Source of the DNA: Leptolyngbyaceae cyanobacterium
Lineage (GTDB): Bacteria > Cyanobacteriota > Cyanobacteriia > Phormidesmidales > Phormidesmidaceae
Direction of reading: 5' to 3'
Length of the DNA stretch: 64,000 bases
NCBI GenBank assembly: GCA_965263355.1
Contig: CBDHHL010000032.1
Coordinates: 2,560,001-2,624,000 of the forward strand
Within the stretch, counting starts at the first letter, position 1, and each line of letters begins with the position of its first letter. The notes beneath the pieces were generated by a model that did no database searches, was not told the origin of the DNA, and saw nothing but the letters and a program-made list of their open reading frames with translations. Positions 1 to 64,000 of this stretch are shown here, piece after piece. Made by a program: the position numbers and the translations under genes.

Positions 1-1227
1 CGCCAGCGCCGTCATCACCAAACTAATTACAATGGGCTGCCACCAGCGCGAGGGGCACGGCGCAACAGCAGCTTGAGCAATAGCAGCTTGAACAGGCACC
101 GATGGCGGGTTAGCGGGTTTACCCTGGAGTGTTTGCCAATCAGGGGGAGGAACCAACAGGTTTTGATAAATAACCGGTAGCCAACTGGCACAGGGGTACT
201 GATGCTCTAACCCCTGGAGTCGCTCCCGTGCTTGCCTGGCCGATAGATACAGCGAGTCTCCCCTGGCAAAGGCCTCTAAAAAATAATTGAGAAAGGCTGC
301 AGCCACCTGATCAACCACAGGCTCTCGCATTACCAGAATTTGGGGAATTGACAACTGCTGGAGCGCCTGCACCAGCCCCAACCCATCACAGGAATTAAAG
401 ATCGCTAACTGCAGTCCCTGATCGATGGCCTGACGCAATCCATAGCGCAATTCAGATAGGGTCAAACTATCAGTGGGGTTAAGAAAAATGCGTCCCTGAT
501 TGCGATAGGTTTCACTATGGCCTGCAAAAAATAAAATATCCCACGGTCTCTCCCAAAGGTGATCATTAAGCTGTTGCCGGTCAGGTTCCACTAAAAATGA
601 GACCTCCGCCTGGGGCAACTGAGCCAGCAACTGCTGATCGGCCTCAACATTTATACCCTGGCTATGGCCCAAAATCGCTAATATTCTGACCGGGTGAGGA
701 GATATTGCGCTAGGAACAGCACGTACCGTCTCATATTCAGCAGTCCCCAGGGCAATTTCAGCATAGGGATAGCGCTCAAAAAAGTCCCACTCATGCCAGG
801 GAAGTTTTTGCACATCACTGTTCTGGGTACGAATCAAAAACCGAATGGTCTCATCCCGGCTAAGTTCTTCTCGCAGACGACGATCAATCGGTTGAAATGA
901 GGCGGCATTTAACCACGCCTGAAATCGTTTACGCAACAGGTGAGCAGACTGTTGACAATCCACCAGACGTTGATTGATGGAGCCTTTGTAGATAATCTTT
1001 TGTCCCTTAATGCGGGTATTAAGTCCCAATGGACGATAGATATCCTGCCAATGGCGCCGTAATTGGGCCAGCATCACCGCATCCGGTGGCAACTGCCCTT
1101 TAACTTTGAAAGCCCCTAAGTCATTAGCCAGGACTTCCAAGGTTACCTGAAACCCTGCCGTCTGAAACTCTCCCTCTAATTCTAAAATTACCCAACGTCC
1201 ATCCATGGTTTCTTTGGCAGCATGCAT
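1..1227 (-). CDS. CHAT-domain protein (5' part; runs off the window edge, probably CHAT-CHASE2 type)
   Basis: Manual translation (absent from the ORF track): MDGRWVILELEG...LPWHEWDFF...ILFFAGHSET...LAIFNSCDGLGL...CASWLPVIYQN, the CHAT His/Cys motifs; start at 1227 or 1206. Confidence 0.85.
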   Translation of the reverse strand, partial: MHAAKETMDGRWVILELEGEFQTAGFQVTLEVLANDLGAFKVKGQLPPDAVMLAQLRRHWQDIYRPLGLNTRIKGQKIIYKGSINQRLVDCQQSAHLLRKRFQAWLNAASFQPIDRRLREELSRDETIRFLIRTQNSDVQKLPWHEWDFFERYPYAEIALGTAEYETVRAVPSAISPHPVRILAILGHSQGINVEADQQLLAQLPQAEVSFLVEPDRQQLNDHLWERPWDILFFAGHSETYRNQGRIFLNPTDSLTLSELRYGLRQAIDQGLQLAIFNSCDGLGLVQALQQLSIPQILVMREPVVDQVAAAFLNYFLEAFARGDSLYLSARQARERLQGLEHQYPCASWLPVIYQNLLVPPPDWQTLQGKPANPPSVPVQAAIAQAAVAPCPSRWWQPIVISLVMTALA

Positions 1228-1268
1228 GCTCAAGATTAGAGAATCACACGTATCTTATAGCGGTTATG

Positions 1269-2228
1269 CTAGACATAAAACAGCTCGGTGATAACGGATT
1301 GATTCAGGCTAATCTGCACCGTAAAATTTTCGCCAGATACGGCACTAAATTGAAATTCTAAGCCTTCACTCTGGCGTCCTTCAGCTTGCAAAACGGGTAT
1401 TTGAGTCTCATCCATCACTACCACTTGTAGGCAGGGGGGTAAGTAAGTATCTTGCCCCGCCGGGTATAACTCAACGGTAATATCAAATGTCTGCCGCTCT
1501 TCGATGGGGGTAATCCCCACTAGAAATAATACCTGAGTCTCAGAAACATGACTCAAGGTCAAAAATTTACCTTGCTTAATTCCCGTAGCCTCTGGCGCAA
1601 TTACGTCTCGATTGGTCAATGAGGTTCTAAAACTGAAGGCAGGTGTCTGCCAATCTTCAAGCAGCTGATTTAGGGCGGTCCAACTGTCATCAACAATCTG
1701 ATCTAACCAACCCTGGAGCCTGGTGGGAGACAATGCTGGAGCCACAGTCTCAGGCACAACCTGCTTTAAGTAACTCGGAAACCGATCGATAGACTGTAGC
1801 GCCTGGATCGGTATGGGTGTTGGCTGTAATTGGGGGAGAAAGCCCAACAACGTTGCTTCGGTTAGGGAGTTATTGAGCTGTACAAACAGATAGCCAATGC
1901 GGTCATCCCAGGCTTCTTCGGGAATGTCTAACTGGGTTTGGGCGGGTAAAACAGCACAGCATTCCAACCGTCCTCCATCAGTAACCCACAAATCCGCCGC
2001 GTTACTAAGAACCTGAACAACCGGATTCCAGCTGTCACTTTTCTCTAAACAGGCGTCTATCCCAAGACAGGTTAAGTAAAATTTTACAGCCTGTACACTT
2101 AGCGTGTTGAGATAGATCTGTTTTGCCTTTTGAGCATTGCGATGGTGATTATAAAACTGTTGCGCTAACTGATGAAACCTATGGGTTAGTGGAATTGTAA
2201 ACGTTGTTGATGGGCAGTGGGGAGTCAT
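1269..2228 (-). CDS. DUF1822 family protein
   Basis: KAKQIYLNTLSV..SDSWNP..ADLWV..GRLEC..DRIGY pattern; usual position between a sigma-like gene and a CHAT gene. Confidence 0.85.
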   Translation of the reverse strand: MTPHCPSTTFTIPLTHRFHQLAQQFYNHHRNAQKAKQIYLNTLSVQAVKFYLTCLGIDACLEKSDSWNPVVQVLSNAADLWVTDGGRLECCAVLPAQTQLDIPEEAWDDRIGYLFVQLNNSLTEATLLGFLPQLQPTPIPIQALQSIDRFPSYLKQVVPETVAPALSPTRLQGWLDQIVDDSWTALNQLLEDWQTPAFSFRTSLTNRDVIAPEATGIKQGKFLTLSHVSETQVLFLVGITPIEERQTFDITVELYPAGQDTYLPPCLQVVVMDETQIPVLQAEGRQSEGLEFQFSAVSGENFTVQISLNQSVITELFYV

Positions 2229-2312
2229 TGATTTGTATGGGCGTAGAAGTTATCACACAAGCAAGAAGAAGATTAGTTGGCAGTCATCAGGGTCTCCAAG
2301 GGCAGTGGACGG

Positions 2313-2346
2313 TGTGTAGGGGCATTGCATGCAATGCCCCTACACA
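2313..2346. repeat. GTAG-type REP-like perfect palindrome
   Basis: TGTGTAGGGGCATTGCATGCAATGCCCCTACACA, 34-bp perfect inverted repeat in an intergenic region. Confidence 0.7.
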
Positions 2347-2383
2347 GAGGGCAATGGGCAATTTTTAGTTATATACAAACGCT

Positions 2384-3040
2384 TTACTCTAATTGGGTTG
2401 TTATATAGTCTTTGAATTTAGGTGCAAATTTAGTCAGGCATCGTAGATAAAATGAACTCAAGGTGACGATTTTTACATCGAGTTCAGCCGAAATTTCTTT
2501 CCATGAATAGCCTCCTAAAAAGCGTAGAGCGATATGCTGAAAATTAGCGTTGGGCTTTTTGCGGATATAGGTTTGCTTAAATAGTCCATCGCGATCGTCT
2601 TGAATACATTGAATGACTTCTTCGGATAGGGAGGGGGTGGATTGCGATCGCAACTCAAGCGACTCCTGTTTATCCAGGGCATCCAAGGTAATCCGTTTAA
2701 CCTGGGATAAATCCATGCCTTTCGGAGCCGTCGGCATAAAATCTCGACTCGCCTCAATAAAGAACCGTTTTCTCATCAAGAAATTGGCCCACTGCAGCAC
2801 TTCCCGCCGATGGTCATAGCGTTCGATATCCTCACATATATAAAGAAACAACCGTTGTTGGGCTTCAGCATAAATGTCCTCATAGAGGCCACAAAACTGT
2901 CCCTGATGGGGCCGCACTAATTTTTTAGATCGATAGATTGTATCGACTAAACGAGCCAGCGCCCGCTGCCGCTCCGGCGTTTTAGGAGGATACTGTTGAG
3001 CCTCCATAGCAAGTTGTTTCAGCTGTTGATCTAAGGTCAT
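2384..3040 (-). CDS. sigma-70 (ECF/HetZ-like) family RNA polymerase sigma factor
   Basis: LKQLAMEAQQYPP...YICEDIERYD..WANF..C-terminal HTH SWKEISAELDVKIVTLSSFYLRCL; likely start ATG 3040 (ORF open to 3112). Confidence 0.8.
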   Translation of the reverse strand: MTLDQQLKQLAMEAQQYPPKTPERQRALARLVDTIYRSKKLVRPHQGQFCGLYEDIYAEAQQRLFLYICEDIERYDHRREVLQWANFLMRKRFFIEASRDFMPTAPKGMDLSQVKRITLDALDKQESLELRSQSTPSLSEEVIQCIQDDRDGLFKQTYIRKKPNANFQHIALRFLGGYSWKEISAELDVKIVTLSSFYLRCLTKFAPKFKDYITTQLE

Positions 3041-3193
3041 GCGTCCTGGAAGCAAGGCAGACTGAGCACAGATTACTAACGCAAACGTTTTGCCCAGCCC
3101 TACTAAAGGCATCTCGCAAAATAAGGTGCCAAAATTTGTGGACTACAGATATTTTTGCAAAACTTTACAAATATAGATACCCAAGCCCTAACT

Positions 3194-3376
3194 TCAAAGT
3201 TCACGTTCCTGGAACTGGTTAAATACCTGGCCCAGTTCTTTTGCTCTACCTGTAAAAATTTTGGTTAGTGTTTGGCTTTCCAAGTCAATGGGACTCTCTG
3301 TAAATGGGATTGCGGTCAGTCCCAGACGGCGGATATTGTTCCGAGACTTTCTAAAAATTTCTCTAGGATTGCTCAT
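3194..3376 (-). pseudogene. N-terminal fragment of an AAA/P-loop ATPase-like gene
   Basis: PFTESP...IFTGRAKEL resembles the pre-Walker A segment of such ATPases; stops after 60 aa. Confidence 0.45.
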
Positions 3377-4104
3377 GCGAATGCTTTAATATCCTCATTA
3401 TTTAGCGTGCGTTTGGAAATGTTGTACAGGCTATCCACTTCAGCGATTTTCTCCGGTTGCTGTAACTGTTCGTAAAGGTTACGGGCCTGTTGAAAGGTGG
3501 CCATGCTTTCAGGGGGAGCGATTTCTAGAGCTTCGGTGAGGAGGGTGATAACAGTGGAGAAATCTGTTGTTGTTTGGGGGGAGTCTGTTGTTAAGGAAGC
3601 GCGTTTAAGGAGAGCTTCTGCTAATTCACTTTGATTGCTGACCCAGTCATAAGGATAGGATTTACGAGTGAAGACTTCGGCAGCTTTCTGATATATAGCA
3701 ATAGCACGGTTGAGATTGTCTGAAGGATCTCCATGAAGAGATTCATTGTAAGCATTGGCCAGGTTTTGTTGAGTTCTAGCCCAATCTTCAGGAAATGTGA
3801 TGCGGGTGTAAATCTGAAGGGCATTTTGGTGATACTCAATGGCCAACTCCAGGTTATTGGCCCGAACTCCTCGGATGCGATCACCGTAAACAATCCCTAA
3901 CCAGTCTTGAGTGCCTGCCCAATCTTTCGCAAACTCCTCGCGGGTAAAATACTTCAGCGCATTCTTAAACGCCGTCAAAGCCTGCTCCAAGTTCTCTGCC
4001 CGTTCCCCTGTCCGACGCTTATAACACTGACTTCCCAGACCATATTGCTGACTCGCCCAACTCTTGTCCCTGATTTCGTCCATCTTGCCCATCAATCCTT
4101 CCAA
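3373..4104 (-). CDS. tetratricopeptide repeat protein
   Basis: Repeated units ENLEQAL..FTREEFAKDWAGTQ, NNLELAI..FPEDWARTQQNLANAY. Confidence 0.8.
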   Translation of the reverse strand: MEGLMGKMDEIRDKSWASQQYGLGSQCYKRRTGERAENLEQALTAFKNALKYFTREEFAKDWAGTQDWLGIVYGDRIRGVRANNLELAIEYHQNALQIYTRITFPEDWARTQQNLANAYNESLHGDPSDNLNRAIAIYQKAAEVFTRKSYPYDWVSNQSELAEALLKRASLTTDSPQTTTDFSTVITLLTEALEIAPPESMATFQQARNLYEQLQQPEKIAEVDSLYNISKRTLNNEDIKAFA

Positions 4105-4673
4105 AGCCAGTTAAGTAAAAGAACAAAACTAGGAAGTATCGTTTCTCCCATCAGCCGATCTGGTCGATCAACAACACTCATGTCACCATTACCATAGTAA
4201 ATCTCCACCTGCTGCTCTTGAGGATTAATCAACCAGCCCAGCCGCAACCCATTAGCCACATATTCCCGCATTTTCTCCTGTAAAGGACCGAGACTATCGC
4301 TGGCAGACCGCAATTCGATGACAAAATCTGGACAAAGGGGCAAAAACTTATCTGGAGCTGGGTTTAGGGCATTAATGCGATCGCAACTCACCCAGGCCAC
4401 ATCAGGGGACCGTACCGCCCCATTAGGTAACCGAAACCCCGTAGACGAATCAAACCCCAAGCCCGACCCATCCTGATCCGCCCAGTTCGCCAACTGCTGA
4501 CCAATTTTTAGATTGCGATTACCCGTTTCCCAACCCGTTGGCGGCATAATTAACAAATTCCCCGTAGCCGTAAGTTCTAACCTCAAACCTCGGTTGGCTT
4601 GACACAGCCGATAAAACTGCTCATCATCCAGAGCAAGCGCTGCAGCTTTCATATTGAGGGTAAGGGCAACCAT
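4092..4673 (-). CDS. Uma2 family endonuclease
   Basis: FDSSTGFRLPNGAVRSPDVAW..CPDFVIELRS..GWLINP. Confidence 0.95.
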   Translation of the reverse strand: MVALTLNMKAAALALDDEQFYRLCQANRGLRLELTATGNLLIMPPTGWETGNRNLKIGQQLANWADQDGSGLGFDSSTGFRLPNGAVRSPDVAWVSCDRINALNPAPDKFLPLCPDFVIELRSASDSLGPLQEKMREYVANGLRLGWLINPQEQQVEIYYGNGDMSVVDRPDRLMGETILPSFVLLLNWLWKD

Positions 4674-4869
4674 AGCGATATTTTTTGTAATGTTTCCATA
4701 GTGCCGTTAGCGTCAGCGTAACGAACCAAACATTTTGAAATCAAAGATTAAAAGGAGAACTTTATCTTAGATCTTGCACCTGGTGATGAAGCATGGCCCA
4801 CCTTGAACTAAAAGTTCCAAGGCTAATCGAATCAAAACCCTACTTCTGGGTGGAATTCGTTGGTTCATC

Positions 4870-4897
4870 GTAGGGTGCCAACATGTTGGCACCCTAC
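4870..4897. repeat. GTAG-type REP-like perfect palindrome
   Basis: GTAGGGTGCCAACATGTTGGCACCCTAC. Confidence 0.65.
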
Positions 4898-5008
4898 CAG
4901 GGTATTACCCTGGTGCAGTATTGGGTTCAATGACCCAGCATCCAAACTACTTTACGTCTTTCATCCCCTGCGCTACCTTTCCCATAGATAACTATCTTCC
5001 GCTTTCCC

Positions 5009-6181
5009 ATGTTCAACCGGCGTCGCTTTCTCGTGCTCAGTAGCCTAACCATTGGAGCCTGTTCCAGTCGCCCCATCGCTGAATCGATTACGACCAGCAG
5101 CTCCCCCGAAGCCGCCAGTACTTCTTCTGCTCCCGTTACCCCTGCTGCCCCCAAACGCCATCCCAACTTTGGTAAAGCCATTGGCCCTGAAGAACTCTTT
5201 GCCCCCAAACGTGGCGATGTGCGCGCCGTGGTGATCAGTGACCTCAATTCCCGCTATGGCTCTGTAGACTACCGTCGTGAAGTGATGAAAGGCGTCTCCA
5301 TTCTGCCCGAGTGGGAGCCAGATATTGTGTTATGCGTGGGTGATATGGTGGCAGGCCAAACCACGTTTATGAGTACTCCCGAGGTGGAAGCCATGTGGGA
5401 CGGGTTTGATAGCCTGATTCTTAAGCCGATTCGAGCGGCAGATATTCCCTATGCGCTGACCATTGGTAATCACGATGCGTCCAGCCAAACCTACGAAGAT
5501 GGCAGCTATATTTACACCATTGATCGCGAGGTGACCACCCGTTACTGGCAGGCGCACCAAAATGAGTTGGACCTGCAGTATGTTGACACTGGCGATTTTC
5601 CTTACTATTACAGCTTTAAGCAGAACGATATTTTTTATATCGTGTGGGATGCGTCTTCGGCCAATGTGCCCGCTGCTCAGGTAACTTGGGCGGATAAACA
5701 GTTGGGCAGTGCCGCTGCTCAGGAGGCAAAATTTCGCATTGCTATTGGGCATTTGCCGTTGTATGCCATTTCCCAGGGGCGCGATCGCTACGGCGAATTC
5801 CTCAATGACGCCGACCAACTGCAGGCCGTATTAGAGCGTCACAATGTCCACACCTATATGAGCGGCCACCACCACGCTTACTATCCTGGTCACGCTGGCA
5901 ATCTAAACCTGCTTCACTGCGGAGCCCTTGGCAGCGGTCCTCGCACCTGGCTTTATCGCACCGATGCTGCCATGCAAACCCTGACGGTACTAGACTTTTT
6001 CTTTGATACTGGCGAGACCGTTTACACCACCTACAACATGAATCAGATGGCTCTAGTGGACACAGAGACCCTACCAAGACAGATCGTTGGACCCACCGGA
6101 CGTGTCCTAAGAAACGACGTTACTTTATCTGACTTGACAGCGGAAGAACAAGGACAGACCTACGTTCGAAGTGACAACTAA
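5009..6181 (+). CDS. metallophosphoesterase, Tat/lipoprotein signal
   Basis: NRRRFL twin-Arg and IGAC lipobox; DLN, GDMV, GNHD and GHHH motifs. Confidence 0.9.
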   Translation: MFNRRRFLVLSSLTIGACSSRPIAESITTSSSPEAASTSSAPVTPAAPKRHPNFGKAIGPEELFAPKRGDVRAVVISDLNSRYGSVDYRREVMKGVSILPEWEPDIVLCVGDMVAGQTTFMSTPEVEAMWDGFDSLILKPIRAADIPYALTIGNHDASSQTYEDGSYIYTIDREVTTRYWQAHQNELDLQYVDTGDFPYYYSFKQNDIFYIVWDASSANVPAAQVTWADKQLGSAAAQEAKFRIAIGHLPLYAISQGRDRYGEFLNDADQLQAVLERHNVHTYMSGHHHAYYPGHAGNLNLLHCGALGSGPRTWLYRTDAAMQTLTVLDFFFDTGETVYTTYNMNQMALVDTETLPRQIVGPTGRVLRNDVTLSDLTAEEQGQTYVRSDN

Positions 6182-6316
6182 GTGCTTTCTCGGATTACCT
6201 TTGTGTCTTTTGTGTCATGAAGTGACAACTAAATTGATACGGAATCTACTGTTAAATCACGTATAAGGAAAAGTTGTGCCAATAATTTGTCTCTAAAGGC
6301 GAATTAGTCATAATTC

Positions 6317-6577
6317 ATGCCTTCTGTGGTGGTTAAGCAAATCCGTTCGTGGCAAATTCCTCCTAATGTACCGAACCAGCCAGCCGAATTAGCAATCGGA
6401 GCAACTGTCCGGTTAGCCATAGAATTTGATGGCCATGGCTATTGCTTGTTAGCTACAGAAATTGATGGAGTCTATACCCTGAGCGACTGGTATCCATCCC
6501 TAAAAGCCGCTGAAGAAGAAGCGGCCCAAACATTTGGGCCAAAATCAAAGGATTGGGAAACGATGGGTTTGCAATAA
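6317..6577 (+). CDS. hypothetical protein
   Basis: 86-aa ORF filling the intergenic space, convergent with glgB. Confidence 0.6.
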   Translation: MPSVVVKQIRSWQIPPNVPNQPAELAIGATVRLAIEFDGHGYCLLATEIDGVYTLSDWYPSLKAAEEEAAQTFGPKSKDWETMGLQ

Positions 6578-6580
6578 TTT

Positions 6581-8881
6581 CTACGCCAACCCAGATGGGG
6601 CTGCCGATGCTGTTTTTGTCGGATCCAGCTTAAACACTACCGTTGCCAATGGAGGCAGGGTCAAGTCCAATGAATAGGGTCGATTGTGATAGGTCCAATC
6701 ATCAGACCATTTGCCGCCTAAATTGCCCATGTTGCTACCACCAAATTCGCGGGCATCACTATTAAAGATTTCATGGTAGTAGCCCTTGCCAGGTACACCA
6801 ACACGATAGTGACTGTGGGGCTGTGGGGTGAAGTTGCAAACAATCACAAGAAACTCATTGCTATCTTTAGCACGGCGAATAAAGGACACAACGCTATGTT
6901 TGTTATCGCTGCAGTCAATCCATTCAAATCCTTGCTGGTCAAAGTCTTGAGTATAAAGGGCAGCTTCACTACGATAGGTAGAATTAAGCTGCGCTATAAA
7001 TGTTTTGAGTTCTTTATGGGATTGATACTGAAGTAGATGCCATTCCAGGTCGCCCCAAACGTTCCACTCACTCCACTGGCCAAACTCCATGCCCATAAAC
7101 AGAGTTTTCTTACCCGGATGCATAAACATATAAGTATAGAGACAGCGCAAGTTGGCATACTTCTGCCATTCGTCACCGGGCATTTTGCCAATCATGTTGC
7201 TCTTGCCATGCACCACCTCATCGTGGGATAGCGCCAGCATAAAGTTTTCGCTAAAGGCATACCAGATGCTAAAGGTAACATTGTTCTGGTGGAACTGACG
7301 AAACCAGGGATCCATGCCGAAATAGTCCAGCATGTCATGCATCCACCCCATGTTCCACTTGAGATTAAAGCCAAGACCACCCACATAGGTGGGCCATGAC
7401 ACCATCGGCCAGGATGTCGACTCTTCGGCAATGGAGACAATGCCAGGATAGTAAGTAAACAATAAATGGTTTACCTGACGTAAACAGTTGGCCGCTTCAA
7501 TATGTTCACGACCGCCATAATCATTGGCAACCCATTCGCCATGTTTACGCTGGTAGTCCAGGTAGAGCATAGAGGCCACAGCGTCTACGCGAATGCCGTC
7601 AATGTGGTACTTGTCAAACCAGAAGAGAGCATTGGCCACGAGAAAATTACGCACCTCATTGCGGCCATAGTTAAAAACCAGGGTGCCCCATTCCTTGTGT
7701 TCACCTTTGCGGGGGTCGGCATGCTCGTAAAGATGGGTACCATCAAAGAATGATAGGCCATGACCATCCTTAGGAAAGTGCCCAGGGACCCAGTCTATAA
7801 TTACCCCGATGCCGTTTTGATGGCACTGATCGATGAGGTACATTAAACCGTCAGGAGAACCATAGCGAGAGGTGGCGGCATAGTAACCCGCTACTTGATA
7901 CCCCCAGGAACCATCAAATGGATGCTCGGCTATGGGTAATAGCTCAATGTGGGTGAAGCCCAGTTCTTTAACGTAGGGAATCAGCCGTTCAGCAAGTTCT
8001 CGATAGGTGAGAAAACGGGCTCCAGGTTTTAGGTCTGCAACCGTGACAACCGGGGCTTCAGTACCGTCTGGTTGTTGGGCGGGGGTGCCAGATGATTCAT
8101 GCATCCAAGACCCCAGGTGTAATTCATACACTGAGATGGGGCTGGATAAAGGGTCCTGGTGACGACGTGTTTCCAGCCAAATGCTATCTTGCCAGTCGTA
8201 GCTGTCGAGATCGGTTACGATCGATGCGGTTTTGGGGCGTACCTCATGTTGGAAACCATAGGGGTCAGCTTTTTCATAGATATGACCTGCATGGTTTTTG
8301 ATTTCATATTTATAGTGGGCCCCAACGGTCAGCTCGGGAATAAACAAGCCCCAGATGCCACCATAGCCAATGTTCATCTGGTGCTGGCGACCGTCCCAGC
8401 TGTTAAATTCTCCCAATACTGATACATTGCGGGCATTGGGTGCCCATACAGCAAAATAGACACCGGTTACACCATCAATTGTTGTGATGTGTGCTCCTAG
8501 TTTTTCGTAAATACGGTGGTGATTCCCTTCGCCAAATAGGTGGGCGTCATATTCAGTGACTAGCGGAGACTGGAACGCATAGGGATCGTAGATAACCTTT
8601 TCACGTTCATCTGAACAATAACGCAACTGGTAGCTAGCTAAATCTTCAACATCGAGCACACATTCAAAAAAATCCTCATGATGGTCATTAACCATCGGCA
8701 CTTCCTGACGGCTGTCGGGCAGTATGACCCAGGCAGACTCGGCTTTAGGTAAATAAGCACGTACTGTCCATTTATCTTTACCATCCATCTGAATACGATG
8801 GGGGCCTAGCACCTCGTAAGGATTGTGGTGATAATTGCCAACAATCCGATCGATTTGCTCTGAGGCCGTTGTTAATGCCAT
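6581..8881 (-). CDS. glgB: 1,4-alpha-glucan branching enzyme
   Basis: [55 protein letters not shown]. Confidence 0.98.
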
Positions 8882-9668
8882 AAAAGTCTTAACCTAAGCG
8901 TGTATAAAACGTGCTTTTAAATAAGAGGGATGCGCTAAAGCACTGTCTTTGCTCGCGCAAAGACTATGAAGATTAGGTTAACAGAACGTTTCCCAGTGAC
9001 ATCGTCTCCATAGATGGTTCCAAGAAGTATTAACCCAAAGGTGACCTTCACTTTACATTACTTTACGGCAAATTCTTTGACGAGCTCCTTGTAGAGACTG
9101 CGTACAAATCTAGAAGCTGTGGCGGCTCTACGAAGCTTATCCTTTTCGTTTGGCCTAGCGTACTTGTAGTGCAATCTGAGGGATGCGACATGTCTGGGTA
9201 CGTCCATATGCTTTGCTGCAGCATTGACAAGTTGATGATTTAGCCAATGGTTCTGTTTTGAATCGCCTAATGTATCAGTGAATAGGATGAGATCGCAGCT
9301 GCATCTGGCTTATCTGCCTTATTAAAAATATTTTTGTAACGGCAATAAGCCCTAACCTGAATTTGACTAACCAGTCTAACGTCTTTCCCATTTTTCTTAA
9401 GCTAGTCCATCCACAGATATGAGTACGAGCCAGTAGGTTCTAAGACGTAACAATCAGCCTCTTGTTATGTAGGCAGGGGGGCCATACCGGTAAACTCGTC
9501 CGGATTTTGATTCTCGTATGTATGGGTTTAAAAAGCTATCCCATCTGGTGAAGTATAGAAGTGATCTGTTTGTTACAGAAGAACGGGCTACCAATGGAAC
9601 AAATCAAAAGGCACTATACATCAGGACAAAATAATCAAGGATGTTTGGTTACTCTGACGCTGCCCGAT

Positions 9669-10148
9669 CTAGGAGACATCACGCTTCTCTCGCTTAAGCT
9701 TAGCTCTGCGTCGCAATAGGCTCAAGGTTAATTTATTGTCCTGCTGACGATATTGCATAATCCAAAAGGCTTGCCCACTCCATAGGCTTGCTCGATAGGA
9801 TGGCCATGCACAATTAAGTCCATGCCAAATATTCTTTTTCAGCCTTGCTGCTGGAGGTTTTCCATCGGAGATCGCAACCATCCGCTCCCGCAAATCTTCA
9901 TCAACACCGACGGGCATCTGTTCCTCAATCACTCGGGCATAAATAATGGCTCTTAACTGCCGATGCTCGTGCCGATGCAGCGTGAGTAAACCAGTGACAA
10001 CGTTATCTAAAAAGTATAAAAACTTAGGGTTTGTCCACTGAAATAACCCATGCTCAAAACATTGAAAAATTAATGGCTCTGCTTCTATCCAATCATGGTG
10101 TTCTAACTGGTTTAATTGGACGATGGGATTGGGGTTGTGCGATCTCAT
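9669..10148 (-). CDS. hypothetical protein
   Basis: 159-aa ORF, 12 bp downstream of the ORF at 10161-10520 with a GGAGG RBS. Confidence 0.65.
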   Translation of the reverse strand: MRSHNPNPIVQLNQLEHHDWIEAEPLIFQCFEHGLFQWTNPKFLYFLDNVVTGLLTLHRHEHRQLRAIIYARVIEEQMPVGVDEDLRERMVAISDGKPPAARLKKNIWHGLNCAWPSYRASLWSGQAFWIMQYRQQDNKLTLSLLRRRAKLKREKRDVS

Positions 10149-10160
10149 GGTATCAACCTC

Positions 10161-10520
10161 CTAGTTCCAGGGTAACCAACCATTTAATCGCTTGGCCATC
10201 ACAAATGCATCAGCCGTAGTTTGTCTAGGGTCAGACAGATCTTCCATAGTTTCCTCAGTGATAGTGTAACCATCACCCCAAACATTCATTTCTTCTGCAT
10301 TGCCGAGGTCTACCTCTTTTCGGGGCTTACCCATCTCAAACTTAGCTGCACCATTAACCATCATGTAAACCACCTGGGGCGCATTCAGTGCTTTAAGATC
10401 GTCCATCAAGCTACGGTAGCTGCCATCAAAGTGATCTAAGGCTTCCTGCAGAATAGCTAGCTCTGCCGGTTCCAAGTGGGCTGCTATTTCGCTCGGGACT
10501 GACCTGGGTTGTTTAGCCAT
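10161..10520 (-). CDS. hypothetical protein
   Basis: 119-aa acidic ORF, first gene of a two-gene unit. Confidence 0.65.
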   Translation of the reverse strand: MAKQPRSVPSEIAAHLEPAELAILQEALDHFDGSYRSLMDDLKALNAPQVVYMMVNGAAKFEMGKPRKEVDLGNAEEMNVWGDGYTITEETMEDLSDPRQTTADAFVMAKRLNGWLPWN

Positions 10521-10774
10521 GACGTTTGCTTTAGTTTTGACTAGTTAAACTGACGGCAACCCTATAGATATTTCCATAATTCCTTGTGGAAACGAAGTTG
10601 CTTTCTTTTAGGTCAGGCCAGAAGGAAATGCCCTACGCAGAAGCCCGTATGGATGAGCCGGCTAGCATTAAGCTACACGCCCGAATAATACTTTTATTAA
10701 AGATTAAAGTATGTAACAATCGCCGTCTGTTATGAGCCACGTCCAAGTTGAAACCTGTAGGTTCTTCCTTTTCC

Positions 10775-11221
10775 TTATGGCAAAAACGGAATTACTGGCT
10801 TAAAGGCCCGTCGAGCATCTAACAGCAGCAGGATAAAGCTAATTTCTGGGGTGAGATTAAGGGTACGGGTGGTTTGGGCGGTAGCCAGGTCTGCTTGTAG
10901 CTGGGTATAGTCCGCTGGGGATAGGGGGATGCCATCTAATGGAGAGCGGGCTTCAAAAATAATTTCTGTCCTCAATATTTCTTCTGGCACATCGTCAGCA
11001 GGGGGAAGCACAATCTGATCTATAGTGACTCCCGAAGTCGTAGCAGGATTAACGATAGGGCTAGACGAACGGACTGGGGAACTAATGGATTGGGCCAGGC
11101 TCCAATCACTGAGGTTAAACCACAGTCCAATACAGCCAATACTAATCCCAAAGACTTTCTGCCAGGACATCATAGGTTTACAGAGATGTTTGGATGGAAA
11201 ATTTCCGCTATCGTGATGCAT
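10775..11221 (-). CDS. conserved cyanobacterial hypothetical protein (secreted)
   Basis: DVPEEILRTEIIFEARSPLDG.PLSPADY motif; true start may be near 11173. Confidence 0.7.
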   Translation of the reverse strand: MHHDSGNFPSKHLCKPMMSWQKVFGISIGCIGLWFNLSDWSLAQSISSPVRSSSPIVNPATTSGVTIDQIVLPPADDVPEEILRTEIIFEARSPLDGIPLSPADYTQLQADLATAQTTRTLNLTPEISFILLLLDARRAFKPVIPFLP

Positions 11222-11233
11222 TGCTATTTATGA

Positions 11234-11980
11234 TTGCTGCTGTGGGCAGCGCTAAGGAGTTCTATGCCTAGCTTTTCCATATTTAGTTTAATCGGTCGTT
11301 TAGCCCCTGTGGGTACAGCCTTATCACTATGGACCATGGCTGTCCCTGGGATGGCTCAGACAATTCTTGAAGAGCAAGTTGAGTTTCAGCCGCAGCAAGA
11401 TACGTATACGTTTATGGCCGATGCAGGTCAAACCGTCATCATTGAGATGATTAGCGAGGAGTTTGATACGTTTATTACGCTATTAAACCCGGCTGGTGAA
11501 ATCCTGGAGCAGAATGACGATTACAACGGTACGTCTCAGGCCACTATCGTTGCAAATTTGCCAGAGAGTGGTGAGTATACTTTGCTGGCTGGGTCATTTT
11601 ATGGACAGCTGGGGGGTAACTATCGGGTTTCTGTAAAACCGGCTACTGACTATCAGTGGGTATATGACCGGGCTTTGGAGTTAATGCAGTCTGAGGACTA
11701 CGGTGAAGCGGCTGAGGCTTACGCAGCGGCCATAAAGCTGCAGCCTAATCAACCAGATTCGTATTTGGGTAGAGCCGATGCCCTATTACGTCAGCAGGCG
11801 CTTTTACTGGGAGAAGAGTTTCGTGGGCCGGATGATTTGTCTGAGGAAACCCGTGCGAACATTGTGGAAAATTACGAAAAAGCAGCTCAGCTCTACACGG
11901 CTAATGGTCAAGGGGATTTTGCTGCCCTGATTCGAGAACAGGCAGAGTTTGTTCGGTCTGGTCAATTGCCTGAACGCTGA
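11234..11980 (+). CDS. PPC (pre-peptidase C-terminal) domain + TPR protein
   Basis: Signal peptide; FDTFITLLNP..NDD..LPESGEY; C-terminal TPR helices. Confidence 0.8.
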   Translation: MLLWAALRSSMPSFSIFSLIGRLAPVGTALSLWTMAVPGMAQTILEEQVEFQPQQDTYTFMADAGQTVIIEMISEEFDTFITLLNPAGEILEQNDDYNGTSQATIVANLPESGEYTLLAGSFYGQLGGNYRVSVKPATDYQWVYDRALELMQSEDYGEAAEAYAAAIKLQPNQPDSYLGRADALLRQQALLLGEEFRGPDDLSEETRANIVENYEKAAQLYTANGQGDFAALIREQAEFVRSGQLPER

Positions 11981-12316
11981 TTGAAGGCCTTGAGGGGATT
12001 GCGCAAAAATTAAATTCTCATTTTTACCATTAATACGCTTCAATTTTTTTAGATTTATGGGAAATTGGCTATTTCTTTACACGATGGTCAAAACTTTCCG
12101 GATGGCCATGGGTCTTTAAGAATGTGTGAATGAGTAGATGAACCTTGACATATCCCTCACAGATAATGCTGGGGGATTTTTTTTGTCGTTAATTACCTCA
12201 AAGTTGAATCCTTGCGAATTACTAGTCGACCGTATTCCCCCCTCACTGCCTGAGCCAAAATTTTGAACTTGACGAATTACTAGTAGTATTGTGGGCAATG
12301 CTGTTGCGCTGATACT

Positions 12317-13291
12317 GTGCCTATGCCTTTATCGTTTGAGCAGGCCAGCCGATATGAACTGTTAAAGTTGGTTAAAGAGTTAACCCACAAGCTAGAGGTG
12401 TCGGAGGCCCAAAAGCATGATTCGGAGATTTTGTTAGATACGGTTGTGGAGCATTCCACTTTATTGGAACATGAGCTTCAGCAGGCGGAACGCCATGTCA
12501 GGGAACTGAACGGGGTTTTAGAAGAACGGGTCAAACAGCGAACGGCAGAATTAGAAGCGGCCAATCGCAATTTAGCGAGGGAAATTGCTGAACGCAAACA
12601 GGCCCAGGAAGAGGCTTTGACCCTAGCTCAACAGGTACTACAACAGCGTTCTTTAACCATTGAACGGATCTATGAGGCGGTGCATAATGGTCCCTTGCAG
12701 GAACTAGCAGTGCTGCTGCGTGCAGATATTAGTTCGTTTTCGGATCAGCAACTGCGATCGCAACTCCAAAAAGTCAACACCGATCTCCGAGGCATTTATC
12801 AATCCATGCGTGGAGCCGTTGATAATCATAATGAAATCCTTTGTTTAGAGGGTGGGTTGACCCTGGATCTCAGCACCGACTTACCTGGCCTGCTATTACA
12901 AACCTTTGAACATACCCTAGAAAGAGACTTTCCAGGGTTTAAGACAATTCTGTTTCAGATTACTCCAGACTTTAGCCCCCTGGCGATAACGTCATTATCC
13001 CTGGACCATAAACGTGGACTCTGTCTCTTTTTGCAGGAGGCCCTGTGCAATGTAGGCAAACATGCCCTGGGCACCACCCGGTTAGACGTGCTCTGTAAAC
13101 AACATCAAGATAGCTATTACCTGGGGATTGTTGACAACGGTCAAGGAATGAGCCTGGATATGGACTCAGGGTCTGATCAGCAAGGAACCCGTCAGGCAAA
13201 ACGGTTGGCTGACAGTCTAGCGGGCACCTTTCAGCGGCGCTGTAATGTGCCTCAAGGCGTGCGATGTGAGTTGGTGTGGCCAGCAGGCTAG
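12317..13291 (+). CDS. sensor histidine kinase (NarX/HisKA_3-like)
   Basis: Coiled coil; AVHNGPLQEL H-box; QEALCNVGKHA N-box; DNGQG. Confidence 0.85.
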   Translation: MPMPLSFEQASRYELLKLVKELTHKLEVSEAQKHDSEILLDTVVEHSTLLEHELQQAERHVRELNGVLEERVKQRTAELEAANRNLAREIAERKQAQEEALTLAQQVLQQRSLTIERIYEAVHNGPLQELAVLLRADISSFSDQQLRSQLQKVNTDLRGIYQSMRGAVDNHNEILCLEGGLTLDLSTDLPGLLLQTFEHTLERDFPGFKTILFQITPDFSPLAITSLSLDHKRGLCLFLQEALCNVGKHALGTTRLDVLCKQHQDSYYLGIVDNGQGMSLDMDSGSDQQGTRQAKRLADSLAGTFQRRCNVPQGVRCELVWPAG

Positions 13292-13365
13292 ATGGGAGGT
13301 TGCCAATGTTGGCAACCTGTTTCCGTCAGGTTTCCTGATTTGGAATATAACTCGATTTTTGGTTC

Positions 13366-13743
13366 GTGATACTAGGTTACATAGCACTCACGACCATCGG
13401 GTATCGCACCATGCAAGACTATCCTTCCTACACACGTCTCAATAGTTACGACCTTAAGGCTCTATCAAATTATCAGCAGAGCCCAACTGTAGCCGTTAGA
13501 CAAGCCGTTAGCCAGTGGCCTGCACAGCAACCTGTTACGGATCTGGCCAAATCAGAGCTGAGGACAAGCAATGTCCATAACGAAATGTCTGGTTCTGTAA
13601 TGGATTGTTTAATGCCCCTTGGTCTGATTATGTTTTTGCTTTTATCTAGCAGCGTATTGTTGGGCTTTACTGCAGATCGATTGGCCCGAGGAATGATTAT
13701 GCTAATAGAGCATCAAGCTAAGCTAGAAGTTGTTGTTCGCTAA
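13366..13743 (+). CDS. hypothetical membrane protein
   Basis: ORF with one C-terminal hydrophobic helix between the kinase and the regulator. Confidence 0.5.
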   Translation: MILGYIALTTIGYRTMQDYPSYTRLNSYDLKALSNYQQSPTVAVRQAVSQWPAQQPVTDLAKSELRTSNVHNEMSGSVMDCLMPLGLIMFLLLSSSVLLGFTADRLARGMIMLIEHQAKLEVVVR

Positions 13744-13857
13744 TCTAAAGTTGATCCTCTAAATAGGGTTGCCTGGTGAGCGTAGAATTTGCTGTTAGTT
13801 TTTTATGGCTAATGGTAATAGCCATTATGGTGGTGCAATCGGTTGCAGGAAACTAGT

Positions 13858-14535
13858 ATGGACTCAGCCAGAGAGATTTCGAATAAGCAAATTTTTTTGG
13901 TCGTTGACGATCATGAAGCGGTCTTGCAAGGTACGGTTCCTGCCCTGCAGAAGGCCTATCCTTGGGCGGATATTTTTACAACCCAGGATTATGAATCAGC
14001 GATGCAGATGATGGCTAAGGTGCAGCCTGAGCTGATGGTGGTTGATCTCAGTATTCCAGAGCGGGCGGGTGAGATGGCCACCCCGGATGTGGGATTGCGG
14101 TTGGTAGAGACATTATTGACTAGCAAGTTAGCCCCTAATATTGCGGTACTGAGTACGGATATTAATCCTCTGGTGCGATTAAAGGCCATTATTAAGGTAT
14201 CGGGGTATGAGGGGGGCTTCGCGGCGATGGATAAGTCGTTGCCGTTGCAGGAAATGCTGAACTATGTTGACTTTGCTATGCGGGGTTCAGTGTATTTGCC
14301 ACAAAAGGTAAAGTCCCGCCCTGAGTTCCATCCCAAATGGCTAGAGCTGCTACAGTTGCGGTTTCAGGAAGGGTTGACGGACAAAGCGGTGGCCAAACGC
14401 ATGGGGACTAGCGATCGCACCATTCGTAACTACTGGGTGCGAATCCAGGATGCATTGCTAATTGGCGATGAACCGGACAAAGACTTAAAGGTACAAATTG
14501 AAATTGAAGCTCGTAAGATCGGGTTGATTCATTAG
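13858..14535 (+). CDS. response regulator, NarL/LuxR-type
   Basis: LVVDDH..VVDLSIP receiver; TDKAVAKRMGTSDRTIRNYW HTH. Confidence 0.9.
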   Translation: MDSAREISNKQIFLVVDDHEAVLQGTVPALQKAYPWADIFTTQDYESAMQMMAKVQPELMVVDLSIPERAGEMATPDVGLRLVETLLTSKLAPNIAVLSTDINPLVRLKAIIKVSGYEGGFAAMDKSLPLQEMLNYVDFAMRGSVYLPQKVKSRPEFHPKWLELLQLRFQEGLTDKAVAKRMGTSDRTIRNYWVRIQDALLIGDEPDKDLKVQIEIEARKIGLIH

Positions 14536-15351
14536 AATCTCGTCTTTGTCTAGGGTAGCGATCAAATGATCAGTCAGTAGTTGGTCCCAATTAGCTATCA
14601 GATATCGAGGCTCCCTTCAAAGGAACTCAGATCTTGCACCTGGCAAAGAAGCGTTACCCTGCCCTGGTTTTTAAACCCAGGGCTAGCTGGTCAAAACCCA
14701 CTAGAAGGGGTTCGTAGCTTGTAGGTGATCCCAATTAGCATGAGTAGTTTTGTCACTTTAGCGACAGCACCCAATTAGCGTTGGGTTTTGAACCCAGCGC
14801 CCAGAATTGGAAGTAAGGACAGATTCTAGACCATTAAACGGTTTGTTTGTATCTTGTAAAAGATTGAGTTCATTTGCTTAATAACCGCTAAACACCCGAG
14901 AGAATCTAAAACTAATCAAAAGATATTTAAGACCATTACCAATACTCAAATATTCAAGCAAAGTTTACTAAGGTTATCAGACCTAATCGAAGATATACAC
15001 GTTTGGCAAGACGAAAAATAAAGACTGAATTAATTAACATTGTCAATTGCTTCAGAAATGTTAATTCCAGAATGCTGGGCATTGATTTCAGTTCAATTTC
15101 AAAAAATGTTAACTTGCCAGAGATTAAGTGTTTGTACGGTTATTAGATATAATCAACTCTTCTTATTCTGAGAATAATTCTTTTTTTAGATTTTACCCTT
15201 AAATTTATTCAATTTTGTGGGTAGTGTTTCATGTGTTGTTTTACATGTATAAAGACTTTTAATTCAAATTAAAAAGAGATTTTTTATCCTGCTATATACA
15301 AATTTTGAGATCCGTAAAAACCCTTATGAACAATACACATAGGAGCCTGCT

Positions 15352-16479
15352 ATGCAAAACTCAGAGGTTGTTGTGCCTCACCTTTCTTCTCAAACACCTT
15401 GCTTGGCCAGCGCCCAGTATCAGCAGACGGATTCAAAAAATATTCTATTGATTGAAGACAAATTGGGCGATGTGTTTTTAATTAATTGGTTCTTGGGCCA
15501 AGAAGTCACACTTATGTTTGAGCTAACTTATGTTGACTCACTCACTGTAGCCATGCAATCTCTCAGTAGAGAGTACTTTGATGTTGTGCTAGTAGATTTA
15601 GAGCTACCGGACAGTCAAGGAATAGATACCTTGCTAAATATACGTAGGAAATATCCTAATATACCCATTGTTGTCCTGGCTGACTCAGAGGATGAGGCAC
15701 TGGCCACTCAGTTGTTGAGGTATGGTGCCCAAGACTATTTGATTAAAGAAAAAATTAGTCAACCTTGGTTGAAGAAAACGATTACACTAGCGATCGCCAG
15801 ATCGCAGTGGGAGAACCAGCAACACCAGCACAAGCAACAGTTGGAACAATCTAATCAAGTCTTAAAAGATGAAATTAGTGATTGCAAGGGTGAGCTTGAT
15901 TCCTTAAGAGAAACGTTGCAAAATCTGTCAACTATCGCCTCAACCGATGGACTGACCGGCATTGCTAATCGTTATTGTTTTGAGAAATATCTGGAGCAAG
16001 AGTGGTTACAAGCCTATCAGACCCAAAAACCGCTCTCGCTAATTATGATCGACCTGGATTATTTTAAGCAATATAACGACAGCTGTGGCCACCTACAAGG
16101 TGATATATGTTTGCGGCAGGTTGCTCAATCTTTTCATAAACGTCTAAAGAAACCAAGAAAATTAATAGCCCGCTATGGAGGCGAAGAGTTTGTAGTAGTT
16201 TTACCTGATACATCTATCCATGAGGCGAGTAGCGTTGCGAGAAATCTAGGATGGGGTATTAGAGCCTTAGCTATTCGTCATCCGAGTTCAGTCATAAGCA
16301 GTTGGGTAACTGCCAGTTTTGGGGTGGCTTCAGCGCTACCAAAATCCCCTATTTCACCTGCCAAGCTAATAGATGAGGCCGATCGCGCCCTATATCTAGC
16401 GAAAGCAAAGGGGCGCGATCTCGTTGCCTATTTTCAACTATCATCTCTTGTCACTCAGCCAATTAGCTGTGCAACCTGA
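15352..16479 (+). CDS. REC-GGDEF diguanylate cyclase
   Basis: LLIED..VDLELPD receiver; DGLTGIANR, DLDYFKQYND, ARYGGEEF. Confidence 0.95.
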   Translation: MQNSEVVVPHLSSQTPCLASAQYQQTDSKNILLIEDKLGDVFLINWFLGQEVTLMFELTYVDSLTVAMQSLSREYFDVVLVDLELPDSQGIDTLLNIRRKYPNIPIVVLADSEDEALATQLLRYGAQDYLIKEKISQPWLKKTITLAIARSQWENQQHQHKQQLEQSNQVLKDEISDCKGELDSLRETLQNLSTIASTDGLTGIANRYCFEKYLEQEWLQAYQTQKPLSLIMIDLDYFKQYNDSCGHLQGDICLRQVAQSFHKRLKKPRKLIARYGGEEFVVVLPDTSIHEASSVARNLGWGIRALAIRHPSSVISSWVTASFGVASALPKSPISPAKLIDEADRALYLAKAKGRDLVAYFQLSSLVTQPISCAT

Positions 16480-16550
16480 AGAAATTGAGATTACCAAGGG
16501 ACGGGACGAGGATCAACGTTAGCCGGGAAATTTCGGTTAGGTCAGAAGTC

Positions 16551-16688
16551 GGCACTGGTTCCGTGTAATGGGAAAAATGCCTGAAAGGCCTATAGAGTAA
16601 CGATTTTAGCGATCTTCTTCTAGATCGGCTGTATCCCTTGCATTACAAGCATTTTGGCTGAATCATCCCATCAGGCGGAACCAGTCCC
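16551..16688. mobile_element. MITE-like element (138 bp)
   Basis: Terminal inverted repeats GGCACTGGTTCCG...CGGAACCAGTCCC; no coding capacity. Confidence 0.6.
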
Positions 16689-16831
16689 TACTTGAGCGAT
16701 CTGGTCGGGTGAGGTACGAGAAGATGTGAGCGGTCTTGGTTGCTTAACCCTATGATGACATCGTATTGTGCAAGTTGCCCTTGACCTTGTAGAACGCAGC
16801 GATGCAGTCTATCGGTTGAAGCTGACTCAGA

Positions 16832-17854
16832 ATGATAGCCATGTCAATCAATGAGAACTATTCGCAAACACTTGACCTGCAGGATGTGACTAAAGCGTCT
16901 ACAGCGTTGGATGGGATCGTTATACGTACGCCGCTACTTGAAAACGCTGATGTCAATGAACAGCTTGGCGGTCGTCTGATGATCAAGGCTGAGTGTGCCC
17001 AGAGAACAGGAGCTTTTAAGATCAGGGGGGCCTATAATCGCATTCGACAGTTGACTCAGGCCGAAAAAGCCCGAGGGGTTATTACCTATTCATCGGGCAA
17101 TCACGCCCAGGGCGTAGCATTGGCCGCTCGACTTCTGGGAACGTCGGCGTTGATCGTCATGCCTGCAGACGTTCCACCCTCCAAAATGGAAGCCACCCAG
17201 GCCCTGGGAGCCAAGATCGTTACCTTTGAACGTGATTATGAAAATAGTGGTGAGGTGGTTGAGCGATTGCGCCGGGAAACTGGGCGGGTCGAGGTGCCAC
17301 CCAGTGGCGATCTACAGGTTTTGGCTGGGGCTGGCACGGTGGCGTTGGAGCTGTATCAGCAGGCACACGGGTTAGACGCAAACCTCGATGCGGTGTTGAT
17401 TCCATGTGGTGGCGGTGGTCTAACGGCTGCGACGGCTATAGTTATGCGTGCTCTCTCGCCGTCAACGCAAGTGTTTGCTGTAGAGCCTGAGCTATTTGAC
17501 GATACTCGCCGTTCGTTAGCGACGGGTCAGCGGGTGACAAACTCAGTTGGGCAACGGACGATTTGTGATGCGATCATGACGCCAACGCCAAATTCTCTGA
17601 CGTTTCCGATCAATCTGGACTTGCTTAGCGGGGGGTTGGTGACCAGCGATGAAGAAGTACGTGCTGCTATGCTGTTTGTCTTTGAGCATTTCAAAATGGT
17701 GGTCGAACCGGGCGGTGCTGTAGGGATCGCGGCGGTCCTGAGTAAACGCATAGACATTACGGGAAAAACAATTGCTACCGTCGCAACTGGTGGGAACATC
17801 GATCCAAATCGGTACTTCAGAATCTTAAAAACTCCTGAATTAGCAAAGGAATAA
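16832..17854 (+). CDS. threonine/serine dehydratase (PLP, fold type II)
   Basis: QRTGAFKIRGA, SSGNHAQG, PCGGGGL, TGGNID. Confidence 0.92.
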   Translation: MIAMSINENYSQTLDLQDVTKASTALDGIVIRTPLLENADVNEQLGGRLMIKAECAQRTGAFKIRGAYNRIRQLTQAEKARGVITYSSGNHAQGVALAARLLGTSALIVMPADVPPSKMEATQALGAKIVTFERDYENSGEVVERLRRETGRVEVPPSGDLQVLAGAGTVALELYQQAHGLDANLDAVLIPCGGGGLTAATAIVMRALSPSTQVFAVEPELFDDTRRSLATGQRVTNSVGQRTICDAIMTPTPNSLTFPINLDLLSGGLVTSDEEVRAAMLFVFEHFKMVVEPGGAVGIAAVLSKRIDITGKTIATVATGGNIDPNRYFRILKTPELAKE

Positions 17855-17858
17855 TGCG

Positions 17859-18521
17859 ATGCTACGCAGATTGATGGCTGAATGGCTAGGAACCTTTACA
17901 TTGTTGGCAACCGTCGTTGGCTCCGGGATTATGGCCGAGCAGCTGGCGGGGGGCAATGTTGCGATCGCGTTACTGGGCAATACAATTCCGACAGGTGCAA
18001 TCCTCATGGTGCTGATTCTGGTGTTTGAATCGATCTCTGGGGCTCATTTTAACCCTGCTGTCACGCTGGTCTTTATGTTGCGCAGGGAAATCTCAGCCAG
18101 GGAATCATCACTATTCGTAGTGGCTCAGGTGATCGGCGGCATTGCGGGGGTATTCGTTGCCCATATTATGTTTGACAATCCATTGATCGATCCTTCAACC
18201 ACTGTGCGCACAGGGCTGGGCCAATGGGTGGGCGAATTTGTCGCCACCTTCGGCCTGATCGGTACGATCCTGGGTTGCGTCAAAGCCCGCCCTGCAGCCG
18301 TGCCCTATGCTGTCGGTCTTTACATTACCGCTGCCTACTGGTTTACCTCGTCGACCTCCTTTGCAAACCCAGCTGTGACCATTGCCCGTGGATTATCTGA
18401 TACCTTCGCCGGGATTCATCCGGCCAACGTAGTGCCATTTATAGTCGTGCAGCTGGTCGCTGCTGTGCTGGCCAATGCTTTTTTTCTTTGGCTGCTGAAT
18501 GAGAAAGGCTCAACTCTCTAA
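17859..18521 (+). CDS. MIP/aquaporin family channel (AqpS-like)
   Basis: SGAHFNPAV and SFANPAVT motifs; six hydrophobic helices. Confidence 0.92.
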   Translation: MLRRLMAEWLGTFTLLATVVGSGIMAEQLAGGNVAIALLGNTIPTGAILMVLILVFESISGAHFNPAVTLVFMLRREISARESSLFVVAQVIGGIAGVFVAHIMFDNPLIDPSTTVRTGLGQWVGEFVATFGLIGTILGCVKARPAAVPYAVGLYITAAYWFTSSTSFANPAVTIARGLSDTFAGIHPANVVPFIVVQLVAAVLANAFFLWLLNEKGSTL

Positions 18522-18610
18522 CCATAGAAACAAATATGCGATTTACAGGCTAAAAGCAGTCCAGTGGAATGAGGCAACTGGTACCCACGGGGCATGCAGT
18601 TAAACCAGTT

Positions 18611-18864
18611 AGGTTAAACTTTCTGGATAACTCCGAGCCTGGGGGTATTATCCAGAAACTTTCTGGGTTATTTGCTTATAGGGGAATGGCCCTGACGTAA
18701 GCATAAATCAGTGGCTGAAACCCTTGGAAATTAGTGCTCTGTCATGTCAATCTTGACCTTATGTCAGCGCCATTCGCTTATAGGGTGTTTATCCAGAAAG
18801 TTTCTGGATAACTCCGGCTGGAAGGTATTTATCCAGACAAAGTCTGGATAAACGATAGTTAGCT
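18611..18864 (+). other. array-head element with attI-like simple site (copy 1)
   Basis: Repeated TTATCCAGA-N5-TCTGGATAA palindromes ending in GGATAAA-cgata-GTTAGCT; near-identical inverted copy at 56917-57068. Confidence 0.6.
18684..18775. mobile_element. 92-bp MITE with 10-bp target duplication
   Basis: TIRs GAATGGCCCTGACGTAAG / CTTATGTCAGCGCCATTC; GCTTATAGGG duplicated at 18674-18683 and 18776-18785; empty site visible in the copy near 56995. Confidence 0.85.
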
Positions 18865-18941
18865 CGCGACATCCGGCTCCATACTATAGATTTCAATTAT
18901 GCAAAAGCATACTTTTCAATGAAAAGGAGATTTTACTTTCC

Positions 18942-19859
18942 ATGAAAAAACGAGGAGTTATTGTTGGCCCTTCTCTCAAAAGAAATTCATTTGACGCAGC
19001 CGTGCCAAAAGAAGAGCTAAATAAGTTATTGCTTTATTGGGATAAAATTTCATATCCAAATTTATGCATTGGGAATCCTAACCCGATGATGATGAGTGTG
19101 AATCTGAAAGCGGCTACACATATGCAGCTACTGGTTGATGCGGGATTTCTTTCAGTTGACGATGTCGAAGTTGACCCAGCAACTGTTTTTCCTGATTTCT
19201 GGAGGACTGGAACAATTACAGTTAGTCATCCTCAGGACTTGCTAAAACTCAACGTAATAGGCCAGATTGAGCTTGCAAAAGAACGTCTAAAAAACGGAGA
19301 AATATGGAGTATTGCTCAAACCGGTTTATCTTTAAGCTTCCCTTCTAAACAGCAAGAGGTATCTAATTACCTTACGGAATTATCCTTGCATAATTGCTTG
19401 CCTGCACCGACTCCGGATACATCGACTGAGAAGATTGTTGAGTTTAAGGAAGCTAGAGCTGACGAGCTATTACAACTACGAGAGACTATAGAATCTTTCA
19501 GAAGTGCTATACTAAATTCACAAGAACCAGAGAGAGAAATTGCTCTGATAGGTGAAGAAATCAGCAATTCCCTTGTGACCTTGCATCGTGTGCTAGATGA
19601 AAAGAAAATCGAGCATTTCTTTGAGACATTAAAGGTATATCTGGATATTAAGCCAAATGATTTGGTCACAATTGGGGCAGGGTTACTGCTCACTGGCACA
19701 GGTATTCCAATACAAGCTGGTGCTGCCATTGGATTGAGGGCTAATGTGCTTATCAAAGCGGCTGAAAGGTTAATCGTTGGTGTAGAAAGAGTTCCTGAGG
19801 AGTTAAGAGGATATATGTATTTGTATGAGGCGCAAAAACAAGGAGTAGTTTCTAGATAG
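18942..19859 (+). CDS. DUF6236-like hypothetical protein (cassette gene)
   Basis: LLYWDKI...IVEFKEARADELLQLR pattern; AT-rich; directly after the GTTAGCT core. Confidence 0.6.
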   Translation: MKKRGVIVGPSLKRNSFDAAVPKEELNKLLLYWDKISYPNLCIGNPNPMMMSVNLKAATHMQLLVDAGFLSVDDVEVDPATVFPDFWRTGTITVSHPQDLLKLNVIGQIELAKERLKNGEIWSIAQTGLSLSFPSKQQEVSNYLTELSLHNCLPAPTPDTSTEKIVEFKEARADELLQLRETIESFRSAILNSQEPEREIALIGEEISNSLVTLHRVLDEKKIEHFFETLKVYLDIKPNDLVTIGAGLLLTGTGIPIQAGAAIGLRANVLIKAAERLIVGVERVPEELRGYMYLYEAQKQGVVSR

Positions 19860-20019
19860 GGCAGACGTTGTCATTGATCCCAGCAATTCCAAATTCAAAA
19901 AAGTTTACGTCACAGCCATCAGCTAGTCGTTCCGGAGTTAAAGAGTGTAACCTCCAGCTAACTAACTGTAGCTGTAGCCTCCTAGAAACCTGTAAAATTG
20001 ACTTAAGGAGGAGGAAAAA

Positions 20020-20247
20020 ATGAGCTTATCCATCATTGATCAAGTCATTGAACAGTTAAGTAATATGCCGCAGTCCTTACAGCAGCAAGTTCTTCAATTT
20101 GCTCGTATGTTAGGCCAAGTTAGAGTTCAAGGTACACCTAGCCACAAGCTGCTTAAGTTTGCTGGTTGTATCCAATCGGATGATCTAACCCTGATGCATG
20201 ATGCTATTGAGGAAGGTTGCGAACAGATAGACTTGAATGAGTGGTAG
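20020..20247 (+). CDS. antitoxin (VapB-like)
   Basis: 75-aa ORF overlapping the PIN toxin start; strong RBS. Confidence 0.8.
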   Translation: MSLSIIDQVIEQLSNMPQSLQQQVLQFARMLGQVRVQGTPSHKLLKFAGCIQSDDLTLMHDAIEEGCEQIDLNEW

Positions 20248-20626
20248 CTATTTACTCGATACCAATATCATCATTGGTCTATTTGCTGGGCAAGCATCGA
20301 TTATTAACCATCTTCAGCAATCTGATGAAATTTTTATCCCCAGCATTGCCCTTGGAGAGCTACATTATGGTGCGCGGAAGTCTGGGCGAGTTCAGCAAAA
20401 TCTAGAACGGATTGAAGAGTTTGTTGCAGATGTCACTGTTATTGACTGTGATGTTGCTACCGCTCGACAGTACGGTGACGTTAAGAATCGATTGAGAGTA
20501 AAAGGACGTCCACTACCGGAAAATGACATTTGGATCGCAGCACTGGCTCTACAGTATGATTTAGTATTGGTTACGCGCGATGCACATTTTCAGCATGTGG
20601 AAGGTTTGCAAACCGTTCGATGGTAA
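20237..20626 (+). CDS. VapC family PIN toxin
   Basis: YLLDTNII..GELHYGA..ENDIWIAALA..LVTRDAHF. Confidence 0.95.
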   Translation: MSGSYLLDTNIIIGLFAGQASIINHLQQSDEIFIPSIALGELHYGARKSGRVQQNLERIEEFVADVTVIDCDVATARQYGDVKNRLRVKGRPLPENDIWIAALALQYDLVLVTRDAHFQHVEGLQTVRW

Positions 20627-20639
20627 TTTGCGACAAGCC

Positions 20640-20723
20640 AGCTAACACTGCGTTGCAACGGCGGAGCATAAGCGGTTGATCAAACGCTAAAGTTACTACC
20701 GCCGTTGAACTTCACCGTTAGAG
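20640..20723 (+). other. attC-like recombination site
   Basis: AGCTAAC-actgc-GTTGCAACGGCGG...CCGCCGTTGAAC-ttcacc-GTTAGAG; inverted L boxes with one extra base. Confidence 0.85.
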
Positions 20724-21368
20724 ATTTTCCGAATTTCTCGAGAAATAAGTTTGCAAGTAACTTAGTGTTAACCGTTTAGTTTCAGACACCAAGCGTTGTC
20801 GAAACTTAGTCTCTTGTCCCAGGGAAAGCCACAGAAGCGTCCCAATTGTTTTGACAAGCACGAAGGCGATCGCATGGCAGTCCGATTCTGTTAAAGTTGC
20901 ATCCCATCGAGCGTGCTCACGAGTCCAATCCTCGATGAGCTGGGTATCTAATGCTTCTTCCATCCGTTCGAGTTCTGGCAAAGCCCCTTGGGCTTGGGTA
21001 AAGATGGCGTGATAGCCCGGATGCTCTGCGTAGAAGCGTTCGATCGCATCTACAAGCTCCTCCACGTAATCGGGCAAAGAAATGGGTAAGTCTCTCCCAG
21101 TTGCTGAGGTTAATAAATGTTCGCGTAGGAGCTCCCCATATCGCTCGGCAAGTGCGTACAGTATGGCGGTCTTGTCTGGAAAAAATTGGTAGAGCGTACC
21201 GATGGGAACCTGCGCACGAGCTGCAATTGCATTGGTGGTAGCGGCAGTATAGCCTCCTTCAATGAGAAGTTGCTCAGCAGCATCCAGTATTCGATTAACC
21301 CGTTCTCGACTGCGGGCCTGCCTGGGCTTACGACGCATTTTTGGGGGCTGTGAGGCAGATTCCGTCAT
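20718..21368 (-). CDS. TetR/AcrR family regulator
   Basis: PRQARSRERVNRILDAA..TTNAIAARAQVPIGTLYQFFPDK; likely start ATG 21368. Confidence 0.93.
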   Translation of the reverse strand: MTESASQPPKMRRKPRQARSRERVNRILDAAEQLLIEGGYTAATTNAIAARAQVPIGTLYQFFPDKTAILYALAERYGELLREHLLTSATGRDLPISLPDYVEELVDAIERFYAEHPGYHAIFTQAQGALPELERMEEALDTQLIEDWTREHARWDATLTESDCHAIAFVLVKTIGTLLWLSLGQETKFRQRLVSETKRLTLSYLQTYFSRNSENL

Positions 21369-21452
21369 TCTCAAATTGACTCCATTTGGATTCTTACGGG
21401 AATTAATCCCGCATCTGTTGACAAACCCTAATCTCTTATTGTAGTTTGATGC

Positions 21453-21476
21453 AAACATGAGTTTTTACTCATGTTT
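21453..21476. promoter_or_regulatory. putative TetR operator
   Basis: AAACATGAGT-tttt-ACTCATGTTT perfect inverted repeat in the divergent promoter region. Confidence 0.65.
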
Positions 21477-21725
21477 AGACTGTAGCTACAAATTATGGAG
21501 TTAAGCCTCTAGGGGCGTCCCAAATGACTAAAAGTGATTTCTCATGGCCAACCGACCAAAGGTCAATGGTTCCGTTGGCTAAGAAGAATCGCTGAAATCC
21601 CCAAGCAGCCTAAGTTTGGGTTGTCTGGGGCAAGAAATTCTGAAACCTCTTCTGGGAGAGGTTTACAGCCATTTTGTCTCACGCAACTGAACCAATCTGA
21701 CTGAAGAACCTTACAGGAAAAAGCA

Positions 21726-22946
21726 ATGGATACAACTACCCACCCCTGGCCGACAGGCAGAAGTACACGCGCTGCATTCGAGGAACGATTCGGTTCTGAT
21801 AACGCTGATTTTATGCAAGAGGCGATGCATACCGGCGATCCGCTCGCCGACGCAGTCGTTGAGGCCATCCAAGAAGATAGCCAAGTTCGGGCCCAGCTTA
21901 ACCAAGGCGTGAAAAATGGCTTAGCCTCTGTTGAAAATCCGCATCCGGCTGTCGTCGCTCTGCTGACAGAGTGCGAGACCATGCCGGACCTTAGCCCCTT
22001 CTTGAGCCATGAGGAGCTTCAAGAGGTCTTAAGAAGAGGAAACAGGCCCTGGTACGTTTTCCCGCAAGTTGTTATCGACATAGGACTCTCCGCTGGTTCG
22101 CTGACACAGCTTTACACCTCTCTTCCACTCACCACTGTGCTCAACGGGACAGGTCGGCTCATTGAGGGGGTCGGACGCCGACTTGTAGAAACCTCACACT
22201 GGCTGGATACGGCCATGTACCCCGGCAATATGCTCCCAGGTCGCCCAGGATATGTCGAAACTGTACAGGTGCGCATGATCCATGCCTATGTGCGCTGGGC
22301 TAGCCTGAAAAAAGGCTATGACACAGCTGCTCTGGGTACGCCGCTCTCCCAAAGTGAGATGGGTTTTAGCTGGTACAGCTTTTCGATGACGTGCCTAATA
22401 GCGGCAGAGGAAATGGGATTCAGCTTGACACCAGCCGAGACTGCGGAATTCTATACCTATTGGGGATATCTGGGATATTTGCTCGGTATCAACCCTCGTT
22501 ACTATCTGGGGGTGACAAATCACAAGCAGGCCATGCAGGGCTGCTTAATGGAGGAAATGGTCAAAGGATCTATTCAAAATGACGGTGGTGCTCTGTCGAA
22601 AGCAATGAACACTTCTATTGGGATGGCTGCAGAAGGTGATTTCCTCAAATCAGAAATTGATGCCGATCCCGTAGAGGTTATCGAATGTTTGGTTCATCGT
22701 TTTCACGGTTACACCGTGGCTGAAAGTTTGGGGGTACCGTTTCATACCGAAACCTATTTCAAACTGGGTATGTATGTATCTTCCGTGCGCAGCGAACAAG
22801 CAAAACTGAGAAACAATCCAGAAGAATGGAAGCTCGCAATCAGTGCCAATCTGAAAGCAGCCGCTGACAAGTTGGGTACCGGTATTGGCGGACAAACGTC
22901 CTATCAAGCAGCCGCTGCTGGTACGTTGGACTCGCATGAGATCTAA
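21726..22946 (+). CDS. oxygenase MpaB (DUF2236) family protein
   Basis: GDPLADAVV, TGRL..RRLVET, VRMIHAYVR, PLSQ, W.YLGYLLG. Confidence 0.85.
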   Translation: MDTTTHPWPTGRSTRAAFEERFGSDNADFMQEAMHTGDPLADAVVEAIQEDSQVRAQLNQGVKNGLASVENPHPAVVALLTECETMPDLSPFLSHEELQEVLRRGNRPWYVFPQVVIDIGLSAGSLTQLYTSLPLTTVLNGTGRLIEGVGRRLVETSHWLDTAMYPGNMLPGRPGYVETVQVRMIHAYVRWASLKKGYDTAALGTPLSQSEMGFSWYSFSMTCLIAAEEMGFSLTPAETAEFYTYWGYLGYLLGINPRYYLGVTNHKQAMQGCLMEEMVKGSIQNDGGALSKAMNTSIGMAAEGDFLKSEIDADPVEVIECLVHRFHGYTVAESLGVPFHTETYFKLGMYVSSVRSEQAKLRNNPEEWKLAISANLKAAADKLGTGIGGQTSYQAAAAGTLDSHEI

Positions 22947-23095
22947 AGCGATTTCCAGGAGTAAAACTGCTGGAGAAAGAGTGGGACGTTAAGCGTTCCA
23001 TTCCTTTCCTTTTCTCTAAGGTTTTAGCTTTCAGAAATCATCTGAGTGCTCTGTTGAAAATTCGTGTTGAGAAAGAACTGAAGTAAGAGAAAGTC

Positions 23096-24316
23096 ATGAC
23101 TACAACAACTACGGCAACCCACCCCTGGCCGACAGGCAGAAATACACGCGCCGCTTTCGAGGAACGATTCGGTTCTGAAAACGCCGATTTTATGCAGAAG
23201 TCTATGCATATCGGCGATCCGCTCGCCGACGCAGTCGTTGCAGCCATCTACGAGAACAACAAGGTGCGAGCCCAGCTTAATCAAGGTGTGAAAAATGGCT
23301 TAGCCTCTGTTGAAAACCCGCATCCGGCTGTCGCTGCTTTGTTAACACAGTGCGAGACCATGCCAGACTTCAGCCCCTTCTTGAGCCAAGAAGAGCTTCA
23401 AGCGCTGGTAACAAAAGGTCCTATGTCGTGGTACATCCTTCCGGTAATTGTCACTGACCTCGCACTCACTGCTGGCTCACTCATGCAGCTTTACTCATCT
23501 GTTCCCATTGCAACTATTCTGGCTGCAACAGGTCGGCTCGTTGAGGGTGTGGGGCGTCGAATTGCAGAAACTGGGCAGTGGCTTGATGCGGCCATGTATC
23601 CCGGCAATTGCCTCTTGGGTCGCCCAGGATATGTCGAGACGATTCAGGTCCGTATGATCCATGCTTACATGCGTTCAGGGAGCTTGAAAAAAGGCTACGA
23701 CACAGTGGCATTGGGGATGCCGGTATCTCAATGCGATTTAGCCTATACCTGGTCTAGCTTTACGATAACGTTCCTGATCGCTGCCGAGGAAATGGGGTTT
23801 AGCCTGACGCCATCCGAGAACGCGGAGATCTATAAATTTTGGTGGTACCTCGGACATTTACTCGGCATCGACCCCCGTTTTTATGTCGGGATCACAAACC
23901 ACAATCAGGCAACGCAGAGCTTCTTAATGCAGGACATGGTCAAAGGCAATATCGCAAGTGATGGCGGTCTCCTGGCTAAGGCAACCAACGATATTACTGT
24001 CCAGGCTTCGGCAGATAAGTTCCAAATCGATGCCGATCCCATGGAGGTTATGGAAAGCTTGGCCCAACGTATTCATGGTCAAGCCGTTTGTAATAGTTTG
24101 GGGATCCCCTTTCATGACGAAACCTATTACAAGCTACGTTCGTTCATAGCAGTACTACGTAGCGATCACGCAAAGCTGCGAAACAACCCAGAAGAATGGA
24201 ACCTAGCAATCAGTGAGAATCTCAAGGAAATCTCCGATCGCTTAGGTGCTGGTATTGGTGGGCCGACATCCTATCAAGCTGCCGCTGCTGGCACGTTAGA
24301 CTCCCATGTAATCTAA
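23096..24316 (+). CDS. oxygenase MpaB (DUF2236) family protein, tandem paralogue
   Basis: Same motifs; near-identical termini to 21726-22946. Confidence 0.85.
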   Translation: MTTTTTATHPWPTGRNTRAAFEERFGSENADFMQKSMHIGDPLADAVVAAIYENNKVRAQLNQGVKNGLASVENPHPAVAALLTQCETMPDFSPFLSQEELQALVTKGPMSWYILPVIVTDLALTAGSLMQLYSSVPIATILAATGRLVEGVGRRIAETGQWLDAAMYPGNCLLGRPGYVETIQVRMIHAYMRSGSLKKGYDTVALGMPVSQCDLAYTWSSFTITFLIAAEEMGFSLTPSENAEIYKFWWYLGHLLGIDPRFYVGITNHNQATQSFLMQDMVKGNIASDGGLLAKATNDITVQASADKFQIDADPMEVMESLAQRIHGQAVCNSLGIPFHDETYYKLRSFIAVLRSDHAKLRNNPEEWNLAISENLKEISDRLGAGIGGPTSYQAAAAGTLDSHVI

Positions 24317-24331
24317 ATTCTGTTCCAAATT

Positions 24332-24628
24332 ATGAACAAAAAATTCTATGTAACAGCAAAATTCACAGCCAAAGAGACTCGGGTGACAGACATGATCACT
24401 CTGCTTCAGAAGCTTACAGCCGAGACAAAATCTGAAGCTGGGTGTTTGGATTATGGCTACTACCAATCTTCAGAAGATTCCAGAGTTTTTACCTCGATTG
24501 AAGTATGGAAAACCCCTGAAGCTGAAGCCGCTCATTGGGATACCCAACATCTGCAAGATGCCCTAACCCAGTTGCCTAAACTCATAGATGGCGAGGCTGA
24601 AGTGACGAAATACCACAAGATCGCTTAA
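24332..24628 (+). CDS. antibiotic biosynthesis monooxygenase / putative quinol monooxygenase
   Basis: TKSEAGCLDY..F.SIEVW...AHWDTQH. Confidence 0.88.
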   Translation: MNKKFYVTAKFTAKETRVTDMITLLQKLTAETKSEAGCLDYGYYQSSEDSRVFTSIEVWKTPEAEAAHWDTQHLQDALTQLPKLIDGEAEVTKYHKIA

Positions 24629-24667
24629 TCCAATTGAAGGAAATAAGCCAACAAAAAGGAGTTGCCC

Positions 24668-25462
24668 ATGAGTAAAGTCATTATGATTACGGGTGCGGGT
24701 TCCGGTCTGGGAAAAGGAGCAGCCTTGGGACTTGCGAAAAAGGGACATAAGGTCATCGCGGGAGTACAAATTTGGCCTCAAGTTACTGCTTTACATGAAG
24801 AGGCGTCGAAATTAGGGGTTGAGTTAGAAGTCTTTAAGCTTGACATTTTGAGTGAAGTAGATCGACAAAAAGCCCTCACCTATGACATCGATATTCTTGT
24901 CAATAATGCAGGTATTGGGGAGACAGGACCGATCGCTGAAATCCCGATTCAGCTTGTGCGAAATGTTTTCGAGGTCAATGTATTCCGTACGTTGGAACTC
25001 ACTCAGCCTTTTGCTAAAAAATTCGTCGAAAAAGGCAACGGTAAGATTATCTTTGTGTCTTCGATAGCCGGACTTTCAACCTATCCCTTTTTTGGCCCTT
25101 ACAATGCCTCGAAGCATGCGCTAGAGGCGATCGCCCAGAGCATGAAAGATGAATTGAAAGAATTTGGTGTTCAGGTCTGCACCATTAATCCTGGCCCCTA
25201 TCGCACTGGATTCAATGACCGCATGCATGACTCAGTCTTTCAGTGGTATGACCCCAAATCTAACTTCACCAAAGAGCAGCCGATGCGAGACAGTCAAGCA
25301 GATACTGCATCTGAAAATGGGCAGTTTGACCCTCAAGCCATGATCGATCTAATGGTTGAGACGATTCCAGTCGAGCACCACAAGTTCAGAACTATGTTGC
25401 CGGAGGCGTTTGTGGAGTTCTGTCAGGATTACCAGAAGCGGATGTGGGAGGAGGAAATCTAG
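24668..25462 (+). CDS. SDR family oxidoreductase
   Basis: TGAGSGLG, NNAG, YNASK. Confidence 0.93.
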   Translation: MSKVIMITGAGSGLGKGAALGLAKKGHKVIAGVQIWPQVTALHEEASKLGVELEVFKLDILSEVDRQKALTYDIDILVNNAGIGETGPIAEIPIQLVRNVFEVNVFRTLELTQPFAKKFVEKGNGKIIFVSSIAGLSTYPFFGPYNASKHALEAIAQSMKDELKEFGVQVCTINPGPYRTGFNDRMHDSVFQWYDPKSNFTKEQPMRDSQADTASENGQFDPQAMIDLMVETIPVEHHKFRTMLPEAFVEFCQDYQKRMWEEEI

Positions 25463-25825
25463 CATTCCTACTTGCAACAGAGTGTTCCAATTGCGAGATG
25501 AGCAAGAAGCCCAATATTCTCTCCAGCTTTCATTTCCTTCCGCTAAAGAGGCTTTATGTTGTGGTGATTTTGAGTCGTTTTTTAGGGCTGTTGCGGTTGC
25601 TAGAAGAGGTGGCCGAGTTTGCTGATTTTTTGACGTCTCCGATCGGCTCAACAGTCATATTTTGCATGCTGAGCGATCAGGTCTTTGTTCTGATGGGCTG
25701 CAATATTCCATCATCGGCAATCCTGTCAAGCACCGTTGCGCTTGCACTTCATTGCATGATCGATCGCCGTTAGACTCGCATGTGCTCTAAACGCTCTACT
25801 ACAAATTTATATTGAGGAAGAATCC

Positions 25826-26269
25826 ATGAAAGCTACAGCGTCACTCAAACACATGGGGACCCTGACAGTGAGGCTCGGAGATGAAATCGTTGTTGGCGAC
25901 GGACCCAAGGGCACCCGCCACGTCATAGATGTGCGTTCAGCCGAGTTGGTTGCTGAGGGCATTTATGCAACGCTTGCCACCAACGATGCTGCCGATTGGC
26001 TCACCCTCAGTGACAACGGTTCCCTCGGGGCGATGGATGTCAGGCTGACGCTCAAGACTGACGATGGCGCGTTTATCTACGCCGAATATGCCGGGCGTAT
26101 TGAGATGGAAAAAGGTCTACTAGCGACCGCACCGACATTCCAGACGGGTAGTGAAAAATATGCATGGCTCAACCGGGTGCAGGCTGTCGGAGCAGGCATT
26201 GTAAACGATGACAACTCTCTCCTCATTTACCAGCTCTATGAAGTGGTCATCGCGGTTGATAGTGATTGA
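25826..26269 (+). CDS. DUF3237 family protein
   Basis: GPKGTRH..ADWL..DVRLTLKTDDGAFIY..PTFQTGSEKYAWLNR. Confidence 0.85.
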   Translation: MKATASLKHMGTLTVRLGDEIVVGDGPKGTRHVIDVRSAELVAEGIYATLATNDAADWLTLSDNGSLGAMDVRLTLKTDDGAFIYAEYAGRIEMEKGLLATAPTFQTGSEKYAWLNRVQAVGAGIVNDDNSLLIYQLYEVVIAVDSD

Positions 26270-26525
26270 TGCGATCGCTCAGCGTAAAACCGCTACTCGT
26301 CTCTCCTCATATCTGCTTCTGATTAGGAAGTATTTGTATTCTGGGGTCTCTGTAACCTTGAGACTATCTATTCTGTTTAACCACTCTCAATTTTTAAGGT
26401 TGTTGCGGCTGCTAGAAATAGATCATTTTTCTGCATGTCTCAACCACTCATCATGGTGGACACGTTCTCCCAAAGCGTCATTCATTTGCCATGTGACAGT
26501 TAATCCTAGAAAAGGAAACCTAGAG

Positions 26526-27770
26526 ATGGATCAAAGTTCATTTGTTGATGCATTGACCGCTAAGGCTGGCTCTAAATTTGTCCTTTGGCAAGGATCAACC
26601 GCTGAGACACACCCGCTCATTGGTTATATCCGTACCAACTGGAGTCAGGATCCTTACTCCTTTGGGTCCTATTCCCATGTAGCCAAAGGATCCAGCCAAC
26701 GGGATCGGGGTGTGATTGAAGCTCCCATCGACAATCGGATTTTCTTTGCTGGGGAAGCAGTCCACCCGAGATATAACAGCAGTGTGCATGCCGCCTATGA
26801 ATCAGGTCTGAGGACGGCAAAGCGAGTTGGCAAAGCTAACGTTGGTCGCATCGCGATCGTTGGTGCTGGTATCAGTGGCCTCGCTGCGGCACATACGCTG
26901 GCTAACCACGGTCTTGATGTCACCGTCCTGGAAGTAAGAGATCGAATTGGGGGACGGGTCTGGACAGATCGAGGTCTCGGGACGGCGGTGGATCTGGGTG
27001 CTAGCTGGATTCACGGAACCGAGGGCAATCCGATCATGAGGCTGGTTGATGCCGTTGGCCAAGAGGTTGTACTCACGGAGAATAACCGCCGCATCATAAA
27101 GGGGCGAGGGGGACGAGTCATGACTGACAAGGACGCCCCGGACTGGTTGGAAGAGGTCCTTGTTACTCAGCATACTGCAGCAACTGCGAGGAACAAGCTC
27201 AACACTTGGCATTACGCGCTTGACAGGCTGTTTCGGGGTGACAATTTTGGCTATTACGGGCCTGATGTCAAGTTTCCCAATGGCTACGATACGATTTTTG
27301 CGGCCTTTGCCGGTGATTACGAGGTTAGGCTTTCATCACGGGTCGAACGGATTTCACTCACTGATGCGGGAGTTGAGATGGGAATCCAAGGTCAAGCCGT
27401 AACTGCCTTCGATGCGGTGATCGTCACAGTCCCTTTGGGTGTACTCAAAAAAGGTGTCATTGCCTTTAATCCCCCCCTTTCTGAACGTAAACAAGGTGCG
27501 ATCGCTCGGTTGGGAATGGGGACGCTTGACAAGGTATATCTGCTATTTAAAGAAGCGTTTTGGGATAATGATCCAACCTGGATAGTTACGCCAGAGAATG
27601 ACTTACCCCCAGGGCAATTTAATAACTGGCTCAACCTTCACCGCTACCTTGGTGTACCCATCATTATGGCCTTCAATGGAGCTACCTCAGCCCTTGATCT
27701 GGCTTGTCTTTCGGATGAAGAAGTGGTTACTCGTGCCCTCCGTACCCTTGAGATTGCTTATCCTGTTTAA
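26526..27770 (+). CDS. flavin-containing amine oxidase, circularly permuted
   Basis: WSQDPYSFGSYS and FFAGEA..VHAAYESG precede the GAGISGLAAA / RDRIGGR / DLGASWIHG motifs; likely start ATG 26526. Confidence 0.85.
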   Translation: MDQSSFVDALTAKAGSKFVLWQGSTAETHPLIGYIRTNWSQDPYSFGSYSHVAKGSSQRDRGVIEAPIDNRIFFAGEAVHPRYNSSVHAAYESGLRTAKRVGKANVGRIAIVGAGISGLAAAHTLANHGLDVTVLEVRDRIGGRVWTDRGLGTAVDLGASWIHGTEGNPIMRLVDAVGQEVVLTENNRRIIKGRGGRVMTDKDAPDWLEEVLVTQHTAATARNKLNTWHYALDRLFRGDNFGYYGPDVKFPNGYDTIFAAFAGDYEVRLSSRVERISLTDAGVEMGIQGQAVTAFDAVIVTVPLGVLKKGVIAFNPPLSERKQGAIARLGMGTLDKVYLLFKEAFWDNDPTWIVTPENDLPPGQFNNWLNLHRYLGVPIIMAFNGATSALDLACLSDEEVVTRALRTLEIAYPV

Positions 27771-27814
27771 GTCAGAAAGTATACTGATTCTTCAAATGCA
27801 GGTGGAGCTTAAAA

Positions 27815-28447
27815 GTGACTGATATGCCGATTCAACGTCTAATGCGACTCAGCGACATTATTTTCGCCGTAGCCATGACCATTCTGGCTATCTTCTTTGA
27901 TCCTATACCGCTGGATAACATCTCACCGGAAACAGCAGCTCAATTGCTTATACAGCAGTTACCGGATCTAGGAATTTATGCCCTGACGTTTATCACTCTG
28001 GCATTCTATTGGTTTACCCATGTGCATCAGTTCAAGCACTACCAAAGGACCGATGCGGTTCATACGTTCTTGACGCTGTTTTCCCTCTTATTTGTAGTGC
28101 TGTTTGCCTATGCCAGTGATCTCTCAGGAGCTTATGAGGGCGTATTTGCCATCAATCTGTTCTACAGCATGGCAGCGATAGGGGTGGGTATTTTTTCCAC
28201 TGCTGCGTGGATTTATGGCACTCAAAATCGACGGCTAGTGGCACCTGAGTTGTCCGACGAAACCATTCGCCACATTCGTCAAGAAAGCTATATTGAACCC
28301 AGTATTTATCTACTGGCAATTGGGACAGGTTGGCTGGTTTCCTGGGGATGGAGCATCACTGTGACATTAGGTTTTCCGATCGCTTTTCTGATTCAGACAA
28401 CGGTGTCTCGCCGCCAAACAGAAGAAACTAAAGTTGCCTTGGAGTAA
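27815..28447 (+). CDS. TMEM175 family (DUF1211) channel
   Basis: RLMRLSDIIFAVAMTIL (FSD-like), YWFTHVHQF. Confidence 0.88.
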   Translation: MTDMPIQRLMRLSDIIFAVAMTILAIFFDPIPLDNISPETAAQLLIQQLPDLGIYALTFITLAFYWFTHVHQFKHYQRTDAVHTFLTLFSLLFVVLFAYASDLSGAYEGVFAINLFYSMAAIGVGIFSTAAWIYGTQNRRLVAPELSDETIRHIRQESYIEPSIYLLAIGTGWLVSWGWSITVTLGFPIAFLIQTTVSRRQTEETKVALE

Positions 28448-28482
28448 TACCAGTTACTTATGATTAAAGGTGATTAGCTTGG

Positions 28483-28566
28483 AGCTAACAACTGCGCAGG
28501 AGCGGACGGATTGGAAATGCTTGATATTTGCCAAGATTCTGGCCGCCGCTCAGCTTCACGTTATGC
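28483..28566 (+). other. attC-like recombination site
   Basis: AGCTAAC..GCAGGAGCGGACGG...CCGCCGCTCAGC-ttcac-GTTATGC; two unpaired bases in the left arm. Confidence 0.85.
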
Positions 28567-28670
28567 GTGCGAAGTTTGAATAGACTGAACATTGGCCTAG
28601 CGTCATACAAGGCTATTTTATATTTGCTGCTTTAAGTAATCACGATACCAGTCTAAAGTGCGCTGAATTC

Positions 28671-29594
28671 CTATTTCCAAAGGTGTTGCATGATCGCCAA
28701 AATAATCCACCGAGACGCATCATCAAATGCTTGGACATATTTGCTATGGTCTACTATAAATGGCTGTTCAAATTCGTACATCATTTCAACAACTTCCCGT
28801 GCTTCAAGCATAAATAATCCACCGAGACGCATCATGCATTTTCCCATACTACTTATTTTGGGCGAACGCTCAGCCAGTTGAAACGCCAGGGTCAGAAACT
28901 GGCGAGTGGTCACTGTTTGGGCATTGGGAACATGCCAAATCTCTCCTAATGCTTCTGGCTTTTCGCCTAATATTACCAGTGCTTTGCCAAAATCATCGAT
29001 AAATGTGTAGGTATGAGGAATATCCAAATTACCGACTGCCTGGGCTGTTTTACCCTTCAAAATTGAGGGGAAGACGCGTTCCCCCATCATAGACACCAAA
29101 ACATTGGGGCCATAGAAGTCTGAACCACGGGCAATGGCCACCTGCACCAATCCCTGTTGATGCGCTTTGAGCAGTGCCTCTGTCATCTGAGCCCGTGTCT
29201 GTCCCTTACGGGTAGTAGCCGCATTAGGCAAGGCTTCATGCATCGCTCCAGAGACTTCTCCATACATGTAGAGATTTTCAGTGACGACAAGTTTAGTCTG
29301 GTTGGTGGCTACCCCGGCGACAATACTGGCCTGTAATTTGGGAAACAGTTCAGTCCACTGGGTGTAGTTGGGCTGGGCACATTGATAAACTACGGTTGCT
29401 CCTCGGGTTACAGCTTCCACCTGGGCGGCATCATAGGCATCTGCTGCAATCACCTCTACAACTTGAGGGACATCGGCTTTACCACTGCGATTGATCATCC
29501 GAATTTGAACATCACGCTTGAGGAGTTCACCCATAACGGCCTTACCCACAGGCCCTATTCCAACGATAACGTGGAGATTTTTCTGAGTTGTCAT
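28671..29594 (-). CDS. NAD-dependent epimerase/dehydratase
   Basis: VIVGIGPVG, ENLYMYG, RGSDFYGP; start ATG 29594; C-terminus looks atypical. Confidence 0.85.
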   Translation of the reverse strand: MTTQKNLHVIVGIGPVGKAVMGELLKRDVQIRMINRSGKADVPQVVEVIAADAYDAAQVEAVTRGATVVYQCAQPNYTQWTELFPKLQASIVAGVATNQTKLVVTENLYMYGEVSGAMHEALPNAATTRKGQTRAQMTEALLKAHQQGLVQVAIARGSDFYGPNVLVSMMGERVFPSILKGKTAQAVGNLDIPHTYTFIDDFGKALVILGEKPEALGEIWHVPNAQTVTTRQFLTLAFQLAERSPKISSMGKCMMRLGGLFMLEAREVVEMMYEFEQPFIVDHSKYVQAFDDASRWIILAIMQHLWK

Positions 29595-29622
29595 AGGGAT
29601 ACTTGAACGAACGACTATGCCA

Positions 29623-29653
29623 ACGGTAGAGTCTCCCACTGTGTGAGGGTCAA
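29623..29653 (-). promoter_or_regulatory. MerR-type promoter
   Basis: TTGACC-19 bp-TACCGT with the dyad CTCACAC-A-GTGGGAG in the spacer, upstream of the epimerase. Confidence 0.7.
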
Positions 29654-29722
29654 GGGGAGGATCAAGTTTTTTGGGTAACTTTCAATGGCTCAATTGGAAC
29701 TTGTAGTTCTACCACCACCGGT

Positions 29723-30391
29723 TCATCGACCCCTCGCTCCGTTTCTCGGCCAAATAAATGGACTTCTTGAATAGCGCCAGTGCTGGTGTAGTGGTTCATG
29801 CCAAATTGCGATCGCAACCTCCATATCAATAGCCGTTTCGGTATATCCCGCAATATGATAAAGAATGACTTCATGACCAACTGGAGTAATTTTATAATGC
29901 TCTAGCCAGGTGTAGAGCTGGTCCATCGTCCGGCATCGATATTCAGGCATATCCGCGACAGTAGGCACTATCAAACGGCTTGAAGCAAGCCAATAGGCAG
30001 ACACCGGTTTAACAATCACATCGTAGGGAGAAGATTGCTCTACTTGCTCAAGTTGCTTTAAGCGCACAGAAAGGCGAGTTAACTGAACCTCAGCATCTTG
30101 AACTTTTTGCAGCAGATCTTGTTGTTTGGCCTGAAGCATCTGTTTTAGCTGAGTATCAGGCAAATCTTTTTTCAGTAAATCAGCAATTTGCTTTAACGAT
30201 AGTCCCATATCCCTCAGAGCCAAGATTTGGTTTAGTCGAGGCAATTGCTCAATGGTGTAATAGCGATAACTGGTTGAGCAATCGATGTGGCAAGGGAGGA
30301 GTAGTCCCAACTCATCGTAGTGGCGCAGCATTCGTACAGACACCCGCACTAGTTGAGAGAAATCACCAATTTTTAACAAAGTATTTCCCAT
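29723..30391 (-). CDS. MerR family regulator with truncated GyrI-like domain (possible pseudogene)
   Basis: LKIGDFSQLVRVSVRMLRHYDELGLL..YRYY; effector domain ends early. Confidence 0.8.
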   Translation of the reverse strand: MGNTLLKIGDFSQLVRVSVRMLRHYDELGLLLPCHIDCSTSYRYYTIEQLPRLNQILALRDMGLSLKQIADLLKKDLPDTQLKQMLQAKQQDLLQKVQDAEVQLTRLSVRLKQLEQVEQSSPYDVIVKPVSAYWLASSRLIVPTVADMPEYRCRTMDQLYTWLEHYKITPVGHEVILYHIAGYTETAIDMEVAIAIWHEPLHQHWRYSRSPFIWPRNGARGR

Positions 30392-30474
30392 CCCATCGTT
30401 TGCCAGATCTGGAAAATGAATTGAACAAATAGTCATGAAGATCAATGTCCGAGCAAGACAATTGACAAGTGTTT

Positions 30475-30858
30475 TCACATACGGCGTCGACGCATGACCA
30501 TAGAATGCCACGGAATAAACGCAAGAACACTGATTTCGACCACCGTCGCAACAATCATCGGCGGGTCAGGGAGTCCGACCTGGCTCATAGAATAAAGGCG
30601 AGCCACACCACCAAGCGCCATCGTAATGAACATAATCCGCATTACCGGGCCTGCAATCTCCAGATTGCGCACGCACCAAATGGTCAGAAAGAACACAAGG
30701 GTGAACCAAATCGCGTAGAATCGCAGCTGATTGTCGAGATTGGCGGTTACTTGATCTGTCGGAACGAACCGCCCGGCACCGAAGATAAAGTTGATGATCC
30801 CAACCATCAGTGGAATCGTGGCGACAACGAGCATTGTGATCTGAAGGGTACGTCTCAT
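30475..30858 (-). CDS. DUF4345 family membrane protein
   Basis: LDNQLRFYA..LGGVARLYS...G.P. Confidence 0.8.
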   Translation of the reverse strand: MRRTLQITMLVVATIPLMVGIINFIFGAGRFVPTDQVTANLDNQLRFYAIWFTLVFFLTIWCVRNLEIAGPVMRIMFITMALGGVARLYSMSQVGLPDPPMIVATVVEISVLAFIPWHSMVMRRRRM

Positions 30859-30995
30859 AAATTGACTTCCTTTGATGATTACATTCCAAAGCACTTTGCG
30901 ACAATTCTTTAGAAGGCCGCTTTAGGCGTAGCTAATTTGAAAAACATTACGCATTTGCTTTATGACATAGGCACTCAATGCCATAAGTTTTCCTG

Positions 30996-31034
30996 AATCT
31001 GAACACCGATCAGAATATGATCGGTGTTCAGATT
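30996..31034. promoter_or_regulatory. putative TetR operator
   Basis: 17-bp perfect inverted repeat AATCTGAACACCGATCA-gaata-TGATCGGTGTTCAGATT between divergent genes. Confidence 0.7.
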
Positions 31035-31079
31035 TGTCAAGAAGGTACGATGTGAAAGTTGCAGGGAAACGTTTTAAAG

Positions 31080-31676
31080 ATGCGAACGGATGAACGAGAA
31101 CGCTCTGCCTATCATCACGGTGACTTACCCCGTGTCCTGCTGGCAAAAGCAGTCGAGTTGCTCGATGAACGCGGTGTTGAAGGATTTAGTCTGCGCGAAG
31201 TTGCTCGTCGGGCCAAAGTCGCTGCAGCTGCTCCATCTCATCACTTTGGGAACGTTTCGGGCTTGCTGACTGCCGTCGCGACAGAAGGCTTTCGACAATT
31301 GGCTTCAGATTTCAAAGATGTGCTCAAGCAAGATTTAGAGCCGGTAGAGCAGGTTATTGGTATGTGCGAAGCCTACATCAATCACCATCAACGATACCCT
31401 GGTACAGTTTCGATTATGTTTCGTCGGGAGCTTCTGGACAATAACAATGCTAGCCTTTTGGAAGTGCGTCCCAAGTCGCTCCATTTGCTAAAGGACGCAG
31501 TGCGTAGTGCTATTTCAGAAGATGCATCAGGAGAGCGGGTTGACTGGGTCGCCAAGATTTTATGGGCAACGATGCATGGCCTGGTCACGCTGCAGATGGA
31601 AGACAGTGAGATGCTGAGCGCACGAGTCGCATTTGCGGCACGCTCTGTGCTTGCTGGCTCCGATTCTAAAATCTGA
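31080..31676 (+). CDS. TetR/AcrR family regulator (WHG-type)
   Basis: YHHGDL..FSLREVARRAKV..HHF; WATMHGL. Confidence 0.92.
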   Translation: MRTDERERSAYHHGDLPRVLLAKAVELLDERGVEGFSLREVARRAKVAAAAPSHHFGNVSGLLTAVATEGFRQLASDFKDVLKQDLEPVEQVIGMCEAYINHHQRYPGTVSIMFRRELLDNNNASLLEVRPKSLHLLKDAVRSAISEDASGERVDWVAKILWATMHGLVTLQMEDSEMLSARVAFAARSVLAGSDSKI

Positions 31677-31739
31677 ATAACATTGTTAATTAACTCTATT
31701 GTGCAATGGGGCTATATAATATTGAACTTTGCGTTATGA
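31675..31739 (+). other. degenerate attC-like site
   Basis: GAATAAC at the TetR stop ... TTGAACTTTGC-GTTATGA; right half resembles 20705-20723 but the arms pair poorly. Confidence 0.4.
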
Positions 31740-31837
31740 GCACTCTGTTTGGCCCTTGAGGCACAGGCTATAGACAGAAAGAGAGATAAGCGATAGCTTA
31801 CCTCTCGGTGCGTGAATAAACGTCTGGGCAGATTTTT

Positions 31838-32476
31838 TTAATGGAGCGATGGGTTGTGGCGAATCAAGTCCATAAACTCTTGACGCGTGCGGGCATCGTC
31901 AGCAAACACCCCTTGCATCGAACTAGTGACAGTCCAAGAACCTGGCTTCTGCACCCCGCGCATCACCATACACATATGAGACGCTTCGACGACAACTGCC
32001 ACACCCTGGGGTTTTAAAAGACCCTGGAGAGCGTTGCCAATTTGTTGAGTTAACCGTTCTTGAACCTGTAACCGTCGCGCATACATTTCACAAATACGGG
32101 CAACTTTTGATAAGCCAATCACCTTACCATTAGGAATGTAGGCAACATGGGCACGGCCTAAAATCGGTAGGATATGGTGTTCACAAGAACTGAACAGATC
32201 AATATCGCGTATCAGCACCATTTCATTGGCGTCTTCATGGAAAACGGCTCCATTCAGCAGTTCATCTAGAGACTGATGATAACCAGAGGTTAAAAATTTG
32301 AGGGCTTTGACCACACGTTTTGGTGTATCGCGCAATCCTTCGCGGTCGGGATCTTCGCCTAAGCCTAGAAGCAGTGTACGTACGGCTTGCTGCATATCTT
32401 CGTCTGAGACAGGGGCTTTAGCTTCAGTACTGATTAACTGGTTACGAATGTCGTCGGGAGAAAAGGATAAGGTCAT
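31838..32476 (-). CDS. folE: GTP cyclohydrolase I
   Basis: [51 protein letters not shown]. Confidence 0.97.
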
Positions 32477-32660
32477 AATAACGAGTGGGTAATTTTGGGT
32501 GGATTTATTAAGCTGTCGAGCGATGGCGAAGCCGGTCCAGAGGACCATCGCAAACCGATCAACCCCCTTCAGTCAAGAACTGAAAGACTGGTAACAATTG
32601 CCGCATTGGGTGACAATTGCCCGTCAGCTAGCAATAGCGCTATCCCGACGAATTTTGAAA

Positions 32661-33704
32661 TCAGGCCAGGCATGCCGTCAGCTGTTGCTGAATGTCATCG
32701 CCATTGAGATGTCGCCCGATAAAAACAAGCTGGTTTCGAGGAGGGGTGCGCCATTCTTCCCCATCGATAGAAAAACGCGGACCGCTCAGCTGAAAAATGT
32801 TGCGTAGGTCGCTTTCCTCAAACCAGAGAATTCCTTTTGCTCGAAAAACATTTTGTGGAAGATTATTTTGCAAAAAGTGTTCAAACTTTTTTATCTGGAA
32901 GGGGCGATCGCTCTCAAATGAAATTGAGATAAACCCGTCATTATCCAGGTGGGATGAATGGTGATGGTCATGATGGCTATGATCGTGATGCCCATGGTGG
33001 TCGTGATGCTCATGACTGTGGTCGTGATGCTCATGGCCGTGGTGATACTCGTCTTCTAGCCCAACATAATTTTCGGGATTGTTATAGCCGACATCTAAAA
33101 TTAGCCGCAGGGGTACCTGACCCTGCTGACTGCGCAAAATCCTTGCCCCTGCTTTAACGCTATTAAGATAGTCTTCTAACGTTTTCACTTGATCTGATGA
33201 CGCTAAATCAACCTTGTTAACAATTGTAACATCAGCGTAGGTAATTTGCTTGAAGGCGGCTTCACTCTCAAAATGATCGGGTGTGAAAGTTTCGGCATCC
33301 ACCATGGCAATAATGGAATCCAGTCGGGTAAGGTCCCGCAGTTCTGTACCCAGAAACGTTAGGATAATGGGCAGTGGGTCAGCCACCCCGGTGGTTTCAA
33401 TCACCATGTAGTCGATGCGGTCATCGCGCTCTAGCACCCGATAGACAGCATCCACTAGGTCATCGTTGATGGTGCAGCAAATGCAGCCATTGCTAAGTTC
33501 AACCATGGCTTCATCCATGGACACTAACAGCTGACTGTCGATATTGATATCACCAAATTCATTGACTAGGACAGCAACTTTTAGGTCTTTGTTGTTGCTC
33601 AGAATGTGGTTTAAGAGCGTTGTTTTACCACTGCCGAGAAATCCGGTGATAATGGTTACGGGCATTCCTCTTTTAGTGGAACTGGGAGCTATTGAGGTTG
33701 TCAT
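32661..33704 (-). CDS. COG0523/CobW family GTPase metallochaperone
   Basis: GFLGSGKTT, NEFG, GCICC, ETTGVADP, His-rich insert, RAKG. Confidence 0.95.
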   Translation of the reverse strand: MTTSIAPSSTKRGMPVTIITGFLGSGKTTLLNHILSNNKDLKVAVLVNEFGDINIDSQLLVSMDEAMVELSNGCICCTINDDLVDAVYRVLERDDRIDYMVIETTGVADPLPIILTFLGTELRDLTRLDSIIAMVDAETFTPDHFESEAAFKQITYADVTIVNKVDLASSDQVKTLEDYLNSVKAGARILRSQQGQVPLRLILDVGYNNPENYVGLEDEYHHGHEHHDHSHEHHDHHGHHDHSHHDHHHSSHLDNDGFISISFESDRPFQIKKFEHFLQNNLPQNVFRAKGILWFEESDLRNIFQLSGPRFSIDGEEWRTPPRNQLVFIGRHLNGDDIQQQLTACLA

Positions 33705-34002
33705 GGTATGAAGTCTAGAAGATTTTTAGTAAGATAGCTTGGGCAATTGATTGCGTATAAAAGGTGCTGCTTGGGGTCTCTCCGAGTTCCCTTTCTGGAA
33801 GTAGTTCAGTTATTTCTTTTAGGCGTATTGGGGTTTCCCATGGGCAGGGCCGGAACGCCGCCCTGCAACCCAACATACTGAGTTATCCCTAATGGCATTA
33901 AGTTGAGGTTACGGCGGGGGCGATTATAAATGTTCTGGATCGATTTCTGCAGAAGATTCAGAGTGTGAGACTTAAATCATAAGATTATTGCTTAAAGAAT
34001 CC

Positions 34003-34842
34003 TTAGAGGGCCAACTTGCGGGTGTTGGGCGCAAGCATGGCCAACAAAAAAATCGCCAGTTGAACGGTAACAATACTGGGACCTGAGGGTAAATCGAAAA
34101 AGGCAGAAACCATCATGCCAGTGGTGGCCCCTAACGCACCTAAGCCCGCTGAAATTAGGATGTACTGAACGAAGGTACGGCTGAGAAGACGAGCCGCACA
34201 GGCGGGAATTACCACAAACGCGCTAATCAACAAAACGCCGATAGCCTTAATGGAAATACCCACCACCAAGGATAACAACACAATAAACGCCGTACGCTGG
34301 GCAGACACAGATACGCCCCGAGCGATAGCCATGGGCTCATGGAGTGTCAGAAGAATTTGAGAGCGCAACGTCAGCCCCACAAATATGACACATACCACCA
34401 ATAGCAATCCGCTAAGGATTAAGTCACTAGTTCGCATAGCCAGGATATCACCAAATAATAGATGGGTGATACCACCTTTATAGTCATCACGAAAACTCAG
34501 TAAAATAATACCAATGGCCAGGGAAGATGAGTAAACAATGTTCAACAGAGCATCGGTCCAGAGACGGGTGCGTTCCAGAAAATAGGTCACACCCAATGCA
34601 AAAAGAACCGCAAAGGGTAACAATACCCAGCCAGGATCCAAACCCAGCAGGAATCCAATGCTAATACCCAATAGGGCTGAGTGCCCCAAGGTATCACTAA
34701 AAAAAGAAAGCTGTCGGAGAACGGTAAAGCTACCCAATAGGCCGCCCATAAGTCCAGTTAGAACACTACCCATAAGTGCCCGATGCATAAAGGGCAGTTG
34801 AAACAGTTCAATCACACGGGTGAATTCAGCCTGGATTGTCAT
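34003..34842 (-). CDS. znuB: Zn ABC transporter permease
   Basis: SFFSDTLGHSALLG, LLFGDIL, DLPSGPSIV. Confidence 0.9.
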   Translation of the reverse strand: MTIQAEFTRVIELFQLPFMHRALMGSVLTGLMGGLLGSFTVLRQLSFFSDTLGHSALLGISIGFLLGLDPGWVLLPFAVLFALGVTYFLERTRLWTDALLNIVYSSSLAIGIILLSFRDDYKGGITHLLFGDILAMRTSDLILSGLLLVVCVIFVGLTLRSQILLTLHEPMAIARGVSVSAQRTAFIVLLSLVVGISIKAIGVLLISAFVVIPACAARLLSRTFVQYILISAGLGALGATTGMMVSAFFDLPSGPSIVTVQLAIFLLAMLAPNTRKLAL

Positions 34843-34851
34843 GGTAAAAAC

Positions 34852-35616
34852 TTAACAAGAATGGTGATAGCGAACAAACTCAGAGCCATAGGCCAGGGAC
34901 AGGTTCTCTGGGGTAAGCGAATGTTCGGGGGTTCCCTGGCATAGGAGGGTACGATTTAGACAGAGGACGCGATCGCAACTGCGACGCACCATATCCAGAT
35001 CGTGAGAGATCTGCAAAATTGCCCAACCCTGCTCTTTTTTAAGCTGGTGCAGCAACCGGTAAAATTCCGATTCGTTATGCACATCCAATCCAGCAGGAGC
35101 CTCATCAAGAATCAGCAACCGACGAGGCCGCACTAGACAATAGGCCAGCAGTACCCGCTTTAGTTCTCCTCCTGACAACGCACTCACAAGCTTGTGACGC
35201 AAATACCAGGCATCCACCTGGGTCAATGCCTGCTCTACAGCGTGGCGGCGCGCCCGTCCACCAGCCCAGGGCAGCTGTATACCCAGCCGATCCCAGCCTA
35301 GCCCCACCAGTTCCTTTACCGTAATGGGAATACGGCGATCAAACAGAAAATTCTGAGGTAGATAGGCAATCTGTTGTCTCACCGCCGTTGGCAGTTTGCC
35401 TTTGGGAGAAAGCGGCTGCCCTAGGACAAACACCTCCCCCGACTGGCGTGGCAAGATTCCCAGTATGGCCTGGATTAAGGTGCTCTTTCCGGCTCCGTTA
35501 GGCCCCACAATCGCGGTATCCATGCCAGCTGGCACCGCAAACGATACATTCTGAACCGCTGCATAGGCCTCTCGGTAAACCGTCAACTCGTTGACGACTA
35601 AAACTGGATCGCTCAA
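34852..35616 (-). CDS. znuC: Zn ABC transporter ATP-binding protein
   Basis: GPNGAGKST, LSGGE, ILDEA, ISHDL. Confidence 0.9.
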   Translation of the reverse strand: MSDPVLVVNELTVYREAYAAVQNVSFAVPAGMDTAIVGPNGAGKSTLIQAILGILPRQSGEVFVLGQPLSPKGKLPTAVRQQIAYLPQNFLFDRRIPITVKELVGLGWDRLGIQLPWAGGRARRHAVEQALTQVDAWYLRHKLVSALSGGELKRVLLAYCLVRPRRLLILDEAPAGLDVHNESEFYRLLHQLKKEQGWAILQISHDLDMVRRSCDRVLCLNRTLLCQGTPEHSLTPENLSLAYGSEFVRYHHSC

Positions 35617-35652
35617 CTGCTCTCTCCTGGCCCCATAAAATCATCCTTCATA

Positions 35653-36912
35653 TTAAAGCCACCAATCGATGACGGCCACCGGCTGAGGTGACAAGAACGG
35701 ATACCAGGATTGCGTGGATGCCCCAAAGGCATTTGCCAGATTCTCAGCATTCTGGCGCATGGTGGTCAGATAGTAGTCTGGCTGTATCGCCTCTGAAGAA
35801 CCTACTGCAATGGGGTCAAACTCACTTACGTTAATGGAAAGGTCTTGTGCGACCGCCTTGAAAGAAGAGTCTCCAGCCTGGGGCTCGGTCATAATGGTTT
35901 TTAGACCTTCCGCCTGCACTGTGTCCACAACCCGCTTTACATCCTCCGGAGATGGACTTTCCTCGGGAAGACCCACTAGAAACTCGGCTTCTAGTCCATA
36001 GCTGCTGGCAAAGTAAGCAGCAAAGTCGTGAAACACTACAAAGGTTTGTCCAGCAAAGGGGGACAACATTTCTGTAATCTCAGCATCTAAGGCCTGCAGT
36101 TCAGTAATAAATGCAGCCGCGTTAGCGGTGTATTCAGCCTCTCCTTCTGGATCGACGGCAATTAAACCATCGCGAATATTTTCGACCTGTTCAATAGCTC
36201 GCTTGGGGTCCAGCCAGATATGAGGATCAAATTCACCATGGGCATGGCCATGAGCGTCTGCATGGGCGTCTTCGCCATGATCATCATGACCCTCTTCAGC
36301 GTGGTCATCATGGGCTTCTTCTCCATGATCATCATGACCCTCTTCGCCATGATCATCGTGGACCTTGGCTTCAGCGTGGTCGTCATGGTCTTCTTCTCCA
36401 TGGGCATGGCCATGATCGTCTTCTTTCGCATGGTCTTCTTCGCCATGATCATCGTGGCCTTTTTCTTCAGCGCCGTGCCCTTCTTCACCAGTGGCCAACA
36501 CAGCAATCTCCTCACTGGAGTCGATGGTGACCAGATCGGAATTTTCCGCATTCTCGATCATGTCATCTAAATAGAATTCTAGTTCCAGACCGTTTTTCAC
36601 CAACACGTCTGCACCGGCAACCGCCTGAATATCACTGGGTTTGGCTTGAAAGTCATGGGGACCGACATTGGTGGGTAGTAGCTGTAGCACCTCAGCGCGA
36701 TCGCCTGCTACTGCTTTGGTGAACTGGGTGATCGGCAAAAATGTTGTAACCACTTGCAATGAGTCTTCAGAGGCAGTTGCTACCTCTGAAGTGTCAGCAG
36801 CATCACTAGTGGCTGTAGGAGCAGTAGTTGTACAGCCGCCCAGGGTGATAATTGCCCCCAGCGCTATGATCGACAACTGTTGTACCTGCCATTGAAAATT
36901 CAGTCTAGACAT
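35653..36912 (-). CDS. znuA: Zn ABC transporter substrate-binding lipoprotein with long His/Glu/Asp loop
   Basis: LGGC lipobox, GPHDF, DPHIWLDP, VFHDF. Confidence 0.9.
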   Translation of the reverse strand: MSRLNFQWQVQQLSIIALGAIITLGGCTTTAPTATSDAADTSEVATASEDSLQVVTTFLPITQFTKAVAGDRAEVLQLLPTNVGPHDFQAKPSDIQAVAGADVLVKNGLELEFYLDDMIENAENSDLVTIDSSEEIAVLATGEEGHGAEEKGHDDHGEEDHAKEDDHGHAHGEEDHDDHAEAKVHDDHGEEGHDDHGEEAHDDHAEEGHDDHGEDAHADAHGHAHGEFDPHIWLDPKRAIEQVENIRDGLIAVDPEGEAEYTANAAAFITELQALDAEITEMLSPFAGQTFVVFHDFAAYFASSYGLEAEFLVGLPEESPSPEDVKRVVDTVQAEGLKTIMTEPQAGDSSFKAVAQDLSINVSEFDPIAVGSSEAIQPDYYLTTMRQNAENLANAFGASTQSWYPFLSPQPVAVIDWWL

Positions 36913-36960
36913 AACTGTGCTATCTCCAAAAACAACATTAATTCTTTTGGCTTTATCTTG

Positions 36961-38121
<1,161 letters not shown>

Positions 38122-38130
38122 TTAAAATCC

Positions 38131-38520
38131 ATGACTCAGGTTCACTGTACTCGGGCTCAAACAACAGTACTGCAGGTACTGCGGCAGCAGCCTGAACCGA
38201 CATCGGCTCAGGCTCTGTATACGCTTATCAAGAAACATCAGCGGATTGGTTTAGCAACGGTATATCGAGCCCTCGATGCGCTAAAGCGTATGGGAAAGGT
38301 GCAGCATCGGGTAACGTTAACGGGGGAGACACTCTACAATGCCGTGGAGCAGGACCATCACTACATGACCTGTTTGGACTGTGGGCAGTCGTTTCCTCTG
38401 GATACGTGTCCTTTGAAGGGGCTAGAGTTTTCACTCCAGCACTCCAGCTCATTCACAATCTACTATCACACCCTCGAATTTTTTGGCCTTTGCGAACCCT
38501 GCTCAGTTCAAGGCGGGTGA
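38131..38520 (+). CDS. zur: Fur family regulator, probably Zur
   Basis: GLATVYRAL, HHYMTCLDC, HTLEFFGLCEPC; divergent from the zinc uptake operon. Confidence 0.85.
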   Translation: MTQVHCTRAQTTVLQVLRQQPEPTSAQALYTLIKKHQRIGLATVYRALDALKRMGKVQHRVTLTGETLYNAVEQDHHYMTCLDCGQSFPLDTCPLKGLEFSLQHSSSFTIYYHTLEFFGLCEPCSVQGG

Positions 38521-38682
38521 CGTTTGGGATTTAGCGGGCTAGAAAAAGGGGATAAGAATCACAATCATGCCCATAGTCTAAAATAGGAAGCACACCCTAA
38601 AGGCTCTAAGTGGTAAGCCGATAAGAACGGCGACACTTGGGCAGAGCGTCTTTATTTGGAAAGCATTTGGTGATGATGCAGT

Positions 38683-39324
38683 ATGACCCAAGCAGTTGAT
38701 TTAATACCCTCGTCGCCATCACCATTATCATTGCAAGATTTTCTTGTGTGGGATAGCGGTGATGATCGTCTATACGAATTAATTGAGGGTGAGCCGATGC
38801 CGATGAGCGATCCCACTGCTAATCATGAGGATGTGGCAGATAATCTTTGTGATCTTCTCAGGCTGCATTGTTTAGAAAAAAACTTGCCCTTCGTACCTAA
38901 GCGTTCCAAGTTAATCTCTATTGGTTCTCGGAATGGACGAGACACTGCTAGACGTGGCGATATTGTTGTTTTTGCAAAGGCTGAATGGGAACGGATGAAA
39001 GGGCTGTCTAGCTCAGCGATGGCTTATATTGCTCCGCCATTGGTCATTGAGGTGGTGTCAACAAACTGGCGAGATGATTATTTGACTAAGCTGGCTGAGT
39101 ATGAATCTATTGGTGTGCAAGAATATTGGATTGTTGACTATGGGGCGTTAGGAGGGATGCGGTATATCGGTCATCCGAAGCAATCTACATTGTCGATTTA
39201 TACTATGGACCCCGAGACAGGCGAATTTGGTATGCCACAACAGTTTCGCGGAGATAACAATATTAAGTCTACTGTTGTCCCTGAACTGGCAGTAACGGCC
39301 AAGACTTTATGGAAAGAAGATTAG
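38683..39324 (+). CDS. Uma2 family endonuclease
   Basis: YELIEG, PPLVIEVVSTNWRDDY..KLAEYE..EYWIVD. Confidence 0.92.
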   Translation: MTQAVDLIPSSPSPLSLQDFLVWDSGDDRLYELIEGEPMPMSDPTANHEDVADNLCDLLRLHCLEKNLPFVPKRSKLISIGSRNGRDTARRGDIVVFAKAEWERMKGLSSSAMAYIAPPLVIEVVSTNWRDDYLTKLAEYESIGVQEYWIVDYGALGGMRYIGHPKQSTLSIYTMDPETGEFGMPQQFRGDNNIKSTVVPELAVTAKTLWKED

Positions 39325-39497
39325 AGAGTACTGTCTTTTGGATGGAGGCCCCAGATGTTGGATACTCATCAGGGGATTGTGCGGGCGATCGCATCTCAGC
39401 CTGAGTCGTTTTTTTGTTGCTGCAGAAGATGGCCTGCTTGGTCTTTGAGATAAAGGCAGTCATCTTGTCCAGAGTCTTAATGAAGCTTGTCGATTAA

Positions 39498-40976
39498 AGA
39501 ATCTATGCAAGCCGTGAGAGGCTATAGAATCCAGCTATCCCCTCTTACACTTGGAGAAACGTTATGAAGATTCTAGCGATTGACCTGGGCAAATTCAACT
39601 GTGTATCGTGTCTGCTGGACACGGAAAGTAACGCGAGTGAATTTGATACGTTTAAGACGTACCGACGGGAATTTAAAGAAATATTACATCGTACTCAACC
39701 CCACTTGGTAGTAGTGGAAACATGTTCGATTACCGGATGGGTGCATGATCTGTGTGTTGCTGAAGACTATCAAGTACTGGTGGCCGATCCGAGTCAGGAG
39801 GCGTGGCGTTGGAAAAACGTCAAACGCAAAACGGATAAAGACGATGCACTGAAGTTAGCAAAACTGGCGGCTCTCGAGCAGATCAACCCAGTGTACGTGC
39901 CTGCACCAGAGACTCGACAATATCGGCACTTGGTGAAGTATCGAAAAGTGGTGGTTTGGCGTATCAATCGGGTTCAAAATGCGATTCGTGCGTTGTTTGA
40001 TCAACACGGGGTGAAAATACCATCAGGTCACCGAGCCTGGACCATCCAGGGGATTGACGAATTAAGCCAACACCGCCGAGTGCTGGCGGAGTGCGATGAG
40101 CACAATCTATGGCGTGGGGAATTAGAGTTAGAATTAACGATGCTGGACCAACTATGGGAGCACCTGGCAACCATTGAACGGAAATTAGAAATACTCGCAA
40201 AGCAGGAGGAGCGCATCCAACTATTGCAGACCATTCCTGGGGTTGGTCGTAAAACAGCCGAAGTGATTGTCACTTGTTTGGATGATCCGAAGCGATTTGA
40301 AAATTCGCGGCAAGTGTGTGCCTATGCTGGATTAATACCCCAACAACATCAATCCGGACAAACCAATCGCTTGGGTAAGATTACTAAACGGGGACCAAGA
40401 TTACTCCGAACGGCATTAGTGGAAGTGTCCTGGCTGATGTTGCGTCACAACGAATGGGCGGCAGCTACTTATGCACGCATTAGTGGAGGACAGAAGACCC
40501 GCAAGAAAACAGCGATTGTAGCCGTTGCCCGGAAGTTGTTGGTGCGATGTTGGGCGATGTTGTTACACAACCAGCCGTGGAATCCAGAGTTAGCTCAGCC
40601 AACACCATAGATAACAAAATTTAGAAGAGAGATGGAGAGAACAAAGTGAGACTCTAGCATGAGCTTGAAGCTTCACGTAATCTGAAACAAGGTTGCCCTA
40701 ACGTTCGCGTAGCGTCTCCGTAGGAGTTATAAGCCATGCACCTTTGTAAAAACTCTTGAGACAATGCAATAGAACACACGTTCAAATAGCATTGACACCT
40801 CGGATAGTCGGTTAAATCCACTTTGCCCTCATTAATTCTCAATCAAAAAGACAGTCCTAAGAACAAAGGTAAATCATCTTGACTAACAACAAGATGAGAG
40901 ATTGATGTGGATAGAAAATGAGAGACTCTCCGAAAAAAATGCCGAAACCCACTTGACACGTTCACGGCTTCATAGT
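39498..40976 (+). mobile_element. IS110-family (IS1111-like) element, copy 1, inserted in attC
   Basis: Ends defined by identity with 48638-50093; sub-terminal IRs CTATGCAAGCCGTGA / TCACGGCTTCATAG; long 3' non-coding region; no target duplication. Confidence 0.92.
39564..40610 (+). CDS. IS110 family transposase (DEDD recombinase)
   Basis: LAIDLGK, VVET, KTDKDDA, TIPGVG, AYAGLIP..QSG, AVARKL. Confidence 0.96.
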   Translation: MKILAIDLGKFNCVSCLLDTESNASEFDTFKTYRREFKEILHRTQPHLVVVETCSITGWVHDLCVAEDYQVLVADPSQEAWRWKNVKRKTDKDDALKLAKLAALEQINPVYVPAPETRQYRHLVKYRKVVVWRINRVQNAIRALFDQHGVKIPSGHRAWTIQGIDELSQHRRVLAECDEHNLWRGELELELTMLDQLWEHLATIERKLEILAKQEERIQLLQTIPGVGRKTAEVIVTCLDDPKRFENSRQVCAYAGLIPQQHQSGQTNRLGKITKRGPRLLRTALVEVSWLMLRHNEWAAATYARISGGQKTRKKTAIVAVARKLLVRCWAMLLHNQPWNPELAQPTP

Positions 40977-41056
40977 CGTGAAGCTGAGCGGCGGCCAGGA
41001 ACTTTGGTATCATCATCTAAATTTTACCCTCCGTCTGTTCCTGCGCAGTGTTAGCT
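40977..41056 (-). other. attC-like site interrupted by IS copy 1
   Basis: Minus strand AGCTAAC..GCAGGAACAGACGG...CCGCCGCTCAGCTTCACG; the remaining TTAATC of the core is at 39497-39492. Confidence 0.85.
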
Positions 41057-41087
41057 GGTGTTCTCCACAAACCGTATCGTATTGATC

Positions 41088-41576
41088 TTAGGGCTCTTGG
41101 GCAAGGACTAAGATACGCTGATACAGCAGGGGACTGACACGAAAACCAGCTTGGTTGATCAAATCATCCATAATGGGTTGCACTTGGGGAATGAGGTTTC
41201 TTTGCTTGGCAACGAGCAAAATACCCAGAATACCGATTATGGATAGTCCAAGTTGAAGGGCTTGTTGCCGTCCCAAGCGCTCATCAATAAGCAGATCATC
41301 GGCTTGTAGCTCAAGTGCCAGCGCGATCGCACTCGCTTCTCCTGCATCCAGTCCTCGGTCTTGTTGTAATTGATTGGCAAGTTGAAGATTGCTAAGGGAT
41401 TGCGTTTGAATCCAGTCTAATTGCAGAATGCTTGAAATGGTTGGATTACTGGCGGTTGCGAGTTCGCTGGCAACAACGTCTGGAATAATTACGGTTTGGT
41501 AAATTGACTCTAGCAGCCAGAGATGATTGACAAGGGCAAGATTGCTGAGGGCAGAAGTATCGCTGACGACGATCAT
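41088..41576 (-). CDS. DUF3368 PIN-like toxin
   Basis: MIVVSDTSAL, LDAGEASAIALA, LLIDERLGR. Confidence 0.9.
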   Translation of the reverse strand: MIVVSDTSALSNLALVNHLWLLESIYQTVIIPDVVASELATASNPTISSILQLDWIQTQSLSNLQLANQLQQDRGLDAGEASAIALALELQADDLLIDERLGRQQALQLGLSIIGILGILLVAKQRNLIPQVQPIMDDLINQAGFRVSPLLYQRILVLAQEP

Positions 41577-41833
41577 AGCCAGCCCCGCTCGCGCAGGTGC
41601 TGAACATCTTGCTCAAGGTCTTCTACATCGTAGTGAACACAGATGCCCCGATCTGCCAGTAATTTCTGAAACGGGATGATTTCCATTCCAGCAATTTTGC
41701 TGGCGCGACTGAGGGAAATCAGCTCTTGTTGAAACAGTGCGATCGCAATTTCCCGAAACCAGTCGCTCTGATTAAAAGTTTCGGTTTGACTGAGATTATC
41801 AGGTAGGTTCAGAGTAATTTGCATAGGGTTCAC
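41573..41833 (-). CDS. UPF0175 family antitoxin
   Basis: EIAIALFQ..ISLSRASKIAG..F..LL..RGI..HYDVEDL. Confidence 0.9.
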   Translation of the reverse strand: MNPMQITLNLPDNLSQTETFNQSDWFREIAIALFQQELISLSRASKIAGMEIIPFQKLLADRGICVHYDVEDLEQDVQHLRERGWL

Positions 41834-41970
41834 CTGTAAATGGAAGCTCGTTGAGCCTACATTCTCAATTTTAACCTGTGCCTAACTTCAGTTGTGCCAT
41901 CGACTACATAACCCGCAGCAGGAATTATGCCAAATCTTCAAGTTATCACCTCAGCCGAATTCAAGGAGCT

Positions 41971-42052
41971 AGCTAACGAGGAACTGAGCGGCGGGCAATA
42001 CTTTTGCCTCTACCTGGACTTTAAATCCGTCCGCTCCTTCACAGAGTTAGAC
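41971..42052 (-). other. attC-like recombination site
   Basis: Minus GTCTAAC..GAAGGAGCGGACGG...CCGCCGCTCAGTTCCTC-GTTAGCT. Confidence 0.85.
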
Positions 42053-42076
42053 GGCAAGAGCGATCGCACCTCGCCT

Positions 42077-42760
42077 GTAGGTTGGGTTGAGTTAGCGAAA
42101 CCCAACAATATCAGAATATTCACCTAATCCCAATCCATCTTTTCCATCATTTTAATTTCTCCACCAGCACCCCAATCACTCGGATAATACCCCCGCTCAA
42201 CATACCCATGAAAACTTGAATACGATCAATCGCAGCACGGAGAGTCAACTAACTGGTGACTGACCGGATTATAGTGAATATAGTCAACATGTCGTGAAAA
42301 ATCTTTTTCATCGCGAATCTGATGCTCCCAAAATCGACGCTGCCAGATAGCTTGTTCTTTTTTCGTCTGGCGGCTTGATGACCGTTGTCGCTTGTAATGT
42401 GCTGGGCAATGTCAGCTGAAATACGTCTTAATCAATCGCCAACGGGTGGAAAAATCGGCATCTCCGTCGGGCAAGGTCCAGATGCAATGTAGATGGTCGG
42501 GTAGTACCACAATTGCGTCAATATTAAACGGATGACGTTGTTTGACGGTGTGGAAGGCTTCGCGCAGTAGTTGAATCGTTTGCTCAGTTTTGAAGAGGTG
42601 CTGGCGGTTGTAGGTGACTACGGTGAAGAAGTAGGTTGCACCGGGTGTGGTGGCGCGGCGGTATTGCATGGGGGTGGCCTATCGGGTGTAGGTTTAGGAT
42701 AGGCAGGATGAGGGCTAGGATAACTGTGGGTGTTGGGTTTCATGATTCAACCCAACCTAC
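42077..42760. mobile_element. REP-flanked RAYT unit, copy 1
   Basis: Inverted GTAG REPs at 42077-42107 (GTAGGTTGGGTTGAG..AACCCAACA) and 42731-42760. Confidence 0.85.
42124..42669 (-). pseudogene. REP-associated tyrosine transposase (RAYT), nonsense-disrupted
   Basis: YFFTVVT, VVLPDHLHCIW, then TGA at 42414-42412; frame resumes with WQRRFWEH..YIHYNP; a second stop later. Confidence 0.9.
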
Positions 42761-42798
42761 GGCGAGGTGCGATCGCTCTACGGCGAGGTGCGATCGCT

Positions 42799-42893
42799 CT
42801 GGTTAAACATTCCGAGGCTCACATCCCCTGAAAACTAACGGAAAGAGACAGTTGGGAGTCTCTTCGCCTCCTCTGAGCGATTTCGAGTCGCGC
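42799..42893 (-). mobile_element. 5' remnant of a group II intron
   Basis: About 95 bp similar to the intron 5' end at 56821-56916; starts GCGCGACTCGAA directly after GTTAGAC. Confidence 0.8.
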
Positions 42894-42930
42894 GTCTAAC
42901 AATATATTAGGCTTCTATTTAGTAGGTTCA

Positions 42931-43836
42931 TCATATTAAACCAAGGACACGACGCACGGCATTATCCAAATCCTCGCCTGAAGGAAGATTTACTCCAGTT
43001 ATAAATCGACGGGAGAATTCTTCTAATTCAAACTTAATTTCTCTCGAAAGAACAAGATGACGTTGTGATCCATGCTGAACTGGCTCAGATAATGAGTAAG
43101 TATGAACTGTCAAAACATCTGGTGCATTGGTATTCACAAGGGGAATATCAGTGCCAATGACATTCTCAAATTTTCTGTATACGATGTCTGGGAGTAAAAA
43201 GTACAAACCGCTTTTGACCAAAGTCGACCTTGAGTAAATCAGTCCTTTGCGTATCAACTGTGGGATTAAACGTTTATGCACATTGGCCCAGTTCATACCA
43301 TGTCCAGATTTTGGAATTAGCGTATCTGATGAGGTTAAGTTTTTGTAAGCATACCAGTTGTCACGATAGTTTCCAGTGATGTCAATGCTTTGAACTTCAA
43401 TACCTACATACTCGATAAGCTCTCCGTTATCAACTTTAGCTAATACCCAGTCCATGGATAGGCTCGTTCCCAATTTGACTTCCCTGCCTGATGTTTGCCC
43501 CAGAGCAACAATACACTCTGCGACTTCATTTCGACGAGGAATATATTCTTCATAGGTTAGAAACTCAAAGCCATCTCCAAATGCATCATGTACGACTCTT
43601 CTCAAGGAAGCATATCGACTTTCATACATTCGGTTAGGACAAATTATGCAGTCTCCATAAGGGGACGTGACGCTGCATGTTCCATAGGTAATAGTTTGAT
43701 CGTGATTTGTCTTAGTGCATGCTTTTTCAATAAATGGACATGCTCCCAACTTCCATAAACTTCGACTCACATCAGATAAATCATCTGGTGCATATCCAAA
43801 GATCTCAACAATATCTTTTCTGGGCCTTTGCACCAT
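42931..43836 (-). CDS. NotI-family restriction endonuclease
   Basis: EIFG..CPF...C.K....GTCSV....ICPNR Cys4 motif; MDWVL..GIEVQSIDITGNY; NWANVHKRLIPQL. Confidence 0.85.
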   Translation of the reverse strand: MVQRPRKDIVEIFGYAPDDLSDVSRSLWKLGACPFIEKACTKTNHDQTITYGTCSVTSPYGDCIICPNRMYESRYASLRRVVHDAFGDGFEFLTYEEYIPRRNEVAECIVALGQTSGREVKLGTSLSMDWVLAKVDNGELIEYVGIEVQSIDITGNYRDNWYAYKNLTSSDTLIPKSGHGMNWANVHKRLIPQLIRKGLIYSRSTLVKSGLYFLLPDIVYRKFENVIGTDIPLVNTNAPDVLTVHTYSLSEPVQHGSQRHLVLSREIKFELEEFSRRFITGVNLPSGEDLDNAVRRVLGLI

Positions 43837-43839
43837 TTT

Positions 43840-45003
43840 CTAGTTACCTATCATGATTTTTATGGATTCTCCAATGGCCTTTGCCATCAGTGGTGGAACC
43901 GCATTACCAACCTGTTCATACTGTTGAGTGACGCTTCCTGTGAATTTGTAGTGATCTGGAAAGGATTGGATACGAGCTGCTTCACGCACTGAAATTACTC
44001 GATCCTGTTCTGGATGGAAAAAGCTACCCCAATGTGGATCACATTTTGTTAAAACAGTTGAGCATAAGGATTCAGGGTGTAGTCTTCCGTAGCGTTTAGT
44101 GTGGTCACTACGTCGTGCCCTTTTCATCCCAGCAGGTAAGAGTTCATAGGGAATATCACGCCAGCTTCCGCCTTGTGGAATATGTTTTAATCTTTCCAAA
44201 TTTACTTTTCCTAAATTTGCACAACTATGATTCCAGACTTGATGTGAATCATGGCGTAAGTGAGCTTGATATTCATTCTGAGGAGCTTTTGCATAATCCA
44301 GAGCTTCGTTTCTACTTCCACTCTCGATAGATGGCAAATCAGAAATAGCCTCCCATACGGTTGTGTGTTGCTTTAGGGTCGAAGCAAAAAGCGGAGGAAT
44401 GTCAAAACACAACTCTTTTGCTCCTGCAAAGTTTGCAATAGCTCTAGCATTATACGTAGGCTTTGGAAATTCGATTTCTTTAGTATGTTGTCTAATACCA
44501 ATAAATATCGTCCTGAAACGCATTTGTGGCACACCATAATGTCCAGCGAACAAAATGCGATGTTTAACAACGTATCCCAATGATTGAAGCACCTTATAAA
44601 TTTGTTCAACTACTGTGCCTTTGCCAAGTTGGACAATCCCCGTAACATTTTCAATTAAGATTGCTTTAGGCTTTAAGACGGCAACTACTCGAAGAAAGTC
44701 TTTAAATAGATGATTGCGTTCATCATCAAGGCTTCTTACAGGTGCATTTACTGAAAAACCTTGACAAGGTGGCCCCCCAGCCAATAGATCCAACTCACCA
44801 ACCTTAAGATTAAGCTTTTGCTTCAAATCTAGCTCAAATACCTGACGAACATCGCTAACGATAACTTTGACACTGGGATGATTTTTTTGGTATGTCTCTG
44901 CGTACTGACCCACTATTTCATTAGCCAATATGGCTTGGAAACCAGCCATTTCCAACCCACACGATAAACCACCTGCACCAGCGAATAAATCAATAAACTT
45001 CAC
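43840..45003 (-). CDS. C5 DNA cytosine methyltransferase
   Basis: DLFAGAGG, GGPPCQGFS, IENV, GVPQ.R.R, REAARIQSFPD, QVGNAVPP. Confidence 0.97.
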   Translation of the reverse strand: MKFIDLFAGAGGLSCGLEMAGFQAILANEIVGQYAETYQKNHPSVKVIVSDVRQVFELDLKQKLNLKVGELDLLAGGPPCQGFSVNAPVRSLDDERNHLFKDFLRVVAVLKPKAILIENVTGIVQLGKGTVVEQIYKVLQSLGYVVKHRILFAGHYGVPQMRFRTIFIGIRQHTKEIEFPKPTYNARAIANFAGAKELCFDIPPLFASTLKQHTTVWEAISDLPSIESGSRNEALDYAKAPQNEYQAHLRHDSHQVWNHSCANLGKVNLERLKHIPQGGSWRDIPYELLPAGMKRARRSDHTKRYGRLHPESLCSTVLTKCDPHWGSFFHPEQDRVISVREAARIQSFPDHYKFTGSVTQQYEQVGNAVPPLMAKAIGESIKIMIGN

Positions 45004-45205
45004 GCAAATAATTTTAAAGCACCGATAGATTCTACCAAAATCAGTGAGCGATCCATTTGGCTTGAGTGAGTAAGATGAGGTCTTATGAGCCCAGTCTTGA
45101 GACAGGTTTTTAGAGCTACTGATTTAGAAGTGTCTCAAACCTCAAAAATTTGTACTCATAGCAAGATTGAAATTCATGCGGCTGGGTAACAGGGTGTTGT
45201 TGGTA

Positions 45206-45287
45206 GCCTAACTTTGAGCTGAGCGGCGGGCAATACTTTTGCCTCTACCTGGACTTTAAATCCGTCCGCTCCTTCACAGAGTTAGAC
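45206..45287 (-). other. attC-like recombination site
   Basis: Minus GTCTAAC...CCGCCGCTCAGCTCAAA-GTTAGGC; nearly identical to 41971-42052. Confidence 0.85.
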
Positions 45288-45311
45288 GGCAAGAGCGATC
45301 GCACCTCGCCT

Positions 45312-46102
45312 GTAGGTTGGGTTGAGTTAGCGAAACCCAACAATATCAGAGCGATCGCACCTCGCCTGTAGGTTGGGTTGAGTTAGCGAAACCCAACAAT
45401 ATCAGAATATTCACCTAATCCCAATCCATCTTTTCCATCATTTTAATTTCTCCACCAGCACCCCAATCACTCGGATAATACCCCCGCTCAACATACCCAT
45501 GAAAACTTGAATACGACCAATCGCACGGAGAGTCAACTAACTGGTGACTGACCGGATTATAGTGAATATAGTCAACATGTCGTGAAAAATCTTTTTCATC
45601 GCGAATCTGATGCTCCCAAAATCGACGCTGCCAGATAGCTTGTTCTTTTTTCGTCTGGCGGCTTGATGACCGTTGTCGCTTGTAATGTGCTGGGCAATGT
45701 CAGCTGAAATACGTCTTAATCAATCGCCAACGGGTGGAAAAATCGGCATCTCCGTCGGGCAAGGTCCAGATGCAATGTAGATGGTCGGGTAGTACCACAA
45801 TTGCGTCAATATTAAACGGATGACGTTGTTTGACGGTGTGGAAGGCTTCGCGCAGTAGTTGAATCGTTTGCTCAGTTTTGAAGAGGTGCTGGCGGTTGTA
45901 GGTGACTATGGTGAAGACGTAGGTTGCACCGGGTGTGGTGGCGCGGCGGTATTGCATGGGGGTGGCCTATCGGATGTAGGTTTAGGATAGGCAGGATGAG
46001 GGCTAGGATAACTGTGGGTGTTGGGTTTCATGATTCAACCCAACCTACGGCGAGGTGCGATCGCTCTGTGGGTGTTGGGTTTCATGATTCAACCCAACCT
46101 AC
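45312..46102. mobile_element. REP-flanked RAYT unit, copy 2 (REPs doubled)
   Basis: REPs at 45312-45342, 45368-45398, 46019-46048 and 46073-46102. Confidence 0.85.
45415..45957 (-). pseudogene. RAYT transposase, nonsense-disrupted
   Basis: Same TGA after KTYFS as copy 1; remainder of the frame intact. Confidence 0.9.
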
Positions 46103-46149
46103 GGCGAGGTGAGATCGCTCTCTAAAGATTGCTTAGAGTGCTCGTGTAT

Positions 46150-46173
46150 CGCCGTTGCAACACAGTGTTAGCT
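46150..46173 (-). other. half attC-like site (R''/L'' only)
   Basis: Minus AGCTAAC-actgt-GTTGCAACGGCG, like 20640-20663; right arm missing. Confidence 0.65.
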
Positions 46174-46190
46174 GGTTTGGGCAGACGCTA

Positions 46191-46721
46191 CTATGCAGCT
46201 AGCAAGCGACTCATTTGCTCTTTCAGTAATGGAGATACCGTCAAAGGCTTGTATGTTTCACCTTCGTAAGGCTGCCAAACATAGCCTGAACTAAACGCTC
46301 TAAATAAAGATGGTGAACCAAGTAACTGCCAAGTACCCTCAGATAAAACCAATCCTGGTATATTCAGGGTAGATGACTCATTTGATAATTCGTCAAACGT
46401 CCTGAATTCATCAACTTCAAGGCCGACTAAGGCATAGCGAAAGGTAGGAGCAGACTGCAAATATTGATAAAGCAGAATACCTACCTCTGTCATTAAGTAA
46501 GCTGAGTCTGGCGTTTCAATGCCGATTGTGCTTATGCCATCAGGACATATCCGACACCACCAGTTTTCATCAATGTCTTGAAAAATAGTGGGACGGCATT
46601 GAGATTGAGAACCATTTGATAGCGACCATGAAACAGCCTCAAAATGTTGAGCGAATTGAGCTGCTGTGATCTGGTCTGAGCCACATTCCGCCGATAGACT
46701 AAATACCCATGCCATCATCAA
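46191..46721 (-). CDS. hypothetical protein (candidate immunity/antitoxin)
   Basis: Overlaps the stop of the upstream ORF; acidic and aromatic composition. Confidence 0.65.
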   Translation of the reverse strand: MMMAWVFSLSAECGSDQITAAQFAQHFEAVSWSLSNGSQSQCRPTIFQDIDENWWCRICPDGISTIGIETPDSAYLMTEVGILLYQYLQSAPTFRYALVGLEVDEFRTFDELSNESSTLNIPGLVLSEGTWQLLGSPSLFRAFSSGYVWQPYEGETYKPLTVSPLLKEQMSRLLAA

Positions 46722-47163
46722 TCACCTTTTGCCAATAGTTCTGAGTTTTTGCTAATGCTGCCTCATACCGCTCTAGTAGCATTGTAACCCTTGGCATAAT
46801 GCTGACATGGGTAGCGCTGTCTTGGATGGCTTCTAAATCACCATCAATATATTTGCTGTCAATTTGCCATAAGGGATCTCGACCGGTTCCTCCGAAAGCC
46901 TTGGGTTTCCGAAAAGGTGGCAACCCCTCAATAGATAGCGATGTGGACATGCCTTTTGTAGTTCTGATAGCGACTTCCACCTGTAACCCTGAATCATCTC
47001 GTTTCGCCTCAGGATGCAAATAACCTTGAGCATCGAGCCAACCTTGCAGCATATGAGACACATCAATATCTACTCCAGGTCTAATTCCTAGAAGACGAGC
47101 GCTACGACCTAATTTTGGTTTGCCATCCGCTGCTGCCATACCTCGATAGTAAAGCCGTGCCAT
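46699..47163 (-). CDS. hypothetical protein, possible Tse2-like ADP-ribosyltransferase toxin
   Basis: YYRGM...KGMSTS...HVSIMP spacing recalls ART-fold toxins; family call is tentative. Confidence 0.55.
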   Translation of the reverse strand: MARLYYRGMAAADGKPKLGRSARLLGIRPGVDIDVSHMLQGWLDAQGYLHPEAKRDDSGLQVEVAIRTTKGMSTSLSIEGLPPFRKPKAFGGTGRDPLWQIDSKYIDGDLEAIQDSATHVSIMPRVTMLLERYEAALAKTQNYWQKVIDDGMGI

Positions 47164-47255
47164 CAGGTTATCGGAGATTCACTTCAGAGGTTATGCTAAA
47201 CCACTTGTGGCATACAAAAGGAATATATTAAGGCTTCTTGTATATCGATACTGAC

Positions 47256-47340
47256 AGCTAACGAGTAGCTGAGCGGCGGTCGGTATTTCTGTTTCAGTGC
47301 CTGGATTATAAATTCCGTCCGCTCCTGCGCAGGGTTAGCT
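47256..47340 (-). other. attC-like recombination site
   Basis: Minus AGCTAAC-cctgc-GCAGGAGCGGACGG...CCGCCGCTCAGC-tactc-GTTAGCT. Confidence 0.88.
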
Positions 47341-47347
47341 GGCTACA

Positions 47348-47695
47348 TCAAATGTAAAGAATTTGGTTTTCCATTTCATCTGCTGTAGTGCTGTCGAGAA
47401 TTGTAAGTAATCTACGCACGATTTCTGTATAGGGCCTTCTAACTGCAATGATAATTCCAGAATGAGATTTATTTGTATTAAAGTACTCTTGGGCAAGACT
47501 TTCAAAGTCAGTGCGATTGTGCGTTAAGATGGCCGCTCCAAGGCTAGTTGCAAATTCTAATTGCTCTGCATCCGATTTCCTACGCTGTCCGGCTTGTGTT
47601 GTTGTCGTTGCATTGAAACCACGAGAACGCAAAAGATTTGAAATTAGAACGTCAACGTCTTCGTCCAAATAAACGTGAATAAAAATACCACTCAT
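47348..47695 (-). CDS. DUF5615 PIN-like toxin
   Basis: YLDEDV..LRSRG..SDAEQLEFA..ILTHNRTDF..HSGII. Confidence 0.9.
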   Translation of the reverse strand: MSGIFIHVYLDEDVDVLISNLLRSRGFNATTTTQAGQRRKSDAEQLEFATSLGAAILTHNRTDFESLAQEYFNTNKSHSGIIIAVRRPYTEIVRRLLTILDSTTADEMENQILYI

Positions 47696-47699
47696 ACAG

Positions 47700-47981
47700 T
47701 CATAAGTTCCGCACTCGTGGGTCAATCAGCTCATCAGGAATACGATTTCGCTCAATGTATTCGTTGATTTCTGCTTGATGATCCAGATAATAGCTGAGTG
47801 CATCAAAAACCTGGGATAAACCGAGGTGTGGCAGTCTTTGGGGGATTTCCTCAGGTGAAACTCCAATACGCCACATTTTTACAATTGCTCTAACAGGCGT
47901 ACGAGTACCTTTAATAATAGGTTCACTGCTCAGTATTTCGTCATTTCTGACAATATGGCAGTGCTCTGTCGTTTGTACCAT
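47700..47981 (-). CDS. DUF433 antitoxin
   Basis: PIIKGTRTPV..G.SPEEI...PHL.LSQVFDALSYY. Confidence 0.92.
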   Translation of the reverse strand: MVQTTEHCHIVRNDEILSSEPIIKGTRTPVRAIVKMWRIGVSPEEIPQRLPHLGLSQVFDALSYYLDHQAEINEYIERNRIPDELIDPRVRNL

Positions 47982-48115
47982 ACTGATATTCCAGAGGGAT
48001 CAATAATATATAGAATCAGTTCTATTTTAGCTTGAAAGGAAATTTCCAAGCCGGTTCAATTTATTAGGGCTGAGTCGTTAGAAAATCATCAAAAACATAG
48101 GATAAATCGAGATGC

Positions 48116-48586
48116 TCAACTTCGAACACGCCTACGGACGGGAAGACGTGCATCCACATCAACTTCGTATGCAATGCACAATTCACGAATATTTTGACAA
48201 GCATCGATAGCCCAATTGACCCGCTCCGTAGCGTAGGTCAAACCACAACTACTAACCCCATGCACCAATCGATGTCGCAACCGAAATGCTTTCAAGAGCC
48301 CATCCCAATCTCTGACAACATCAGGTAAGCGTTGATTAACGTTTGGAAATACTTCTTCCTTCCACAGATTTTTGTAAGCTTTACATCCATGACAGCCATC
48401 TAGTTTAGCCCGAATGTCCACATTGGGAGATGTTCCAAGTGCAATAATTGAACGACGAACAGTCCACTCAAAATGGATTACTGAGAGTAATGCTGATAGT
48501 GATGGGTCTTCAGCCAACAATTTTTGAATTCGTTGCTCTCTCGCTGAGCTAGAATCTTTCACTAAAAACATTAGTTTTTCTTTCAA
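48116..48586 (-). CDS. hypothetical protein with HEPN-like RxxxxH motif
   Basis: Helical protein with FEWTVR and RHRLVHG; start probably ATG 48571. Confidence 0.6.
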   Translation of the reverse strand: MKEKLMFLVKDSSSAREQRIQKLLAEDPSLSALLSVIHFEWTVRRSIIALGTSPNVDIRAKLDGCHGCKAYKNLWKEEVFPNVNQRLPDVVRDWDGLLKAFRLRHRLVHGVSSCGLTYATERVNWAIDACQNIRELCIAYEVDVDARLPVRRRVRS

Positions 48587-48637
48587 GAACCGCTCTTAAC
48601 AATGATAATCCGGTTCTCATAGCAAGTTGCCAGCTAA

Positions 48638-50093
48638 AGAATCTATGCAAGCCGTGAGAGGCTATAGAATCCAGCTATCCCCTCTTATACTTGGAGAAAC
48701 GTTATGAAGATTCTAGCGATTGACCTGGGCAAAGTCAACTGTGTACGTGTCTGCTGGACACGGAAAGTAACGCGACTGAATTTGATACGTTTAAGACGTA
48801 CCGACGGGAATTTAAAGAAATATTACATCTTACTCAACCCCACTTGGTAGTAGTGGAAACATGTTCGATTACCGGATGGGTGCATGATCTGTGTGTTGCT
48901 GAAGACTATCAAGTACTGGTGGCCGATCCCAGTCAGGAGGCGTGGCGTTGGAAAAACGTCAAACGCAAAACGGATAAAGACGATGCACTGAAGTTAGCAA
49001 AACTGGCGGCTCTCGAGCAGATCAACCCAGTGTACGTGCCTGCACCAGAGACTCGACAATATCGGCACTTGGTGAAGTATCGAAAAGTGGTGGTTTGGCG
49101 TATCAATCGGGTTCAAAATGCGATTCGTGCGTTGTTTGATCAACACGGGGTGAAAATACCATCAGGTCACCGAGCCTGGACCATCCAGGGGATTGACGAA
49201 TTAAGCCAACACCGCCGAGTGCTGGCGGAGTGCGATGAGCACAATCTATGGCGTGGGGAATTAGAGTTAGAATTAACGATGCTGGACCAACTATGGGAGC
49301 ACCTGGCAACCATTGAACGGAAATTAGAAATACTCGCAAAGCAGGAGGAGCGCATCCAACTATTGCAGACCATTCCTGGGGTTGGTCGTAAAACAGCCGA
49401 AGTGATTGTCACTTGTTTGGATGATCCGAAGCGATTTGAAAATTCGCGGCAAGTGTGTGCCTATGCTGGATTAATACCCCAACAACATCAATCCGGACAA
49501 ACCAATCGCTTGGGTAAGATTACTAAACGGGGACCAAGATTACTCCGAACGGCATTAGTGGAAGTGTCCTGGCTGATGTTGCGTCACAACGAATGGGCGG
49601 CAGCTACTTATGCACGCATTAGTGGAGGACAGAAGACCCGCAAGAAAACAGCGATTGTAGCCGTTGCCCGGAAGTTGTTGGTGCGATGTTGGGCAATGTT
49701 GTTACACAACCAGCCGTGGAATCCAGAGTTAGCTCAGCCAACAACATAGATAACAATATCTAGAAGAGAGAATGAAGAGAACAAAGTGAGACTCTAGCAT
49801 GAGCTTGAAGCTCCACGTAATCTGAAACAAGGTTGCTCTAACGAATAAGCCATGCACCTTTGTAAAAACTCTTGAGACAATGCAGTAGAACACACGTTCA
49901 AATAGCATTGACACCTCGGATAGTCGGTTAAATCCACTTTGCCCTCATTAATTCTCAATCAAAAAGACAGTCCTAAGAACAAAGGTAAATCATCTTGACT
50001 AACAACAAGATGAGAGATTGATGTGGATAGAAAATGAGAGACTCTCCGAAAAAATATGCCGAAACCCACTTGACACGTTCACGGCTTCATAGT
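48638..50093 (+). mobile_element. IS110-family (IS1111-like) element, copy 2, inserted in attC
   Basis: Near-identical to 39498-40976; flanks AGCTAA^CGGGGAGCTG rebuild an attC core. Confidence 0.92.
48704..49749 (+). pseudogene. IS110 transposase, frameshifted
   Basis: 1-bp deletion near 48745 (GTGTACGTG vs GTGTATCGTG in copy 1). Confidence 0.88.
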
Positions 50094-50172
50094 CGGGGAG
50101 CTGAGCGGCGGTCAATACTTTTGCATTGACGCCTAAATGGTAAATTCCGTCCGCTCCTGCGTAGGGTTAGGC
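50094..50172 (-). other. attC-like site interrupted by IS copy 2
   Basis: Minus GCCTAAC-cctac-GCAGGAGCGGACGG...CCGCCGCTCAGCTCCCCG; TTAGCT continues at 48637-48632. Confidence 0.88.
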
Positions 50173-50549
50173 AGCAGGGCCAGGGGCATTATCCGCTGCC
50201 TTGAGGAATTAATTTATGAGCATGGTGCGGTCCTAAAAATGTATCGATAGGGCATTGGGCGTTGCAGCAGGGGCCGCACCCTACAGCTTGCTATGGGAAA
50301 CTGATTAATGGATTAAATTTTTCAATCAAACTCATAAAAACTCCTCCACATCAAGCATTGGGTGTGACCTGAATTTAATGTGGTTCAAATGATCTACAAT
50401 ATGTATACTCCTTTGAGCCTAGCTTTGAGAATAATTCGATGTCTCGGGTTGCTATTCTGAGCCCTGCCTCAAAAGTTCACATCGTTTTTCGTTTACGCTA
50501 AGAACTATATAGAGTAGGCGATCTAAGCGAAAAATGGTAGACATCATAT

Positions 50550-52343
50550 TTAGGTCACACCCCAAGCATTTTGTGTGTCTGACAACAAACTACCTGCAAC
50601 TTTTGTTGGAATAAGCGTAGGATAAAAAACCATTTGAAAGGAATTTTTGATCAGCTCAACCAGTTGCTTGTCAGCTATTGATAAATTCTTAAATTCTTTT
50701 GCAGACAGTTGCAAACCATGTGCGTGTAAGAATTCAACTAATTTATCGACTTCAAAAGTGAATTCATTTGCTAAGCTTAAATACTGAGTAAAATAAAAAC
50801 CTATCATTCCTAAGGTTATACCTCTTATTAAATCAGTTGTTGAACTATTTTTACGCTCTGCAAGGCGGGTCAATTGTTCTGATATGCTATCTAGCTTTTT
50901 CTTGATCTCAGAATTTTGCAGGGACAGTTCGATAATTCCATCCTTTAATTCATCACTTAAGCAGTATACTTCTTCAATATCCTTTTTTCTCGCTAATTCG
51001 TGATACTTTCGGTTTATTCTCATAGAGAGCAATTCGCTCGCTATATCCTCATTAACAAAGTACATAGCCTTTTCATCACGCCAATTATTGCCGTCCAATG
51101 CGTGAAATTGAATGAAATAAGGAAGATCTTTGAAAGAAATCTCAACTGGAACACAAAATGTCCATCCATTAAATGGTTCTGCCATCGGCTTATAGGCTAT
51201 TTTGTCGGTTTCAAGGCAAAGTTTCTGTGCATATTTAACCGCATGGACAGGTGACTTATTAGAAAAGCCAACATAAATATGTTCTTCAAACAATTGATTG
51301 ATCAGCTTGGCTTTATTTTCCTGTTTAACAATTAATACCTCTGCATCAATAAGTGGAGTCTCTGTTTGAAGGGCTAGGATTTCAGTAGTTAATTTTGCAA
51401 GACTCACATTATCAATAGTGACATGGGTCGCGACAGCTACGTATGAAGGAATTCTAGGTGCATTTCTTCCAAGTATTCTGTTGAAGAAGGTTATTTTAGA
51501 ATTGGTAGTGACCTTTGATAACTTTGACTCAACTATTTGCTTGACTTCTTCTTTTTCAATGTCAAGATTATTTCTATTTACTATTATTGGATTATTGTTA
51601 TTGAACTTGATATGTTTGGGTATGTCCACGTCTGAAGGGATTTCAGCCAGCCATGCCTTACCAACTCTTGCTGGAAGAGTACTAAGACACTGTTGAGATT
51701 TCTCCCATCTACTATTTAATTGTGCAATAGAATTTAAAGAAACTAAGAGTGGAATGTCAGGCCATTGTGCTAGAAGTTTACTAGCTTTAAGCGTTTTAAG
51801 TTGTTCTATAGTTTTTCCTGCTTGCTCTTTAGCCTCACTAGCCCATTTCGAATTAGCAAATGTTCTATTGATATTAATGATTTCTGAAACACCTTTTGCT
51901 CCTAGTGCAGCTATAAATCCAATAGGACCTGTAGTAAAAAGTAGTCCAGCAGCAAAGACTGCACCAGAAACATTAGCCACTATTGCTTGGTCAGCAGTAT
52001 TTTTCTGAGAATCTAGAGCTTCTACAGTAGGATGATAATTACCCAACTTTGCCACTTGCTGAGAGAGACTCCCAGATTTAAGCCTAGAACGAATGTTGCC
52101 AAACATGTTGAACTGATGTACTATAGCTCCTCCTATTAAAGCAACCCATCGCTTAGACTCACCTAATCCATTTTGAATTGTTTGAAGCGCCGTAATAAGT
52201 TGGTCAAGATCCTGGTAAGTAACAGCTTCATGTAGCCCACTTTCCTTAAGTTGTTGCAAAATGCCAACAACTTCTTTGTCCTGAAACTCTTTTATTAACA
52301 ACTGTTCAATTTTATTTGACTTAGCTACAGCCTCTAAGCTCAT
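50550..52343 (-). CDS. hypothetical protein (cassette gene; coiled coils and hydrophobic hairpin)
   Basis: 597-aa AT-rich ORF alone between two attC-like sites. Confidence 0.8.
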   Translation of the reverse strand: MSLEAVAKSNKIEQLLIKEFQDKEVVGILQQLKESGLHEAVTYQDLDQLITALQTIQNGLGESKRWVALIGGAIVHQFNMFGNIRSRLKSGSLSQQVAKLGNYHPTVEALDSQKNTADQAIVANVSGAVFAAGLLFTTGPIGFIAALGAKGVSEIININRTFANSKWASEAKEQAGKTIEQLKTLKASKLLAQWPDIPLLVSLNSIAQLNSRWEKSQQCLSTLPARVGKAWLAEIPSDVDIPKHIKFNNNNPIIVNRNNLDIEKEEVKQIVESKLSKVTTNSKITFFNRILGRNAPRIPSYVAVATHVTIDNVSLAKLTTEILALQTETPLIDAEVLIVKQENKAKLINQLFEEHIYVGFSNKSPVHAVKYAQKLCLETDKIAYKPMAEPFNGWTFCVPVEISFKDLPYFIQFHALDGNNWRDEKAMYFVNEDIASELLSMRINRKYHELARKKDIEEVYCLSDELKDGIIELSLQNSEIKKKLDSISEQLTRLAERKNSSTTDLIRGITLGMIGFYFTQYLSLANEFTFEVDKLVEFLHAHGLQLSAKEFKNLSIADKQLVELIKNSFQMVFYPTLIPTKVAGSLLSDTQNAWGVT

Positions 52344-52579
52344 TATCCCAAGATCCCCAATAAAAGAATAGAAATTGAGTAGACGGTATCCTAATCAAAT
52401 GACCAATTTTGACTTCTAAAAAGTTAAACCCTAAAGAAATAGTTCCTCTCATTTGAAGACAAACTTGTGACAGATACCTTGGAGTTCAATTCAAGTCTAA
52501 GATCGAATCCTACGAAAAATCTTTATAGAACTTAATATTTTTGTTTTAAGCTTGGAGAGATTAATACTCAAAATTGTCT

Positions 52580-52665
52580 GTCTAACGTTGCTGTTCAGCG
52601 GCTGGCAACAAAATATAACTCCTTCCAATAACTCATGTCAGTCCGCTGAAACAGACTTGTTAGGC
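52580..52665 (-). other. attC-like recombination site
   Basis: Minus GCCTAAC-aagtct-GTTTCAGCGGACTGACA...TGCCAGCCGCTGAAC-agcaac-GTTAGAC. Confidence 0.88.
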
Positions 52666-52682
52666 TAAAGTGTCGATCTAAG

Positions 52683-53789
52683 CTATGGTGCTCCTCTTCG
52701 CCCTTCGTTTCTTCCAAATTCCAAATAGTGTGCAATTGCCCCCATGTAATTATTTGCTCCATAGACATTAGCTACATCAGGATTATTTGATAAATAAAAA
52801 CGCGGATCAAACTCAGATGAGCCTTGACGCCCTTCAGACACACCGTGTCTTAACCAATGATCTACAGCTGCAGAATAGTTCGTTGAGCCAAAAGCTCGTT
52901 GCAAATCAGAATACTTACCTAAGTAATATCTGACATCAAATACAATAGAGCTTCTTCGCCCTTCAGACACACCGTGTCTTAACCAATGATCTACAGCTGC
53001 AGAATAGTTCGTTGAGCCAAAAGCTCGTTGCAAATCAGCATGCTGACCTAAATAATATCCAACATCAAATGCAGGAGAACTTCTTCGCCCTTCTCCAACA
53101 CCGTGCCTTAACCAATGATTTCTAGCAGCATCAAGATCATTTCCAAAAGCATTCCTTAGATCACCATAAGTCATGAGATAGAACTCAGGCTCAAGAACAG
53201 GTGAGCTTGAAGATTGAGATGCTGTAGATGATGGATTACCTACAACATTTCTTCCAATTCGGACATACATTTGATACGTGTTTGGAGTAGGTACACAAAT
53301 TCCAAACTCACATTCAGTTCTATTATATGTAGCTCTTCCTACTTGCATCTCTATACCTGAAATAGATAAGCCAACTCGTTTACCATCAAAAGAAGCATCC
53401 ATCGATTCCAAAAAACGAGTCAGTGTTAATACATTTGCAAGCTCGTCTGCAATATCTGGAGCCTTCCTCCTCACTTCTGCATCTAAATCTCGAAGCGCTC
53501 TACGCCCAAAGTTTGCAAGATAAACTGAAGTGAAACCACCGCTTCCACCACTAAAGTCTGCTGCCAATGCAGCAGCAAGTTTCAACATTTCTTGATGACT
53601 AAATTCTGTTGTGTAAAGAACAACATAGCCATCTTCCAAACTGCTTCTAACTTCTGGTTTATTTGTGCGATGTGCTGCATACGCTATTTGGGGGGAAGAA
53701 ATGATTCCAGCTGCAGACACACTACAAGAGACCAATACTAATGATAGAAACCTCTTAACACTTGGTTTTATACTCAAAGTTGAAAACAT
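52683..53789 (-). CDS. secreted protein with C-terminal ~41-aa tandem repeats
   Basis: Signal peptide; four units FDxxYYLxxxxDLxxAFG..HWLRHGxxEGR. Confidence 0.8.
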   Translation of the reverse strand: MFSTLSIKPSVKRFLSLVLVSCSVSAAGIISSPQIAYAAHRTNKPEVRSSLEDGYVVLYTTEFSHQEMLKLAAALAADFSGGSGGFTSVYLANFGRRALRDLDAEVRRKAPDIADELANVLTLTRFLESMDASFDGKRVGLSISGIEMQVGRATYNRTECEFGICVPTPNTYQMYVRIGRNVVGNPSSTASQSSSSPVLEPEFYLMTYGDLRNAFGNDLDAARNHWLRHGVGEGRRSSPAFDVGYYLGQHADLQRAFGSTNYSAAVDHWLRHGVSEGRRSSIVFDVRYYLGKYSDLQRAFGSTNYSAAVDHWLRHGVSEGRQGSSEFDPRFYLSNNPDVANVYGANNYMGAIAHYLEFGRNEGRRGAP

Positions 53790-53884
53790 ACAAGGCCTCC
53801 AAGATTATCAGAAAAATAAGTAGTTGACCATCGCTATCTGTTGTAAATCTAGCTAGAGGTTGCATTGGTTTTCATTGACTTGGG

Positions 53885-54466
53885 TTAAGAACCCTTTCTT
53901 TGGTAGATTCGTCTCTTCAAACGGCTAAGGGACTCTGGCTTAATCCCAAGATATGAGGCTAAATGATAATTAGAAACTCGATCAATGATTTCAGGCTCAC
54001 TGTTAAAGAGCTTACAGTAACGTTCTTCAGGGGTATCCATATAGAGAGAAGTTAATTTGTCCCGCATCTTGGAGGCAAATCCTTCAGCGTGAAGCCTCAA
54101 AAATTTCTGACCGTTTGGAATCTCTTCGATAAATTTCATCGCTCGATGATTAAACAAGAGAATCTTAGAGTTCTCGATCGCTTCACAAGAAAATTGAGAA
54201 GGCTCTTGATTTAGAAAACTCCTGTAATCACCAAAGCTTTCGTGCTCGAGATGAAAGGAAAGGGTACACTCTCGGTCATCATTAAATAGAAAAATTCTGA
54301 CACAACCTTCTAGAGTAAAGCCAATAAATTTGCAGATATCTCCTTCCTGGAACAGAAAGTCACCCTTTTTAACTTCTACACACTCTAGGAATGAATCAAA
54401 AAGTGTAGGGTCAATTTTGAATTCGGGAAAGACTTTCAGAACAAATGTATAAAATGGCTCATACAT
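53885..54466 (-). CDS. Crp/Fnr family regulator (cNMP-binding)
   Basis: KKGDFLFQEG..GCVR; PEERY..YHLASYLGIKPESLSRLK. Confidence 0.9.
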   Translation of the reverse strand: MYEPFYTFVLKVFPEFKIDPTLFDSFLECVEVKKGDFLFQEGDICKFIGFTLEGCVRIFLFNDDRECTLSFHLEHESFGDYRSFLNQEPSQFSCEAIENSKILLFNHRAMKFIEEIPNGQKFLRLHAEGFASKMRDKLTSLYMDTPEERYCKLFNSEPEIIDRVSNYHLASYLGIKPESLSRLKRRIYQRKGS

Positions 54467-54555
54467 CTATCTGCACCTCTAATTTTTTTACGTCGACTTA
54501 GCCAATATAAATCAATGAGTAATGCTGATTAATCGTCTCACTGGAAAAGTTAGCG

Positions 54556-56916
54556 GTCGGGTAAAGGGATAGGTTTTACATATAGCCTCCCCCCTCCCCT
54601 CAGAACCGTGCGTACAACTTTCACTGTACACGGCTCAAGCAACGTCGATAGCTCAGCGATGCATTTGTTGATGGCAGACTCGGTGGAGTGCCATCAGATT
54701 GGACGCATGATTCGTCCCACCTAGGTGACGTGGCTGCTTGTGATGAATGTGGATGGGCTCTCCATTGAATAGGGATTGCCCACACAATAGACATTGCCCT
54801 TGTTGCCAGCGGATAATCCGCTGAGCAGATTTGGGATAATCCCCCAGGTGCCTGGACTGTTTGCCCCGTAGAGCAAAATACCCCTGACACTCTGGGTCAT
54901 CTGGGCTAGCCTGCCCTCGAATGAGGACATGCCGTCGAATCCGGGTAGAGCCGATGCGATAAAGCACCATGCCTGTATTGGGGTCGATAAAACACCATCG
55001 GCACCCTGGATAAGCGGGATGCTCTCCCCAGTATCGTCCCTTTCGCCACGTATAGGACTTGTTGGGATGGGTTTTCGTTGCCCAGCGTTGGAGTTTCCAG
55101 AAGAGATAAGTTTCTAGTTTCTGGAAAACCTTTGAGCTGACCACGCCTCGATAGTAATTGGCCCATCCCCGCAAGATGGGGTTGAGCACCGTGATTACTG
55201 CCGTTGCATTACAGCCATGAAGCCGCTTAAACGTGTGCCGTAGTTTCTCACGAAATCTAGCCACACTTTGCTTGGCAGGTCTGATCAGCAGCTTCCACCC
55301 CGTCTGGGTGTTGCGGCTTGGGTAGTGACGAACCATGAACCCCAGAAAATCAAATCCTTCCGATAGATGCACCACCTGAGTTTTCTCATCAGATAGCTGC
55401 AGTCCTCTCAAGCTGAGGAAACGTTGAAGGTCGATTCGGGTTTGGTCTGCTTCTGCTTTGCTCTCACAAAAGACAACAAAGTCATCGGCATATCGCACCA
55501 CTGCCCGTGTTACATTCTTTTTGATATAGCCTTGGGCATATCGAGTAATGCCCAGTGCCGCTTCCATGCCATGTAGTGCAATATTCGCTAACAGCGGTGA
55601 GATGACACCACCTTGGGGCGTGCCAGCATCAGTCGAATGAAAGACGCCATCTTCTAGGTAGCCTGCCCTGAGCCAGTCGGCAATTAATCCACGAGCGGGA
55701 AAGTTACCAATCTGGCGGAGTAGGAACCGATGATTGATGGCGTCAAAACATCCAGCAATATCGGCATCGACCACCCACTTTTTGCGATTCTTTGCATGAG
55801 CATTGACATAGATACGAGCAATGGCATCATGGGCGCTGCGACCGGGTCTAAACCCATAACTGGTTGGCTCAAATTGAGCTTCCCAGCACGGTTCTAACGC
55901 CGCTTTGACCATCGCTTGTAAACATCGGTCCGTAATCGTGGGAATTCCCAAAGGACGACGTTTACCATTACTCTTCGGAATGTACACCCGTCTGACTGCC
56001 AAGGGTTTCCAAGGAATCGTTTGCTTCAGCTGATCCACTAGGGCTGCTTTAGCGGGGCCTGTTTTCACAAGCACCTTATCGATTCCTGGAGTGGCCTTGC
56101 CAGCGTTCAGTTGAGTCACCCGTCGTACCGCTAGCAGTACATTTGAGTAACTCTTGAGTAGTAATCGTTGGAGATTCCTGACTCGCTTCCAATCATGCTG
56201 TCGCGTCGCTCGGAAGATGCGTTGTCTCAGATTCTTCACCACTCGATGGGCTTTGCGCCAGTTGGCATCCTGCCAATCGGTGATGCGCTGGGTTACGTTT
56301 GCAACACAAGTCTGCACCTAACTTTTTCCTCAGCGTTTAGTCTCGTCTCAACGTCTCTTACTGGACCTCACCTGTCCCACGTCTGCGCCCTTTCGGGTTA
56401 GGCATTTGCCCTATCCGTCACGTTATGAATTCCGTTTGCCTTTCGGCGGACGGCTTTCGCGTCTTGGGACATCCTGTTCCCGCTAGAGACTTCGGCTTCC
56501 GTTACCGTCGGCTTACCTGAAAATGAAAATTCCCAGGACTCTATCGGGGTTTCCTCGTTCCGCACGGGGAGGAGATATGATTGCCTTAGGACTCCTCTGT
56601 ACTCCGGGAGCGGGGTGTTCTCAGTTGGTATTTAGACGCTACCAACTCCCATCTGCTCCAAAATTCTCGTATCAGCCATTTCGAGAACTCTAAATTAACG
56701 AAGCCTCATCAAGGATTCACTTGCGTTATCCTTAGCAATCTTGCCCTAGCCTGCACCCTCTTGTTGGCTCAGAAGATGCTTCGACAGTTAACCTCGTCTG
56801 CTGATGCTGCCCTCCCATTACTGGTTGAACATTCCGAGGCGGACATCCGCCTGAACACTGGCGGGGAGAGACGTTTGGGAGTCTCTCCAACTCCCCCGAA
56901 CGACTTCGAGTCGCGC
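54556..56916 (-). mobile_element. group II intron (chloroplast-like class, IIB-type), full length
   Basis: 5' GCGCGACTCG; domain V GAGCCGTGTACAGTGAAAGTTGTACGCACGGTTC (54636-54603); domain VI ending ACCCGAC. Confidence 0.93.
54653..56317 (-). CDS. ltrA: group II intron reverse transcriptase/maturase with HNH endonuclease
   Basis: RVT_N-type N-terminus (LQRLL..AVRRVT.LNAGK.TPGID), RPLGIP, GTPQGG, RYADDF, RGWANYY, C-terminal CxxC and HNH. Confidence 0.96.
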   Translation of the reverse strand: MQTCVANVTQRITDWQDANWRKAHRVVKNLRQRIFRATRQHDWKRVRNLQRLLLKSYSNVLLAVRRVTQLNAGKATPGIDKVLVKTGPAKAALVDQLKQTIPWKPLAVRRVYIPKSNGKRRPLGIPTITDRCLQAMVKAALEPCWEAQFEPTSYGFRPGRSAHDAIARIYVNAHAKNRKKWVVDADIAGCFDAINHRFLLRQIGNFPARGLIADWLRAGYLEDGVFHSTDAGTPQGGVISPLLANIALHGMEAALGITRYAQGYIKKNVTRAVVRYADDFVVFCESKAEADQTRIDLQRFLSLRGLQLSDEKTQVVHLSEGFDFLGFMVRHYPSRNTQTGWKLLIRPAKQSVARFREKLRHTFKRLHGCNATAVITVLNPILRGWANYYRGVVSSKVFQKLETYLFWKLQRWATKTHPNKSYTWRKGRYWGEHPAYPGCRWCFIDPNTGMVLYRIGSTRIRRHVLIRGQASPDDPECQGYFALRGKQSRHLGDYPKSAQRIIRWQQGQCLLCGQSLFNGEPIHIHHKQPRHLGGTNHASNLMALHRVCHQQMHR

Positions 56917-57068
56917 GCTAACTATGAGTTATCCAGACTTAGTCTGGATAAATACCTTCCAGCCGGAGTTATCCAGAAACTTTCTGGATAAACACCTTAT
57001 AAGCAATTAACCCAGAAACTTTCTGGATAATACCCCCAGAGTCGGAGTTATCCAGAAAGCTTTAACCT
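56917..57068 (-). other. array-head element with attI-like simple site (copy 2)
   Basis: Palindromes starting near 56928, 56968, 57007 and 57047; minus strand ends GGATAAC-tcata-GTTAGC followed by the intron. Confidence 0.6.
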
Positions 57069-57518
57069 CGCTTTAATAGTTCAAATAAACTATTGAGCCA
57101 TCTACCAAGACTGATCGTGAGTGTGATGCCTTAGGGGGGCGCTAAGACTATCCTTGTTCGATGGGGTCAATATCTACCGTTTTTGACGGTTAAACCAGTG
57201 AAATGAGCATTTTTCCGGCCAGAAGCATCTCCTCAGTGCCTTGATAACAGCGTGATACAGCCCATTGCTAGCTTGACGAAAGCCTAACCCCCGGTCTAAA
57301 GTAACCCAATGCTGCAAGTGCAGCTGTTCTACTAGAACCTAATAACTTGGCACCATCGGCAGGTGCTGACAACACCTAACCGATGGCTGACCCGCGGATT
57401 CCAGAGCAATCCTTGGGATGGGCTTATTATGCCTCAGCCCCTGCGATTTGCCATACATCGCGGGGGCTGAGCTGTTGGGTTCTGGCTTTCCTTGTCGTTT
57501 CTCTGGAGAACCAGAACC

Positions 57519-57758
57519 ATGTTTCAAGACCCAACCCAGGGCGCATCAGCGCTCACCCGTCAGCCTGACCCGCTGCCAGAATCCTCCTACGAAATGGGAC
57601 GACATCTGCTGCTGGGCAGTTTGACCTTTGTGCAGACCACCATCAAGCTGTTGCATAAGCTCAACTATACTGAGCCCAACGACTGGAGTCGTCCACTACC
57701 CACCGGGCGACCCAATGAGGTGATGGCGATTTTGACTAAAAAAGTGAAGATTAGTTAG
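57519..57758 (+). CDS. small conserved cyanobacterial hypothetical protein
   Basis: RHLLLGS...TIKLLHKLNY.EPNDWS.PLPTGRPNEVMAILTK pattern. Confidence 0.7.
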   Translation: MFQDPTQGASALTRQPDPLPESSYEMGRHLLLGSLTFVQTTIKLLHKLNYTEPNDWSRPLPTGRPNEVMAILTKKVKIS

Positions 57759-57763
57759 GGCGA

Positions 57764-57824
57764 TGCGATCGCATCCTGTCCAAAGAGGGTGCGATCGCAT
57801 CCTGTCCAAAGAGGGTGCGATCGC
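57764..57824. repeat. 26-bp tandem repeat bounded by three HIP1 sites
   Basis: (TGCGATCGCATCCTGTCCAAAGAGGG)x2 followed by TGCGATCGC. Confidence 0.9.
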
Positions 57825-57872
57825 TCTTTTAAGATCCGAAAATTATGTAGCTTACTGGTAACTATACATGTC

Positions 57873-58122
57873 TTACACCAGTAGCCAACCAAACAACCCT
57901 TTAATCGTCAGCTGTAATTCACTGGCAAACGATGGTACAGAAACAATCTCATCTGGCTCATCCAACACTTCAAGCTCCTGCTTAGAACGATAAACAAACA
58001 CCGTTTGCTCACCTGGTCAATTACCAACCCACTGCAGTCCCATGCCGCAGACAGTGCAAAATAGTCTCCGTTACCTTTGTTTGGCTTTGATCAGAAGACA
58101 AAGTCTCAATGGTCCAATCAGG
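57873..58122 (-). pseudogene. Uma2 endonuclease 3' fragment
   Basis: Manual translation PDWTIETLSSDQSQTKV..HCLRHG..GW*, frameshift, ..LQLTIKGLFGWLLV*. Confidence 0.75.
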
Positions 58123-58226
58123 TAGGGTGCTAGTGCTAGCCCAAACTTGCGATCGCGCCTATTGATTGGACTATTGTTTTCGTTTCCAGGCAGGACAGAT
58201 TGCGCCTGAGCTACAATACGGCCAAA

Positions 58227-59726
58227 TTAACCTGTTATTGTCGATGGCTTCCGCACCATCCAAATCAATAGTAGCCCTGATAATGCTGCATAGCCTCCAT
58301 GTATAATCCCTGCTTGCAAGGCAATGCCCAGCGCATGGTGACCGGGAATCAACAGTTTCCCCAAAATATTAGCAACCCGATAATAGCTGGCATAACCAAT
58401 GCTGTAAGCCACTGGCCAAACTATAGCTCGATTACTTTGCGTCCTTAAGCAGAAATACTGTGAAAGCCCCAGCGTGGCTCCAAAACAAAAATTAGCCAAG
58501 AACAACGTGCCAAGCTGAACAAACACGATGTAAAGACAGAACCCAATGACTCCCCCCAACGCCCCAGGCAACAGCCACCGAAACTTGCCACCTAACGCAA
58601 GGATTTGGCCGAGTCCCCTAACTAAACCAATCAGAAGAATATTACTTACAAAAGGTAAGCCGCCGAAATAGGTAGATAGCAGCATCGTTATCACATAACC
58701 AATGCCCCAACGAACCCCCAACCAGCCTGGGCTGCGTCGTTGCTCTGCTTGAGCCAAGGTCTTGGGAGGTATGGTGTCAGAAATTACTGTTGCATCTGTT
58801 TGAGATAAGTCACTTTGAAGCCTGGTGGATTGACTCTCTGGCGACAACTCACTGTGTGGTTCAGATACACTGGGGTGAGGTGCTGTGTCTATATCCATCA
58901 AAGCTGTAAGGACTTCTGTTGCCGAGGGAAAACGCTGACTGAAGTGATCTTGCACCATCCTATTCAGAACCTCCGCCATGTCATCACTGACGTGAGGGGC
59001 ATAATCACGCCAGAGAACTTTACCTGTGTTTGGATCTTCTGGAAGTTGTTGGGGGGAAATGCCCGTTAGGGCCTGAAGTGCAATTATACCAACGGCATAA
59101 ACATCGCTGGAGAGCTTTGGCCGACCATTGGCCTGCTCGCTAGGCATATAACCTGATGTACCGATCGCGACTGTTACTTGGGTCTGCCCTTGGGCGTCAC
59201 GTTGAAGAACGTTGATTTCTTTGACAGCTCCAAAGTCAATCAAAACCAACTTACCATCGTTGTCTCGTCTACGGATGTTTTGAGGTTTTATATCACGATG
59301 GATGACGTTATGCTGATGGACAAAGGATAGCACCGAACATAGTTCTCTCATCAGTGTGAGCGTATGGGCTTCACTGAGCCGCTGGCCTAGTGGCAGTTCC
59401 TCGGCTAAATCATGCCCTGCAATATATTCCTGAACAAGATAGAATTGCCCCTGCTCTTCAAAGTGGGCATAAAGTTGAGGAATTTGATTATGCTGCTGTC
59501 CTAAGCTATACAGTACTTTGGCCTCTCGCTCAAATAGCTGCTTGGCGATGGCCATACCGGACTGATCGAGATATTTAGGACACAGGTGTTTGACAACTCG
59601 GTAGGGTGAGTCGGGAAGATCAATATCAGTGGCAAGATAGGTGTCACCAAAGGCACCACTGCCTAGTTGATTGATAATCTTATAGTGATTCCGAAGAATC
59701 TTACCAATAAAAATAAACTGAGTCAT
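58227..59726 (-). CDS. Ser/Thr protein kinase with C-terminal membrane domain
   Basis: LGSGAFG, HRDIKPQN, DFG, GTSGYMPSEQ, SDVYAVG. Confidence 0.96.
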   Translation of the reverse strand: MTQFIFIGKILRNHYKIINQLGSGAFGDTYLATDIDLPDSPYRVVKHLCPKYLDQSGMAIAKQLFEREAKVLYSLGQQHNQIPQLYAHFEEQGQFYLVQEYIAGHDLAEELPLGQRLSEAHTLTLMRELCSVLSFVHQHNVIHRDIKPQNIRRRDNDGKLVLIDFGAVKEINVLQRDAQGQTQVTVAIGTSGYMPSEQANGRPKLSSDVYAVGIIALQALTGISPQQLPEDPNTGKVLWRDYAPHVSDDMAEVLNRMVQDHFSQRFPSATEVLTALMDIDTAPHPSVSEPHSELSPESQSTRLQSDLSQTDATVISDTIPPKTLAQAEQRRSPGWLGVRWGIGYVITMLLSTYFGGLPFVSNILLIGLVRGLGQILALGGKFRWLLPGALGGVIGFCLYIVFVQLGTLFLANFCFGATLGLSQYFCLRTQSNRAIVWPVAYSIGYASYYRVANILGKLLIPGHHALGIALQAGIIHGGYAALSGLLLIWMVRKPSTITG

Positions 59727-59928
59727 CTCACAACGTTGGCATTAAACATGCAGCACTGATGTCAGTTATACTTTATGAACTACCTCTAAGAATTAATTAC
59801 TGGTGGTGAATTTACTGTAATCAGAATTAAACCTTAAAAAATAGACTTCTTAAAAAATAGACTTATAGACAGGTCAAAAATTATATCTTGCAATACAAAA
59901 ACATAGATAAGTTTGAGGCAATAGCACT

Positions 59929-60324
59929 ATGCCCTTTTTGAGTGAGGCAATGACTTGGAGTGGTCAAGGCTTAAGCTGTAAAGCCTGGGGTACTTTTGCG
60001 GCGATCGCATCTATCCTCATAGTCACCCCTAGCCAGGCCCAATTGACCGCAACCGAGAGGGCTGAGATCGAGCAATTTTATCTCGATGCCTATTCTATTG
60101 GAGATGCTACCTTTTCAGCCTATGAAGACCCTGCAGCAGATAACGCAGCTATCTTCGAGCAATGTCTGCAGCAGGTCAATGCACTGACGGTGCCAGACTA
60201 TATGCTAGCAGCAGCGCAGGAGCATAATTTCAACGACTATGGTGAGTCCGGCTGGGTGGACGCGTTTTGCGATCAAGTTACTCTCAACTACATTTTTTTC
60301 AATACAGGCTCTAAATTTGATTAG
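59929..60324 (+). CDS. hypothetical secreted protein
   Basis: Signal-peptide-like N-terminus; acidic mature part. Confidence 0.6.
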   Translation: MPFLSEAMTWSGQGLSCKAWGTFAAIASILIVTPSQAQLTATERAEIEQFYLDAYSIGDATFSAYEDPAADNAAIFEQCLQQVNALTVPDYMLAAAQEHNFNDYGESGWVDAFCDQVTLNYIFFNTGSKFD

Positions 60325-60506
60325 TGCGTTAAGGTCAGCAAGCGCAGGGTCTGTGAATCACGCACCGCTTTCAAGAGGAATAAGTTAGGTTATGCATGAC
60401 TATGGTCGTCTTTAGGAAATGAGGACATTAGGACAGGTGGAATAAGCCTGTACTTCCCAATATTCTTATCTATACTTAACCAGAATGTTGGCAACGGTAC
60501 AGGTTA

Positions 60507-61283
60507 ATGAACCAAACAATACCAAAGCTAAATATGTCTGGGATTGGATTGCTCAATGAAAAACCGCTCCATGCATCGCTAAAACAATGGTACGCACAGC
60601 CGGGCGATCGATTTGAAGTGGCTGTGGATGGTTTTGTGATTGACATTGTGCGCGATGACCAGCTGTTGGAAATCCAGACGGGGAATTTTGCTGCTATTAA
60701 GTCAAAATTGACGAAACTGGTGCGATCGCATCCCGTCCACATCATCTATCCCATTGCCCAGGAAAAATGGATTGTCAAACTATCAAAAGATATTGATCAG
60801 GCCAACACACGTCGCAAATCCCCCAAAAAAGGACGAGTGGAAGATATATTTTGGGAAATGGTCAGTCTTCCCCAATTTATCTTAAACCGTAATTTTTCCC
60901 TGGAAATATTAATGATCCAAGAAGAAGAAATCAGACGCTTTGAAGAAAAACGACGATGGCGCAGGCATGGATGGTGTACCGAAGAACGTCGCTTGTTAAA
61001 TGTAGTGGATCGACACTTACTAAAGACACCGGCAGACTGGCTGGCCTTTCTCCCAAAAGGTATGGAAACATTTACAACAAAAGATATCGCCAATGTCATG
61101 GGCATTAGGAGAGAGTTGGCCCAAAAAATGGCCTATTCGTTACGAACAGCAAGACTCATTGAGTTGATTGGCAAACGGGGACGAGATAATTTATATCAAT
61201 CTGAGGGTGCCATAACATATGACATATCAATGGAGAACAAGAATGTCTGCAATCAACACAAAATAGATACAACCTGTATGTAA
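60507..61283 (+). CDS. hypothetical protein, PD-(D/E)xK nuclease-like
   Basis: EKPLHASLK..EV...VIDI....LEIQT; C-terminal HTH-like segment. Confidence 0.65.
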   Translation: MNQTIPKLNMSGIGLLNEKPLHASLKQWYAQPGDRFEVAVDGFVIDIVRDDQLLEIQTGNFAAIKSKLTKLVRSHPVHIIYPIAQEKWIVKLSKDIDQANTRRKSPKKGRVEDIFWEMVSLPQFILNRNFSLEILMIQEEEIRRFEEKRRWRRHGWCTEERRLLNVVDRHLLKTPADWLAFLPKGMETFTTKDIANVMGIRRELAQKMAYSLRTARLIELIGKRGRDNLYQSEGAITYDISMENKNVCNQHKIDTTCM

Positions 61284-61401
61284 GGTATTCCCCGCTTGAT
61301 GCTTGAGTCTTTAACTGAGCAATGGCACTGAGACTTTTGTCCAAGATATCTTAATTCTAAGATATAGTAATTTTTGTGAGATATCCAATTAAGCAACTAT
61401 T

Positions 61402-61641
61402 ATGTCCACAGCCAATAGAGTATCGGTTTCATTACTCCTACCCCCCGAACTGCTAGAAAAACTACGTCCCTACCAACAAAAGCACGACATTACTTCTGTG
61501 CCTGAGGCTATCCTAACAATTTTGCATAATCATCTAGAGATAGAGGGTAAACCCACACCACCGTTTTCAGATAGCCCGTCTATTTACGATGGTGTTGAAG
61601 ATGGGGCCTGTGAAGTATTAACCGAGTATTTAGGAGCCTAG
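61402..61641 (+). CDS. small hypothetical protein (RHH-like)
   Basis: RVSVSLLLPPELLEKL N-terminus. Confidence 0.55.
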   Translation: MSTANRVSVSLLLPPELLEKLRPYQQKHDITSVPEAILTILHNHLEIEGKPTPPFSDSPSIYDGVEDGACEVLTEYLGA

Positions 61642-61667
61642 CAGCGCTAGCCAACAACTATAAAACC

Positions 61668-63185
61668 TTACAACAGGGCCTTCTTATCCAACTTCCCTAA
61701 CGCTGTATAGGGTAACTCCTCACGAAACTCAATTATCCCAGGCATCTGATACCGCGCTACCCTCGGCTTTAACCAATCTCGCAACACTGACGCCTCTAAC
61801 CCACCATTCCTGACCACTACCGCCTTTAACCGTTGGCCAAACTCCTGGTCAGCGATGCCAATAACGACCGCAGCTTCAATCTCTGGATGCTGCAACAAAA
61901 CAGACTCTAACTCAATTGGGTAAACATTTTCACCCCCCGAGACAATCATGTCATCTGAACGACCACAAAGAAAAATATCACCGGCCTCGTCACAATAGGC
62001 CAAATCACCCGTTTCTACCCAATGCTGCCGATTGGTAGACCAGGCACTGCGAATGCACAGCCGACCAATTTTACCCTGACCCTCCGTCATAATTTTTGCA
62101 TGCACCCCCCTGACTGGCTGCCCAATAGACTGGGGTTTCTGGCGCAACAGATCTGGCGTACCCATAATGCAAAACCCAGCTTCTGATGTGCCATACAGGT
62201 TAAACAATGTCGGTCCTAGCTGCTCTAGGGTATCTGTTGCCAGCTCCGATCGCAACAATGCTCCCCCCGTCAGTACCCGCTGCAACGACTGCAGGCTACT
62301 TGCATCATGCCTGAGCATGCGCTGCAACATGAGTGGCACCAGGGTGACTACTTGAATCTTGTTTCTAGCAATTAGCCCACAGGCCTGTTCAGTATTAAAT
62401 CGCTGAGTTACATACAGCTCTGCCCCCAAGGCCACACCAATTAACAATGCCGATAGGCCAAACCCATGGTAGATAGGTGTGGCAATGTATAACGACCGAT
62501 ATCGATCAAGCTGCACCTGACATAATAAGGCAACAAACGGTGGCAAAAACGTCAACAACGATGGCTTACGACTGGCAGGCTTTGGCTGTCCCGTAGTGCC
62601 TCCGGTCATTACCACAATGCGTCCAGGTTTAGTCTTTTTTAGATTGTTCTTCTTTGTACGGCCAGAGGGGGATTCCATCGGTTGAGAAAGCCGATCGATA
62701 GACGATTCTGTTGGATGATATGTGGGCAGAGCGTTATCTTGTAAACCCAGCCGATCGATAGTGCTTTGCTGGTCAGGATCATAAATATAAAAATCAAATT
62801 TCAGCTGGTTTGATAGCGTGACAATCTGTTCTGCACTCATCTCTGGATTGACTAGATAAACATGGGCACCTAACCGAGAGACGGCAAAGATAGCTTTGAT
62901 GGTGGCTGCATGGTTCCGGGTGGCGATCGCAACCCGCTCTGCTTCCCTGACCCCATACTCCTGTCCTAATCCCCTGGCCAACTGTTCACTTTGCTGCCAC
63001 AGTTCCCCATAGCTCAACTGATCTCGCTCATCTACCACTGCCGTTCGCCCAGGATGAAGTTTAGCCGCCAAGCGCAACAGTGCCATCAGGTTTACCCCCG
63101 TTGTCAGTACAGCCTCTAGCAAATAAAAAAGACCTACAGGGGTTAACAAGCGAGTGCGATACAGTTTTCTCAGCAGCGTCATCAT
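61668..63185 (-). CDS. AMP-binding enzyme / acyl-CoA synthetase
   Basis: MTGGTTGQPK, YGTSE, ETGDL, GRSDDMIVSGGENVYP, LGK. Confidence 0.93.
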   Translation of the reverse strand: MMTLLRKLYRTRLLTPVGLFYLLEAVLTTGVNLMALLRLAAKLHPGRTAVVDERDQLSYGELWQQSEQLARGLGQEYGVREAERVAIATRNHAATIKAIFAVSRLGAHVYLVNPEMSAEQIVTLSNQLKFDFYIYDPDQQSTIDRLGLQDNALPTYHPTESSIDRLSQPMESPSGRTKKNNLKKTKPGRIVVMTGGTTGQPKPASRKPSLLTFLPPFVALLCQVQLDRYRSLYIATPIYHGFGLSALLIGVALGAELYVTQRFNTEQACGLIARNKIQVVTLVPLMLQRMLRHDASSLQSLQRVLTGGALLRSELATDTLEQLGPTLFNLYGTSEAGFCIMGTPDLLRQKPQSIGQPVRGVHAKIMTEGQGKIGRLCIRSAWSTNRQHWVETGDLAYCDEAGDIFLCGRSDDMIVSGGENVYPIELESVLLQHPEIEAAVVIGIADQEFGQRLKAVVVRNGGLEASVLRDWLKPRVARYQMPGIIEFREELPYTALGKLDKKALL

Positions 63186-63195
63186 GGGACTGGTA

Positions 63196-63996
63196 TCAAT
63201 GCTTACGTCCGAGAATCACTTCCCAAGACCAACGACCGATTACGGACGCCAGCTGTCCGGCCATCAACCACCAGGGTGCATAGGTACGCCTGCGGGAAAT
63301 AATTGCCTGACATATTAGCTGGGCTACATGCTCCGGCTGCATCGCTGGCATGTTTTTATAGGCCTTTGTCGGCTCAATCATCCGTGTGCGCACCAGCGGT
63401 AGATAAATCGACGTGGTACTCACACCATGGCTATTCAACTCCAGGCCCACACTACGAAACCATTGATCAAATGCTGTTTTTGATGCTTGATAAGCGGCCC
63501 ACTTCGGCGCAGGAATCAACAGCACATTCACTGCCGAAATATTAATAACCTGCCCCTGACGCTTTACCAGGGTAGGAATTAGCCCCAACATCAGCTGCAC
63601 TGGCCCAAAATAATTCAAATTCATAGTGCGGGTAAAATCATGCATCCGATCTAGGGAATCAAATACCGAACGGCGGATCGATTTGCCCGCATTGCTAACA
63701 AAAATGTCGATTTCTGGCAGCCTCTTGAGCAATGCATCAACTTCAGCTGGATTTCTTAAATCACAGGGAAAAATCTCCGCTCGTCCCCCTTTGGCTTCAA
63801 TCCGCTGTTGTACCTGTTCTAATTTTTCAACGGTGCGGGCCACCAACAGTAAATAGGCCCCTGTTGCTGCCAAATAGTCTGCCAGACTTTCACCAATGCC
63901 ATAGCTGGCTCCAGTAATCAGCACCCGCTTCCCGACTAGTCGTTGTTGCAACTTAGCACGACTAAATCCAAGCCATGGAAAAAAAAGAAACTTCAT
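63196..63996 (-). CDS. SDR family oxidoreductase (fatty acyl-CoA reductase-like)
   Basis: TGASYGIG, NAGKSIRRS..DRMHDF.RTM.LNYFG, YQASK. Confidence 0.9.
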   Translation of the reverse strand: MKFLFFPWLGFSRAKLQQRLVGKRVLITGASYGIGESLADYLAATGAYLLLVARTVEKLEQVQQRIEAKGGRAEIFPCDLRNPAEVDALLKRLPEIDIFVSNAGKSIRRSVFDSLDRMHDFTRTMNLNYFGPVQLMLGLIPTLVKRQGQVINISAVNVLLIPAPKWAAYQASKTAFDQWFRSVGLELNSHGVSTTSIYLPLVRTRMIEPTKAYKNMPAMQPEHVAQLICQAIISRRRTYAPWWLMAGQLASVIGRWSWEVILGRKH

Positions 63997-64000
63997 GCTC

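Follow-up and report, generated by a model that had tools for sequence, protein, structure and literature searches.

The window analysed here, a 64-kb stretch of DNA from a filamentous cyanobacterium, carries a plus-strand gene array which starts at an orphan gene-capture site, likely still loaded by an enzyme from elsewhere in the cell. The best explanation, to which a probability of roughly two in three is assigned, is a small cassette array with a genuine attI and no adjacent integrase, loaded and reshuffled by an integrase made elsewhere in the cell. Most copies of this attI in relatives are also orphans. The parts themselves (IntI, attI, attC and the toxin-antitoxin cassette) are ordinary, and cyanobacterial integrons are already on record. 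The plus-strand array and its surroundings comprise the following features.

18542..18615, plus strand: leader, 75 bp, the left edge of the head element, 20 bp past the MIP stop.
18616..18860, plus strand: attI site, assigned by homology to intI-linked copies and by junctions; it ends at the crossover G|TT, with G at 18858.
18684..18775, no strand assigned: MITE-like insertion of 92 bp inside the attI, with 18-bp terminal inverted repeats and a 10-bp target duplication.
18858..19962, plus strand: first cassette, with a DUF6236 gene at 18942-19859 (Pfam).
19963..20639, plus strand: VapBC-type toxin-antitoxin pair, cassette cargo (genes 20020-20247 and 20237-20626).
20640..20723, plus strand: attC site 1, intact (51.8 bits, E 2e-9), crossover G at 20717.
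20717..28559, plus strand: unit 2, 7.8 kb, between the crossovers of attC 1 and attC 2.
20718-21458, minus strand: TetR gene of unit 2, whose stop codon is formed by the core's TTA.
28483..28566, plus strand: attC site 2, intact apart from an additional base in the left spacer (59.9 bits, E 4e-11), crossover G at 28560.
28560..31732, no strand assigned: unit 3, 3.2 kb, with epimerase, MerR, DUF4345 (minus) and TetR (plus).
31675..31739, plus strand: proposed decayed attC, with two cores and a right-arm-like box only.

At the level of sequence, the 18.6-kb head was shown to be the attI of one cyanobacterial IntI clade. In three loci of relatives (L003, L007, L043) the same element adjoins a divergent integron integrase gene, which starts 221-222 nt away from the crossover, the integrase being assigned to TIGR02249 with 472 bits against a cut-off of 265, and 73/81 proximal bases of the window copy are identical to each of the three. 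The site consists of four units with a period of about 40 bp, made of inverted 9-bp boxes; the window contains 12 instances of the 9-mer box, where 0.52 would be expected, all of them within the two heads. As the original prediction had it, the head ends in GTTAGCT, which begins at 18858. The terminal inverted repeats of the MITE-like insertion match at 16/18 positions, and the 10-bp target duplication around it lies at 18674-18683 and 18776-18785. The insertion leaves the two proximal units intact and is absent, together with its duplication (102 bases in all), from other attI copies. The leader, at 75% identity, is common only to one attI subtype (L017, L034, L071). A Pc promoter scan returned one 9-of-12 plus-strand match inside the attI, with 2 sites against 0.8 expected. 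In other IntI clades the upstream sites are also built of repeats, with different box sequences.

A total of 39 head matches yielded 35 copies for the analysis of conservation and strand, four having been dropped as reverse-strand or partial duplicates. At the crossover, G, T, T and A are kept in 35, 34, 35 and 31 of the 35 copies, against 32-47% from +10 onward. The 193 kb downstream of these heads hold 38 attC matches on the cassette strand and 0 on the opposite strand, as counted with an HMM which came from sites in the same loci, and the 173 kb upstream hold 0. Orphan attI copies far outnumber integrase-linked ones: among 50 copies, 3 have an intact neighbouring intI, 3 a broken one, 35 none (a class requiring at least 1.5 kb of upstream sequence), and 9 are not assignable. 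Broken genes comprise a frameshift in L070 and 22-codon stubs in L062 and L067. The number of units of about 40 bp per attI copy varies from 2 to 4. Heads of this kind, an attI without a neighbouring integrase, are dispersed at 1-7 per genome in 15/21 genomes of the nearest genus, in line with the dispersed arrays that had been foreseen. IntI matches occur in 15/21 genomes of this genus as well, along with many broken intI pieces; the six genomes giving no IntI match include the head-bearing G001, G014 and G020 (incomplete assemblies), and the near-complete G005 has four head matches, none adjoining its intI. Within the 64-kb window, neither tblastn with six IntI proteins (no match at E<=0.01) nor an IntI HMM over the six frames (best E 0.7) detected an integrase gene or remnant. 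The search for a mobile carrier of the attI gave no match in plasmids or viral contigs; one cyanobacterial plasmid has an intI of 67% identity but lacks the head region.

The window also holds a second platform.

56920..57097, minus strand: second attI, from which the minus-strand array starts; it too lacks intI.
57492..57758, plus strand: 88-aa ORF of no known family, found behind the intI 3' end in complete integrons.

The two heads, at 18.6 and 57 kb, show 91-94% complementarity. Complete integrons have the 88-aa ORF behind intI; its presence here identifies the 57-kb platform as a case of intI deletion, and this attI looks like the product of a clean one; a deletion series toward an orphan platform is present for the 57-kb type only, not for the 18.6-kb head. 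Ten attI copies with the 57-kb-type upstream flank have no cassette sequence in common in the first 1.5 kb, and array length behind this flank varies between about 0.6 kb in L073 and 17.6 kb in the window, where the covariance model finds six attC sites in the minus-strand array. Conservation in copies of this type is 92% in the boxes, 69% between them and 86% in the adjacent intergenic DNA, one 68-nt intergenic stretch reaching 93%, like the boxes. The presence of two attI subtypes behind this one flank, together with a between-box identity below that of the flank, suggests exchange between attI copies by ordinary recombination. The arrays had been described as facing each other over a zinc cluster; the heads do face each other over folE-cobW-znu-hemB-fur, but the arrangement is not conserved, relatives having only the 57-kb head here, and a conserved meaning for it is not supported.

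Both attC-like sites of the plus-strand array proved real under a covariance model trained only on 21 attC sites of relatives; a strict scan of the window, since superseded, had returned 1 site only. Paired R and L boxes with extrahelical bases are present in these two and missing from the third proposed site. The bottom-strand fold of attC 1 beats 200/200 shuffles (z -3.9), and the fold energy of attC 2 is unremarkable (z -0.8, 44/200 shuffles being equally good). The right arm at 28541-28563 does equal the IS-split site at 40977, in 23/23 positions once IS110 is removed. The boundaries of the variable regions likewise coincide with GTT cores when relatives are compared (18858, 20717, 28560): at each of the three intact junctions the relatives change over to other sequence at the G|TT crossover. 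The homologue of G050 at attC 1 ends at 20721, and TMEM175 with attC 2 recurs in G126 and in runs X4 and X5, in all cases ending at 28563; cassette ends at cores were found elsewhere for the DUF6236 start, the toxin-antitoxin end and the TMEM175 end. The idea of a fresh junction between the left core of attC 2 and chromosomal DNA, drawn from G012 and G009, was abandoned given the same gene and attC in G126. No excision joints at attC cores were among the joints listed for four runs, whose contigs drop rare forms. A joint in X4 between 18861 and 28540 rests on 23 letters of common attC arm and was set aside, and the missing cover over part of unit 2 in X4 carries no evidential weight.

The first unit begins with GTTAGCT and ends with AGCTAAC, as predicted, but their perfect complementarity is modest evidence, as AGCTAAC is a common left core (6/33 sites) and occurs a second time inside the unit, at 19956. 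Given this second occurrence, unit 1 is probably two fused cassettes, the attC remnant of the DUF6236 cassette presumably being the left core only (19956-19962). G159 has the DUF6236 cassette start as well (92% aa), there behind an attI-like sequence of another kind, with homology beginning at GTTAGCT, and the toxin-antitoxin pair is followed by an attC in G050, G007 and G011. A PADLOC defence search returned 0/6 proteins.

Besides TetR, unit 2 encodes two MpaB/Lcp-domain oxygenases, ABM, SDR, DUF3237, a flavin amine oxidase and a TMEM175 channel. The cluster occurs without attC in G160 (17 kb looked at) and G009, and TMEM175 carries its attC in only 1/14 family genomes with the gene. Relatives have TGA at the TetR stop codon and consequently lack GTT at 20717. 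Unit 2 is possibly a gene cluster turned into a cassette. The break at 20717 falls on a stop codon, a frequent end point of homology in any case.

Unit 3 starts with GTTATGC and ends with GAATAAC, as claimed. Its DNA matches in 2/172 family genomes at about 69% identity, with no attC there; relatives of its TetR in metagenomes are distant (38-41%, 3 loci) and those of DUF4345 (7/172 genomes) share 22-38%, neither having an attC. It appears to be lineage-specific and is a candidate cassette only. The decayed attC postulated at its end was not recovered by the covariance model (E<=5) or the HMM (E<=10), has no fold (z +0.3) and shows no counterpart of the L box in its left arm. The core-plus-box pattern follows 0/30 other ORFs of the window, and run X2 has contigs ending at 31763 and others starting at 31742; both observations are too weak to rescue the site. 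Homology of relatives to the folE flank begins at 31773-31778. An empty site with MIP beside folE, suggested as a check, is seen in 0/13 folE flanks (2.8 to 38 kb each) and 0/3 MIP flanks (1.5, 2.4 and 16 kb), and MIP lies next to folE in no stretch compared. The view of the array as three ordinary cassettes is not supported, unit 2 being a cluster without attC in relatives, and neither is the third attC.

The proposed course of events begins with a platform of attI, intI and small ORF, which would have been copied or acquired whole and then have lost intI by deletion, leaving an orphan. Following the known integron reaction, IntI would bind the repeated boxes of the double-stranded attI, which would be paired with the folded bottom strand of the attC of a circular cassette and joined to it at G|TT, so that new cassettes would enter in front. 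The attC behind TMEM175 may have met a secondary GTT site lying 7.8 kb upstream, at the TetR stop codon; recombination between the two would have yielded the unit 2 circle, which may have entered the attI before the toxin-antitoxin and DUF6236 cassettes. This birth of unit 2 and its subsequent capture at the 18.6-kb attI have about even odds. Recombination of attC with GWT genome sites, with excision outside the insertion point, has been seen (10.1101/2022.09.11.507474). Loading in trans by an integrase from elsewhere in the cell is what we infer for the array as a whole, which may now be decaying, as its attI is split by a MITE, the first attC mostly lost and the third site unrecognisable. 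Less likely than not is a distributed integron in this lineage, in which many orphan attI platforms would stay active after a clean loss of intI, served by a single integrase or a few, with unit 2 as a natural snapshot of cassette birth, a 7.8-kb chromosomal cluster excised between an attC and the secondary GTT at a stop codon and then loaded at an orphan attI.

Orphan attI sites could instead be dead relics of complete integrons, their contents shuffled by homologous exchange among the attI and attC repeats, by deletion and by IS activity and not by an integrase at the orphan. Such a history, which we regard as unlikely but as a serious contender, would fit the two attI subtypes behind one flank with 69% identity between boxes against 86% in the flank, the shifting number of attI units (2 to 4), the many broken intI pieces across the genus and, in the window, the MITE in the 18.6-kb attI, the truncated attC sites, the IS110 copies and an intron. 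It fits poorly with boxes and core that remain conserved, and with the different first cassettes, starting at GTT, of all 10 copies with the 57-kb flank; nor would homologous exchange alone be expected to give the DUF6236 cassette one identical starting base after two dissimilar attI types. The reading of the head as a REP/MITE-like repeat or mobile promoter module, based on its palindromic, multi-copy and non-coding nature, is largely refuted and very improbable. The head shows polarity, terminating at G|TT in 35 copies, keeps a fixed distance to intI, is followed by strand-biased attC sites and has a deletion series with the small ORF. It lacks the symmetric ends of the REP/MITE type, terminal inverted repeats with target duplication being confined, in the head region, to the 92-bp insert.

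A different question is whether units 2 and 3 were ever cassettes, since the array might be a chance alignment, in the same orientation, of integron pieces that ended up in a variable island, these being an attI followed by one or two small cassettes plus, separately, a TMEM175 cassette. Somewhat less than an even chance is given to this. The likeness between G009 and G160 continues for at least 40 bases past the TetR stop codon, and the window diverges from both precisely at the core, both attC sites lie on the attI strand, and the start of unit 2 pairs at 5/7 positions with the left core of attC 2, all of which argues for cassettes; the lack of attC at the unit 2 cluster in these two genomes, its rarity beside TMEM175 and the coincidence of the left junction with a stop codon argue for chance, as do the presence of genes on both strands and a unit 3 with no supported attC.

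Loading in trans of an orphan attI recalls CALIN and SALIN arrays, which have attC-bounded cassettes on one strand and no neighbouring intI, and whose use by an integrase elsewhere has been discussed as possible (10.1101/2022.09.11.507474; available part of PMC4889954). Unlike in these, the attI is here identified, retained and present in many copies per genome; the available sections of Cury et al. 2016 (PMC4889954) describe most integrons as having an unknown attI, for which a search was not feasible. As in a CALIN, no intI lies nearby across the 64-kb window. The six sites of the minus-strand array are within the IntegronFinder default (two or more attC on one strand, spaced by under 4 kb), and the plus-strand array, at 7.8 kb, falls within CALIN spacing only at the 10-kb setting (PMC4889954, same sections). 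Of a complete integron, the attI with its G|TT crossover is present, judging by homology and junctions, and intI beside it is absent. The G|TT crossover, the inverted boxes at the core and the accessory repeats upstream resemble those of sedentary chromosomal integrons, as does the TIGR02249 integrase, which complete copies carry in divergent orientation to the array; attI1 is drawn with L and R boxes and DR1/DR2 (10.1101/2022.09.11.507474; available part of the archaeal-integron paper). Unlike a sedentary platform, the present attI is about 140-160 bp long with four 40-bp inverted-box units, intI is missing at both window copies, and there are several platforms per chromosome. The 20717 junction joins attC to non-cassette DNA at GTT, as in attC x attG recombination, and the natural 7.8-kb product is inferred only; attI1 does not insert into genome sites, so this reaction does not explain the spread of the attI itself (10.1101/2022.09.11.507474).

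A search by title and start of abstract, with most subscription journals outside its reach, retrieved no paper on a multi-copy orphan attI or on the integron of these cyanobacteria. Xanthomonas CALINs are similar in being integrase-less arrays at recurring chromosomal positions distant from intI, described as mobilizable in trans; no attI is identified for them in the available part of that study (PMC12444791), whereas here an orphan attI is accompanied by cassette turnover behind it. The available part of PMC4889954 reports that 95% of CALINs are without an intI pseudogene and that the making of new cassettes is unknown, and leaves open the origin and activity of integrase-less cassette arrays. 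With its sequence pinned down, orphan platforms become countable, the clean-deletion route becomes visible as an attI with the trailing small ORF and intI gone, and activity in trans becomes testable with a defined integrase-site pair. Should the distributed integron be real, clean loss of intI would account for the absence of an intI pseudogene from most CALINs.

The source organism is a filamentous cyanobacterium whose folE-cobW region is 81-88% identical to the genus holding Leptothoe, Adonisia and related Leptolyngbya records, and every genome-wide statement below refers to the genomes of relatives. The head of the plus-strand array (18616-18860, hereafter the 18.6-kb copy) is an attI site, and a second copy faces it on the minus strand (56920-57097, the 57-kb copy). 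The attI is composed of four units of about 40 bp that each consist of inverted 9-bp boxes. The 18.6-kb copy carries a MITE-like element of 92 bp, flanked by a 10-bp target duplication, between its distal and proximal units; the proximal 81 bases match each copy linked to the integrase gene intI at 73 positions. At three loci of relatives (L003, L007, L043) the head is divergent from intI, whose start codon lies 221-222 nt away from the crossover. Among 35 distinct core-aligned copies, G-T-T-A is kept in 35, 34, 35 and 31, and ten bases further identity is 32-47%. With an HMM built from sites in those loci, initially chosen regardless of strand or place, 38 attC matches were found on the cassette strand up to 8 kb downstream of the 35 copies (24 of which have one) and none on the opposite strand, nor any attC in 173 kb upstream of the heads. 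Scanning 185,579 species genomes for the head pattern returned 85 stretches, several per genome in the window's group and scattered single matches elsewhere; TIGR02249 integrases score above cut-off in four of the five genomes tested. Sites of the same build, with different box sequences, lie upstream of intI in two other IntI clades. Loci L086, L088, L095 and L206, from other cyanobacterial IntI clades, have their own repeat-built attI-like sites upstream, with different boxes, which suggests matched integrase-site pairs.

The covariance model for attC, built from 21 sites of relatives and none from the window, which was searched with filters off, finds eight sites (best remaining match, 14.6 bits); the HMM recovers the identical eight, its maxima on shuffled sequence being 4.6-10.9 bits.

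attC sites of the window, found by both covariance model and HMM
20640-20723, plus strand, attC 1
28483-28566, plus strand, attC 2
between 40970 and 52665, minus strand, six attC sites

The original prediction of a plus-strand cassette array at 18611-31739 with three attC sites is thus partly confirmed. Its coordinates and motifs are as described, two of the attC sites stand, and the arm at 28541-28563 is identical to the IS-split site at 23 of 23 bases, but the third attC, at 31675-31739, is missed by both models and does not fold. Two near-identical IS110-family copies (RNA-guided transposase, NF033542; 39498-40976 and ~48638-50093) sit at the G/TT crossover of attC sites, and at locus L168 a third relative adjoins an attC; the guide RNA of these elements may be matched to attC arms.

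At junction 18858, genome G159 has the DUF6236 gene of unit 1 (92% over the 51 residues compared) behind a different attI-like sequence, with homology beginning at GTTAGCT; the gene is present in one of 172 genomes. A lone AGCTAAC at 19956 suggests that the attC of the DUF6236 cassette was deleted and the gene fused to the VapBC-type pair. At 20717, the match of G050 takes in the TA pair and the complete attC and ends at 20721. Rightward matches start at 20717 in G009 and at 20725 in G160, which leftward resemble each other and not the window, and contigs of sequencing runs X5 and X10 depart from the window at 20723 and 20715. The TetR stop codon is the TTA of this core (TAA in the window, TGA in G009 and G160), so a GTT target was supplied, yet the coincidence of the junction is less surprising. 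In G160 the unit-2 genes keep their order, and their proteins are 93-98% identical except for TMEM175 (65%); the cluster there has a single oxygenase gene and an additional 2.4 kb, with no attC in 17 kb. As to junction 28560, TMEM175 is present in 14 family genomes and is joined to the same attC in one of them, G126; runs X4 and X5 have this combination too, and every match ends at 28563. Since the G160 cluster lacks attC and TMEM175-attC occurs elsewhere, unit 2 (20717-28559) is, on sequence grounds, mixed: its left end is a non-cassette cluster and its right end a cassette, and lying now between two attC it is predicted to be excisable. Its amine oxidase ORF (26208-27770) has the FAD-binding start mid-protein (residues 214-282) with an additional oxidase-like stretch ahead, and may have arisen by fusion or rearrangement. 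Unit 3 (28560-31732) is matched weakly, in 2 of 172 genomes, and is without a supported attC; in 10 of 13 cases the relatives' homology resumes 40 bases beyond the core of the proposed 31675-31739 site, at 31773-31778.

Neither intI nor a remnant of it was found in the window. The 33-base terminal pattern, at up to two mismatches, is matched 50 times across 15 of the 21 genus genomes, at 1-7 matches per genome (0 for the reversed-pattern control), and occurs in 21 of the 172 family genomes. Most attI copies are orphans: in a non-random set of 50 copies compared with their flanks (48 from relatives, two from the window), three lie beside a full intI, three beside a broken one, 35 have no intI in at least 1.5 kb upstream, and nine have a flank too short to judge by. 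Three same-orientation copies, none adjoining intI, share one 107-kb contig of a relative (G004:C95; L168, L169). The predicted dispersal of heads without integrase is thereby borne out, while their service by one recombinase in trans is something we infer only. An 88-aa ORF lies behind the 3' end of intI at five loci (L007, L092, L094, L097, L175), behind 22-codon intI stubs at two (L062, L067), and 470-630 nt from the crossover with intI absent between in the 57-kb copy and eight others, a series that points to clean deletion of intI in the 57-kb-type orphans. The protein (57492-57758) belongs to no Pfam or NCBIfam family, is 91-97% conserved at the window's 57-kb locus, occurs repeatedly behind intI and is possibly an integron accessory gene product. 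The 18.6-kb copy has no such marker; its 75-bp leader is common to L017, L034 and L071, likewise without intI. One attI subtype (L017, L071) is preceded, ~350 bp upstream of the crossover, by a leader that is non-coding and contains a direct repeat; its last 75 bp are all that is left at 18542-18615. An inverted-repeat element at 16546-16693, present also just upstream of the orphan attI in L171, is probably another MITE.

An upstream flank of the 57-kb type precedes ten copies: seven have at least 857 nt of it in common, L073 has 195 nt, and L083 and L084, with short flanks, may be additional copies from genomes that are in the count already. In three relatives (L113, L140, L073) the flank runs on into Uma2-fur and the zinc cluster. 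Across seven aligned copies conservation is 92% in the boxes, 69% between them, 86% in adjacent intergenic sequence and 82% in the small ORF at third codon positions. Of 1000 random intergenic sets, 2 are as conserved as the boxes, and so is one contiguous intergenic stretch. The orphans change their cargo: behind the ten copies, the first 1.5 kb have nothing in common apart from 101 nt of Uma2 that follow two short arrays. Integrase acting in trans would be the simplest reading. One upstream flank type carries two attI subtypes, a sign that attI copies have probably also exchanged sequence by homologous recombination. Immediately after the core of the 57-kb attI, running in cassette direction, comes a group II intron (RT-maturase-HNH; ~54580-56916, minus). 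Another GTT heptamer is followed by a 5' remnant (42827-42894), and a relative (L071/L167) has the intron behind an orphan attI. In the minus-strand array, 41973-42800 and 45208-46120 form a 97-100% duplicate of an attC and a Y1 transposase fragment with REP-like repeats, and the cargo at 42931-45003 and 46191-47163 comprises a NotI-like restriction endonuclease with a C5 methylase and a Tse2-like ADP-ribosyltransferase pair.

Of the two platforms, the 57-kb one is old at its locus and the 18.6-kb one is lineage-specific. The original interpretation is partly supported, in that the heads are dispersed and lack intI, but no empty MIP-folE site and no conserved facing arrangement turned up: 13 folE flanks of relatives have neither head nor MIP gene, and three MIP flanks neither head nor folE. 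We infer that the arrays are inverted simply because this orientation is tolerated: if they recombined with each other, folE and hemB would be inverted and not lost.

In the available text of Cury et al. (PMC4889954), integrons are on record in Cyanobacteria, loss of intI is one of four possible origins of CALINs, pseudogenes lie near just 15 of 279 CALINs, and attI could not be searched for. The accessible part of PMC12444791 places CALINs at conserved loci and has CALINs mobilizable in trans, and that of an archaeal integron preprint places putative attI only next to intI. According to the preprint of Loot et al. (10.1101/2022.09.11.507474), attC inserts into the genome at GWT sites, excision also takes place outside the insertion point, and attI1 gives no appreciable insertion of this kind. 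No description of a multi-copy orphan attI was found in the literature searched by title and abstract start, a scope that most subscription journals fall outside. By the default distance rule the plus-strand locus is not strictly a CALIN; it is not a complete integron either, but it works like an integron array.

Follow-up and report, generated by a model that had tools for sequence, protein, structure and literature searches.

The analysed stretch of 64,000 nucleotides from a Leptolyngbyaceae cyanobacterium (the window) contains a real integron cassette array, which has kept its attI site and lost the neighbouring intI gene (Table 1). The reading we favour, at a probability of roughly 0.7, is that of a satellite integron platform, in which attI is kept, IntI is supplied in trans, and the recombination core is used by a group II intron and by insertion sequences (IS). 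An earlier note on this DNA had described integron cassette architecture of the CALIN type, without an adjacent intI, and this description is supported by at least two attC sites with no intI nearby. Since the attI is kept, the array is more than a plain CALIN.

Table 1. Coordinates of the features in the window, in the order of the minus-strand array, followed by the second array
Feature	Position	Strand	Remarks
88-aa cyanobacterial hypothetical gene	57492..57758	+	~430 bp from attI, no intI between
attI: repeated TTATCCAGA/TCTGGATAA boxes, L box, spacer, core	56917..57068	-	homology to intI-adjacent site
Full-length group IIB intron, 2361 nt, GCGCG...CCCGAC	54556..56916	-	ends set from relatives
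Candidate EBS2 AAUUUA	56690..56696	-	complement of TAAATT (-13..-8 in attI-type targets)
EBS1 GUCUAA	56632..56637	-	complementary to TTAGAC
First cassette: Crp/cNMP-binding protein (53885-54466), 368-aa repeat protein (52683-53789)	52683..54466	-	
attC	52580..52665	-	R1 E 2.4e-15
Cassette 2: 597-aa ORF	50550..52343	-	no Pfam/NCBIfam match
attC, IS-cut at G^TT	50094..50172 (model match 50087-50172)	-	R1 E 0.0088
IS1111-type element A at attC crossover	48638..50093	+	transposase frameshifted near its start
Cassette 3: HEPN-like ORF (48116-48586), DUF433 + DUF5615 TA pair	47348..48586	-	ends complementary over 10 bp
attC	47256..47340	-	R1 E 3.7e-7
Cassette 4: Tse2-like ADP-ribosyltransferase (ART) ORF, 176-aa partner	46191..47163	-	PF18648
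Broken attC, R'' and L'' only	46150..46174	-	resembles start of intact 20640-20723; no R1 match
RAYT/REP unit 1, HIP1-containing inverted ends	45292..46121	-	NF047646; RAYT with in-frame stop
attC	45206..45287	-	R1 E 2.7e-6
Type II R-M cassette: C5 methyltransferase, NotI-like endonuclease	42931..45003	-	PF00145, PF12183; PADLOC MTase_II, REase_II
Short junction R''-5 nt-GTTAGAC replacing full attC	42894..42912	-	no R1 match
5' stub of sister intron	42799..42893	-	81% identical to full intron's 5' end
RAYT/REP unit 2, near-duplicate of unit 1	42057..42801	-	two stops
attC, near copy of 45206-45287	41971..42052	-	R1 E 7.1e-6
UPF0175 + DUF3368 TA-like pair	41088..41833	-	PADLOC PDC-S70
attC, IS-cut at G^TT	40977..41056 (model match 40974-41055)	-	R1 E 0.029
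IS1111-type element B	39498..40976	+	intact 348-aa DEDD transposase 39564-40610; NF033542 above cut-off
Second attI, same type, ~100-bp insert	18612..18864	+	no intI, no intron
Second cassette array	18865..28566	+	DUF6236, PIN TA pair, two attC, multi-gene unit

attC sites and cassettes

The six minus-strand attC sites proposed in the earlier note were all recovered, where it had placed them (E 2e-15 to 0.03), by an independent covariance model, R1, which took nine attC sites from other genomes as its basis, served in place of IntegronFinder's model and was run over the whole 64 kb with filters off. In the R1 alignment 93% of cells are paired and both-sided changes occur in 6 of 15 pairs, the pairing structure having been assigned by us on the same alignment. 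The two weakest-scoring sites (50087-50172 and 40974-41055) are those split at R' by an IS. R1 gave 14 matches in total, including two on the plus cassette strand beyond the array first noted (20640-20723 and 28484-28566); of the six others, two are palindromic sites read on their reverse strands (E 0.074 and 1.9) and four are weak matches (E 1.9-4.8). Under R1 the sites show the R''-L''...L'-R' layout, with a paired bottom strand and extrahelical bases. The expected hairpin folding is modest, with bottom-strand z scores of -3.6, -2.5, -2.5 and -1.7 for intact sites and -0.6 and 0.1 for those cut by an IS. Rfam returned no match to the window's attC sites, and a strict core-plus-L-box heuristic recovered only one of the six, the covariance model being used instead. 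At the supposed half site (46150-46173) R'' and L'' are present, but R1 does not match it.

The cassettes qualify as mobile units with boundaries at G^TT, and their complementary ends are as first described (GTTAGAC/GTCTAAC and GTTAGCT/AGCTAAC), with a further 10-bp match for the HEPN and TA cassette. The junction at 42894-42912 is like those of delta-attI-type cassettes, where short core-spacer-core junctions replace attC (PMC12901181; this and the other papers are cited from part of their text), but on its left half it agrees with the R'' of its own cassette and may therefore be a shortened attC, not an attI remnant. The segment 54490-54555, considered as a degenerate attC that would delimit an intron-only cassette, was rejected (no R1 match, fold z 0.96), so that a single cassette runs from attI to 52587.

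The cargo originally assigned to the array largely holds, except that both RAYT genes carry in-frame stops; the label HEPN-like derives from an RxxxxH motif and the label of one homologue. The notion of a defence platform fits the type II R-M system, the PDC-S70-like TA pair and the HEPN-like ORF, but not the other cargo, and regulators and enzymes predominate in the relatives' arrays at the same locus and in the second array of the window. An atlas search named no family for the 597-aa ORF (best match 0.78). The ART cassette recurs with identical boundaries and different neighbours in the near-complete genome G054 (L281), and the UPF0175 and DUF3368 pair is also found, again among different neighbours, in G053.

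An attI without intI

As in a complete integron, the array is headed by an attI, identified by homology to an intI-adjacent site; the intI that would adjoin it in a complete integron is absent from the window. The site includes an L box, GGATAAC (56934-56928), a 5-nt spacer and the core G^TTAGC (56922-56917), and shares 87% identity over 179 nt with the site beside a full-length intI in a relative (G037:C6). Six aligned attI sites of this type lose their identity right after GTTA. The absence of an integrase from the window, already noted earlier, was borne out by tblastn (E 10 and 1e-4), which likewise showed no intI pseudogene hidden in the region upstream of attI. A Pc promoter search gave two weak minus-strand consensus matches (9/12 positions). 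The adjacent 88-aa gene, whose product was assigned to no family by domain profile or atlas searches, lies downstream of intI in six loci (L207, L219, L224, L225, L253 and L258) and adjoins attI without intI in five (the window, L241, L248, L261 and L265). The ancestral unit would thus have had cassettes leading away from attI on one side and intI, followed by the small gene, on the other, with intI later lost and attI kept.

A group IIB intron at the capture site

The intron starts directly after the attI core and encodes an intact 554-aa protein with RT, maturase and HNH domains (54653-56317; Pfam RVT_N, RVT_1, GIIM and HNH; TIGR04416 above cut-off), and Rfam RF00029 matches its 3' end region (54556-54638). 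DV/DVI, the GYGCG start, the AC end and an RT-X-En ORF with YADD mark it as IIB/chloroplast-like. The best solved relative of its protein is 6me0_C (416 bits), and we presume the protein to be CL2-like. EBS1, the top 6-mer of the intron's first 420 nt when scored against exon positions -6..-1 (5.07 of 6), occupies the terminal loop of a stem whose pairing is backed by compensatory changes. The segment tentatively assigned as EBS2 is unpaired in the consensus fold and partly paired in the single-sequence fold; EBS3 was not located.

Sixteen intron RTs form one clade (support 1.0). Of the clade's 60 distinct junctions, 51 have GTT at -7, against a background of 1.6%, and nine lack it there; outgroup introns have it in 7/89, all seven from one GTTTTGG lineage. 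The junctions comprise 39/60 of attI type, a class set by exclusion, and 12/60 that follow an attC. An intI or N-terminal intI remnant lies divergently within 900 nt of 11/59 junctions, and the intron is present in 18/75 genomes with intI versus 8/97 without (p 0.005), junction and genome counts alike being phylogenetically non-independent. Judged by these statistics, the lineage targets the integron core, mostly at attI. In the window, the 5' exon reads GTTAGC, which lacks one base of the usual core and pairs weakly with EBS1 (2.5 of 6); some sequencing-run contigs, which may come from other intron copies, have an extra base at 56917 that gives the usual 7-bp core. The sister-intron stub begins right after GTTAGAC.

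With chemistry drawn from established group II biology, EBS1 would pair with TTAGAC and the intron would reverse-splice into the top strand just behind the 7-bp core, in most cases that of attI. Neither the crossover nor the boxes upstream would be disturbed by such a placement, and the intron, oriented with transcription, would become part of the first cassette's 5' leader, where it could ride with that cassette and find a fresh target with each new one. Where a copy now follows an attC, it may have entered at attI earlier and been displaced down the array, and the full-length intron could provide RT/maturase to ORF-less derivatives of 765-790 nt.

Alternatively, the intron may home to any G-TTAGRY core, attC and attI alike, or may use a DNA hairpin in the manner of IIC-attC introns, in which case expression or selection, and not targeting, would account for the excess at attI. 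EBS1 pairing is indeed similar at attI-type and attC-type junctions (5.24 versus 4.88, p 0.14), and one IIB intron has been reported directly after an attC on the top strand (PMC7923331); 12 of the clade's junctions follow an attC. However, attC sites should be more numerous than attI sites, yet only 12/60 junctions are of attC type, the AT-rich spacer of attI is a better match for the candidate EBS2 (3.95 versus 2.33, p 8e-5, a contrast made partly circular by the definition of the attI-type class by exclusion), and attI sites gave no attC-like hairpin on folding. We consider this account rather unlikely and retain preferential targeting of attI.

IIC-attC introns (S.ma.I2 type) are likewise a monophyletic lineage aimed at an integron recombination site; they belong to class C, lack En, and insert at R'' of the attC bottom strand, opposite to the cassettes (PMC3001079, PMC4424553). 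The window intron has neither an En-less class C protein nor a bottom-strand R'' insertion opposite to the cassettes, being IIB/chloroplast-like with an HNH domain and inserted behind the R core on the top strand, in the cassette direction, its lineage mostly at attI. Single cases of IIB introns in integron arrays are UHB.I2 and H.ha.F1/F2 (Sonbol and Siam 2021, PMC7923331). UHB.I2 is likewise of class IIB and in cassette orientation, and lies right after an attC, but it is CL1, lacks En and starts with UUGCG (PMC7923331), and its N-terminal sequence, compared here, differs. Its homologues show poor exon conservation, and its authors found no attI targeting in the part of that paper cited. A literature search in which subscription papers were largely uncovered found no paper on attI-homing or attI-targeting IIB introns, nor on cyanobacteria with several attI sites that lack intI.

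Cassette turnover and the source of integrase

Three relatives carry the same intI-less attI at the window's locus with different cassettes. The window, G053, G042 and G051 have the attI and the Uma2-side boundary in common and no cassette DNA of at least 120 nt, save one 228-nt non-coding stretch. The earlier note had held that a gene order fixed across strains would refute it; the order is not fixed, because these three relatives hold other cassettes at the same attI. Capture at the intI-less attI thus probably continues in trans, an activity supported indirectly. IntI from another locus would insert circular cassettes at attI, with crossover at G^TT, and would excise cassettes at folded attC bottom strands, turning the array over.

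All six closest relatives by hemB encode an intI above the TIGR02249 cut-off elsewhere, one with two stops. The near-complete G054 has at least 25 attC matches at about 17 separate places (eye count) and one intI above cut-off. At E<=1e-40 no intI match was found in G108, with intron copies on a 5.5-Mb contig, or in the drafts G042 and G051, which carry the same platform. Contigs of four sequencing runs, drawn from no more than three samples, of which one may be the source, contained no joint that would indicate cassette excision or an allele lacking the intron; other att sites best account for the joints that did occur.

The array could also be a dead CALIN, a frozen relic whose strain differences stem from cassette loss and homologous replacement by transformation and not from IntI in trans. 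The window array is decaying, with two attC sites cut by an IS, one broken and one down to 19 bp, and both RAYTs dead; these many broken parts, the two drafts without an intI match, and the listing of intI loss among the routes to CALINs (PMC4889954) all agree with a relic. Loss from one ancestral array nevertheless predicts common cassettes, and none were found; in the window, L241, L248, L265 and L316 the first cassettes diverge from G^TT onward, though their attI sites are 85-94% identical; and the intron ORF and one transposase are intact. A relic is thus improbable, and that the arrays arose by IntI insertion at secondary genome sites, a known source of CALINs (PMC4889954; 10.1101/2022.09.11.507474), with the upstream repeats as an unrelated array of binding sites, is largely refuted by the 150-bp repeat block, which is 87% identical to the one lying between intI and its array in G037 and ends at the crossover.

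CALINs are arrays comprising two or more attC sites with no neighbouring intI; half occur in genomes with IntI elsewhere, and IS are common in such arrays (Cury et al. 2016, PMC4889954). The window array likewise contains two attC sites or more, no neighbouring intI and IS within it; in contrast to CALINs, the platform keeps a full attI, is found twice within the 64 kb and shows, at a locus lacking intI, a complete turnover of its cassettes. IntegronFinder does not search for attI sites of this type, and the window provides an attI sequence for a phylum where that program has none. CALINs are usually read as decaying leftovers, and if an intI-less attI keeps taking different cassettes across strains, some of them would be live satellites.

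For these filamentous cyanobacteria, we lean slightly towards a distributed integron, in which one or a few integrase genes would serve many chromosomal intI-less attI platforms, and a dedicated IIB lineage whose EBS1/EBS2 evolved to read the attI core, together with its ORF-less mini-introns, would find in the capture site a safe harbour that renews itself and would travel in cassettes. If true, this top-strand, core-pairing lineage would be a second, independent group II route into integrons; intron copies would then mark former attI positions, making cassette order datable. Trans-capture and intron targeting are directly testable by standard recombination and retrohoming assays.

Insertion sequences and the second array

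A DEDD transposase, a downstream non-coding region and subterminal IRs with 7/3-bp extensions (by eye) place the IS in the IS1111 family, for whose end structure a rule has been given (PMC11187229). TTA follows 11/11 right ends, an attC-like arm stands ahead of 12/13 left ends (by eye), and the non-coding region has two target-matching segments in the order expected of a seekRNA (by eye). The element inserts antisense at the attC G^TT, splitting R' and probably freezing that junction, and would be guided, as its sequence suggests, by an RNA from the downstream non-coding region. The IS1111-attC group (ISKpn4, ISPst6 and ISPa21) has in common with it the family, the orientation antisense to the array, a fixed attC position and, putatively for the window elements, guide segments in the downstream non-coding region (PMC11187229, PMC3001079), but is described as inserting near the attC 5' end, whereas the window elements lie at the 3' end, on the R' crossover.

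The attI, the group II intron and its stub, the two IS and a second array were absent from the earlier note. The second array runs from DUF6236 and a PIN TA pair through attC 20640-20723 and a 7.8-kb multi-gene unit to attC 28484-28566.

attC Sites and the Cassette Arrays

The six palindromes that the earlier note had read as attC sites were all found at their positions, and a covariance model run over the entire window recovered each on the right strand, together with two extra sites. This model was built from nine sites, all from other genomes and chosen against circularity, after four poor aligners were removed from 13 aligned sites. In its structure, the core and L segments each form a stem and two bases are extrahelical; both-side changes occur in 6 of 15 pairs, a lenient control because the structure was set on the same alignment. 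The accompanying half site (46150-46174) obtained no score on the model. The complementary cassette ends were borne out, and IntI proteins of relatives gave no match in the window. Short junctions of the form R''-(0, 5 or 6 nt)-GT(T) recur where a full attC is expected and may have arisen by insertion at L'' or by attC deletion.

The DNA is cyanobacterial, with 31 HIP1 sites in the window, and its hemB is 88-90% identical to that of six genomes of the order holding G003. The cassette array is in itself ordinary; CALINs, cyanobacterial integrons, and IS elements within arrays are already known (accessible text of PMC4889954 and PMC9024848). What appears to be new is a retained attI with cassette turnover and an attI-homing intron, and the whole mechanism, including turnover, intron homing, and IS targeting, is predicted from sequence. 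In a literature search that covered few subscription papers, no report was found of cyanobacterial attI platforms that lack intI yet remain live, nor of a IIB lineage reading the integron core or preferring attI.

Features of the window and comparable junctions in loci of relatives
Feature	Position	Strand	Description
Intact group II intron	54556-56916		RT, maturase, HNH domains
attI block	56917-57068		head of first array (assigned by sequence)
LexA-like palindrome	57076-57089		one mismatch
DEDD element copy, frameshifted	48638-50093		antisense to array, at attC G^TT
DEDD element copy, intact	39498-40976		antisense to array, at attC G^TT
Short junctions replacing attC	42894-42912; ~19956-19975		also L281 after ART cassette, L174 after DUF3368 cassette
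RAYT units	42057-42801; 45292-46121		GTAG-headed REP hairpins, HIP1-containing inverted ends
Tandem repeats	52776-53033		two of 129 nt, in 368-aa ORF
Extra attC sites	20640-20723; 28484-28566
Second array	18612-28566	+	possibly reaches ~31690
7.8-kb multi-gene unit		+	second array, between two attC sites
Insert in second attI	18675-18775	+	~100 bp

A Retained attI and Loss of intI

The first array is headed by a repeat block whose sequence marks it as an attI: it shares 87% identity over 179 nt with the block that separates a full-length intI from its array in the relative locus G037:C6, and when six such blocks were aligned, identity ended directly after GTTA, the expected crossover. The gene arrangement indicates that the ancestral platform lost intI, because an 88-aa small gene found downstream of intI in six loci is separated from attI by an intI-free interval of ~430 bp in the window and in L241, L248, L261, and L265. 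An AGTTC-N4-GAACT-type palindrome, presumably resembling a LexA-type box, is located just upstream of the attI block here and at ~1215-1230 in L255.

The same attI lies upstream of Uma2-fur-hemB in three relatives, with array lengths of ~7 kb (G053), 1.6 kb (G042), and 0.6 kb (G051, whose contig stops ~140 bp past attI) as compared with 17.5 kb in the window. Apart from one 228-nt non-coding piece, no stretch of at least 120 nt is shared among these four arrays. Gene order is not fixed among the relatives and different cassettes occupy the same attI, in keeping with the architecture that had been proposed. The ADP-ribosyltransferase cassette also occurs in G054, with identical start and end and different neighbours.

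The earlier note had suggested an integrase acting in trans. Three near-complete genomes contain at least 25, 25, and 37 attC sites, respectively, spread over many places (covariance model, 150 candidates scored per genome), and one, one, and three intI matches over the TIGR02249 cut-off, which was exceeded in 65 of the 172 genomes of the order. Two observations speak against turnover without a local integrase: G042 and G051 gave no intI match at E<=1e-40, and the first array shows decay. In G108, a 5.5-Mb contig bears intron copies and attC matches (L212, L214, L216), but the genome has no intI over the cut-off.

A Group II Intron Lineage Predicted to Home to attI

The intron 5' end directly follows the attI core. 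The nearest PDB relative of its protein is 6me0_C, and its close relatives are 66-94% identical. The 16 RTs of the lineage form one clade among 80 (support 1.0), in a tree that took every second outgroup protein and excluded partial sequences. Complete copies (n = 28) include 11 of ~2360 nt and 14 ORF-less copies of 765-790 nt. Of the order's 172 genomes, 43 matched the lineage, many of the matches being partial, as did 7 of 401 in a phylum-wide sample; the lineage was more frequent where intI is present (18/75 genomes) than where it is not (8/97). A 95-nt sister-intron stub starts right after GTTAGAC at 42893. Two lineage introns stand in tandem in L086:128, the second beginning at the 3' end of the first, which fits re-insertion at the same core.

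GTT occupies positions -7 to -5 in 51 of the 60 distinct 5' junctions that have 20 nt or more of flanking sequence, the most frequent 7-mers being GTTAGAC, GTTAGCC, and GTTAGGC. A likely 5' end was located in 89 of 142 outgroup loci, with GTT there in seven, every one GTTTTGG. The best-pairing domain I 6-mer, GUCUAA, sits in the loop that caps a covarying stem and is the predicted EBS1 for TTAGAC. Twelve of the 60 junctions follow attC, 39 follow an AT-rich L-box-spacer site, and nine are other; intI or a remnant is divergent within 900 nt at 11 of 59. The candidate EBS2, partly paired in a single-sequence fold, pairs better with attI-type flanks, a class defined by exclusion. The window copy may splice badly, because the 5' exon next to it lacks one base and its pairing with EBS1 is poor. 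Class C introns are known to target attC (PMC4424553, PMC8876359, PMC3001079), and one IIB/CL1 intron has been reported directly after attC, with no conserved target (PMC7923331), in the accessible text of these papers.

IS Elements at the attC Crossover

The DEDD copies fit the IS1111 rules in the accessible part of PMC11187229: their inverted repeats are subterminal, a non-coding region lies downstream, and two segments match the two target strands. Their position at G^TT differs from that of known IS1111-attC elements, which insert near the attC 5' end (PMC3001079, likewise seen in part). Among relatives, TTA comes after all 11 right ends; an attC-like arm was seen by eye ahead of 12 of 13 left ends, five with model matches (E 5e-7 to 0.7). 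The crossover IS is present in G036 in seven or more full copies (L280, L285, L290, L295, L300, L304, L308).

Cargo

The first array carries a type II R-M system, two TA-like pairs (one matching PADLOC PDC-S70), a Tse2-like ADP-ribosyltransferase with partner, a Crp-family protein, a HEPN-like ORF with one homologue labelled RiboL-PSP-HEPN, two ORFs without family, and two dead RAYT units. The second array and, with N-terminal sequences judged by eye, those of relatives hold mainly regulators and enzymes. Some of the cargo suits the defence role proposed previously, which is one use of the platform and does not define it. Both RAYT units are duplicated along with the following attC and share an identical in-frame stop; the 368-aa ORF repeats gave no Pfam match.

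A second attI of the same type heads the second array, also intI-less. Its multi-gene unit, of a size unusual for a cassette, encodes TetR, two MpaB/Lcp-like oxygenases, ABM, SDR, DUF3237, flavin amine oxidase, and TMEM175-like proteins. The insert in this attI is flanked by two copies of GCTTATAGGG.

What the first reader, a model, noticed from the sequence alone, without database searches (positions are those of the whole stretch)
56917..57068. Conserved array-head element: 40-bp periodic palindromes ending in an attI-like simple site
Seen: the same ~150-bp non-coding element heads both arrays (inverted copy at 18611-18864). It has about four TTATCCAGA-N5-TCTGGATAA palindromes at ~40-bp period and ends GGATAAC-N5-GTTAGC or GGATAAA-N5-GTTAGCT. 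Known: attI1 has an L box, a 5-bp spacer and GTTRRRY, plus upstream accessory integrase sites. Inference: a stand-alone, multi-copy attI-type docking site uncoupled from intI, with the palindrome halves (GTTATCC) as extra recombinase-binding boxes. I do not recognise this as a described element.
Basis: partly seen in the sequence, partly recalled or inferred. Interest (0 to 1): 0.86.

Follow-up and report, generated by a model that had tools for sequence, protein, structure and literature searches.

The report
Phased, multi-copy integron gene-capture site
This repeat is the gene-capture site (attI) of a cyanobacterial integron, built from evenly spaced look-alikes of the integrase's recognition box and often found without its integrase gene, so one genome may hold many separate gene-capture points.

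Summary
Observation confirmed, with one correction: each copy has seven 9-bp boxes (three palindromes plus a half), not four palindromes. The element is an attI site. It lies about 100 bp upstream of an intact, divergent integron integrase in three related genomes. Identity across 28 copies falls from 100% at TAG|TT to about background a few bases later. A 39–42-bp period precedes intI in 31 of 32 loci from this cyanobacterial order, against 3 of 67 in three other phyla and none of three clinical integrons. Most copies lack intI: 23 of 29 with enough flank. Deletion stubs show that some arose by intI loss. Nine intI-less copies keep their boxes (95.5% identity, spacers 69–75%) and each has a different first cassette, which suggests use in trans. 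Against this, only 4 of 27 element-bearing assemblies hold a near-full-length cognate integrase. Integrase binding to the boxes is inferred, not shown. Ten literature searches found no description. The scan noted a similar 41-bp attI in another genome (e1-6548666). Verdict: new variant of attI.

The parts
56916..57065 (-). attI copy B: R box 56916-56922 (crossover G at 56922), 5-bp spacer, L box 56928-56934, six upstream accessory boxes in alternating orientation
   Evidence: 89% identical to the sites abutting intact intI in G003 and G004
18611..18864 (+). attI copy A, same architecture, crossover G at 18858, interrupted by a small insert
18684..18775 (.). 92-bp MITE-like insert in the middle long spacer of copy A, with imperfect 18-bp terminal inverted repeats and a 10-bp target duplication
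   Evidence: a similar end sits at the same spacer position in G050 (L255)
54556..56916 (-). group II intron (RT-maturase-HNH ORF 54653-56317) inserted at the end of the R box of copy B, in cassette orientation
57066..57824 (+). distal part of the intI-less module of copy B: leftover intI leader, about 250 bp non-coding, a conserved hairpin-rich leader, a 79-aa ORF (57519-57758) of a multi-copy family, and a HIP1-containing hairpin; no intI remnant detected
40975..54555 (-). cassette array B: attC at 52577-52669, 50092-50176 (IS110 at its G|TT), 47253-47344, 45203-45291, 41968-42056 and 40975-41060 (IS110 at its G|TT); toxin-antitoxin, restriction-modification and unknown genes
18865..28569 (+). 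cassette array A: DUF6236 gene, PIN-domain toxin-antitoxin pair, attC 20636-20726, a 7.8-kb block and attC 28480-28569; a degenerate attC start near 19958
42827..42912 (-). bare attI-like simple site (TAA-N6-GTT) inside array B, followed by a 5' remnant of the same group II intron

Best explanation
The element is the attI site of a cyanobacterial chromosomal integron. SHOWN by sequence comparison: cassettes join at G|TT of the terminal simple site (L box, 5 bp, R box); upstream lie further boxes in alternating orientation, one every 20-21 bp, in a register kept across cyanobacterial integrase lineages while the box sequence changes with the lineage. INFERRED: these are accessory IntI binding sites. 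A step of 20-21 bp is two helical turns, so bound monomers would line one face of the DNA; the accessory pairs are spaced 15 bp rather than 5 bp and should not cleave. Like DR1/DR2 of attI1, they would load integrase and favour attI x attC insertion over attI x attI exchange, which matters when a genome holds many attI copies. SHOWN for some copies, inferred for the rest: solo copies are integron platforms that lost intI by deletion, some being duplicated afterwards. INFERRED: solo copies stay usable and capture cassettes when a compatible IntI is supplied in trans. Odds by step: attI identity about 0.95; IntI binds the boxes about 0.7; solo copies used in trans about 0.55.
For: Abuts intact divergent intI (TIGR02249, 472-473 bits, cut-off 265) in G003 and G004 and G035. 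Across 28 of 28 copies chosen as reaching the site's end, TAGTT is invariant, identity then drops to mostly 0.2-0.5, and all 28 following 20-mers differ. All 29 attC-model hits at E<=0.01 in flanking loci lie downstream on the element's strand; 12 of 13 do so for a second set of loci. Period of 39-42 bp upstream of intI in 31 of 32 cyanobacterial loci, controls 0 of 19 and 2 of 30. Boxes recur at TAA -9, -49/-51, -90/-93, -131/-135 and TTA -29/-30, -69/-72, -108/-114. At fixed offsets over 26 loci the first two accessory boxes read T,T,A at 69-81%, like the R box core. In attI1 the DR1 TTA lies at -31, matching the first accessory box. In nine intI-less module copies boxes are 95.5% identical against 68.5-74.6% for spacers and 72-77% for adjacent non-coding DNA, and each has a different first cassette. 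One 7.69-Mb contig carries one intact intI and five intI-less cognate sites with an intact GTT.
Against: No binding or recombination assay. A near-full-length cognate IntI (>=88% identity) was found in only 4 of 27 element-bearing assemblies (many may be incomplete), and IntIs are reported to be strictly specific for their own attI (PMC2095811). Both window copies are hit by insertions. Copies reduced to 1.5-2.5 units still carry distinct cassettes (L028, L196, L227, L235, L236), so the full array is not essential. 14 of 32 searched copies had no attC-model hit. The period tracks cyanobacterial hosts in two separate IntI clades rather than one IntI clade (FastTree, weak deep nodes), which would also fit a host protein. 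No genome is held for the window, so its own intI status is unknown.
Confidence: 0.7

Rival explanations
1. attI identity holds, but solo copies are dead relics of integrons that lost intI; their different first cassettes were gained before the loss, and box conservation is inherited or kept by gene conversion.
For: 23 of 27 assemblies lack a near-full-length cognate IntI. Deletion breakpoints differ between solo copies. Damaged crossovers at 3 of 10 places in G050. Insertions in both window copies. The small ORF next to the module has up to 84 copies per genome, so recombination between its copies could rebuild the intI-less junction more than once.
Against: Boxes are far more conserved than spacers in nine copies that share one intI-less junction, the three long spacers stay distinct from each other, and all nine have different first cassettes. 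Window copy B and L016 share flanking DNA beyond the module yet differ right after G|TT.
Confidence: 0.3
2. The periodic boxes are operators for a host protein (regulator or nucleoid protein), or IntI autorepression sites over the integrase and cassette promoters, and play no part in synapsis.
For: The array fills the interval between the intI start and the crossover. The period is seen in two separate cyanobacterial IntI clades and is rare in other phyla. One box is a single mismatch from the DnaA box (consensus recalled, from no call). attI regions of other integrons carry regulator sites (PMC8876359).
Against: Box sequence changes with the IntI lineage while the register is fixed to the crossover; several lineages' boxes coexist in one genome (G050, G005, G035); the L box is itself a member of the series. 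The promoter scan gave only three weak matches against 0.7 expected.
Confidence: 0.2
3. It is a MITE, REP-like repeat or transposon end that happens to sit before arrays.
For: Multi-copy, palindromic, folds well as single-stranded DNA (z -7.5).
Against: Its boundary is the G|TT crossover; it sits at the attI position of intact integrons; downstream attC are always on its strand. Its two ends do not look like terminal inverted repeats in the alignments.
Confidence: 0.03

Closest known systems
attI1 of class 1 integrons (L/R simple site plus DR1 and DR2)
   Same: Upstream of a divergent intI; L box, 5-bp spacer, G|TT; first accessory box in nearly the same place and orientation as DR1 (TTA at -29/-30 against -31). 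IntI1 binds L, R, DR1 and DR2 (PMC12901181 introduction).
   Different: attI1 is 65 bp with two direct repeats (second at -50) and no 39-42-bp period (z 0.4). Here six accessory boxes, and more in other lineages, alternate in orientation over 130-250 bp. PMC2095811 describes attI as devoid of a palindromic sequence, and PMC8946536 says V. cholerae attIA lacks repeats.
CALIN (attC clusters lacking an integron integrase; Cury et al. 2016, PMC4889954)
   Same: Both window arrays are attC clusters with no intI in the window; loss of intI is one proposed origin of CALINs.
   Different: CALINs are defined without attI, which that paper says is unknown for most integrons. These arrays are headed by a complete, recognisable attI, several per genome.
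Shewanella prophage M16-3 CALIN with its own attI (Qi et al. 2023, PMC9892861)
   Same: A precedent for an attI heading an array without an adjacent intI.
   Different: A single case in one prophage with a short attI; no phased boxes or dispersal over a chromosome in the passages read.
Delta-attI-type cassettes of class 1 and 2 integrons (PMC12901181)
   Same: attI sequence found away from intI and still recombined by IntI1.
   Different: Those are truncated attI pieces replacing an attC inside an array; here whole attI sites head arrays. The bare site at 42894-42912 may be of that kind.
Accessory-site recombination systems (Tn3-family res, Xer cer/psi); recalled, no call
   Same: A crossover site plus non-cleaved accessory sites at fixed spacing.
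   Different: Different recombinases or accessory proteins; an analogy only, not tested.

Membership tests
attI site of an integron | Adjacent to an integron integrase gene | tested here: met
   Homologues 89% identical lie about 100 bp upstream of intact intI in G003 and G004, also G035. The two window copies themselves have no intI.
attI site of an integron | Simple site ending in G|TTRRRY with variable sequence after the crossover | tested here: met
   28 of 28 copies share TAGTT; 28 different downstream 20-mers.
attI site of an integron | Followed by same-strand attC cassettes | tested here: met
   18 of 32 copies have attC-model hits; 29 of 29 hits at E<=0.01 are downstream on the same strand. 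The model came from eight window attC and misses divergent ones.
attI site of an integron | Bound and recombined by its cognate IntI | not testable with these tools
   Needs footprinting and attI x attC assays.
attI site of an integron | Associated cassette promoter Pc | tested here: inconclusive
   Three weak sigma-70-like matches against 0.7 expected; two point towards the array. Only contigs, no raw RNA reads, were on offer.
attI1-type architecture | Two accessory direct repeats, DR1 and DR2, within 65 bp | tested here: not met
   First box matches the DR1 position, but the second is inverted and the array spans about 135 bp.
CALIN | At least two attC and no neighbouring intI | tested here: met
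   Six attC in array B, two in array A, no IntI hit in the 64-kb window.
MITE or insertion-sequence end | Paired terminal inverted repeats and target duplication | tested here: not met
   Judged by eye from the alignments: one end is the G|TT crossover, the other runs into the intI leader.

The most novel reading that the evidence does not exclude
Filamentous cyanobacteria run a distributed integron: one integrase gene, or an occasionally imported one, serves many scattered attI platforms. Each platform's phased box array assembles an IntI filament that allows cassette capture but blocks attI x attI rearrangement between copies; intI-less platform modules are themselves copied to new loci, and a group II intron lineage has specialised on these attI sites.
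Probability: 0.3. Interest if true: 0.85.

Novelty: new variant of a known kind. Interest (0 to 1): 0.66.

Why it matters
attI sites are treated as short, non-palindromic and unsearchable outside clinical classes, which is why integrase-less arrays are defined by attC alone. A fixed, phased attI architecture makes attI detectable across a large cyanobacterial group. It shows that many integrase-less arrays there keep a full entry site, and it makes two open questions testable: what accessory IntI sites do, and whether integrase-less arrays are live capture points.

Tried and rejected
No own genome is held. Plasmid blastn found nothing; the viral scan gave one lone palindrome, taken as chance. 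The Thiomargarita hit L008 is a 40-bp tandem repeat with no GTT end and no intI in that assembly: not counted. DnaA boxes: no exact box in the window (consensus recalled) and other lineages use other sequences. A directed, site-specific excision of intI: rejected because breakpoints differ (L017 and L187 share one 5-bp microhomology deletion; L287, L247, L249, L032, L027 differ). The idea that the >=93% small-ORF subfamily always marks an attI failed its test: L252 has the module without an attI and L253 ends at a contig edge. Period as a property of one IntI clade: not supported. The small-ORF codon comparison was out of frame and is not used. Laying four runs' contigs gave no usable evidence on expression, intron-free alleles or turnover. 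PHROGs and Pfam do not name the small ORF. Literature searches found no description; two searches were mostly noise.

Full report
OBSERVATION. Both copies are real. Each holds seven 9-bp boxes in alternating orientation, starting at -134, -108, -94, -69, -55, -29 and -15 from the crossover G. The palindrome pattern matches 6 times in the window, all inside the two copies, against 0.06 expected. There are three palindromes and one lone half per copy, not four palindromes. Copy A carries a 92-bp insert with a 10-bp target duplication; without it the copies match at 140 of 154 columns. Copy B heads a minus-strand array with six attC sites, and a group II intron follows its R box directly; copy A heads a plus-strand array with two clear attC sites. 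No integron integrase lies in the window. The window has 31 copies of the HIP1 octamer (label recalled), and its closest named matches are Leptothoe genomes. No genome is held for it.

IT IS AN attI. A scan of the genome collection with two consecutive relaxed palindromes, not conditioned on GTT, gave 17 loci: 13 cyanobacterial and 4 from other phyla. In G003 and G004 the element lies about 100 bp upstream of an intact, divergent intI scoring 472-473 bits against a cut-off of 265; G035 is a third case. Among 28 copies that I selected as reaching the site's end, TAGTT is invariant, identity then falls to mostly 0.2-0.5, and all 28 following 20-mers differ. A covariance model from the window's eight attC found 30 hits in 37 flanking loci; I dropped one at E 0.81, the antisense of a counted hit, and the other 29 all lie downstream on the element's strand. 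Of 32 cyanobacterial copies searched, 18 had a hit and 14 had none.

THE PERIOD IS GENERAL IN THIS GROUP. I scored autocorrelation in the 300 bp upstream of intI. With lags 39-41, 21 of 29 cyanobacterial loci exceeded z 3, and all 29 peaked at lag 39-42. I then widened the lags to 39-42, a choice made after seeing the data: 31 of 32 cyanobacterial loci, 1 of 15 Chloroflexota, 0 of 26 Pseudomonadota and 2 of 26 Acidobacteriota exceed z 3; cyanobacterial controls gave 0 of 19 and 2 of 30. These loci are the best-scoring part of each search (for example 30 loci from 61 Pseudomonadota genomes), and 7 of 106 were dropped for short flanks. In a phylum-wide sample, 7 of 10 loci with IntI at least 64% identical to the query were periodic, against 0 of 8 more distant ones. 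Class 1, class 3 and a third clinical integron scored z 0.4, -0.3 and 0.2. Anchored at G, TAA recurs at -9, -49/-51, -90/-93, -131/-135 and TTA at -29/-30, -69/-72, -108/-114: one box every 20-21 bp. The box sequence changes with integrase lineage. At fixed offsets in 26 loci the first two accessory boxes read T,T,A at 69-81%, like the R box core. In attI1, fetched from a plasmid record, the DR1 TTA is at -31 and DR2 at -50 in direct orientation. Shorter versions in the same register are visible in several Chloroflexota loci and in L085. On a FastTree tree the periodic cyanobacterial loci form two separate clades with weak deep support, so I cannot say whether the architecture arose once.

SOLO COPIES. 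Of 34 distinct copies tabulated, 29 had at least 1.1 kb of distal flank: 3 have intact intI, 1 a frameshifted one, 2 a 22-codon stub and 23 no detectable remnant (the set is my selection, and one search scored only four candidates per genome). L017 and L187 share one microhomology deletion, so that platform was copied after losing intI; other stubs end elsewhere. Window copy B belongs to an intI-less module of about 870 bp that ends at a HIP1 hairpin beyond a small multi-copy ORF. In nine copies of it the accessory boxes are 95.5% identical, the spacers 68.5-74.6%, adjacent non-coding DNA 72-77%, GTT 100% and the next 30 bases 29%; all nine first cassettes differ (three further rows were left out, two as duplicates and one as a shortened site). 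Other lineages behave alike: one 7.69-Mb contig of G050 has nine places matching its own attI, one with intact intI, one with decayed intI, five intI-less with GTT intact and two damaged (1.5 kb of flank checked). A third lineage is multi-copy in 5 of 5 genomes searched.

AGAINST. Only 4 of the 27 element-bearing assemblies hold a near-full-length cognate IntI, and IntIs are reported to be strictly specific for their own attI. Sites reduced to 1.5-2.5 units still carry distinct cassettes. One module copy lacks its attI. The small ORF has 2-84 copies per genome, so the intI-less junction could have been rebuilt more than once, which would weaken the turnover argument. Nothing here shows binding, recombination or transcription.

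MECHANISM. Shown: attI identity, crossover position, fixed register, intI loss in some solo copies. Inferred: IntI monomers occupy the boxes on one helical face; pairs spaced 15 bp rather than 5 bp do not cleave; they favour cassette capture over attI x attI exchange, as proposed for DR1/DR2 in PMC8946536; solo sites are served in trans.

LITERATURE. Read as passages: PMC4889954, bioRxiv 10.1101/2022.02.06.479319, PMC9892861, PMC8946536, PMC7923331, PMC4909258, PMC10609294, PMC8876359, bioRxiv 10.1101/2025.06.18.660453, PMC2095811. PMC12901181: abstract and first part of the introduction. Ten searches found no description of a periodic attI or of dispersed solo attI in cyanobacteria; one CALIN with its own attI is on record in a Shewanella prophage. 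The library lacks most subscription journals, I read no supplements, and the attI alignment figure of the archaeal paper was not visible; these may bear on the novelty claim.

VERDICT. A member of the attI class and a new architectural variant of it, with frequent integrase-less copies. Interest 0.66.

Noticed in passing
window 56916 and 42893; L196, L218, L004:3273, L090, L104, L265: The same group II intron lineage (RT-maturase-HNH) starts right after the R box of attI-type simple sites at eight cyanobacterial places, in cassette orientation, across several attI lineages. The integron-linked introns in PMC7923331 passages target attC. A possible attI-homing intron.
   Followed up: partly
window 39499-40976 and 48639-50093; L251:437-1893: IS110-family elements sit at the crossover of attC sites: exactly between G and TT in both window cases, at the equivalent place in L251.
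   Followed up: partly
window 18684-18775; L255 near 4730: A 92-bp MITE-like insert with a 10-bp target duplication; a similar end lies at the same attI spacer in another genome, suggesting target preference.
   Followed up: partly
window 57330-57824: A 79-aa ORF with a conserved hairpin-rich leader and a HIP1 hairpin; 2-84 homologues per genome in five genomes, no Pfam or PHROGs name, often just downstream of intI.
   Followed up: partly
window 20727-28479: A 7.8-kb block (TetR, two rubber-oxygenase-like genes, SDR, amine oxidase, TMEM175-like) lies between two attC sites and may be one giant cassette; the TetR stop codon overlaps the upstream attC end.
   Followed up: no
window 42057-42810 and 45292-46122: Two copies of a truncated Y1 transposase gene with REP-like flanking repeats inside array B, each next to an attC.
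   Followed up: no
L207 upstream region (NZ_OL790812.1): A dfrA1-bearing integron in Proteus (SXT type by my recall, not annotated) has at least three back-to-back palindromic boxes upstream of its crossover, at irregular spacing.
   Followed up: partly
L006, L009, L011, L085, L116, L122, L125, L126: Bipolaricaulota, Chloroflexota and Acidobacteriota loci show the same register of boxes ending in a GTT site, some without a visible intI.
   Followed up: partly
L208 (NZ_CP083584.1 32024-32986): A Kovacikia minuta plasmid carries a complete integron with a periodic attI (z 3.5), a possible route by which integrases reach genomes with orphan sites.
   Followed up: no
window 46699-47163: A cassette gene with a Tse2-like ADP-ribosyltransferase Pfam hit followed by an unnamed gene, possibly a toxin-immunity pair.
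   Followed up: no
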